The notes: generated from the sequence alone by a model not told the origin. DNA of 35,532 bases from Candidatus Stercoripulliclostridium sp. (GCA_045631675.1 JAZQVF010000068.1:1-35532); one strand, 5' to 3'; numbered from the stretch's first letter, positions 1-35,532 are shown. Program-made: numbers and translations.

Positions 1-747
1 GTCAATGCCGTTATTCTTTGCTTCGTTATATCCTCTAATGGTTTGACCTTTCATAAAGTCACCGTCGGAAGTGATGAACAAAGAGGGAATGCGGGCAAAG
101 TCTGCTCTATAATCCACGTAGGGGAATAGTGGACTTTCTCCTGCCTTTTTACCAAGAAGGCTTGTAAAGTAACTTCTTACGATAGGCGTGGTTGCAAGTT
201 TGGAGATATAGAATGCTGCGCAAGTGTAGGTAACTGCTTTGAAGGTAGGTTTCAATTCCACTTCAAAGACTTTTTGCATTTTCTCGTCTTGCATCAGGTT
301 TACTATCATTGCGCTAAGGTGTGCTCCTGCAGAGTCGCCTGTTAAGAAAAGGTTTGATAGATCAACCCCAAGTTTTTCGGCATTGTTGTAAACGTAATTT
401 AGTGCAGAGCATATATCCTGTACTTGCTCTTTTAGGGTAACTTCTGGCGTTAAGCGATAACTTACGTTTACTACCTTAAAGCCTCTTTCAACGAGATTTA
501 GGCAATAAATTTTGTTTAGATCCTTGTCGCCGTAGTACCATCCACCACCGTGAATATCCACGATAGTTGGCATTTTTTCATTGCTTTCAGAGGGTGAGTA
601 TACGTCCAAAAGTTGCAATTTGTGAGTGCTTTCAAGGTATGAAATATCGTTGTTTTCACGCGCAACCGTAGGTACGCGCAAGGTTTTAATGCGCTTTTCA
701 TCCATTGGTTTCGTTACTTTTTCCCAGAACCATTCAAATAGACTCAT
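1..747 (-). CDS. Alpha/beta hydrolase, HSL-like (family IV) esterase/lipase; 3' end truncated by the window edge
   Basis: My translation from ATG at 747 (RBS AGGGGA at 760-755) is open to position 1: MSLFEWFWEK...LDVYSP...IVDIHGGGWYYG...VNVSYRLTPE...LFLTGDSAGAHL. It has the HGGG oxyanion motif and the GDSAG nucleophile elbow. Absent from the ORF track because there is no stop in the window. Confidence 0.9.
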   Translation of the reverse strand, partial: MSLFEWFWEKVTKPMDEKRIKTLRVPTVARENNDISYLESTHKLQLLDVYSPSESNEKMPTIVDIHGGGWYYGDKDLNKIYCLNLVERGFKVVNVSYRLTPEVTLKEQVQDICSALNYVYNNAEKLGVDLSNLFLTGDSAGAHLSAMIVNLMQDEKMQKVFEVELKPTFKAVTYTCAAFYISKLATTPIVRSYFTSLLGKKAGESPLFPYVDYRADFARIPSLFITSDGDFMKGQTIRGYNEAKNNGID

Positions 748-1056
748 ATCAAATTCCCCTTTATTTTGTATCTATAGCAACCAAAACGAAAGATTTAATT
801 GCTTTTGACCAAATTAACTCAAATACATTATAGCATACATTAATTAAAAATAAAAGAAAAATTTTTTATGGTTAATCGTAAAAAAATTGTAAACGTTAAA
901 AATGGTCAAATTAAGTTTTAGCGAAGGTTAAGTTCTTAAAGCGAGCGTTATCTTCTTGTATAGTGAAACCATATAAACCCTTCAATCCCTTGCCACCATA
1001 GTTTAGCGCTGTATGATGAAGTAAAACTCTTAACTTGTGTTCCTTTTTCGCCTAAA

Positions 1057-1072
1057 CCACAACATATTGTTC
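1057..1072. promoter_or_regulatory. NrdR-box-like operator upstream of the giant-protein cluster
   Basis: CCACAACATATTGTTC. The 15-mer ACCACAACATATTGT differs by one base from each of the two boxes upstream of nrdD. A degenerate partner (AACTCTTAACTTGTGT, 1025-1040) starts 32 bp upstream. Confidence 0.5.
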
Positions 1073-1131
1073 GCGTGTGGGCAACCGCGCGGTAATATTT
1101 TAGTAAAATTGCGCGCAAATATATACACACT

Positions 1132-1208
1132 TACGCGCGTATATGCTAAAATAGTTCCACTTATGGGGAAAGTTTCCCCTACTTTTATACGCGTGCGTAT
1201 GCTAAAAT
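1132..1208 (+). promoter_or_regulatory. Two tandem extended -10 promoter elements (TATGCTAAAAT) forming an imperfect direct repeat
   Basis: TACGCGCGTATATGCTAAAAT (1132-1152) and TACGCGTGCGTATGCTAAAAT (1188-1208), 56 bp apart. Both match the TRTGnTAnnnT extended -10 consensus, and neither has a good -35. Confidence 0.55.
1165..1179. repeat. Short inverted repeat GGGGAAA-G-TTTCCCC between the two putative promoters
   Basis: 7-bp arms around one central base; could be an operator or a hairpin in the longer 5' UTR. Confidence 0.45.
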
Positions 1209-1233
1209 TAATAAAATTGTCGGAAGAATAAAT

Positions 1234-4200
1234 ATGCTTGCTAAGAAAATAAATCTTAAAAATCTTTCAAAATTAGTTTTCGTCCTATTGATTATGCTTT
1301 CAGTGGGGCTTGCTTTTGCATTCACTTCAACGAGTCTAAACGCTTATGCTATGAATGCAAACGACACTTCTTCGTCAACCCACGTTGACGCTTTGTTGAC
1401 GGATTATCAACCAATTTTAGATACTGGTGCAAGCATTACCTTAAAGTCTCACGCTCTTGAGCAAGCAGATGCTCCTAACCCTGCAATCGCAGAAGGCGAC
1501 GTTGAGCAAACGGCAACCATAAAACTTTCAGGAGATTTGTGGGAGGCAGTCAAGAGTGGAAGAATAACGGCAAGACTACTTGCAAGTGGTACGAATAGTT
1601 ACAAGACTTTGCAAGGCAGTGAAACCACTTGGAAAAATGCAAGCTATTCCGTAAGTGGTGCAATGAGTGGCGAAGGCAAGTTTGATACCACTCTAAACCA
1701 AGAAACCGGCAATATCGTAGACGATAGTTACGAAAATTTAGAATTAGCATCAAGCACCTTGTTAAAAGAAAGTGATGGCGACGAAATTAAAATTACGTAC
1801 AAAGGACAATGGTACGCAACGGAATCTAAAACCGGTCTTGGTACTAACGTTGCCGAAACAGACATTGATTGTCAAATGAATTTTACCTTGGAATTGCAAT
1901 TTGAAGAGGTAAGGGTTTCTCTTTCTTCCACTATTGGTGGAATAGTTAAAGGTGCTAACGGCGAAGAATACGACCTTAGCGCAGGCGCTCAAGAAATCGT
2001 TTTAGGCTTTGAAGACTCTGCATCTTTTAGCGCAGTTGCTAATAGTGGATACTACTTCCTTGGTTGGCAAAGAGCGGGCTCTGCTCTTGATCAAACGACA
2101 ACCGTTTTAGACCTTGGTAAAGCGGTTTCTATTCCAAGCTACGTATCATACGTTTGTGAAGCAAGATTCCAAGTTATAGAAGCCGTTGAAAGCGCAAGTT
2201 ATTCCTACTCAACGGCAGGACAAGGTCCCGTTGTTAGTGCCGCAAGATATAACGGCGTATACTACCTAACTCACCGTTATGAGGGTAAGGCAAACGACGG
2301 TGCCGACGTATTTACTACTTCCGAAGGCTTAGATAAAATTACTGCCGGTCCTATTAGAGCGGGCGATTATACCTATACTTGCGAATTTTTCTATCGTATA
2401 AACAACGGTGACGGCACCATTTCTAAGGGTGAAAAGATTGGTTCGTTTACCAAAGATTTTACCATTGAAAGAAACTCAGCAACCATTGAAAGGGGAAGTG
2501 ATAACGCAAACGTCGTGGAATTTAAACTTGGCGACAACCTTTCAACGTTGGATTTAAGTTACGTTGCAACCAACTCTGCAGATAAGCGTACTCGTCTTTA
2601 CGGCACCGTAGCCCTTTATCTTGAAGAAAATTTAGTTGACGTAAACAAACTTCTTCCCGTAAACGCAAGTGGTGTTAATTATACTTTCCGTTTTACTCCA
2701 AACGACCGAGATAACTATGCAGTAGTTGATACTCCCATCAAAGTTATCGTAAAAGACAAGATGGTTGACAATGGAATCAATCTTCTTGACGGCGTAAGAG
2801 ATTACGAAATTACAAAGAGTATAGTATCTTCCGTTGACGAAAGCGTTCAAAACAACGTTGATACTCTTCCCGAAGGTGCTGAAGTAGTTAAAGTTTCACT
2901 TAGGGCGACTATGCTTGATGAAAGTGGCGAATATTTCTTTATTGGTTGGCGTATCGGCACGTTGCAAAACGGCACGTATGCTTATAGTTACCTTTCAGCA
3001 GGTCAAGTTAATCGCAACGTAGCAGGCGAAATTGAGAGCATAGACGGACTTAATTACGACTATTATATGCCTTATTACGGCGATGAAAGCATCAGCGCAG
3101 AAGATAAGGAAAACTATAAGACGGCATCTTTCCAAGCAGTATATATTAGAGATATTACCACTCAAAGCGGTAACGTTATGAGCCTTTACTATACGGGTGC
3201 TCCATCTAACCGTACTGCAAAGTTTAGTCCAGAGCCTTCAGGCTATCAATTTGGCGCAGGAAATATGGTTTATTACCATGCTACCGACCTTAACACCGGT
3301 GTTTCCGCAATCCCCGTTGAAATTGGTAACCATAAACTTACTTATACCATCAAAAATACTGCTCTTGACGTAGTCGTGGACACTCGCGTAATTGATTACG
3401 TTATTACGAGAGCGGAAATTAGCGTTCAAATAGACAACGTTTCTTCAGTTGGTTTTGGTAATTATAACCAAGAAACCGGTTGGGCGCAAAAGATGTACTA
3501 CAACCTTAGCGTACCCGGGCTTGTTTCAGGTGGCGCATCTAAATATTATTATTCCACTGACAACGGCGTTACTTGGGTGGAAATTAGCGCAAGCATAGCA
3601 AACGGCAGTGGTTGTAGAACTTCTTTTGAAACTCCCGATTTAGTAAACGATACCAAGATAAACTCCTATCTCTTTATGGCAACCAACGAAGAGCACGGCG
3701 AAACTATGGTGTTTGGAGAGACAGGTAACGAAACCACCTATAAAGTAGTTGCAATTACCCAAAACTATACCATAACTAAAATTGATACCGTAGTTCCCAC
3801 CATTGAGAATGTTGTAGAAATTAGCAACCTAAACGGTGCGTGGACTAACGGTAGAATAGAGTACTCGGCACTCGTTTCATTTGGTGGAAGTGGTGCCGTT
3901 ATAGAAGTTGCATACGGCAGTGGTTCCTCTTCTTGGATTACTTTGGAAAGCAATTTAGCCTATAATTCTCAAGACCTTGAAACCATAACTTCCAACTTTG
4001 ATGCAACCTTCAGTCTTTTGAAAGAATTTAGTGGAAAGGTAAGATTTAGAATTCATTCAGGAACGGCCATTTCAACCGTTTATGAAGGTGAATTTGACGT
4101 TAACGTAGACTTAACTACTCCCACTATTCCATCTCCAATTGCAAATAAGAACGTTAACGCATACGGTTGGATAGGCGAAGAAACCACCTTTACTTACGAG

Positions 4201-7200
4201 ATCGTGGACTTAGGTGGCTCTGGCATTGACCGTGTTGAGGCAATTAACATCTCTAAAGAGGGTACGCCTGCAACTATTACCGAAGTTGACGGAAAGTGGC
4301 AAATTATCATAAGAGATAGCGCGCAATATCAAATTACCGTATACGATAAGGCTGGTAACGTTAACGGTACCGGTTTGCAAGCAAACGTAGATACTGAAGA
4401 GTTGGTATACTCTTTCCACGAAGATAGTTACGTTTTAGGCACTTGGGCATCTGAAGAAAGCGCAGTATTGTTCAACGTAACTATGGGTGCATCGGGTGCA
4501 AGAGTGCTTTATTCGGTTGACGGTGGAGATTGGATTCCCGTAGACGAGTTTACCCCCGCAATGCCCGAAACCGACACTCAAGAACTTGTTCTTGGTTATA
4601 TGCTCCCCTTAAGCGACAATATCAAGAGTTATAAACTTAAGATTCAAACGAGAGCCGGCAAGGAAGCCTTAATTGACGTAGGCGAGGTTAAGTTTGACCT
4701 TGTTGCACCTATCCTAACGGTTGTAACCGACCTAAGTTCTTTCCAAGGCGCAGTTTGGACGGCAAACAACGTAACGGTATTGTTTAGAGCGTTTGACGAT
4801 CAAGGCACCGTAAACTCAGGTTTTGGTGCAAATTCCATTTCAGTTGACAACGGTGGCACCGTAACCGACTTAGGTAACGGCAATTATAGTTTTGAAATAG
4901 ATAAGTGTACCGTTTACACCATTACCGTAAAGGATATTGCAGGCAACGTAGTAACTGAAGAAGTACAAGCAAACGTTGATCCTATAAATATTGACGACCT
5001 TGAACTCATCGTTAATGCTTACGTTGGTGGTGGTAACCCCGAAAATGCTCTTGAAGAGCCAACTTTAGACGACAATTCTTCTATTAACTCATACGATTTT
5101 GCATCTTGGGTAACTAAGGCAAAAGCAGAACCTTGGGTAAGAATTGAATTCCAAATCAATAGATTTACCGCCTCAGGCGTTAAGGTGGAATATTCCAACA
5201 ACGGTGGCACGACTTGGAGCGCGTTAACTACTACGTTAATGCCCGAAAACAACGAAGTATGGGGCGACGGCGTCGTTAGAACATTCTTGACTACCGAACA
5301 AAACAGAAGATACTCCTTCCGTTTAGTAACGGGCTCGGGTAGAGTTAAGGTTTACGAGCCATCAATTTCAAACGAATTATACGTAAAGATAGACTTCACG
5401 GCACCTACTTTAAGGTCTGAATCATTTAGAAAGGTAAGCAACAATAGCGTCGTTTCACTCAAGGATACTTGGATAAACGAAGACGCTGAATATAGAATTA
5501 TGCCTCAAGATACCGCACTTGGCTCAGGCATAAATGAAAGTTCTATTCGTTTAATGGAATATCCAATAGGCGTTGAAAACGAATATATTTTGAACGGCAC
5601 TATTGCAGGTACTGCTCAACCACTAAACAAGGTAGGCGATTACTTCACCTACGTTATGACTGGCGACAAGAAATACGTATTAAAGTTTGAAGACCATGCA
5701 GGTAACGAATACTCAAGTGAAATCTTCATTTCTTGCATTGATAAAACTGCAGGCTTTACCCTTGATATGGATGCTTATGCAATAAGAGAAGGGGTAGGAT
5801 ATGAAACCTTAGACAAGGATATCTGGCTAAGTGCAGACGATAGTGCTAAGTTTACGGGCACAGTAAACGGCCTCGTAGGGGATAAGTTTGGCTCAAGTGG
5901 TGGCAAGATGCAATTCTCTATTGACGGTGGTAATACTTGGATTGACTTCATTAACGTCAACAATGAAATAACGTCGGTAACCAACGTTGGAAATATCTTC
6001 ACTTTAGCGTTTAGCGAAAGACAACAACAAGTAAACGAATATAACTTTAGAGTTATTACGGGTGCAGGTACCGTTTACGTTCATCCTACGACCTATAAGG
6101 TTCAAAAGGACAACGTAACTCCCGTGGTTAGCGCATCTATTAACTATCAAGCAGGCGGCGGTGCTTATAACGGCGAATGGACAAAAGAAAACCTACGCTT
6201 TACCATTTCATTAACTACGGGCGTAGCAGGTGGTACTTTGTACTACGGAGTAGGCGAAGACCTTGCTCAAATAGAGTGGACTGCTATTGAAGAATTGGAG
6301 AAAAACGGTGCATCTAATCGCACGAGTTACTTCGTAGTGGAAAATTCTTCAGTAGGCTCATACTTCTTCCGTTTCGTAAGTGGTAAACCCTCAACCGAAG
6401 TCGTTAGTGAAAACGGTATATCGGTTAAGTTAGATAAGACCCCCGTTAGTGTAATTACCAAAGCAACCGCAGGTGGTAATGACGTAGCAAGTGGTAGTTG
6501 GGTAAACGAAGTTGCAAGTATCTATCCTGAAATTGCATCAATCGGTGCAAGTGGTATCGGTAGCGTATACGTAAAGGTTAACGAAGGAGCAGGGTACGGC
6601 GAATACGTACTTCTTACGGGCGAATATGCACAAAGTTTAGCAAGCGTAACTGAAAGCCTTTACGGCTATATCTTCAAGGTAGTTTCACTGAGTGGTATGG
6701 TAGGAGAAAGTGAAGAATTCACTTTAGGCTTTGATAGCGTAGTTCCCACCGTGCAATTCTCATTAAGTGGCTCTAAACTACCACAAAACAACGAATATAG
6801 CAGTTGGTACGTAAGTGACGTAGCAATTAACGTTCTCGTTTCACAAACGAATTCTAATTACTCCGTATTCTTGAGAAAGAGAGGGGCTTTAGAGCAAAAC
6901 TTCTCTGAATGGGAAAAGGTTGAAACCACCTTTACTCTTACCGATGAAAGCCTAAGTGGTGGCTCCGACTACTACTATGAATTCAAGGTAGTAACCGGCT
7001 CAGGCATAGAAGTTTACGTTATGAACGGCGAAAGCACCGAGCATTATATTCCAATTGACACCAACGAATACGTCGTTAGCGTAAACACCTTCGTAGGAGA
7101 AATTCAATCTACTGAAGAACGTTCCTTTGCAGATATCGTAGGCGTTGGTACATATCGTCGTGGCGATGCAGTCGTAGTGGAAATTGACCCATTAGATACT

Positions 7201-10200
7201 TATAGAATTAAGTCAAGAGTAACGAGTGGATACGAACTAAGCGTTGACGATTACGAAGATTTAAGTTACTCAAACGCTCACGTAACGAAAGATAACGTTG
7301 AACTCGTTATTGGTGGCGCAAACGTTACCATTGACGTTGATATGTATAAAGACGTAGAACTCACCTACTCATTCTTGAAACAATATCTACAAGAGAGCGC
7401 CGTAAGAGAAGTAGAATTTACGGCAAGTGAAGAAGGCTTTAATTCATTCTTTGGCGAAGTAAGCAAAAAGAAAGAGGGCTTTAGAGTGGGCGTAGAGGCA
7501 ACCTACACTAACGTATACGGTCAAACGGTAGATCTTCCAAGTGAAATCGGCACCTATACTTTCAACCTACGTACTCAAGAAGGATATGAAAACTTCTACC
7601 TAATCAATGCAGAAGTTACCCTTACGGTAGTTTACTTCGTAGGAAACGGTACTTCTACTAATCCATACGAGATTAAAGATATAACCGACTTCAACTATAT
7701 TGATAGTTATATGCACTTTGAAGACGGCGATGAAATCGTAGATAGTAGGGCATATCTTGGGGCAAATAGAAGAACGGCATACTTCAAGCAAACGAGCGAT
7801 ATAGTCCTTCCTGCCGCGTTTACTCCCATTGCAGGTAAAGGTGAAGGATATACTAATGAATTTAAGGGAACTTACGATGGTAACGGCTTTGAATTCTTCT
7901 ATCCAAACACCTACGCAGTAAAGGGCGACTTCGGTATCTTCCTAAACGTTAACGGCGCAAGCATTATAAACACAGGAGTAAGAGTAAATATCCGTCTAAA
8001 CGGAGTTTCTAACGGCAACGTAGGATTCCTTGTTGCAAACGCAGAAAACACCGGTATTCGTTCCTCTTATGCAATCGGCAACGTAACCATTTTAGATAGT
8101 GAAGCAATAACCTTCGGTGGTCTTATAGGAAAGGCAAGTTTAAGTTTGATTTCTTTCTCATTCACCGACGTAAGCACCACGATAATTTCTTCAAACGGCT
8201 ATTTCGGTGGTATTGCAGGCCGTCTTAACGGAGCATATACCGCTAACTCGTATAGCGTATCAAGAATAACCCTTACGGGATGTGAAAGATACGATGCACT
8301 TGCCCCTGCAGGCACTAAGTTTGCTTATGCAGGCGCACTCGTAGGATTCATTGAAAATCTTGAATTAGCAGGCGCAGTGCCGGGAGAAAGCAACAAGAGT
8401 TACTATCTTGATAGCAATCTCGGTTACGATAGTTCAATTGAAAGAGGACTCTCACTCGGTAACCGTGATACTTTCGGTAGATACGGCGACCTTAAACATC
8501 AAGGCGAAGATATCAACTTCTTTGCATCGGTTGAGAGCGAGGCTTCACACGCAAGCGTAACCATTCAAACGGGTCTAACCGTACAAGATCTTGTAAGAAT
8601 AAGAATTAATGAAATGAAGGCTCAAGCAAATATGAGTGGTGACGGCACGGAAGAAAGTCCATTCATAGTTGATAGCAGAGAAAAACTACTATACGTTGAA
8701 ATCTTCCCATGGGCAGTATTTAAACAAACTGCAGACGTAATGCTTTTAGACGATGAAACTCTTGCAGAAAGCGTACCATTCGTTGGCGTATACGATGGTA
8801 ACGGTTATTCTATAACCGGTGCTAAAAAGTATACCGATGGATTGGTTGGTGGTGTATTTGGTGTAGTAAGTGGAACTATCAAGAACTTGAAGATAGTAGA
8901 CGTTAACCTTACCTACACTGAAGGTGGCGCTATTGCAGGTGGTGCAGTAGGCGTTTTAGAGGGTGGTTCACTTGAAAACGTAATAGTTTCAGGAACCTTG
9001 AACGTTCTTGCAGAAGATAGTCAAGAAATCGTTTACGTAGGTGGTTTAGTAGGCGTAATGATTGACGGCAACGTAAAAGATTCCGTTGCAATCTTAAGCA
9101 TCAACGCAAGAGGGGAAAAGGTAGTAAGCGGTAACCTTGTTGCTCAAATTCAAGGAAACGCAACTCTAAGCAACGTCGTAAGTATGTCCTCAATTAGCAC
9201 TCACTACCAAAAGAAGGCAGACGTAGGTGCAGTTAGTGGAGCAATTACTTCTGACAAAGTTAAACTAAACGGAGTTTATTATCTTGCAAGCAGTACTTAT
9301 GCAAACGACAAGAGTATCGCTTCTCCCGTAGGTTATAACGCAGGTGCTACTACTGATAGCGTACTCTTCAAGGGATATCAAGACATTCTCAACCTAAACG
9401 TTGCCAACTCTATAGTTGCAGATAAACTTGGTGGACTTTACCCATTTGAAGGAAAGGGAACGAAACAAGATCCATTCAAGATTGATAGTTTTGAAACCTT
9501 GTTATTAGTAAGCAGTTATATGTACGCAAGTTTTGAACTTACCGATAATATCATTATCGGCGACTATAACGACGACGGCAAACTTGATAGTTTAGATGGA
9601 TACGCATACGATTATGCACCTATCGGTAACGGCGCAGTATTTACCGGTTCGTTTGACGGTAACGGCTACTCCATCATTGGACTAAGCGATAGTCTATTTG
9701 AAATAAACGCAGGCTCTGTAACCGACGTTAAACTCAACCTTAACTACAAGGTATATGCAAGTGAAAATGATATTCCCGATAGCGACAAGGTAATTGATGC
9801 ACACGATGCAACTAAGTTCTATACTGCTTCAAAGGTAGCGGGAAAGAATGAAGAAAGAATATTCGGTGCCGTTGCAAAGGTTAATACTGCAACGGGTAGC
9901 ATCATAAGGGTAAGCGTAAGTGGAGAAGTTTACGTTCGTACGTCCGGTAGATCAAAATTCACCTTTGGTGGCGTTGTGGGTATTGATATGGGTGGACAAC
10001 TTGCTGCAAGCCAAGTATCCTTAAATATTTCTGCATTCGCAAACCAAATTGTTGCAGGTGGAATAGTTGGCGAAGTTAGATATTCTGATAAGGTACTAAA
10101 CCAAATGGCAACCAACGACGTAATAACGGCTCGCCCAATAGAACTTGGTGGTGGTTTAGTAGTAGCAGGCACTTACGTAGGTAAGATAGGTGTAGAAAGC

Positions 10201-10290
10201 AACTATTCACCCAACTATGCAAGTGATACTGAAATTATCGTAAACGGCAACTCAATTGGCAACAACACCTTTGTTGGCATACAAAAATAA
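1234..10290 (+). CDS. Giant secreted protein A (3018 aa): signal peptide, tip domain, InlB-B/Flg_new-like repeats, MBG-like modules, ~11 Ig-like repeats, three C-terminal GLUG-type modules; no C-terminal anchor
   Basis: Signal peptide (KK..K + hydrophobic stretch + AYA). AVANSGYYFLGW. Repeats with YSxDxGxxW, DxAGN and DxxxP. GxGTxxxPFxI ... FxGxxDGNG ... GGxxG modules at ~7636, ~8632 and ~9445. Ends NNTFVGIQK with no TM, LPXTG or SLH. Confidence 0.85.
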   Translation: MLAKKINLKNLSKLVFVLLIMLSVGLAFAFTSTSLNAYAMNANDTSSSTHVDALLTDYQPILDTGASITLKSHALEQADAPNPAIAEGDVEQTATIKLSGDLWEAVKSGRITARLLASGTNSYKTLQGSETTWKNASYSVSGAMSGEGKFDTTLNQETGNIVDDSYENLELASSTLLKESDGDEIKITYKGQWYATESKTGLGTNVAETDIDCQMNFTLELQFEEVRVSLSSTIGGIVKGANGEEYDLSAGAQEIVLGFEDSASFSAVANSGYYFLGWQRAGSALDQTTTVLDLGKAVSIPSYVSYVCEARFQVIEAVESASYSYSTAGQGPVVSAARYNGVYYLTHRYEGKANDGADVFTTSEGLDKITAGPIRAGDYTYTCEFFYRINNGDGTISKGEKIGSFTKDFTIERNSATIERGSDNANVVEFKLGDNLSTLDLSYVATNSADKRTRLYGTVALYLEENLVDVNKLLPVNASGVNYTFRFTPNDRDNYAVVDTPIKVIVKDKMVDNGINLLDGVRDYEITKSIVSSVDESVQNNVDTLPEGAEVVKVSLRATMLDESGEYFFIGWRIGTLQNGTYAYSYLSAGQVNRNVAGEIESIDGLNYDYYMPYYGDESISAEDKENYKTASFQAVYIRDITTQSGNVMSLYYTGAPSNRTAKFSPEPSGYQFGAGNMVYYHATDLNTGVSAIPVEIGNHKLTYTIKNTALDVVVDTRVIDYVITRAEISVQIDNVSSVGFGNYNQETGWAQKMYYNLSVPGLVSGGASKYYYSTDNGVTWVEISASIANGSGCRTSFETPDLVNDTKINSYLFMATNEEHGETMVFGETGNETTYKVVAITQNYTITKIDTVVPTIENVVEISNLNGAWTNGRIEYSALVSFGGSGAVIEVAYGSGSSSWITLESNLAYNSQDLETITSNFDATFSLLKEFSGKVRFRIHSGTAISTVYEGEFDVNVDLTTPTIPSPIANKNVNAYGWIGEETTFTYEIVDLGGSGIDRVEAINISKEGTPATITEVDGKWQIIIRDSAQYQITVYDKAGNVNGTGLQANVDTEELVYSFHEDSYVLGTWASEESAVLFNVTMGASGARVLYSVDGGDWIPVDEFTPAMPETDTQELVLGYMLPLSDNIKSYKLKIQTRAGKEALIDVGEVKFDLVAPILTVVTDLSSFQGAVWTANNVTVLFRAFDDQGTVNSGFGANSISVDNGGTVTDLGNGNYSFEIDKCTVYTITVKDIAGNVVTEEVQANVDPINIDDLELIVNAYVGGGNPENALEEPTLDDNSSINSYDFASWVTKAKAEPWVRIEFQINRFTASGVKVEYSNNGGTTWSALTTTLMPENNEVWGDGVVRTFLTTEQNRRYSFRLVTGSGRVKVYEPSISNELYVKIDFTAPTLRSESFRKVSNNSVVSLKDTWINEDAEYRIMPQDTALGSGINESSIRLMEYPIGVENEYILNGTIAGTAQPLNKVGDYFTYVMTGDKKYVLKFEDHAGNEYSSEIFISCIDKTAGFTLDMDAYAIREGVGYETLDKDIWLSADDSAKFTGTVNGLVGDKFGSSGGKMQFSIDGGNTWIDFINVNNEITSVTNVGNIFTLAFSERQQQVNEYNFRVITGAGTVYVHPTTYKVQKDNVTPVVSASINYQAGGGAYNGEWTKENLRFTISLTTGVAGGTLYYGVGEDLAQIEWTAIEELEKNGASNRTSYFVVENSSVGSYFFRFVSGKPSTEVVSENGISVKLDKTPVSVITKATAGGNDVASGSWVNEVASIYPEIASIGASGIGSVYVKVNEGAGYGEYVLLTGEYAQSLASVTESLYGYIFKVVSLSGMVGESEEFTLGFDSVVPTVQFSLSGSKLPQNNEYSSWYVSDVAINVLVSQTNSNYSVFLRKRGALEQNFSEWEKVETTFTLTDESLSGGSDYYYEFKVVTGSGIEVYVMNGESTEHYIPIDTNEYVVSVNTFVGEIQSTEERSFADIVGVGTYRRGDAVVVEIDPLDTYRIKSRVTSGYELSVDDYEDLSYSNAHVTKDNVELVIGGANVTIDVDMYKDVELTYSFLKQYLQESAVREVEFTASEEGFNSFFGEVSKKKEGFRVGVEATYTNVYGQTVDLPSEIGTYTFNLRTQEGYENFYLINAEVTLTVVYFVGNGTSTNPYEIKDITDFNYIDSYMHFEDGDEIVDSRAYLGANRRTAYFKQTSDIVLPAAFTPIAGKGEGYTNEFKGTYDGNGFEFFYPNTYAVKGDFGIFLNVNGASIINTGVRVNIRLNGVSNGNVGFLVANAENTGIRSSYAIGNVTILDSEAITFGGLIGKASLSLISFSFTDVSTTIISSNGYFGGIAGRLNGAYTANSYSVSRITLTGCERYDALAPAGTKFAYAGALVGFIENLELAGAVPGESNKSYYLDSNLGYDSSIERGLSLGNRDTFGRYGDLKHQGEDINFFASVESEASHASVTIQTGLTVQDLVRIRINEMKAQANMSGDGTEESPFIVDSREKLLYVEIFPWAVFKQTADVMLLDDETLAESVPFVGVYDGNGYSITGAKKYTDGLVGGVFGVVSGTIKNLKIVDVNLTYTEGGAIAGGAVGVLEGGSLENVIVSGTLNVLAEDSQEIVYVGGLVGVMIDGNVKDSVAILSINARGEKVVSGNLVAQIQGNATLSNVVSMSSISTHYQKKADVGAVSGAITSDKVKLNGVYYLASSTYANDKSIASPVGYNAGATTDSVLFKGYQDILNLNVANSIVADKLGGLYPFEGKGTKQDPFKIDSFETLLLVSSYMYASFELTDNIIIGDYNDDGKLDSLDGYAYDYAPIGNGAVFTGSFDGNGYSIIGLSDSLFEINAGSVTDVKLNLNYKVYASENDIPDSDKVIDAHDATKFYTASKVAGKNEERIFGAVAKVNTATGSIIRVSVSGEVYVRTSGRSKFTFGGVVGIDMGGQLAASQVSLNISAFANQIVAGGIVGEVRYSDKVLNQMATNDVITARPIELGGGLVVAGTYVGKIGVESNYSPNYASDTEIIVNGNSIGNNTFVGIQK
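3475..7070 (+). repeat. About 11 tandem ~100-aa Ig-like repeats in protein A
   Basis: Each unit opens with a Trp motif (TGWAQ, GAWTN, YGWIG, GTWAS, AVWTA, ASWVT, DTWIN, DIWLS, GEWTK, GSWVN, SSWYV) and closes near (I/V/F)DxxxP. Confidence 0.7.
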
Positions 10291-10319
10291 GAAAAGTTAA
10301 CTCATTAGAGAGGTACTAT

Positions 10320-13300
10320 ATGAAAGAGCAAAACCAAATCATCCAAATGGAAAATAACGTAGAAGTAGTGTCTAAAAAGACCAATCCTTTGCTTAAATTC
10401 CTGAAGTTTGCGCTAATAGGCGTTACGGCATTCATTGTCTTAACCGTTCTATTCGCCGTAGGGGCAGACGTCATTAACCCTACGGTAGATAGCGTTATGC
10501 ACAAAATGGGCATTACAGAAAGCATAGTTGCGGATACCTCTCCCGTTGCGCATGCTTGGACAAGCCCTGCTGTCGGCTCTGGTGGTGGCGGTGGTGGTGT
10601 AAACCTATCATCTAACCAAGACTCAAGAGCCAAAACGGTTGCACCTTTAACTAATTCAGGATACGATGCAGGCACGAGTTTGTGGCACTATGTTTATACT
10701 GTTTCAGGCGGAACCATTGATGGTAATGGTGGCTTTACAACCGGTGGTTACGCTCTTGCCGCGGTTGATTTTAAAGCAATCTATTACGTTGACATTAAGG
10801 TTACTGAAGAAATGCGTAATGCTATTAAAAACGGACAACTAAGTAGCATTAGCGTATCTTTGTATGCCGATTCTAATGGTGCAAAGGAAAACTGGTACGA
10901 AGCTGCAAGCGCAAAAGCAACCCTACAATTTTCGGCTTTTATGCTTTCTACTGCAGACTCTACTTATGAAAACAAAGATGCAAGTATAAATAATTTCCCA
11001 ACAAGTTATCATAAGAGTCATATCATTAATGACCAATGGACGGATTACGTTCCAGTTGATGACCATAAGCAATATACTGCAAACCTTTCTTTATCTTTAA
11101 CGGGAAGTGAAACCAAAATAAGATTCGGTTGGGCTTGGAAACTTACTTATGCATCAAGGTCAAGCACTCAAACAAGTCTGTATGCAAGTGCACCTACAAT
11201 TAGTACCTCTTTCAAGATTGCAAGTGGATATACTACGGGCAAAATTCAATATAAAGTCAACACCGATGGAAACCAAGGCACGAAAGGTGGCACAATTGAG
11301 CCAATCGTTGCTGGAAACTATTCTAATTTCTCAGGTGGCATTAACAATGGTTCAGTAACCCACCAAGTAGGATACGGCAAGAACGTAAGCATAGTTGCAA
11401 AACCAAACTATGGTTACTATTTTGCAGGTTGGAAGATATCTGGTGGTAATGGTGGAAGGACTATAACGTCGGGATACACTTCAAGATATCCACAAATTAA
11501 TATCCCCGGCGGTGGATACGTTAGCTCATCCACAGTAGTCGCAACTGCTTGCTTTAGAAAGATAACCACTCAAAACGTAGCAGCGTCTTTTGATGCAGGT
11601 GACGTCAACGTTGAGTGGGATTATTTGCAAGATGCAAATGGTAACGCAATAGCACAAGGTCCAAGCGTAACGGTGCCTACCATAAACGACGGTGATGAAT
11701 CTTGCTCGTTTGAAATTACGGGTGGTATTATCAACACCAACAAACTTCCTGAAAATACCACGATGAACAACATAGTTAACCCTATGTACTATAGCGTTGA
11801 CGGAAGTTTATTTAACTACCAAAGTGAAAACAAAATGCCAACTGAAGCAGGTACCTATAGAATGGTTGCCCGTATATTCGTTAAGGGCGAGACTGGTACT
11901 CCTCAAGCAGAACTTGGTTTTGTTTATCAAGATTTCAAAATCAACCCAATAAGCATAGTAAGTAACGATGAATATACCGTTACATTCGAACCTTTTGATG
12001 GAGAAACTGAAGTAATTCCATCACACGTGTTTAACAATGAATTCTACACTCCCAATCCTGAAAGATTAAGGATTAAACTTACTTTCAAAGCAGATGGTAG
12101 TGAAATTTATTACGTACTAAAGTCTGACGACTATACCAAGTTTGACAAGAATGAAGGTGGATCGTACGCAAACAATAAATATGCAACGTCATCAACTTAC
12201 GTAACGGCTCTTACCGTAAACGCAACCAATAGCGGAAAGAACAACTTTACCGGTATTAACACAGAGTGTTACTTCACGATTTTACCACGTGATATTTCCA
12301 CTCTTAACATGAAAGTAGCCTTTGCTTCAGAAATTCAAGCAAAGTACGGCGTATACGTAGCACAAGACCAAGCAGTACTTGGAAAGGGACTTTCTTACAA
12401 CGGCTATCAACATAGACCTGACGTTGTATATATTGAACTTTACGACGACAAAGGTGTTACTTATAGTCTATATCGTACGGGTGTAGGTAACGATTACGTA
12501 AAACTTTACGATGAAAACTACGTAACGGTAGGAACGGATGCAACCTATGCACCTTTGTTCCGTATCCTTAACGTTGATATTGACGAATACGGCATTACCG
12601 GTAACAATGCAGACGTTGATGCAACGAGGGCGTACTATAACAACGTAAACGCATTCACCTATAACGGCTCTAATAGTGCAAACGCACCTCGCTTTACTAT
12701 CGTAATGGACCCCGATGGCTCGGGCGACCTTGTTGGACAAAGAGATATTTACTTTAACATCGCTAAGATGGATTTAAGTGAACACGAATACACCGTTGAC
12801 AACCAAGCAGATGATGAAAAGCGCATTTATATGGGCGAACCATGGCATCACGGTGGCGATGCAAACTGGAAGATGGCAACGGAACTCGTTTTCGTAAACG
12901 TAAAGGTTGATGCAGTTTGGAAATATAACGACGGCACTTACGTAGCACAAAAGAATCCCGTAATCACCCACGTATTCGCTAATGAAAACTACTCTAAATT
13001 AGACCTATCAGTTGAGACAAACAAGAAGGCGTTTGATGAAATCGTAAGAATTAAACTTGGTGCAGACCTTGGTGACGGTAAGCAATTAGTTGACAAAAAG
13101 GCATCAAACGGCACTATAACCGGTCAAGAATACTTTACGACTTGGAGTGGCACCTTCTCAATTACGGGCTATGAAAACAACGTAAACGTTACTCGTGACG
13201 ACGACGGTAACGTAATAGCAGGTGCAAAGGTAAACGTTAAGTTTGTAGGTAACTCTGAAAGCACGGCTACCACCGCGTTTAAGATTAACCCCGTTGATTT

Positions 13301-16300
13301 AAGCAAGCCCTACAAAGATGGTGCTAAAAACGCAGGTTTCTTTGATGATGGACAAGGTGGACACCTTGATATCCTTGCTAATGAAAGTTACGACGGCACT
13401 ATCTTTATGCCAAAGCCAACGATTGCTGCTCACTTAAAGGGAGTAAGCAGTGGTACTGCGCTCAATGAAAACGTAGACTTCTTCTACACTTACGGAGATA
13501 GCAACTACGACAACGTTAACGTTGCATCGGGCGGTATAGTATACGTAGAAGGCGTTGGTAACTATACGGGAACTATTTCTATAACCTTCAACATTATTCC
13601 AATGAGAATAACTTCCGTTATAGCAAAGAGTTCTCTTGCACCTAAAGAATACGTTGGCGAAGTGCCAAACTATCAATTGGAAGCAGGTACTACGCTAACC
13701 TTTGAAATCACCTATCAAAAGGGTGCAACGGCTCCCACTAAGACCTATACCTTAACTTACGGCGTTGATTTTGAAAACTTAGGTACAAAATCCACAAACT
13801 TTGCAGTATCTACGTTAGAAAGTAAGTCAAACTTTATCCACCTTCAATTCACCGGTCTCAATCCCGATTCAGGATACGTATACGGTACTGGTGGTAACTT
13901 CTATTACGACGGAGTCGTAAAGGTATACTTCGCAATTACTGAAAGACAACTCAGTAGCATTGAAAACTCTCTTGGCAACAACGTTTATACTCAATGGTCA
14001 ACGACGGGATACACTCAAATCGTATACGACGGCACGGTAAAGCAAAATCTCTCCGTTCGTTGTTATGGACAAGGTATTGCAAGCGAATTAGAAGCAACTA
14101 TGGGTGACATAGTCGTTAAAGACGGTGCAAAGTATCTTGAATATGGAGTTGACTACGTCGTTAGTGGTTGGGGAGATCAAACCACCAACCTAAACGCAGG
14201 AAATGGTGCGATAGTTATTCTTGAAGGTAGAGGAAACTATGCAGGCACTTTGGAAGTACCGTTTACCATTCTCCAAAGAGATATATCTAATATGAACACC
14301 GACGGCATCGTGCTTGAAGGATACTCCTTTGCATATGCAGGCGTAACCATTACTCCTAACGTAAATAGCGTATCTTACGATGACGGAAGTCTTACCTTAA
14401 CCTTATCAACTAACGACTATGAAGTAAGTTATACGAATGGTAGTAGGGATAACCTAAACGTAAAGAATGGTGGTGCAGTTGTAATTACCGGTGTAGGTAA
14501 CTACAAAGGCTCAAGAGTAAGAACTTTTGATATTACTCCTATAGACCAAACGCTCACCTTTGATAGTAACGTATACGACTACAACGATATAGCACATCTT
14601 AAGGTAGAAGAAAACGAAGTTGCAAAACCCTATGCTGACTACTTTGTAAACGCAGACGGCGAATACGTAGTAACCTTGAAGGCAACTACTACGGCAGTAT
14701 CTTCCGGAAAGGCTTCCGACGTAGTATTTATGCAAACCAATGCAAACGGTTTTGAAAGCAACAAGGCAAACGTAACCATAGTTTCCACCGTTGTGGAAAA
14801 CGGCATTGCAACTACTACTGCAACCTTTAAGTTCGGTAACACTTCTTACGGCATCGTACACGTGTACGCAACGCACGTGGACGAGTACGGTAATTATAAT
14901 AGTTACGCGCGCAGTGAATATACTTTCAAGATTTACGGCAAGCGTCAAAACTCAGCACCTGGCATTGAAAGCCTATATCAAATCACGTACGGCGACACTG
15001 CCTTTACCGTATTTACCGACCTTAAGTCTGAAGCACTAATTGGTGTTAACGATTATAAACTCGTTTATGATGAGGACGTGCTTACCATTTCTAAAGTAAC
15101 GAGTTCTAATAAACCCGCATTCACCATTGATGAAAGAGCAGTATCAAGTGAAGAGGGTACGGCAGTTAAATTTGCACACGGCGACTACGTAGGCTTAACC
15201 GTAACGAACGGTGTTGTATCTAACGACGAGCGTGCATTCATAGCATTTGAAAAGACCTTTACCGTAAAGGTATTAAAGAGAGAATTACATATTAGCGTTG
15301 TAAGAAAGGAAGTGGAATTCGGCACTAAGCCTGCAGATATCACCTTTGAATATTCTTACAAGACTCCGGTTAGAGAAGGTGGCATCGTTACCGGTTGGGT
15401 AAACGGCAACGTAAACGGCGATACCTTTAACGATATCGTAGTAGGTCTTAAGACCGACTACTCACCCACGTTGCATTCAGACGTAGGCGTACACACTCTA
15501 AACGTTCTTACTACCGACCAAAACTTTATGGTAGTTTCTCAAAACTATGAAATAAGTTACGGCACGGGCGAATTTGAAATAACCAAAAAGAAACTAACCC
15601 TTTCCTTGAATGGAATAGCAGCGGGCAACCTTGATATGATTGCATTTAGCAAGTTGTACGGTGCATCTAACCCAACGGGATTAAGACTTGGTTTCGTAGG
15701 TCTTATAAATGAAACCGACTCATCTGCAGAAAGTTTCGTAGCACCTACCATTGCATTCGTTGATGAAAATGGTAATGCAATTGACGAGTTTACTACTGCA
15801 GGTACCTATACCGTAAGGACCATAGGTGGCTCTGCTCCTAACTACGAGTTCGTTCAAGGCGAATTCAGAATGGAAATTAAGCCTACGAGCGTAAGAATTG
15901 CTCTTGATTCTAAGACGGAAGATTACACCGGTTTAAGCGTAGAGCCTAATGCACCTATCATTAGTGGTATAGCAGGTGGCGTAGAGCCAATTGAAGGCTA
16001 CACCATCACTTTCAATCTTCTTGACTCTGCAGGTGCAGTAGTACCAGGTGGAGCAATGGCAACGAGCGCAGGTGGTTACAAGATTGGGGTAATCTTCACT
16101 CCTGCAACGGAAGAAAAGAACTACGTAAGAACGGAAGTTGATTTTGCAAACGCAATAGTAATCAACAAGGTAGCACCTATCATCACTTTCCAAAACTATG
16201 CAGTTGAGTATAGTGGCGATGAAATTGACGCACGTCTTATTAGACCTTCCGTTTCAGGTATTGGTGAAGAGCCTAAGGTTACTACGGTTGCAAGAAAACT

Positions 16301-19300
16301 CTTTGCATCAAGCGATCAAGCGGGAGATATAGCCTTTGATAATTGCCACATTGCAGGCAACTACGAACTATTCTTTACCGAAACGCCACCTACGAACAAG
16401 GGTAATTACGACGTAATATTCGTATATCAAGCAAATCCACAAGACAACTACACCGATTTAGTAGTACGTTTCAATAGTGCAATCACCATCACTACGGGTA
16501 TTGCAACCGTAACTCAAAGGGTAGAAAAAGTAAACGTAACCTTCAACGCAAAGGGACACTCTTTAAGTTTAGAAGAGCATTTCTTCCCCATTACTTATAA
16601 ACCAAGTGACGGCGCATCAATGAATATTGACGGCTCCAACACTCAAATTCTTTATAAGGTAGATGGTGTTTATACCACTGAATTGCCCGTAAATGCAGGT
16701 AGTTACGACGTACTCGTAAGGTTTGTTCCCGTTGCATCAGACGCAGACGTAGTAACTGAATGGGACTATGAATTTGCAGGTATGCTCGTAATTGACTACG
16801 TAGACATTTTTGATCCAAGCAGAAACTACGTAAGTCTTTCAAGAAGTCAAACCACCTACGTATACAATGGTTACGGACACCCACTTGATCCATTGACCGA
16901 CGTACAACTAAACGGAGTACCCGGCGATACGTCTAAGCCAAAGGGAACCATTAGTATTGCATACTACAAGGGTGGCAATATGTATCTTGAACCCAAAGAT
17001 GCAGGTACTTACGACGTACAAGTAACCTATACGACAGTACTTGGCGACAACTATAGACCTATCAGCAGTCAAACGAAGGTATTCAGTCAAGCAGTAGTAA
17101 TCAACAAAGCAAAGGTAACCATCAATAGCATTACCCCCGTAAGTTACGTATATAACGGTGCGGGCAAGAATGCAGACGGTGCAAGTTGCTATGGCGTTCA
17201 ATTAAAGGACGGCACCTATGAAATTCCGGAAGGAACTTTGAGTTATAAGTATAGAAAGAGTGGTACTGCAAATGAGTTTACCGCTACTTTACCAAAAGAC
17301 GTTGGCGATTACGACGTAAGAATTACTTATACGGCAGTGCTTGGTGGAAACTACTTAGATGGTACTGAAATAACTGAAACGAGACGTATTACCATTACCA
17401 AAGCAACGCCCACCATCATCATTAACGATATGGTATTCAACTATGGTGAAGAAATTGTGGTTAACTACACCGTACGTGGTGCCCAATTTGACCTTGAAGG
17501 TCCAATGAATGAAATCAAGGCAAACCCAAGTGCAGTAGTAATTAAATATGGTACTCGCTTTACTGCAGTAGGTGGTGGCACTAGTTACGAATGGTCTTTG
17601 ACGCCACCCACTAAGTCCGGTAAGTATGCTATTAGAATTGAATTTAGTCCTGCATCAAACTCCAACTATAATGCAGCAATTCAACCACAATACGACGTAC
17701 TAACCATCAAGAATATCGTTCCATCATTTGAGTTTGAGCCAAAGACCGTTGCTTACGACGGTGGTCGCCACGTTGCAAACGAAGTTAAGGTATACTACGG
17801 TGAAGGCTCAAGCAAGGTATACTACACCAAGTGGGACGGCATACAAGAAGGTGGCAACTTCTACCGTGGCACGTTGGGTTACGAATATAGAAAGAGTGGC
17901 TCAAGCGTATGGACAACGGTAGCACCAAGTGCAGTAGGCGTTTACGACGTACGCGTACGCTATTATGAAAACGGAATGAGCGACGTATTCACTTCTGCAA
18001 CGAGCGAATACCTTAGCGCACTAACCATTGAGCAATTAATAATCAACGTAATGCCTATCTATGGACAAGGCCACCTATACGACGGCGTATCCATTGACGG
18101 TGGCGCGATTGCATACGTATATAGTTATGAAAAGGACGGTTACAAGTATAACGTTTACACTCGTGCAGGCGACCTTGATAGAAAGGAAGTAATTGACTTT
18201 AGCGAGGCAGAATACGTTCAAGAAAACGGATACGTATACACCATACTAACCGATGCAAGTTTACTTAACGAGGCTTGGCTAACTTACTATGAAAAGGCGC
18301 TAAGACTTGTAAGTGGTAGTTTCATTGATGGCGAAACTTTGGTATCATTTGAATTTAGCGCACTTGGTGTAAGCGAAGGAAAGGGCGAATTTACTGCTGA
18401 AAACGGCAAGAGATACGTCGTAGACCTTGACCTAAACCTTGTATATTTAAGTGATGAAACCAACTATACATTATCTAACCAAAACGGATACTACTTCTCC
18501 ATCGTTGACGGAAAGGGTGCCGTAAACGTAATTGAGATTATTCCACAAAACGTAGTATACGGAGAAGGCTCTAACGTAGGACTATACACCGTAACGACTG
18601 CAGGAAAGCAAACGGTATATTCAGTAAACCTTGAAACGCTAACTGCAAGTGCAAACGGAGAAGTATACACCATTTATAAAAACGTAGGCATTATATCCTA
18701 CAATACCGGCTCAAGCGTTGCACAAATCAAGGTAGACTTCTCTTCCTTCTACGAAGTAACTGAAGAAGGAGTTGCAGTATACAAGAGTGCAAACGGCAAC
18801 GCATACCTAATTGACCTTAATACTTCTAACGTAGAAAAGGTAGCGGTACTAAACGTTGACACAGTAGAGTTTGAATATGCAAGTTACTATGGTGCAATTG
18901 AAACTGCAACGGTAGACGTAAGCGCACTAAGTGCAATCTATACTGCAAACGCATACGTAGGTGAGTATGAAGTTAGAGCAGACCTAAAGGTTATCATTGA
19001 CCTTGAAAGGGGCGTTGCAAGAATTCCTACTTATTACCTACTCCAAGAAGTAAGCACGGGCTTGTATAGTTTCACCAATGCTAACGGCATACCCGAAGCA
19101 TTCAGTACTGCACTACTTACCAAGACCAACAAGGTAAACGAATATATCTATAACTCAAATATGGGTGTAACCTATATCGTTGACTTCAACAAGATGATTG
19201 TTAGAGACGTAAGCACTAAGTATCTCTTTGACGGCAAAGATGCTCGTCTCTATCAAGAAATAAACGGAGAAGAAGTAGGCTTTGACGTTGACGTACGTAA

Positions 19301-20588
19301 CCTAAGTTATAAGGTTTCTCGCAACGGTAAGTTATACGATACCACTACCTTATACGGTAGATACTATGAAGTAGAAAAGGCAACCCTTATTGCAGGCAAC
19401 GAATGGAGTGGAAATATGAGTATTCTTGCACAAGGTGCAGGCGAATATGAAATTCTACAAGGCTCACTTTCAGCAAGTGCTAACTATAGACTTTACTTTG
19501 TAGGCGGAGTATATTACCAAATTGACAAAGCAAAGTTGACGGTAACCTTTGAAGGCGAAGAAGGTGCAATTTACGATGGCACCAACAAGTTCATAAGTTA
19601 CGAAATCCACGGTGTTCTTGCAGGCGATAGCGTAGGCGTAAGCCAAAGTTACGATGGCGACAACTTGAACGTAACCGAAAAGGGTTATCGCACGATAATT
19701 AGCATCAACACCCCCAACTATTACTTAGAAGGTGGCGTATCAGAATGGTATTATATTGCTCCTGCAAGGATGCAAGAAATAATAGTTCCCGAAAGCAAGC
19801 CAATCATCTATGATGGAGCAAAGCACTATCTTGAACTAAAAGACGTTGAAAGGGGAGCAAAGGTAAGTTATGCAGGAAGTCAAACTGCACCATACTTCGT
19901 AGAACCGGGCACCTATTCAGTAATAGCAACGGTATCCAAACCCAACTACGTATCTCTTGAAGTTGAACTAAAACTTACCATTGCCAAGGCAAAATACGTA
20001 GTATATCCCCTTGACGTACCCGGCTCACTTGAGTACGGCGATGCACTCCCAAGCCTAATGTGTGATAGCACCCTTGGTTATATTGCACTTGACCCAGGCC
20101 AAGTACTACTACCAAGCGTTACCACCTATACTTGGACCTTTACTCCCTACTCACAAGACTTCTATAAGTACTATGAAGGTAATTCATTAGATGGAAGCAC
20201 CATTACTGGTACTATAGAGTTAAAGGTAGGCAAGGCAAAGGCAAACATAGAAGTAAAGGGCGAACTCCTACAAACTGAAACCAACCCAAGTGCAATCATC
20301 GGTTTCGTAAACGGACTAAGCCATAATGAAAGCGAACTTATTACCATTGAATACGTAGCAGGCGACGGCACGAGATATGCAAAGATGCCTACTGCACCGG
20401 GCAAGTACACCGTACTTATCACCTATGCAGGCGATGAAAACTACGCAGAAACCACCTATACCACCATACTTACCATTGAGCAAGAAAGCAACTTTGAATG
20501 GTTGATTTACGTAGGTGGAGGAATCGGGGTACTAATGTTACTTTCAACCGTATTCTTCCTTGTAAGAAAGCAAAAGAAGATAGACTAA
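10320..20588 (+). CDS. Giant membrane-anchored surface protein B (3422 aa): N-terminal signal/TM, tip domain, InlB-B-like repeat, GxGNYxG Ig-like repeats, many MBG-type repeats, C-terminal TM
   Basis: RBS GAGAGG 10308-10313. AKPNYGYYFAGW. EGVGNYTGT, EGRGNYAGT, TGVGNYKGS. Repeated PxxAGxYxV...NY modules. C-terminus WLIYVGGGIGVLMLLSTVFFLV-RKQKKID (TM plus basic tail, no LPXTG). Confidence 0.85.
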   Translation: MKEQNQIIQMENNVEVVSKKTNPLLKFLKFALIGVTAFIVLTVLFAVGADVINPTVDSVMHKMGITESIVADTSPVAHAWTSPAVGSGGGGGGVNLSSNQDSRAKTVAPLTNSGYDAGTSLWHYVYTVSGGTIDGNGGFTTGGYALAAVDFKAIYYVDIKVTEEMRNAIKNGQLSSISVSLYADSNGAKENWYEAASAKATLQFSAFMLSTADSTYENKDASINNFPTSYHKSHIINDQWTDYVPVDDHKQYTANLSLSLTGSETKIRFGWAWKLTYASRSSTQTSLYASAPTISTSFKIASGYTTGKIQYKVNTDGNQGTKGGTIEPIVAGNYSNFSGGINNGSVTHQVGYGKNVSIVAKPNYGYYFAGWKISGGNGGRTITSGYTSRYPQINIPGGGYVSSSTVVATACFRKITTQNVAASFDAGDVNVEWDYLQDANGNAIAQGPSVTVPTINDGDESCSFEITGGIINTNKLPENTTMNNIVNPMYYSVDGSLFNYQSENKMPTEAGTYRMVARIFVKGETGTPQAELGFVYQDFKINPISIVSNDEYTVTFEPFDGETEVIPSHVFNNEFYTPNPERLRIKLTFKADGSEIYYVLKSDDYTKFDKNEGGSYANNKYATSSTYVTALTVNATNSGKNNFTGINTECYFTILPRDISTLNMKVAFASEIQAKYGVYVAQDQAVLGKGLSYNGYQHRPDVVYIELYDDKGVTYSLYRTGVGNDYVKLYDENYVTVGTDATYAPLFRILNVDIDEYGITGNNADVDATRAYYNNVNAFTYNGSNSANAPRFTIVMDPDGSGDLVGQRDIYFNIAKMDLSEHEYTVDNQADDEKRIYMGEPWHHGGDANWKMATELVFVNVKVDAVWKYNDGTYVAQKNPVITHVFANENYSKLDLSVETNKKAFDEIVRIKLGADLGDGKQLVDKKASNGTITGQEYFTTWSGTFSITGYENNVNVTRDDDGNVIAGAKVNVKFVGNSESTATTAFKINPVDLSKPYKDGAKNAGFFDDGQGGHLDILANESYDGTIFMPKPTIAAHLKGVSSGTALNENVDFFYTYGDSNYDNVNVASGGIVYVEGVGNYTGTISITFNIIPMRITSVIAKSSLAPKEYVGEVPNYQLEAGTTLTFEITYQKGATAPTKTYTLTYGVDFENLGTKSTNFAVSTLESKSNFIHLQFTGLNPDSGYVYGTGGNFYYDGVVKVYFAITERQLSSIENSLGNNVYTQWSTTGYTQIVYDGTVKQNLSVRCYGQGIASELEATMGDIVVKDGAKYLEYGVDYVVSGWGDQTTNLNAGNGAIVILEGRGNYAGTLEVPFTILQRDISNMNTDGIVLEGYSFAYAGVTITPNVNSVSYDDGSLTLTLSTNDYEVSYTNGSRDNLNVKNGGAVVITGVGNYKGSRVRTFDITPIDQTLTFDSNVYDYNDIAHLKVEENEVAKPYADYFVNADGEYVVTLKATTTAVSSGKASDVVFMQTNANGFESNKANVTIVSTVVENGIATTTATFKFGNTSYGIVHVYATHVDEYGNYNSYARSEYTFKIYGKRQNSAPGIESLYQITYGDTAFTVFTDLKSEALIGVNDYKLVYDEDVLTISKVTSSNKPAFTIDERAVSSEEGTAVKFAHGDYVGLTVTNGVVSNDERAFIAFEKTFTVKVLKRELHISVVRKEVEFGTKPADITFEYSYKTPVREGGIVTGWVNGNVNGDTFNDIVVGLKTDYSPTLHSDVGVHTLNVLTTDQNFMVVSQNYEISYGTGEFEITKKKLTLSLNGIAAGNLDMIAFSKLYGASNPTGLRLGFVGLINETDSSAESFVAPTIAFVDENGNAIDEFTTAGTYTVRTIGGSAPNYEFVQGEFRMEIKPTSVRIALDSKTEDYTGLSVEPNAPIISGIAGGVEPIEGYTITFNLLDSAGAVVPGGAMATSAGGYKIGVIFTPATEEKNYVRTEVDFANAIVINKVAPIITFQNYAVEYSGDEIDARLIRPSVSGIGEEPKVTTVARKLFASSDQAGDIAFDNCHIAGNYELFFTETPPTNKGNYDVIFVYQANPQDNYTDLVVRFNSAITITTGIATVTQRVEKVNVTFNAKGHSLSLEEHFFPITYKPSDGASMNIDGSNTQILYKVDGVYTTELPVNAGSYDVLVRFVPVASDADVVTEWDYEFAGMLVIDYVDIFDPSRNYVSLSRSQTTYVYNGYGHPLDPLTDVQLNGVPGDTSKPKGTISIAYYKGGNMYLEPKDAGTYDVQVTYTTVLGDNYRPISSQTKVFSQAVVINKAKVTINSITPVSYVYNGAGKNADGASCYGVQLKDGTYEIPEGTLSYKYRKSGTANEFTATLPKDVGDYDVRITYTAVLGGNYLDGTEITETRRITITKATPTIIINDMVFNYGEEIVVNYTVRGAQFDLEGPMNEIKANPSAVVIKYGTRFTAVGGGTSYEWSLTPPTKSGKYAIRIEFSPASNSNYNAAIQPQYDVLTIKNIVPSFEFEPKTVAYDGGRHVANEVKVYYGEGSSKVYYTKWDGIQEGGNFYRGTLGYEYRKSGSSVWTTVAPSAVGVYDVRVRYYENGMSDVFTSATSEYLSALTIEQLIINVMPIYGQGHLYDGVSIDGGAIAYVYSYEKDGYKYNVYTRAGDLDRKEVIDFSEAEYVQENGYVYTILTDASLLNEAWLTYYEKALRLVSGSFIDGETLVSFEFSALGVSEGKGEFTAENGKRYVVDLDLNLVYLSDETNYTLSNQNGYYFSIVDGKGAVNVIEIIPQNVVYGEGSNVGLYTVTTAGKQTVYSVNLETLTASANGEVYTIYKNVGIISYNTGSSVAQIKVDFSSFYEVTEEGVAVYKSANGNAYLIDLNTSNVEKVAVLNVDTVEFEYASYYGAIETATVDVSALSAIYTANAYVGEYEVRADLKVIIDLERGVARIPTYYLLQEVSTGLYSFTNANGIPEAFSTALLTKTNKVNEYIYNSNMGVTYIVDFNKMIVRDVSTKYLFDGKDARLYQEINGEEVGFDVDVRNLSYKVSRNGKLYDTTTLYGRYYEVEKATLIAGNEWSGNMSILAQGAGEYEILQGSLSASANYRLYFVGGVYYQIDKAKLTVTFEGEEGAIYDGTNKFISYEIHGVLAGDSVGVSQSYDGDNLNVTEKGYRTIISINTPNYYLEGGVSEWYYIAPARMQEIIVPESKPIIYDGAKHYLELKDVERGAKVSYAGSQTAPYFVEPGTYSVIATVSKPNYVSLEVELKLTIAKAKYVVYPLDVPGSLEYGDALPSLMCDSTLGYIALDPGQVLLPSVTTYTWTFTPYSQDFYKYYEGNSLDGSTITGTIELKVGKAKANIEVKGELLQTETNPSAIIGFVNGLSHNESELITIEYVAGDGTRYAKMPTAPGKYTVLITYAGDENYAETTYTTILTIEQESNFEWLIYVGGGIGVLMLLSTVFFLVRKQKKID

Positions 20589-20594
20589 CGTAAC

Positions 20595-20624
20595 GCGTAC
20601 GGAGAAGAGTATTTTTCCGTACGC
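20595..20624 (+). promoter_or_regulatory. Intergenic RNA stem-loop without U-tract (stabiliser/processing element or weak terminator)
   Basis: GCGTACGGAGAAG-agta-TTTTTCCGTACGC: 13-bp stem with two G-U pairs, starting 7 nt after the gene B stop and followed by ACCTAACC rather than a T run. Confidence 0.6.
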
Positions 20625-20712
20625 ACCTAACCTATTAATATAACGCGCGCAAGCGAAAAAACTAAAATAAAAAAATCCGAGCGCAAGGCAACTTGCCAAC
20701 ACGGAGGCATAT

Positions 20713-23700
20713 ATGAACAAAGCAAGACTACTAAAACCTACCAAATCCACCTTGTTTATCGTGATGCTAATGGCACTCACACTTGTTTGTGGTATTATCT
20801 TTAGTTCTTTAAGTTTAACTAAAGGCACCATCGCTGAGGCTATGAGTTTACCTACGGGCAACACCAACGTTGCTGCGGGTACTTTTGGAAGTAATAGCAC
20901 GGTGCAACGTAGGGGACAAAGCGCAATTTCTACGACGGTTGGTCAAGTGAGTGACTTTACCATTGTTGACAACGTTTCTTGGTTATATTCACAAGGAATC
21001 ATTAGTTCCTCTCCCTCTATGTCAACTTCTGCCAATAGTTGGTCGGCTGGTAGCGCACAAAATGGTAGTCCAATTCTTTACCATATAGGTTTTTTACATA
21101 CTTATAAAATTACTGAAGCACAATATAGGGGCATCTTAAACGGTCAAATTGCCGTTAGTTCAGAAATTAAGTCGGGAAACCTTACTATGACTACGTTGGA
21201 CTTAAGACTTTGGAACTACGTAGGAATCGGTACGGCAAGTAGTGATGCAAATGCTTTAACCTTTGACGGATTTAACGAAGTTAAATACATAATAAACCCC
21301 AACGTTTCCGGTAACAGCGATGGAAACAAGTGGACCAGTAAAGATTTTACGGGTGCACGCACTATTAGTAGACAAAATTTAACCAACACTTCACAAAGCG
21401 TGTCCGGTGGAAACTATTATTATAGAATAGGTTTCTTTATTGAAATTTGGCCTGACCGTCAAGAAACGTTATCCCTTTCAAACGTTTCAATGAGTGGCGA
21501 GTTGTATGAAAACAAGAACCTTATGACAACTCCTGGTACTATTTCCAGTTATCCAATGGAAATGGAATCTTATAGGGGTAAAGAATATCCAGCAACAACC
21601 AACAATAACTTCTTGCAAAGTGGCTTTGAGACCATCAGTAGCACCACTTACTCAACGACGCTTACGGACAATTTCTCAACGGCAGACGATACTCTTGCAA
21701 GTTCAAGTCAAGCAGGTCACTTTGCTCAAAGCAACTTGTGGGAAAGAGTTATGGCAAGGGAGAGTAGTACGAGTTACGGTACAACGGGAACGGATTCCAT
21801 TGTATTCTTCTATACCTTTGCACTAACTGATGAAGTTTACAATGGCTTAAAGAATGGTAGTTTAGAACTTTCTGCAAGTGGCAGTTATTCTGCAGGTGGC
21901 ACTTCGGCGCCCGACTTTTATGCTTGGATGTATGTTGGTCTTGGTAAAGATACTTCTGCAGGAGACGTAAGTTATCTTAAAGAATTTAATGAAATAGTGG
22001 GTGCCGTTGCAAGCAATGGTGAAACTGGTGGTGCGACTAAAGTACTGGGTGAGGCTTTTAGTGAGTCAAACACCTATAAACCAAGTTCATTTAGTGGTTT
22101 CAAATTTACTTCATTAAGTTCTACTCAAAACAGCCATAGTTACTCTGATAGTTCTTCAGGGACTAAGTATTTGCGTATAGGTATGTATGCAAGGGTATAT
22201 GGAGCAACGGATTCCACTTTTACTTTCAAAGTACATAATATGAGTTTAAGAATTGCCGAGCCACCAATTGCGGGCAACCAAATGAGTACTCCCGGAACGG
22301 TATTTGAAAGTGGCTCTTATAGTGGCACGGGTGGCGGCGGACAAACCTATTATGGTTGGCATTCACAAAGAGACGTTATGTACCAAAACAAGGAGCAAAA
22401 CTCCATTGCTGAAATTAGTTCAACGGGAACTTACACAAGAACGAATTACAATGATTTTACTCTTGTAAGCGACACTGACGGTTATAGTGGTAATACGGAC
22501 TCTGAATTTTTAATGATGTCATCATCCTATCCGGGATGGTCTCGTAATACTTCAACCACGAAGTATATGGATAACGTTATCTTTATGGTAACCTACAAGT
22601 TGTCAGATTCCATTTATAGGGGACTATTAAATGGTACCTACTATATTACGACGGAAGGTGGTGCATCAGCAGGTGTTGTTGGTGGCAGTGGCGACGTAGA
22701 TACTTGGATGTATATTGGTCTTGGAAATGCAGCAAGTGATAATGATGCAAAAAAATATCTTGGTTTTAAAGAAACGTCATCTATCATTGGTGCAAAGTCA
22801 GATCAAGCAGGTGGTACTTCATATAGGTCAATTAGCATAAATAACATAGATACTCGTTCACCATACGTAAGTGGTTTAAAGACCGGTGCTATCCAAACCT
22901 TAAATGAATCTTATTCAAGTGGTACTAAATATATACGTATTGCAATGTTTGCAGAAGTATGGTCTGGTGACGATACCTCTTCACGCACCACAAAAATAGA
23001 TAGTGTTTCTTTAAGAATTAACATTAATGAAGCAACAAGCATAAGTAAGAGTTCAAGTAGTTCAAACGTAAGCAAGCAATCATCTATGACGCAACCAAGC
23101 GATTGGAACGTTTACTATTATGATGACGATTCCAATAGTGGTATTTATAGTGACCAAACTCAAATGGTAACTATATCTAGCTCTGGAAGTGGTTCCAGTT
23201 TCCAACTAAATAGCAATAATTATGTTGATGGTGCAATAACACAAACAAACAGTGGCGTTAGATTTAGTGGCTCAAGTGGCTTTGGAACGTCAAGTGGCGT
23301 TGATGCCAATAGTTACTTAAACTTTACTTATTTTGCGAATAGGGGTTCTTCAGGTACGTTTGCAGATGGTTTAGCAAACTCAATTGCTATAAGATACGAG
23401 TCTGGAAATTCTAACTTAAATCAAACTTTCTATATTGGTTTCTTCTACACAATAAAGTTGGATGAAAACGTTTTTGCAGGACTTTTAAGTGGAAAAATTA
23501 AGTTAAATGCGCAAATGCAAGGAACCAACACGGGTGAAAACTTAAATACTTGGTTTAATGGTAATCAATACGTGTATTTTGGCTTAGGAACTGCTAATGA
23601 TGATGCTGATGCAATGGGTGGAACTTCCTTTAGAGAACTTGTTGGAGCAATTTCAGAAGGCAAGGAATATCTTGACCAATCATCAAGTTTCAGTATATCT

Positions 23701-26700
23701 AACTTTGATTTCCTCAGTAAGAGTGCATCTGGTGCAACATTTACTGCTGGCGCTTCCAATAAAAACATATCCACAACCAATTCTAAATATCTAAGAATTG
23801 GTGTTTGGATGAATCTATATCATACTGAATCAACGAATGCGTGGATTACCTTTAAACTTAATCCTTTCACTTTAGAGATAATTCCAAGCAAGGATACTAC
23901 GACGCCAACCTTTGGTGGTTACACTTCTAATGGTGGCACTAACTATGCAAATGGTCCGATTACCATTCAAGATAGCAGTGGTCTTGATAGATACACTATA
24001 AACGATGGCTCAAGTAACTGGACGGCAGACTTTGCAAACGTAAGAAGCACTTCCATCCCCACAACTTTACAAGCGTTAGGTACAATTAACGGCAAGTCCT
24101 ATACCTTGACGGCATACGACATTTGGGGCAACTCAAGTACTTTAACCTTTACGTACTTTAGGCCGGTAATTAACGTCACGGGCGTTACGGACGGCATAGA
24201 AGGGGACTACTCTGGTGGTGGTATCGGGTTAAGCAGTGATGCAAGCACCTTTAGTGGTGATACGTATACCTATGCCTATCAAGCAAAGACTTATGGCAAC
24301 ACTATTTACGTTCATGCTAAACCTAAAGACGGCTATTACTTTGCAGGTATTTTAGTAGACGATCTCTTCGTTTCTGCACCCAACACAAACTTAGAAAGCG
24401 CACTAAATTATAGTAGAATGGATGAAAATAACTTAGAATATACCTTTAATTTCTCCATTTCTAATATGAATGAAATACCCGTAAACGGAGTAATAGGGGT
24501 TAGAGTTTACTTCAAGAGTATTGAAACGAGTGGAGCAGGCTCTTACGTATACAACAAACAAGAAAAGGAAGTCGTAGTTAACAATCTTACTGATATTTCA
24601 GGGGTAGGCGTGGTAACTTCAAGTTCAACTTATAACGGCTCTTCTTCTAAACCAATTAACGTAGACACCTATTCAGTTGTTTCAAGCGTGCTTATCAACG
24701 GACACGTAGTTGGTAAAAAGTCAAACGAACAACTTGTAATTACACCTGCAAGCGTTACTGCATCTTTCTCTGCAACGAATAGAGATTACAACGGTTCTCA
24801 AGATGCAAAAAGCATTACTTCCTATGCACTAAATGGTGTTTATGGTGGTGACGTCGTTGAACTTTCATATAGTGCAACTTTTGATAGTAAAAATGCAGGA
24901 ATAGACAAGGCTATTTCAACAACCAACTTGACTTTAACCGGTACAAATGCTGGAAATTATACCTTAAACGGCGTTAATAGTGGTACTACGACGGGTACTA
25001 TTAATGCAAAAGCAGTTACCGTAACCTTCACTGAGACAGGTATTACCAAGGTTTACGATGGTACTACTGCTATTACTCTACAAAATCAACCTTTAGTAGA
25101 TGGTATGGTAGGCTCTGAAAGTTTGGTATATGATCTTAGCGCAAACTATAACGATAAAAACGTTGGCTCTAACAAGGCGATTACCCTTGTAAGCACTACC
25201 CCTTCTTACGAGAATGGCGCAATTGCAAGCAACTATTCAATAACCTTAGTAGGAGCAAACGATCGTTTAGGTAACGTTACTCAAAAAGATATTATCATCA
25301 ACTATAATTACTCCAATAGCAAAGCATACGATGCAACCACTTCTGCACAAGTAACGTTTGCATCATTTGAAGGTAACGTTGCAGGGGACGTTCTTGACAC
25401 TACCTTTACTGCACACTACAATTCTAAAGACGTTGTTAGTGCAAACACTATTACCATTAACGTTGTGCTTACTGGCGATGATGCAGGTAACTATGCTTAC
25501 CAAGATACGTACGTAGAAAACGGTACCATTACCAAAAAAGATATTACCTTTACTGCTGAAAATAAGGAACAAGTCTACGGCGATAGTGCAAAAGAACTTA
25601 CCTATTTGGCAAGTGATTTTGCAGTTGGAGAAACGGTAAACGACTTTACCTTATCTATTACAAGAGCAAGTGGAAACGACGTTGGTACATACGTAATTAG
25701 TATTACCGCACAAAATGCTAACTACAACGTAACGGCTATTAGTGCAAACTACGTAATTGTTGTAAGAGAAATAGGTGCAACCTTTGCAAGTGCATCATCT
25801 AAGGTATACGATGGCACGAATGACGTAACGGGTCTAATTTCCTATACTCTTACCAACACCGTATACGGAGATGAAGAAAAACTTGAAATTAGTGGTATTT
25901 CTGCAAGCGTTAACGACAAAAACGTGGAAGAAAACAAGGCGATTACTATTGCAAACACCTTTACTTTGATAAATAAGCAAGGCAATGACGTAGCAAAGAA
26001 TTACCTTCTCAAGTTAGAAAACACCAATTATACTGCACTTAAAACGTCAATTACGCCCAAAGACGTAACGGTAAATTACGATTTAACTACTTCTAAAGTA
26101 TACGATGCAACGAATACTGCTACGGTTTCACTAAATGCAGTATCCCCATTTAGTGGATTGCTAATCGGAGATGACTTAGAGGCAAGCGTTAGTGCAGTTT
26201 ACAACGTTAAAGACGTAACGGCAGAAAGTATACTTGTAACCATAACTCTTACGGGTGGTACCGATGCTCACAACTATAACCTTTCTAATCCTTCAGTTAC
26301 CGTAGTTGACGGTGTTGCTATTACTAAGGCAACGCTTACCATAACTACCACTTCTACTAAGGGCTTTAATTACGTTTATGGCGATGACGTTAACGCTGAC
26401 CTTGGGGTAAGTTACGTAGGCATTATGGGTAGTGACGTAATTAGTGGCGCAACGGTAAGTATGACTGAAAACGGAAAGGGATACGTTCCTGCAACGATAG
26501 GAACAATGGTAACTCCCACCTTTGAAGAAGAACTTCAAAACTACGAAGTAAATTTGGTAGGCAAAACCGTAGTCGTTGATAGAAAGGGACTTACCGTTAC
26601 TTACGTTGGTGAAACCATCGTTTATGGCGCTACTCCCGTAGGAACTATTTCATACAACGGATTCGTTGAAAATGAAAATGCAAGCGACCTTGTAAAACAA

Positions 26701-29700
26701 CCAAGAGTAATTTTTGATTCCTTAATCCCCACCACCGAACCAAAGTTTATAAAAGTTGGTGGATATGCAGGAATTATCCCACAAGGTGCAGAGTCTGCAA
26801 ACTATAACTTCACTTACGCTGAAGGAACTCTTACCGTAACTAAGAAAGCAATTACTGCAGTTTACACAAACAGCATCGTTTACGGCGACGTTGTTGGAGT
26901 AAGTTTTGACAAGATTGCCGTTGACGGCTTAGTAGCAGGGGATAGTACAAACTCTCTTACCATTGCATCTGCAGACCTTTCATCCTACGTAATCGTAGGC
27001 GAACACGTTTTAGATGCAAGTGATATAGCAATTACTGCATCCAACTACACCGTAAGCGTAAGTGGTACTTTAACCATAACTAAGGCAACGCTAACTCTAA
27101 GCGTAGCAGTAGACGGCAACGTAACTTACGGCGACGATGCAAACGCAAAACTTTCAGTAGAAGTTAGTGGATATAAGAATGGGGACGACCAAGCAGTATT
27201 TGGTGGCACGCTCCCCACAGTTTCCACCCTTACCACCAACGCAAGTGGTTTGGTAGATGCAGGTACCTACACCGTAACTACCGAGTATGCAGGTGCAGAA
27301 CTTCAAAACTACACCGTAGTACACTCTACTAAGAGCATTACCATAGCAAAAGCATCTCTAAACGTAAAATATATTGGAAAGAGCATCGTTTACGATGGAA
27401 AATCTTCCTATTTACCATCTACCTATATAACGAAAGCAGACGTTGAAGTTACCGGATTTGTAGGTGGCGAAAATATCGCGTTTGAAATTTCTCACTACGG
27501 CAATAACAATCCTTTAACTTCAGTTGGTAGCGTTGAGTCCGTATTAGTATTCCTTATGGATGAAACCACTACCTTTAAGAACTATACCATCGTTCGTGAA
27601 GGTGGAAAATTTGAAGTTACACCTTGTCCCGTAACCTTCACTATTTTAGACCAAGGTTCGGTATATGGCGAAGTGGTAGAGTTAAAGCAAGGTGTGGAAT
27701 ATTATACTTCTAACGTATCTCACGCAGGTGTACCTACCCTTAAGTTTGAAGGCGAAACTCCCGTAAACCAAGGCGAATACGCAATTACGGGTACGTATAC
27801 CAATGCTAACTATAATGCAACTTTCGTAAACGGCACCTATACTATTTCTGCTCGTGAAGTTACTATTAACTTGCTTGACCAATCAAGCGACTACGATGCA
27901 AACGAGCCTATCTTAGACCAAACCAAGTGGGAATATGCAGAAGGCTCATTGAAGATTTTGGCTGGAGACTCTACAAACTTCAACGTTCAAAAGGCATTAG
28001 GCGTAAACGCAGGCTCTTACGAGATTAGTGGTAGTTATAGTGACGCTAACTATTCTTTAACTATCAACACTGCAACCTATACCATCAACAAGATTGCACT
28101 CACTGCAACCATTGAATTTAAAGTAGAAAACAAGACGGTAAAGAAGAGTGGACTTCTAACGTTGGTTGGTAGTGACTTTACTATAACTTATAGTGGCTTT
28201 GTCGGTGGCGAAAACAGTTCCGTATTTACGAGACACGTTGAAGTTGACCTTGCAACTCTTAGAACGTACGATCTTGGCACTTACGCTATCCCATACGTTG
28301 AAGGTGAATCAACTAACTATAACTTCACTTACGTAAGTGGTCAAATCATAATAGTTGCAGACCTAATAGTAATCACCCCCGTAGGTTTCACTTTTGAAAA
28401 CGCAACCTATGATTACGATGGCGTTGAAAAGACTCTCCAATTCGTGTGGCCGGATAAACCCGAGCACGTAACCATCACTCACGTTATCACTAAAGGTGGA
28501 GAAGTTGTTTACGAAATGAAGAATGCAGGCGAATACGTAGTTACTGCATATCTCTCTACTTCCGATCCTAATAGTATGATTGCAGAAGACTTTGAAGAAG
28601 TTGCAAGAACCCTTACCATCAACAAGGTAGCAGTTAGCGCAACCTTCTCTGCAATAGACCTAAGCAAGCCCTATGACGGAAAGGTAGAAATTGCACTTTC
28701 TAACCAACCTATAGTAGCAGGTATGATAGGAGAGGAAACCCTAAAGTTCAACCTAAACGCTAAGTTTAGCGACAAGAACGTTGGTGTGGATAAGGCTATC
28801 ACACTCGTTGACTTAGCACCTATCTATGAAAACGGTGCGCTTGAAGAAAACTACGTCGTTAACGTTTTAGGTAACGATACTTTAACTGCAAGCATCACTC
28901 CTATTGCACTAAGCGTAAACTTTACACCCGTAACAACCAAGGTATACGATCGCACTCGCTCACAAGAAGTTGCGTTTGACGGTTTCGTAGGTCTTGTTGA
29001 CGGCGACGACGTAACTGCAGTGCTAAGCGCAGAGTACGATGCAGAAGACGTTGAAAGCGCAAGTGAAATTACCGTTTCAATCGCTATAACCGGTGTAGAC
29101 GTATTGAACTACGTTCTCGCTTCTTCAGAAGAAAAAGTTGCAGGTAGCATTACTCCTAAGAAGGTAACGGCAACGTTTAAGACCGTAGCGTTAAGCAAGG
29201 AATACGACGGCAACGTTGAAATTGCTTTACATAATCAGCCTGAGGTTGTAGGACTACTTGGTGGCGATGAAATTTCCTTTGCTCTTGATGCAACCTTTGC
29301 TGACAAGAACGTGGGAATCAACAAGACGATAACCCTAAAAGACCTAACTCCTTCAGCACTTGGTGCAACCAAACTAAGCAACTACGAAGTAGAAGTACTT
29401 GGTACCGACACTTTAACTGCATCAATTAGCACTAAGGCAATAACCATTACCCTAAAAGACCAACACCACGTTTACGATGGCACTAATCCTACGGTTGCTC
29501 AAGGTAGTGATTGGTACGACGTAACTGCAGGCTCAGTGATTGCAGGTGATGAACTTGACGTAAGAATTACCAAGACCGGTACTTCACCTAACGCAGGCAA
29601 TTACCCACTTAGCGCAGTAGCATATAATGCAAATTACAACGTACACGTAGTTGGCGCTAAGTTCTATATTGATAGAGCGGAAACCATCGTTTACTTTGAT

Positions 29701-31848
29701 AAGATGGTTAAGGAAGTGGAATATACCGGCTCCGATATACTCGTAACTCCTGCAAACTTTGAAGTATACACCAACCGTGAACAATCAACGGCTAACATCG
29801 TATATCCTTCAACCGTACTAAGGGAAGTAGGGGAATACACTCTTACCTTCGTTGTAAACGAACAAGTACCAAACAACTACGAGCCTACGACGGCAGAAGT
29901 TAAGGTTTACGTTGTAAGAGCAACCCCAACCATTGACTTTACGCATATCCTTGATAAGGAATGGAGATATAACGGTACGGAACAACACGTAATCGGTGCA
30001 ACTCATACTAACACCGATGCAGGCGTTGAAGTAAGTTATAGTGGTAACACCTTCCTTGACGTACCTGAAAATAATACTCTTACCTTCACCGTAACCCTTT
30101 CTGAAACTGCAAACTACAAGTCAGTTTCCGCAACTTGCACCATAACGGTACTAAAAGCAAACTACGACGTATCAGCAGTTCGTTTTGACAACGGCGATTA
30201 CGACTACTCAGGCGAATATAGATATCTTGAAGTAGTGGGTCTTCCTGCTGGAATAGGAGTAACCTACACCGTAGGTAGCATCACTCAAGATACTCCAATT
30301 ATGATTAAAGACGCAGGTATCTACACCGTAAGAGCAAGTTACACCTACGATGAAAGAAACTACAATAAGCCCGTAATCATGGAAACTGCACGTCTTACCA
30401 TTAACCGCATCAACATTACCGTTGAGGTTGAAGGACAATCCGGTTACTACGGCGAAGAGCCTGTCTTTAACCCTGCCGGCATAAAGGTTATTGCAGGTAG
30501 TTTCATTGAAGGCGATACCTTCTCATTAGACTTAAAACTTGAGCCTAAGGATAGTTACCCCATCGGACATTATCAACTCGTTGCAGACACCACTTCAAGT
30601 GGTAACTACAATATCGTTGTTGCAAAGGGTAGTTACGACGTACTACCTCGCCCCGTAACCTTCCGTATTGAAGACAAAGAAAGTCAATACGGCGATGAAG
30701 ACGTTCCACTTTCCTACGTTCTTGATGAAAGTTCACCATATTCTATCTTAGAAGGCGACCTATTTACTGCATCTCTCGTAAGAGAAGAAGGTAAACTACC
30801 AAAAGAGGGTGGTTATGCTATTATGGGTGCAATTACAAACCCCAACTATAAGGCAACAGTTATTCCCGGAAAGTACAACGTTGTTCCAAGGGCTATTTCT
30901 ATTATCGTATACGATCAAGAAGGCACTAACGCAAGTCACCTAAGCAAGAAAGAATATAGAGTAGTTCGCACTAAGGGACAAGGCAGTGCAATTCTCCGTG
31001 GCGATGATCTCAAGATTCAAGTAGTTGCAAAAGACGAAATAGGCGACGTACCCGGTGCATATGCTCTTACTGCAAGTTATAACGAAGAACTTGCACATCT
31101 TTACGAAGTAAAGATAGTTGAGGCAAAGTTCACCCTAAGAATAGAAACGAAAATTACCGTTACCAACGAGATATTCTCCAAACTCTACGACGGTGTTCCT
31201 TACTCCTTTGACATCATCGTATCAAGTGGCGCAACTCCACAAGTAACCGTTGACGGTATCTTTATGGACAACGCTTTCACTGAAGTTGGTATTTACGAAA
31301 TAACCATCATAGCACCCGTTATAGGCGACTATGCAGAGCCTGATCCTTACCGTTTCACCTTTGAAATTCGTCCTATTGAACTCGTTGCAGAGCAAGGTGG
31401 AGTAATCTTTACCATTTCCAAAGAAGGTGGATTTGGAGCAGATGAAACCTTAGACGTTCATCAAACGCAAGAACTCGTTCTTTCTGGCGACAACTATACG
31501 AGCGAAATAGACTCTGCTTACTCTATTTACGTTGTAAAGGGAGAAGAAAGAATTCCTTTGAACGAGTATGCTGAGAATGAAAAGGTAACCTTAAAGGTAA
31601 AACTTAGCGAAGAATTGCAACAAATTGGCGTATCCACTTGGTTTATGGATAACGACGGTGGTGTATTACACACTGCGCTAGAAACCGATGAAAACGGTTT
31701 TGTAGAAGTAGAAATTGAAAACGGTATGCACGTACTTTTCGTTGCAGAAAGACAAGAGGCAACGCCCATTCTTATCGTTGGAAGTTCAATGGGACTTGCA
31801 TTCATCATTCTCTTCTTATTCTACCTATTCAGGAGAAAGGCAATTTAA
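20713..31848 (+). CDS. Giant membrane-anchored surface protein C (3711 aa): signal peptide, four tandem tip domains, InlB-B-like repeat, YDG and MBG repeat stalk, juxtamembrane domain, C-terminal TM
   Basis: RBS GGAGG 20703-20707. Signal peptide ending AEA. KVYDGT...DKNVG...NY (YDG-type) and xxYG...GxYxI...NY (MBG-type) repeats. C-terminus ILIVGSSMGLAFIILFLFYLF-RRKAI. Confidence 0.85.
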   Translation: MNKARLLKPTKSTLFIVMLMALTLVCGIIFSSLSLTKGTIAEAMSLPTGNTNVAAGTFGSNSTVQRRGQSAISTTVGQVSDFTIVDNVSWLYSQGIISSSPSMSTSANSWSAGSAQNGSPILYHIGFLHTYKITEAQYRGILNGQIAVSSEIKSGNLTMTTLDLRLWNYVGIGTASSDANALTFDGFNEVKYIINPNVSGNSDGNKWTSKDFTGARTISRQNLTNTSQSVSGGNYYYRIGFFIEIWPDRQETLSLSNVSMSGELYENKNLMTTPGTISSYPMEMESYRGKEYPATTNNNFLQSGFETISSTTYSTTLTDNFSTADDTLASSSQAGHFAQSNLWERVMARESSTSYGTTGTDSIVFFYTFALTDEVYNGLKNGSLELSASGSYSAGGTSAPDFYAWMYVGLGKDTSAGDVSYLKEFNEIVGAVASNGETGGATKVLGEAFSESNTYKPSSFSGFKFTSLSSTQNSHSYSDSSSGTKYLRIGMYARVYGATDSTFTFKVHNMSLRIAEPPIAGNQMSTPGTVFESGSYSGTGGGGQTYYGWHSQRDVMYQNKEQNSIAEISSTGTYTRTNYNDFTLVSDTDGYSGNTDSEFLMMSSSYPGWSRNTSTTKYMDNVIFMVTYKLSDSIYRGLLNGTYYITTEGGASAGVVGGSGDVDTWMYIGLGNAASDNDAKKYLGFKETSSIIGAKSDQAGGTSYRSISINNIDTRSPYVSGLKTGAIQTLNESYSSGTKYIRIAMFAEVWSGDDTSSRTTKIDSVSLRININEATSISKSSSSSNVSKQSSMTQPSDWNVYYYDDDSNSGIYSDQTQMVTISSSGSGSSFQLNSNNYVDGAITQTNSGVRFSGSSGFGTSSGVDANSYLNFTYFANRGSSGTFADGLANSIAIRYESGNSNLNQTFYIGFFYTIKLDENVFAGLLSGKIKLNAQMQGTNTGENLNTWFNGNQYVYFGLGTANDDADAMGGTSFRELVGAISEGKEYLDQSSSFSISNFDFLSKSASGATFTAGASNKNISTTNSKYLRIGVWMNLYHTESTNAWITFKLNPFTLEIIPSKDTTTPTFGGYTSNGGTNYANGPITIQDSSGLDRYTINDGSSNWTADFANVRSTSIPTTLQALGTINGKSYTLTAYDIWGNSSTLTFTYFRPVINVTGVTDGIEGDYSGGGIGLSSDASTFSGDTYTYAYQAKTYGNTIYVHAKPKDGYYFAGILVDDLFVSAPNTNLESALNYSRMDENNLEYTFNFSISNMNEIPVNGVIGVRVYFKSIETSGAGSYVYNKQEKEVVVNNLTDISGVGVVTSSSTYNGSSSKPINVDTYSVVSSVLINGHVVGKKSNEQLVITPASVTASFSATNRDYNGSQDAKSITSYALNGVYGGDVVELSYSATFDSKNAGIDKAISTTNLTLTGTNAGNYTLNGVNSGTTTGTINAKAVTVTFTETGITKVYDGTTAITLQNQPLVDGMVGSESLVYDLSANYNDKNVGSNKAITLVSTTPSYENGAIASNYSITLVGANDRLGNVTQKDIIINYNYSNSKAYDATTSAQVTFASFEGNVAGDVLDTTFTAHYNSKDVVSANTITINVVLTGDDAGNYAYQDTYVENGTITKKDITFTAENKEQVYGDSAKELTYLASDFAVGETVNDFTLSITRASGNDVGTYVISITAQNANYNVTAISANYVIVVREIGATFASASSKVYDGTNDVTGLISYTLTNTVYGDEEKLEISGISASVNDKNVEENKAITIANTFTLINKQGNDVAKNYLLKLENTNYTALKTSITPKDVTVNYDLTTSKVYDATNTATVSLNAVSPFSGLLIGDDLEASVSAVYNVKDVTAESILVTITLTGGTDAHNYNLSNPSVTVVDGVAITKATLTITTTSTKGFNYVYGDDVNADLGVSYVGIMGSDVISGATVSMTENGKGYVPATIGTMVTPTFEEELQNYEVNLVGKTVVVDRKGLTVTYVGETIVYGATPVGTISYNGFVENENASDLVKQPRVIFDSLIPTTEPKFIKVGGYAGIIPQGAESANYNFTYAEGTLTVTKKAITAVYTNSIVYGDVVGVSFDKIAVDGLVAGDSTNSLTIASADLSSYVIVGEHVLDASDIAITASNYTVSVSGTLTITKATLTLSVAVDGNVTYGDDANAKLSVEVSGYKNGDDQAVFGGTLPTVSTLTTNASGLVDAGTYTVTTEYAGAELQNYTVVHSTKSITIAKASLNVKYIGKSIVYDGKSSYLPSTYITKADVEVTGFVGGENIAFEISHYGNNNPLTSVGSVESVLVFLMDETTTFKNYTIVREGGKFEVTPCPVTFTILDQGSVYGEVVELKQGVEYYTSNVSHAGVPTLKFEGETPVNQGEYAITGTYTNANYNATFVNGTYTISAREVTINLLDQSSDYDANEPILDQTKWEYAEGSLKILAGDSTNFNVQKALGVNAGSYEISGSYSDANYSLTINTATYTINKIALTATIEFKVENKTVKKSGLLTLVGSDFTITYSGFVGGENSSVFTRHVEVDLATLRTYDLGTYAIPYVEGESTNYNFTYVSGQIIIVADLIVITPVGFTFENATYDYDGVEKTLQFVWPDKPEHVTITHVITKGGEVVYEMKNAGEYVVTAYLSTSDPNSMIAEDFEEVARTLTINKVAVSATFSAIDLSKPYDGKVEIALSNQPIVAGMIGEETLKFNLNAKFSDKNVGVDKAITLVDLAPIYENGALEENYVVNVLGNDTLTASITPIALSVNFTPVTTKVYDRTRSQEVAFDGFVGLVDGDDVTAVLSAEYDAEDVESASEITVSIAITGVDVLNYVLASSEEKVAGSITPKKVTATFKTVALSKEYDGNVEIALHNQPEVVGLLGGDEISFALDATFADKNVGINKTITLKDLTPSALGATKLSNYEVEVLGTDTLTASISTKAITITLKDQHHVYDGTNPTVAQGSDWYDVTAGSVIAGDELDVRITKTGTSPNAGNYPLSAVAYNANYNVHVVGAKFYIDRAETIVYFDKMVKEVEYTGSDILVTPANFEVYTNREQSTANIVYPSTVLREVGEYTLTFVVNEQVPNNYEPTTAEVKVYVVRATPTIDFTHILDKEWRYNGTEQHVIGATHTNTDAGVEVSYSGNTFLDVPENNTLTFTVTLSETANYKSVSATCTITVLKANYDVSAVRFDNGDYDYSGEYRYLEVVGLPAGIGVTYTVGSITQDTPIMIKDAGIYTVRASYTYDERNYNKPVIMETARLTINRINITVEVEGQSGYYGEEPVFNPAGIKVIAGSFIEGDTFSLDLKLEPKDSYPIGHYQLVADTTSSGNYNIVVAKGSYDVLPRPVTFRIEDKESQYGDEDVPLSYVLDESSPYSILEGDLFTASLVREEGKLPKEGGYAIMGAITNPNYKATVIPGKYNVVPRAISIIVYDQEGTNASHLSKKEYRVVRTKGQGSAILRGDDLKIQVVAKDEIGDVPGAYALTASYNEELAHLYEVKIVEAKFTLRIETKITVTNEIFSKLYDGVPYSFDIIVSSGATPQVTVDGIFMDNAFTEVGIYEITIIAPVIGDYAEPDPYRFTFEIRPIELVAEQGGVIFTISKEGGFGADETLDVHQTQELVLSGDNYTSEIDSAYSIYVVKGEERIPLNEYAENEKVTLKVKLSEELQQIGVSTWFMDNDGGVLHTALETDENGFVEVEIENGMHVLFVAERQEATPILIVGSSMGLAFIILFLFYLFRRKAI
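20839..23886 (+). repeat. Four diverged ~230-270 aa protein repeats at the N-terminus of protein C
   Basis: Units at ~20839-21516, 21517-22263, 22276-23034 and 23080-23886. They share FxxTxx(L/I)xxxx(Y/F)xG(L/I)xxG, Y(V/I/F)G(L/I)G...FxE and YxRI(G/A). Confidence 0.8.
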
Positions 31849-32609
31849 TGAAAATCAAAATCGGTTCACAACTTTATACCTATAGAAACAAATTGAATAC
31901 GGCTTCCGACTTGGAAGCCTTATTCGCAAGGCTAAAAGAATATGGTTGTACTTGCGCTCAATGGAGTGGAGTAAAACTTGATTTACCTATGGCTCAAGTA
32001 AGGGATATGGCAAAAGGATACGATTTGGAAATACCACTTACCCATACCCCTTTTAAGCGCATAACGGAAGAAACGGACAAGGTGGCTGAAGAGCATTTGG
32101 AATTAGGTGCTCACACGGTAGGCCTTGGTATGATGCCCATAGAGTATTCTTCTTCCTACGACAAACTGAAGAAATTTATAGAAATTGCAAACGAAGTAGG
32201 GGAGAAATTAAAGCCTTACGGTTTGAAGATGGGTTACCATAATCACGCAAAAGAGTTCAAGGAAATGGGTGGCAAACTTGTTTTAGAGCATCTAATGGAT
32301 GAGACGGGCCTTGAGTTCATCTTTGACACCTTTTGGTGCAAATATGCAGGTCACAACGTTACGGAATGGCTCAAAAAACTTGAAGGTAGGGTAACTGACG
32401 TTCATCTTAAAGATTGGAAAAAGAGCATATTAAAATTCCCACGCTTTCAAGATATAGGTAAGGGCAAACTTGACTTTAAGGAAATACTAAGTATTGCTGA
32501 AAAGTCAGGCACTCAGTATGCTTATATTGAACACGATTTAACAAAAAATCCCGATAAGACCACTCGTGAGAGTATGGAATATTTGAAGGATATATATCTT
32601 AAGGCATAA
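31848..32609 (+). CDS. Sugar phosphate isomerase/epimerase, xylose-isomerase-like TIM barrel (AP_endonuc_2 family)
   Basis: IGSQLYT at the N-terminus, plus YHNHxxEF, DTFW, HLKD and IEHD metal-binding motifs. The start overlaps the gene C stop (TAATG). Confidence 0.88.
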   Translation: MKIKIGSQLYTYRNKLNTASDLEALFARLKEYGCTCAQWSGVKLDLPMAQVRDMAKGYDLEIPLTHTPFKRITEETDKVAEEHLELGAHTVGLGMMPIEYSSSYDKLKKFIEIANEVGEKLKPYGLKMGYHNHAKEFKEMGGKLVLEHLMDETGLEFIFDTFWCKYAGHNVTEWLKKLEGRVTDVHLKDWKKSILKFPRFQDIGKGKLDFKEILSIAEKSGTQYAYIEHDLTKNPDKTTRESMEYLKDIYLKA

Positions 32610-32621
32610 CATTATAGAAAT

Positions 32622-33302
32622 ATGAAAATTCAAGGACTGCAAAAACTAACCTTATTAGACTTTCCAGGTCAAGTAGCCTGCATAATTTTTACGGCGGGTT
32701 GCTCTTTCCGTTGTCCCTTTTGCCATAACGCAACTCTCGTAAAGGGAGAGGGCGCAGACCTAAGCGAAGAAGAAGTGCTAAGTTATCTTAAAAAAAGGCA
32801 AGGTATACTTGACGGTGTAGTTATAACGGGGGGAGAGCCGACCATTCAAAAGGGGCTAAGAGAGTTTATTATAAAAGTTAAAGACTTAGGTTACAAAGTC
32901 AAACTTGACACCAACGGCTATCAACCGGAAGTGCTTGAAAGCCTTTTAAACGAAGGACTTCTTGATTACGTAGCCATGGATATAAAAAACTCAAAAGAAA
33001 AATATTCTGTAACCATAGGGCTACAAAAGGTTGACTTTAGTAGGATAGAAAAGAGTATAGAAATACTTAAAAATTGTACCATACCATACGAATTCCGTAC
33101 CACTACTATGGCTGAATTGCATACGGAAGAAGACGTTAAAGGGGTGGGACAACTTGCACAAGGCGCAAAAAAAATTTTTATACAATCTTTCAAGGATTCA
33201 GGCGATATCTTGTGTGGTACGTTTACCCCACCAAACGATGAGAAAATCGCCATTTTTAAGGATATTTTAACAAATTTCGTAGATGAAGTAGGCACTCGGT
33301 AG
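32622..33302 (+). CDS. nrdG: Anaerobic ribonucleoside-triphosphate reductase activating protein (radical SAM)
   Basis: GLQKLTLLDFPG, CSFRCPFCHN (CxxxCxxC), VVITGGEPT, KLDTNG, YEFRTT; adjacent to nrdD. Confidence 0.93.
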   Translation: MKIQGLQKLTLLDFPGQVACIIFTAGCSFRCPFCHNATLVKGEGADLSEEEVLSYLKKRQGILDGVVITGGEPTIQKGLREFIIKVKDLGYKVKLDTNGYQPEVLESLLNEGLLDYVAMDIKNSKEKYSVTIGLQKVDFSRIEKSIEILKNCTIPYEFRTTTMAELHTEEDVKGVGQLAQGAKKIFIQSFKDSGDILCGTFTPPNDEKIAIFKDILTNFVDEVGTR

Positions 33303-33311
33303 CCAGAGATA

Positions 33312-33370
33312 CCACAACATTTTGTGGTGTGCAAGCCTAAAATTAAAAAATCGACCACAATATATTGTAA
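33312..33370. promoter_or_regulatory. Tandem NrdR boxes upstream of nrdD
   Basis: CCACAACATTTTGTGG (33312-33327) and CCACAATATATTGTAA (33355-33370) match the acaCwAtATaTwGtgt consensus. They are 43 bp apart (~4 helical turns) and lie directly upstream of an RNR gene. Confidence 0.85.
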
Positions 33371-33378
33371 AAAAGTGG

Positions 33379-33408
33379 TTGACAAAAAAAGAAGTCGTGT
33401 AATACAAT
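33379..33408 (+). promoter_or_regulatory. Sigma-A promoter of nrdD
   Basis: TTGACA (33379-33384), 18-bp spacer, TACAAT (33403-33408); RBS AGGAGG at 33432-33437. Confidence 0.75.
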
Positions 33409-33442
33409 ACTATTGCACGATTAATTTTTTTAGGAGGTCGCT

Positions 33443-35532
33443 ATGTACCAAGTAGTTAACAGAAATGGTAAAGTTGTTGATTTTGATACCAACAAGATTA
33501 TAGGCGCAATTTCCAAAGCCTTTGACTCATTAGATAAATATTATAATAGGAGTACGCTTGAACTTCTTGCTCTTAGAGTTACTGCAGATTTTAATTCTAA
33601 GATTAAAGACGGTTTTATTTCCGTTGAAGATATTCAAGATAGCGTAGAAACCGTACTTATTCAAGCAGGCTATGCAGACGTTGCAAAGGCATACATTCTT
33701 TATCGTAAGCAACGTGAAAAAGCAAGAAACATTCAAGGCACTCTTCTTGACTATAAGAAGGTTATTAACGATTACCTTCAAGTTTCCGACTGGCGCGTTA
33801 AGGAAAACAGCACCGTTACCTATTCAGTAGGTGGTCTTATCCTTTCAAACTCTGGCGCAATTACTGCTAACTATTGGCTAAGTGAAGTATACGACGAAGA
33901 AATTGCTAACGCACACCGTAAGGCAGACATACACATTCACGATATGAGTATGCTTACCGGATATTGTGCAGGTTGGTCATTAAAGCAACTCATCAAGGAA
34001 GGTCTTGGTGGCGTTACCGGCAAGATTACTTCTTCTCCTGCTCGCCATCTTTCCACGCTATGTAACCAAATGGTTAACTTCCTTGGCATTATGCAAAACG
34101 AATGGGCAGGCGCACAAGCGTTTAGTTCATTTGACACCTATCTTGCACCATTCGTAAAGAAGGATAACTTAAACTATTACGAAGTAAAGAAGTGTATTCA
34201 AAGTTTCGTATACGGCGTAAATATTCCTTCTCGTTGGGGTACTCAAGCACCATTTAGCAACATTACTCTTGACTGGGTTGTTCCAAACGACCTTGCAGAA
34301 CTCAATGCAATCGTAGGTGGCGAAGAGCAAGACTTCAAATATAAAGATTGTAAGAAAGAAATGGATATGATCAACAAGGCATTCATTGAAACTATGATTC
34401 AAGGTGATGCTAATGGTCGTGGTTTCCAATATCCTATTCCTACTTACTCAATAACGGCAGACTTTGACTGGTCAGAAACCGAGAACAACAAACTTCTCTT
34501 TGAAATGACTGCAAAGTACGGCACCCCATATTTCAGCAACTACATTAACTCCGATATGGAACCAAGCGACGTTCGTTCAATGTGCTGCAGACTTCGTCTT
34601 GACCTTCGTGAACTTAGAAAGAAGAGTGGTGGTTTCTTCGGTAGTGGCGAATCAACCGGTTCAATCGGTGTTGTTACCATCAATATGCCCCGCCTTGCAT
34701 ACATTGCAAAGGATGAAAAGGACTTCTATGCTCGCCTTGACAAGATGATGGATATTTCTGCAAGAAGTTTGAAGATTAAGCGTGACGTTATCTCCAACCT
34801 ACTTGAAAACGGTCTATATCCATATACCAAGCGTTATCTTGACAACCTTGACAACCACTTCTCAACCATCGGTCTCGTTGGTATGAACGAAGCATGCTTG
34901 AACGCAAACTGGATTAAGGCAAACCTTACTGAAGAAAAGGCAAGAAAGTTCGCTGTTGAAGTACTCAACCATATGAGAAATAGACTTTCAGACTATCAAG
35001 AAAAGTACGGCGACCTATACAACCTTGAAGCAACTCCTGCTGAATCAACTTCATATCGTCTTGCAAAGCACGACGTTCAACGTTACCCCGGCATCATCAC
35101 TGCTGCTAAGTCAAAGGATGATACCCCATACTACACCAACAGTTCACACCTACCCGTAGGTTACACGGAAGACGTATTTACTGCTCTTGATCTTCAAGAC
35201 GAACTTCATACCCTTTATACTTCCGGTACCGTATTCCATAGTTATCTTGGTGAACGTCTACCAAACTGGCAAAGTGCAATGAATCTTGTAAGAAAGATTG
35301 CAGAAAACTATCGTTTACCATACTACTCAATGAGCCCCACTTACTCAATTTGTAAGGACCACGGCTACATTGCAGGCGAAGAATACGTTTGCCCCACCTG
35401 TGGCAAGGAAACCGAAGTTTACAGCCGTATTACCGGTTACTATCGTCCCGTAAGAAACTGGAACGATGGTAAGAGCCAAGAGTTCAAGGATAGAAAGGTT
35501 TATAATCCCGCTAAGTTCAACGAGCCACACGG
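33443..35532 (+). CDS. nrdD: Class III (anaerobic) ribonucleoside-triphosphate reductase with N-terminal ATP cone; 3' end truncated by the window edge
   Basis: My translation: MYQVVNRNGKVVDFDTNKI (ATP cone), HIHD, SMCCRLRLD, LEATPAEST, CKDH...CPTC metal site, YSRITGYYRPV glycyl-radical motif. Absent from the ORF track because there is no stop in the window. Confidence 0.96.
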   Translation, partial: MYQVVNRNGKVVDFDTNKIIGAISKAFDSLDKYYNRSTLELLALRVTADFNSKIKDGFISVEDIQDSVETVLIQAGYADVAKAYILYRKQREKARNIQGTLLDYKKVINDYLQVSDWRVKENSTVTYSVGGLILSNSGAITANYWLSEVYDEEIANAHRKADIHIHDMSMLTGYCAGWSLKQLIKEGLGGVTGKITSSPARHLSTLCNQMVNFLGIMQNEWAGAQAFSSFDTYLAPFVKKDNLNYYEVKKCIQSFVYGVNIPSRWGTQAPFSNITLDWVVPNDLAELNAIVGGEEQDFKYKDCKKEMDMINKAFIETMIQGDANGRGFQYPIPTYSITADFDWSETENNKLLFEMTAKYGTPYFSNYINSDMEPSDVRSMCCRLRLDLRELRKKSGGFFGSGESTGSIGVVTINMPRLAYIAKDEKDFYARLDKMMDISARSLKIKRDVISNLLENGLYPYTKRYLDNLDNHFSTIGLVGMNEACLNANWIKANLTEEKARKFAVEVLNHMRNRLSDYQEKYGDLYNLEATPAESTSYRLAKHDVQRYPGIITAAKSKDDTPYYTNSSHLPVGYTEDVFTALDLQDELHTLYTSGTVFHSYLGERLPNWQSAMNLVRKIAENYRLPYYSMSPTYSICKDHGYIAGEEYVCPTCGKETEVYSRITGYYRPVRNWNDGKSQEFKDRKVYNPAKFNEPH

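What the first reader, a model, noticed from the sequence alone, without database searches (positions are those of the whole stretch)
1234..31848. Operon of three paralogous giant surface proteins (10,151 aa in total): candidate multi-subunit surface apparatus
Seen: three co-oriented genes with gaps of 29 and 124 bp. All three open with the same module order: signal peptide, tip domain(s), B-repeat (AVANSGYYFLGW / AKPNYGYYFAGW / AKPKDGYYFAGI, ending ARFQVI / ACFRKI / VYFKSI), then an MBG-like unit (PIRAGDY / PTEAGTY / PINVDTY; QGPxV in A and B). The stalks then use different repeat families. B and C have a C-terminal TM plus basic tail and A has no anchor. No sortase motif, SLH, catalytic motif or dedicated transporter is visible. 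Inference: a common ancestor diverged into a co-expressed trio, with unanchored A possibly docking on B or C to build a long fibrillar adhesion or capture structure.
Basis: partly seen in the sequence, partly recalled or inferred. Interest (0 to 1): 0.8.

Follow-up and report, generated by a model that had tools for sequence, protein, structure and literature searches.

The report
Conserved pair of giant surface adhesins
Three very long secreted proteins lie side by side in a small gut Clostridia genome and look like long surface adhesion fibres; only the first two form a conserved gene pair, and nothing yet shows they assemble into one machine.

Summary
Three co-oriented intact ORFs of 3018, 3422 and 3711 aa (A, B, C) are separated by 29 and 124 nt. 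Each starts with a signal sequence, jelly-roll head(s), a B-repeat and an MBG-like unit. B and C end in a TM helix plus basic tail; A has no anchor.

The "paralogous trio operon / multi-subunit apparatus" reading is only partly supported.
- **A and B:** their heads are homologous (hhalign E 1.8e-17). A→B adjacency is kept in 22 genomes of 5 genera, with a tiny gap.
- **After B:** a strong hairpin follows the stop codon (a canonical terminator in one relative).
- **C:** it is a YDG/MBG fibrillar adhesin of a multi-copy family. Its position varies: after a TIM-barrel gene, absent, or on the opposite strand.
- **A's conserved C-terminus:** three weakly GLUG/M26_N-like modules, acidic, with no known wall-binding domain.
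- **Docking of A on B:** untested. The one complex prediction gave no verdict.

The genome has peptidoglycan genes but no detectable sortase, and puts 15.8% of its DNA into frames of at least 1000 codons.

The most likely reading is fast-evolving fibrillar adhesins. The closest analogue in print is the Giant1-5 cluster of Apilactobacillus kunkeei. This is a new variant of a known kind, of moderate interest.

The parts
1040..1233 (+). Conserved leader/promoter region upstream of A. It includes an extended -10-like TGCTAAAAT (promoter scan hit at 1124-1152), GC-rich palindromes and a GGGGAAAGTTTCCCC hairpin.
   Evidence: Promoter scan. An alignment of 4 species shows long invariant blocks in the last ~190 nt. 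No Rfam family matches.
1234..10290 (+). Gene A, 3018 aa. A secreted giant protein without a membrane or wall anchor.
   Evidence: ORF and translation. Collinear orthologues of 2955-3120 aa. No C-terminal TM in 8 of 8 orthologues.
1234..1350 (+). A signal peptide (aa 1-39). It has a basic n-region, a hydrophobic core and an AYA site.
   Evidence: Read from the sequence. AxA-type sites were seen in the orthologues, read by eye. No SignalP was available.
1384..1911 (+). A head: a jelly-roll beta-sandwich (aa ~51-226).
   Evidence: AF2 model with pLDDT 88.4. VIA-align best Z 7.3 (rmsd 4.3, 143 aligned, Bd1399), with generic jelly-roll/CBM/lectin matches below it. The phmmer search finds only 7 proteins, all ~3020-aa A orthologues.
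1912..2493 (+). A B-repeat (aa ~227-315) and MBG-like Ig unit (aa ~316-420).
   Evidence: Flg_new_2 is sub-threshold (E 0.006-0.008; 3 of 8 orthologues, best 1e-4). In the model, the domains match pilin/CnaB-type and Ig-like folds at Z ~6.
2494..7641 (+). A stalk. Ig-like repeats with recurring D-x-[TVA]-x-P-[TVI] boundaries at aa 851, 959, 1155, 1387, 1626 and 1834.
   Evidence: Internal repeats. Big_13, Reelin_subrepeat-B and CHB_HEX_C give only sub-threshold hits. Motif scan.
7642..10287 (+). A C-terminal triple module (starting at aa 2137, 2469 and 2740). It is weakly GLUG/Peptidase_M26_N-like. It is the best-conserved part of A and is acidic.
   Evidence: Internal repeats. Conservation of 42-54%. 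ESM Atlas score 0.95 to Glug/M26_N clusters. Pfam hits in orthologues only (M26_N in 3 of 8, Glug in 2 of 8, best ~5e-4) and none in the window's copy. pI 4.3-4.9.
10291..10319 (+). A-B intergenic spacer of 29 nt, with a GAGAGG ribosome-binding site and no room for a terminator.
   Evidence: Sequence.
10320..20588 (+). Gene B, 3422 aa. A giant protein anchored by a C-terminal TM helix.
   Evidence: ORF and translation. Orthologues of 2481-3603 aa lie directly downstream of A.
10389..10466 (+). B N-terminal hydrophobic segment (aa ~24-49) after a long polar n-region. It is either a signal peptide (AVGA|D) or an uncleaved signal-anchor.
   Evidence: Hydropathy. A GA-type site is present in 5 of 8 orthologue sets plus G260 and absent in 3, read by eye. 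This is unresolved.
10617..11954 (+). B head: a tip domain (aa ~100-330), a B-repeat (~340-415) and an MBG-like unit (~420-545). It is homologous and collinear to A's head.
   Evidence: hhalign probability 98.9%, E 1.8e-17. Flg_new_2 E 0.0011, sub-threshold.
11955..20495 (+). B stalk, made of divergent MBG/YDG-like units. The membrane-proximal ~420 aa are the best conserved part (47-62%).
   Evidence: Internal repeats. Weak hhalign matches to the MBG_2/YDG profiles (E 1e-4 to 7e-3). MBG_3 E 0.0017. Atlas look-alikes are MBG_2 clusters at 0.92-0.94, with low recognition. Conservation. The same units occur in other giant ORFs of the genome.
20496..20585 (+). B C-terminal TM helix plus basic tail (…WLIYVGGGIGVLMLLSTVFFLVRKQKKID).
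   Evidence: NCBIfam gives only sub-threshold matches: GG_III-CTERM E 0.0012, and the hydrophobic/charged part of LPXTG_anchor E 0.022. There is no LPxTG.
20595..20624 (+). 12-bp hairpin starting 9 nt after B's stop codon, with no U-tract. A candidate terminator, attenuator or 3' stabiliser.
   Evidence: RNA fold -33.4 kcal/mol, z -4.77, 0 of 200 shuffles as good. Hairpins sit at the same place in G005, G004 and G003, and a canonical terminator in G015; none in G001. The simple terminator scan found none here.
20713..31848 (+). Gene C, 3711 aa. A TM-anchored YDG/MBG fibrillar-adhesin-type protein.
   Evidence: ORF and translation. Pfam YDG 215 bits and MBG_2 118 bits, both above the 25-bit cut-offs.
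20845..23952 (+). Four tandem copies of the C-type head domain (20845-21582, 21586-22329, 22366-23097, 23197-23952).
   Evidence: Alignment. HMM iterations. AF2 model with pLDDT 73 is a jelly-roll; VIA-align Z 8.2 (rmsd 3.4, 142 aligned, Cry11Aa domain III), Z 8.1 (rmsd 3.3, 129 aligned, mannanase CBM), then many CBMs. Only 12 cluster representatives among 1.84 billion match at E<=1e-3.
24280..31122 (+). C B-repeat (aa ~1190-1270), then the stalk: 11 YDG-type and 11 MBG_2-type units (aa 1344-3470).
   Evidence: Own HMMs seeded from the Pfam stretches. Pfam. hhalign of the B-repeat/MBG part to A and B.
31759..31845 (+). C C-terminal TM helix plus basic tail (…LAFIILFLFYLFRRKAI).
   Evidence: NCBIfam finds nothing significant.

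Best explanation
A and B are a conserved, co-transcribed pair of fibrillar-adhesin-type giant surface proteins. C is a third, independently placed adhesin of a multi-copy YDG/MBG family that happens to lie next door in this species.

All three are exported by Sec through N-terminal signal sequences. B and C stay tethered to the membrane by a C-terminal stop-transfer helix with a cytoplasmic basic tail. This tail is the hydrophobic and charged half of a Gram-positive sorting signal without the LPXTG, in a walled organism where no sortase was found. Their stalks of tandem Ig-like units should carry the N-terminal jelly-roll (CBM/lectin-like) heads far from the cell. The likely length is of the order of 100 nm; this is an inference from domain count. 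The heads would bind glycans or other surface ligands in the animal gut.

The heads evolve fast and the bases slowly, as expected for a ligand-facing tip on a constrained anchor end. A has the same kind of head as B. It ends in three conserved, acidic, weakly GLUG-like modules and has no anchor, so it is either released or held non-covalently by an unknown partner.

Shown here: the ORFs, the domain order, A-B head homology, the anchors, synteny, the conservation gradient and the predicted folds.
Inferred: surface location, adhesion, ligand class, co-transcription and the fate of A.
For: - **ORFs and architecture:**
- **Stalk domains:** YDG and MBG_2 in C score above the Pfam cut-offs. YDG and MBG are used as fibrillar-adhesin stalk domains in PMC9210967 (passages read).
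- **Heads:** A's head model (pLDDT 88.4) is a jelly-roll followed by two Ig-like domains. The top Foldseek hits are adhesin binding regions and lectins (SraP 4m00_A E 3.5e-5, YwfG, MAM), but with TM scores of only 0.1-0.2. C's head model gives jelly-roll and many CBM matches (Z 8.2, rmsd 3.4, 142 aligned; Z 8.1, rmsd 3.3, 129 aligned).
- **A-B head homology:** E 1.8e-17.
- **Anchors:** conserved in 8 of 8 orthologue sets.
- **Cell envelope:** no Sortase (PF04203) hit in the 95.5%-complete genome, while PBP transpeptidase and FtsW/RodA are present.
- **Conservation gradient:** B runs from 18-28% identity at the N-terminus to 47-62% at the C-terminus. A runs from 31% to 51-54%.
- **A-B coupling:** a 29-nt gap with an RBS. 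Of 33 family genomes that hold strong matches to both, 22 have them on one contig and strand, ~10-11 kb apart (5 genera). The other 11 have them on different contigs, and none has them on one contig elsewhere.
- **Break after B:** a hairpin or terminator follows B in 5 of 6 loci folded.
- **C is variable:** different position, absent, or on the opposite strand.
- **C-type copies elsewhere:** C-type heads occur in other giant ORFs of the same genome (C10, C135), and two copies occur in G010.
- **Genome context:** 44 frames of at least 1000 codons make up 15.8% of the DNA.
- **Precedent:** consecutive giant surface-protein genes in a small Bacillota genome are described for A. kunkeei Giant1-5 (PMC12863079; abstract and passages read).
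Against: - No binding, localisation or expression data exist.
- No RNA run was usable.
- All structural matches for the heads are middling (Z 5-8) and generic, so 'glycan-binding' is only a fold-class inference.
- A and B have no Pfam or NCBIfam hit above any cut-off.
- A has no recognisable retention module, and its C-terminus is acidic. This differs from the basic SH3b-like ends proposed to hold the A. kunkeei giants on the wall.
- The tight conservation of A→B adjacency, together with the fact that the best-conserved parts are A's C-terminus and B's membrane-proximal base, would also fit a physical A-B partnership.
- B's N-terminal hydrophobic segment lacks a clear cleavage site in 3 of 8 orthologues. 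B could therefore be tethered at both ends, which would not fit a simple 'head-out' fibre.
Confidence: 0.6

Rival explanations
1. Two-component fibre. A is secreted and then docks non-covalently, through its conserved C-terminal triple module, onto the conserved membrane-proximal base (or another part) of the anchored B. The pair would form one composite surface structure. This follows the logic of a free scaffoldin docking on an anchoring scaffoldin, but uses unrelated modules.
For: - A lacks any anchor in 8 of 8 orthologues, while B always has one.
- A→B adjacency, with gaps from a slight overlap to ~100 nt, is kept in 22 genomes of 5 genera.
- Strong A and strong B matches co-occur. Of 39 genomes with B at E<=1e-30, 33 have A at E<=1e-100. 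Of 42 genomes without such a B, only 1 has A. These genomes are kin, so the counts are not independent.
- The best-conserved parts are A's C-terminus and B's C-terminal ~420 aa.
Against: - No known docking pair (cohesin/dockerin, SLH, CWB2, SH3b, LysM) is detected.
- A-like unanchored proteins with the same triple module in genera g15 and g14 are not followed by a B-like gene, and those genomes give only weak B-unit matches.
- Conservation of the base of a surface protein is also expected without any partner.
- Genus- and family-level synteny can simply be inherited.
Confidence: 0.2
2. A, B and C are three diverged paralogues that are co-expressed from one operon and assemble into a single multi-subunit apparatus.
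For: - The genes are co-oriented with short gaps in this window.
- All three share the order head, B-repeat, MBG-like unit.
- The same A-B-C order occurs in G015.
Against: - C's position is not conserved. The order is A-B-TIM-C in G005 and G004, there is no C in G003, and the C-like gene is convergent in G001.
- A hairpin or terminator follows B.
- C-type proteins are multi-copy and occur elsewhere in the genomes.
- Beyond the head modules, no homology is found between the three.
Confidence: 0.05
3. The proteins are not adhesins. They could serve another envelope role, such as a spacer or protective coat, a matrix component, or attack on other cells as proposed for some giant genes. A could be a released enzyme or matrix protein whose beta-helix-like C-terminal modules act on polysaccharide.
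For: - The genome spends 15.8% of its DNA on frames of at least 1000 codons, which hints at a lifestyle-wide role.
- A is probably released.
- GLUG/M26_N-like modules accompany enzymes in other proteins. This comes from the family descriptions; their function is not known to me.
- Giant genes are linked to predation in 10.1101/2023.11.21.568195 (search listing and start of abstract only).
Against: - No catalytic domain or HExxH motif was found.
- The architecture of head, repeat stalk and anchor, with YDG/MBG units, is the defining pattern of fibrillar adhesins (PMC9210967).
- The heads have CBM/lectin-like folds.
Confidence: 0.1

Closest known systems
Fibrillar adhesins of Gram-positive bacteria with MBG/YDG stalks (Monzon et al., PMC9210967; 10.1101/2020.12.07.414375)
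   Same: They share a signal peptide, an N-terminal binding-type domain (jelly-roll-like heads next to MBG stalks are described there), a long stalk of tandem Ig-like repeats, a C-terminal anchor and fast evolution. C carries YDG and MBG_2 above the Pfam cut-offs.
   Different: The anchor here is a plain TM helix plus basic tail, with no LPXTG and no sortase found in the genome. The heads of A/B and of C match no Pfam family and are confined to this lineage. A has no anchor at all.
Giant1-5 gene cluster of Apilactobacillus kunkeei (PMC12863079)
   Same: Consecutive genes for 3000-8000-aa extracellular proteins in a ~1.5 Mb Bacillota genome. [quoted passage not shown] Genes are added to the cluster stepwise, and neighbouring giants co-evolve (abstract and passages).
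   Different: Those giants have beta-solenoid heads, DUF5776/SH3b-like basic C-termini and no TM segment. Here the heads are jelly-rolls, B and C have TM anchors, and A's C-terminus is acidic and weakly GLUG-like. No sequence relationship was seen.
Cellulosomal scaffoldin gene clusters (a free scaffoldin that docks on wall-anchored scaffoldins encoded next to it). Recalled from general knowledge, not from a call.
   Same: Adjacent genes encode a large unanchored modular protein and large anchored ones. This is the working model behind the docking idea.
   Different: No cohesin, dockerin or SLH domain is detected in A, B or C at Pfam E<=0.01. The resemblance is one of logic only.
Serine-rich repeat adhesin SraP and L-type-lectin surface proteins (YwfG)
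   Same: They are the top Foldseek matches of A's head region (4m00_A E 3.5e-5; 7yl4_B 4.1e-4). They also have a beta-sandwich binding module followed by small beta domains.
   Different: TM scores are only 0.11-0.14 and identity ~10%. There are no serine-rich repeats and no accessory Sec genes in the window.
N-terminal GLUG / Peptidase_M26_N region of IgA1-type metalloproteases
   Same: A's C-terminal modules look like these by language-model features (0.95). Weak Pfam hits occur in 2-3 of 8 orthologues.
   Different: There is no hit in the window's own copy at E<=1. There is no M26 catalytic domain and no HExxH. The modules sit at the C-terminus of a non-enzymatic giant protein.

Membership tests
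Fibrillar adhesin (operational definition: exported, adhesive domain, repeat stalk, surface anchor) | N-terminal secretion signal | tested here: met
   A basic n-region, a hydrophobic core and (for A and C) AxA-type sites are seen in the translations and the hydropathy scan. This was judged by eye, with no SignalP. B may instead be a signal-anchor.
Fibrillar adhesin (operational definition: exported, adhesive domain, repeat stalk, surface anchor) | Stalk of tandemly repeated domains | tested here: met
   C has 11 YDG-type and 11 MBG_2-type units, above the Pfam cut-offs. A and B have internal repeats, but these match families only below threshold.
Fibrillar adhesin (operational definition: exported, adhesive domain, repeat stalk, surface anchor) | Adhesive (ligand-binding) domain | tested here: inconclusive
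   The heads are predicted jelly-rolls with generic CBM/lectin-like matches. A: Z 7.3, rmsd 4.3, 143 aligned. C: Z 8.2, rmsd 3.4, 142 aligned. No known adhesive Pfam family matches, and binding was not measured.
Fibrillar adhesin (operational definition: exported, adhesive domain, repeat stalk, surface anchor) | Cell-surface anchor | tested here: met
   Met for B and C through a C-terminal TM helix plus basic tail. Not met for A, which has no TM and no wall-binding domain.
Sortase-anchored LPXTG proteins | LPXTG motif before the C-terminal hydrophobic segment, and a sortase in the genome | tested here: not met
   There is no [LIV]Px[TSA][GNAS] motif near any C-terminus. TIGR01167 matches only its hydrophobic/charged part, below the cut-off (15.4 against 15.9 bits). 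PF04203 gives 0 hits in the 95.5%-complete genome, although it hits 3 of the control genomes.
MBG / YDG stalk-domain proteins (Pfam PF18676, PF18657) | Score above the Pfam gathering cut-off | tested here: met
   For C: YDG 215 bits and MBG_2 118.4 bits, against cut-offs of 25. For A and B this is not met. MBG_3 scores 18.8 bits in B, and there is only weak profile similarity.
InlB B-repeat (Pfam Flg_new_2, PF18998) | Score above the Pfam gathering cut-off (23.6 bits) | tested here: inconclusive
   B scores 19.3 bits (E 0.0011) and A 16.6-16.9 bits. 3 of 8 A orthologues match at E<=0.01, the best at 1e-4. The GYYFxGW motif is present in A, B and C.
GLUG / Peptidase_M26_N region (PF07581, PF05342) | Pfam match to A's C-terminal modules | tested here: inconclusive
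   The window's copy gives no hit at E<=1. Among orthologues, M26_N matches 3 of 8 and Glug 2 of 8, with best E ~5e-4. Atlas feature score 0.95. This region was not modelled on its own.
Cellulosome scaffoldin/anchoring system | Cohesin and dockerin (and SLH) modules | tested here: not met
   No such Pfam family matches A, B or C at E<=0.01, nor segments of A at E<=1.
A. kunkeei Giant protein family | C-terminal DUF5776 / SH3b-like basic domains, beta-solenoid head, no TM | tested here: not met
   There is no DUF5776 hit. The heads are jelly-rolls. B and C have TM segments. A's C-terminus is acidic.

The most novel reading that the evidence does not exclude
A and B are the two subunits of a previously undescribed, sortase-independent surface fibre of small-genome gut Clostridia. 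The anchored B provides a conserved membrane-proximal base. The exported A is held on that base by its conserved, acidic triple GLUG-like C-terminal module, which would be a new docking pair unrelated to cohesin-dockerin. The result would be a composite structure that displays two different fast-evolving jelly-roll heads. C-type YDG/MBG adhesins would be exchangeable additions beside it.
Probability: 0.15. Interest if true: 0.7.

Novelty: new variant of a known kind. Interest (0 to 1): 0.42.

Why it matters
Uncultured gut Clostridia with genomes of about 1.7 Mb are known almost only from MAGs, and what they do at their surface is unknown. This lineage puts about a sixth of its DNA into giant exported proteins. 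It keeps one unanchored/anchored pair side by side across at least five genera, so these proteins are likely central to how the cells attach to particles, mucus or partner cells.

The heads are lineage-restricted jelly-roll domains without a family name. They are good candidates for new glycan-binding modules. The conserved A-B pair gives a concrete, testable case of whether Gram-positive cells without sortase build composite fibres by non-covalent docking.

If the pair turns out to be just two neighbouring adhesins, the finding is an ordinary, though extreme, example of fibrillar-adhesin expansion.

Tried and rejected
- **Complex prediction** of A's C-terminal 319 aa (alignment A5) with B's last 443 extracellular aa (alignment A6): score 0.00, no verdict, controls not run. 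This is neither for nor against binding. Other parts of B and C were not tried because the cap is one job.
- **Expression:** no RNA holder was listed. Two 'RNA?' metagenomic runs (one study) hold small shares of the stretch. Laid on 9000-22000 they gave 21 contigs, the listed ones 151-331 nt at 95-100% likeness. None bridges the A-B or B-C junction (one covers 20624-20848 only). Nothing can be said about transcripts.
- **The search for related loci** with the A C-terminal alignment found no confirmed relative in genome contigs. The second scan, with NrdD, served only to place the organism.
- **PDB sequence searches** with the A head and A C-terminal profiles found nothing meaningful (best E 0.37).
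- **Pfam/NCBIfam** on A and B gave only sub-threshold hits. A weak DUF3237 hit (E 0.034) and a BNR hit (E 0.084) were dismissed as noise.
- **C head against the A and B heads** by profile stays marginal. I do not claim sequence homology, only the same fold class and a shared strand-helix motif (…YTYKLT-E-x-Y-x-G-L-x-N-G…).
- **VIA-align lists for the two heads:** no family stands out, and nothing reaches well above Z 8. No specific CBM or lectin family is assigned.
- **Rfam:** no family in the window or in the leader of A. A c-di-GMP riboswitch was considered and not found.
- **Wall binding of A by charge** (as proposed for the A. kunkeei giants) was rejected, because A's C-terminus is acidic in all 8 orthologues.
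- **Lipoprotein anchoring of C** (…LTLVCG…) was rejected, because the residues before the Cys do not fit a lipobox (read; the rule is recalled).
- **BLASTP without composition correction** gave long 20%-identity alignments between B and C (E 1.7e-17). I treat these as compositional or repeat-class similarity, because they vanish with correction.
- **Literature:** searches for the genus name (2 papers, both taxonomic; the name was not found in the held part of PMC8035907) and for 'GLUG motif' (2 unrelated papers) found no description of these proteins. Supplements of the cited papers could not be seen.


Full report
**1. What is in the window**

One search finds three co-oriented ORFs:
- A: 1234-10290, 3018 aa.
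- B: 10320-20588, 3422 aa.
- C: 20713-31848, 3711 aa.

They sum to 10,151 aa and are separated by 29 and 124 nt. The neighbours are as follows:
- Upstream, on the other strand, lies an esterase.
- Downstream lies a xylose-isomerase-like TIM-barrel gene whose ATG overlaps C's stop codon by one base.
- After that come a radical-SAM NrdG-type activase and NrdD.

No transporter, sortase, glycosyltransferase or accessory-Sec gene lies in the window.

The window is contig C68 of a 1.70-Mb, 225-contig MAG that is 95.5% complete. The nearest named record, with NrdD 97% identical (L023), is titled Candidatus Stercoripulliclostridium sp. That genus belongs to Bacillota, Clostridia.

**2.

All quoted motifs are present.

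*Heads of A and B.* A profile of 8 A orthologues against 7 B orthologues aligns A 94-413 with B 157-543. The probability is 98.9% and E is 1.8e-17, over 301 columns. The two therefore share a homologous, collinear head: tip, then B-repeat, then MBG-like unit.

*C against A and B.* C shares the B-repeat plus MBG-like part with A (E 3.5e-8) and with B (E 2.2e-9).

*C's own heads.* C has four tandem copies of a ~240-aa domain. This domain is only marginally similar in sequence to the A and B tips (E 9e-4 over 27 columns; E 4.8e-5 over 55 columns).

*Models.*
- The model of A 40-420 (pLDDT 88.4) shows a jelly-roll beta-sandwich followed by two Ig-like domains.
- The model of a C head (pLDDT 73) is also a jelly-roll. 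In both models a single helix follows a long strand, exactly at the shared YTYKL-x-E-x-Y-x-G-L-x-N-G-type motif.
- Structural neighbours are generic. For A the best is Z 7.3 (rmsd 4.3, 143 aligned, Bd1399). For C the best are Z 8.2 (rmsd 3.4, 142 aligned, Cry11Aa domain III) and Z 8.1 (rmsd 3.3, 129 aligned, a mannanase CBM), followed by many CBMs.
- Several entries appear in both lists: Bd1399, BcsB and Cry11Aa.
- Foldseek ranks adhesin binding regions and lectins first for A (SraP, MAM, YwfG), but with low TM scores.

*Anchors.* B and C end in a hydrophobic helix plus a basic tail, and A does not. This holds in all 8 orthologue sets. There is no LPxTG or HExxH.

**3. The stalks**

- **C** has 11 YDG-type and 11 MBG_2-type units, and Pfam scores them far above cut-off.
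- **A** has Ig-like repeats with only sub-threshold Big_13-type hits. It then has three ~290-aa modules starting at aa 2137, 2469 and 2740.
  - These three modules look GLUG/Peptidase_M26_N-like to a language model (0.95).
  - They match those Pfam families only weakly, and only in some orthologues (3 of 8 and 2 of 8). The window's own copy gives none at E<=1.
- **B**'s stalk gives only weak profile matches to the MBG_2/YDG profiles (E about 1e-4). Its Atlas look-alikes are MBG_2 clusters at 0.92-0.94, with low recognition.

So A's stalk is distinct. B's and C's stalks may be distant members of one class.

**4. Context in the genome and lineage**

- The MAG has 44 open frames of at least 1000 codons, which is 15.8% of its bases. 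Twenty-three of them are at least 1800 codons, and many are cut by contig ends.
- B-type stalk units and C-type heads recur in other giant ORFs of the same genome.
- Peptidoglycan genes are present (PBP transpeptidase, FtsW/RodA), but no sortase was found. A TM helix plus basic tail is therefore the expected way to hold a surface protein here.
- The head families are narrow. The C-head profile hits only 12 cluster representatives among 1.84 billion. The A tip finds only 7 proteins, all ~3020-aa A orthologues.

**5. Synteny**

Gene order in the genus:

| Genome | Order |
|---|---|
| G000, G015 | esterase, A, B, C, TIM, NrdG, NrdD |
| G005, G004 | esterase, A, B, TIM, C, NrdG, NrdD |
| G003 | A, B, TIM, then unrelated genes (no C) |
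| G001 | A, B, TIM on one strand; a C-like gene convergent on the other |
| G014, G008 | A, B, then the contig ends |

Across the family I searched 81 genomes of 17 genera with profiles of A's C-terminal region and B's C-terminal region.
- 33 genomes hold strong matches to both.
- In 22 of those 33, the matches lie on one contig and strand, ~10-11 kb apart. These are 15 genomes of genus g1, 4 of g159, 1 of g160, 1 of g18 and 1 of g153.
- In the other 11, the matches lie on different contigs. I saw no case of both on one contig but apart.
- One pair from another genus was read directly: G260, with A of 2955 aa and no anchor, immediately followed by B of 2481 aa with a TM tail.
- In genera g15 and g14, unanchored A-like proteins with the triple module are not followed by a B-like gene. 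Those genomes give only weak matches to B units.

These genomes are relatives, so the counts are not independent events.

**6. Transcription signals**

- **Upstream of A:** the last ~190 nt are conserved in four species and contain an extended -10-like TGCTAAAAT.
- **A-B gap:** 29 nt with a GAGAGG RBS.
- **After B:** nine nt past the stop codon lies a 12-bp hairpin (-33.4 kcal/mol, z -4.77, 0 of 200 shuffles as good) without a U-tract. The simple terminator scan does not call it.
- **Same position in relatives**: unrelated sequences form strong hairpins in G005 (z -4.0), G004 (z -4.4) and G003 (z -4.4). G015 has a canonical terminator with a U-run (z -5.2). G001 has none.

Together with C's variable position, this points to an A-B unit, with C (or the TIM-barrel gene) expressed at least partly on its own. 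No usable RNA data were found.

**7. Conservation pattern**

Identity to the orthologues rises from head to base:

| Protein | N-terminal part | C-terminal part |
|---|---|---|
| A | ~31% in the first 300 aa | 51-54% in aa 2701-2900 |
| B | 18-28% in the first 300 aa | 47-62% in the last 420 aa |
| C | 1-21% in the first 400 aa (heads) | 38-47% in the last 500 aa |

This is what a ligand-facing, diversifying tip on a constrained base would give. For A it also marks the unanchored C-terminal triple module as the part under most constraint.

**8. How it most likely works**

- **Shown:** the architecture, the homologies, the anchors, the synteny and the conservation gradient.
- **Inferred:** all three proteins are Sec-exported. 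B and C are held by C-terminal stop-transfer helices. Their Ig-like stalks carry CBM/lectin-like jelly-roll heads away from the cell to bind glycans or other surfaces in the animal gut. A is co-expressed with B, carries a paralogous head, and is either released or held non-covalently.
- **Docking:** the idea that A docks on B is attractive because of the conserved pairing and because the two conserved ends coincide. It has no direct support. The single complex prediction gave no verdict. A's C-terminus is acidic, and no known docking or wall-binding module is found.
- **Open point:** B's N-terminal hydrophobic segment lacks an obvious cleavage site in 3 of 8 orthologues (read by eye). Its topology is therefore not settled.

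**9. Comparison with what is known**

- The pattern of head, repeat stalk and anchor, and the YDG/MBG units, place C among fibrillar adhesins as defined in PMC9210967 (passages read) and in 10.1101/2020.12.07.414375 (listing and start of abstract only). B belongs there by architecture.
- The nearest described situation is the Giant1-5 cluster of Apilactobacillus kunkeei. That cluster has five consecutive genes for 3000-8000-aa extracellular proteins in a 1.5-Mb genome. Its proteins have signal peptides, N-terminal binding domains, imperfect repeats and conserved C-termini, genes were added stepwise, and neighbours co-evolve (PMC12863079; abstract and passages).
- The differences here are jelly-roll rather than beta-solenoid heads, TM anchors in B and C, and an acidic GLUG-like end in A rather than basic SH3b-like domains.
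- The scaffoldin/anchoring-scaffoldin arrangement of cellulosomes is a useful analogy for the docking idea. That comparison is recalled, not from a call. Its defining modules are absent.
- I found no paper that describes these proteins or this genus beyond taxonomy. Supplements could not be read.

**10. Verdict**

The feature is best described in two parts:
- a conserved bicistronic pair of giant fibrillar-adhesin-type proteins, one unanchored and one TM-anchored, with homologous lineage-specific jelly-roll heads;
- a neighbouring, independently placed YDG/MBG adhesin.

It is a new variant of a known kind. The main open and testable question is what holds A, if anything does.

Noticed in passing
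whole genome G000 (e.g. C10:2-17902 minus strand, C167, C156, C100): 44 open frames of at least 1000 codons take up 15.8% of a 1.70-Mb genome. The longest (5967 codons) is cut by both contig ends. Relatives show open frames of 13,956 (G326:C2), 11,286 (G352:C85) and ~9,000 codons (G011:C28, G007:C149).
   Followed up: partly
window 1040-1233: The ~190 nt before A's start codon are strongly conserved in four species. They include a 17-nt invariant GTAATATTTTAGTAAAA, CGCGCG-type palindromes, an extended -10-like TGCTAAAAT and a hairpin whose sequence differs between the four species. No Rfam family matches. This may be a regulated promoter or leader.
   Followed up: partly
window 31848-32609: A 253-aa xylose-isomerase-like TIM-barrel gene (AP_endonuc_2; weak IolE-like hit at 44 bits against a cut-off of 290) overlaps C's stop codon by one base. 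In relatives it always follows B or C directly. Its link to the giant genes, if any, is unknown.
   Followed up: partly
window 20640-20712: The B-C spacer contains GCGCGC…AAAAAACTAAAAT, which resembles the CGCGCG…TGCTAAAAT arrangement upstream of A. It could be a separate promoter for C.
   Followed up: no
window 33379-33422: A near-consensus promoter-like site (TTGACA-18-TACAAT, 11 of 12) overlaps a 12-bp hairpin with a T-run, just upstream of nrdD. It may be a regulatory site for the anaerobic ribonucleotide reductase.
   Followed up: no
window 10560-10600 (B aa ~84-94): B carries a run of six glycines (…VGSGGGGGGVNL…) between its N-terminal hydrophobic segment and the head domain. It is probably a flexible linker.
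   Followed up: no
L019:~11190-11290 (G008:C9): The B orthologue of G008 has a run of N (an assembly gap) inside its N-terminal region. Its head cannot be judged, and my ORF call there is truncated.
   Followed up: yes
window 9000-22000: Two coded metagenomic runs of one study, labelled bovine gut, hold 21 contigs that are 95-100% like the window (the listed ones 151-331 nt). A close relative of this organism therefore occurs there. The named nearest record and the genus description come from other animal guts.
   Followed up: partly
G207:C2:34982-37243 and G343:C5:48345-50351: In another genus of the family, the A-type C-terminal modules sit inside open frames of ~7,450-7,480 codons. The module is therefore reused in even larger proteins.
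   Followed up: no
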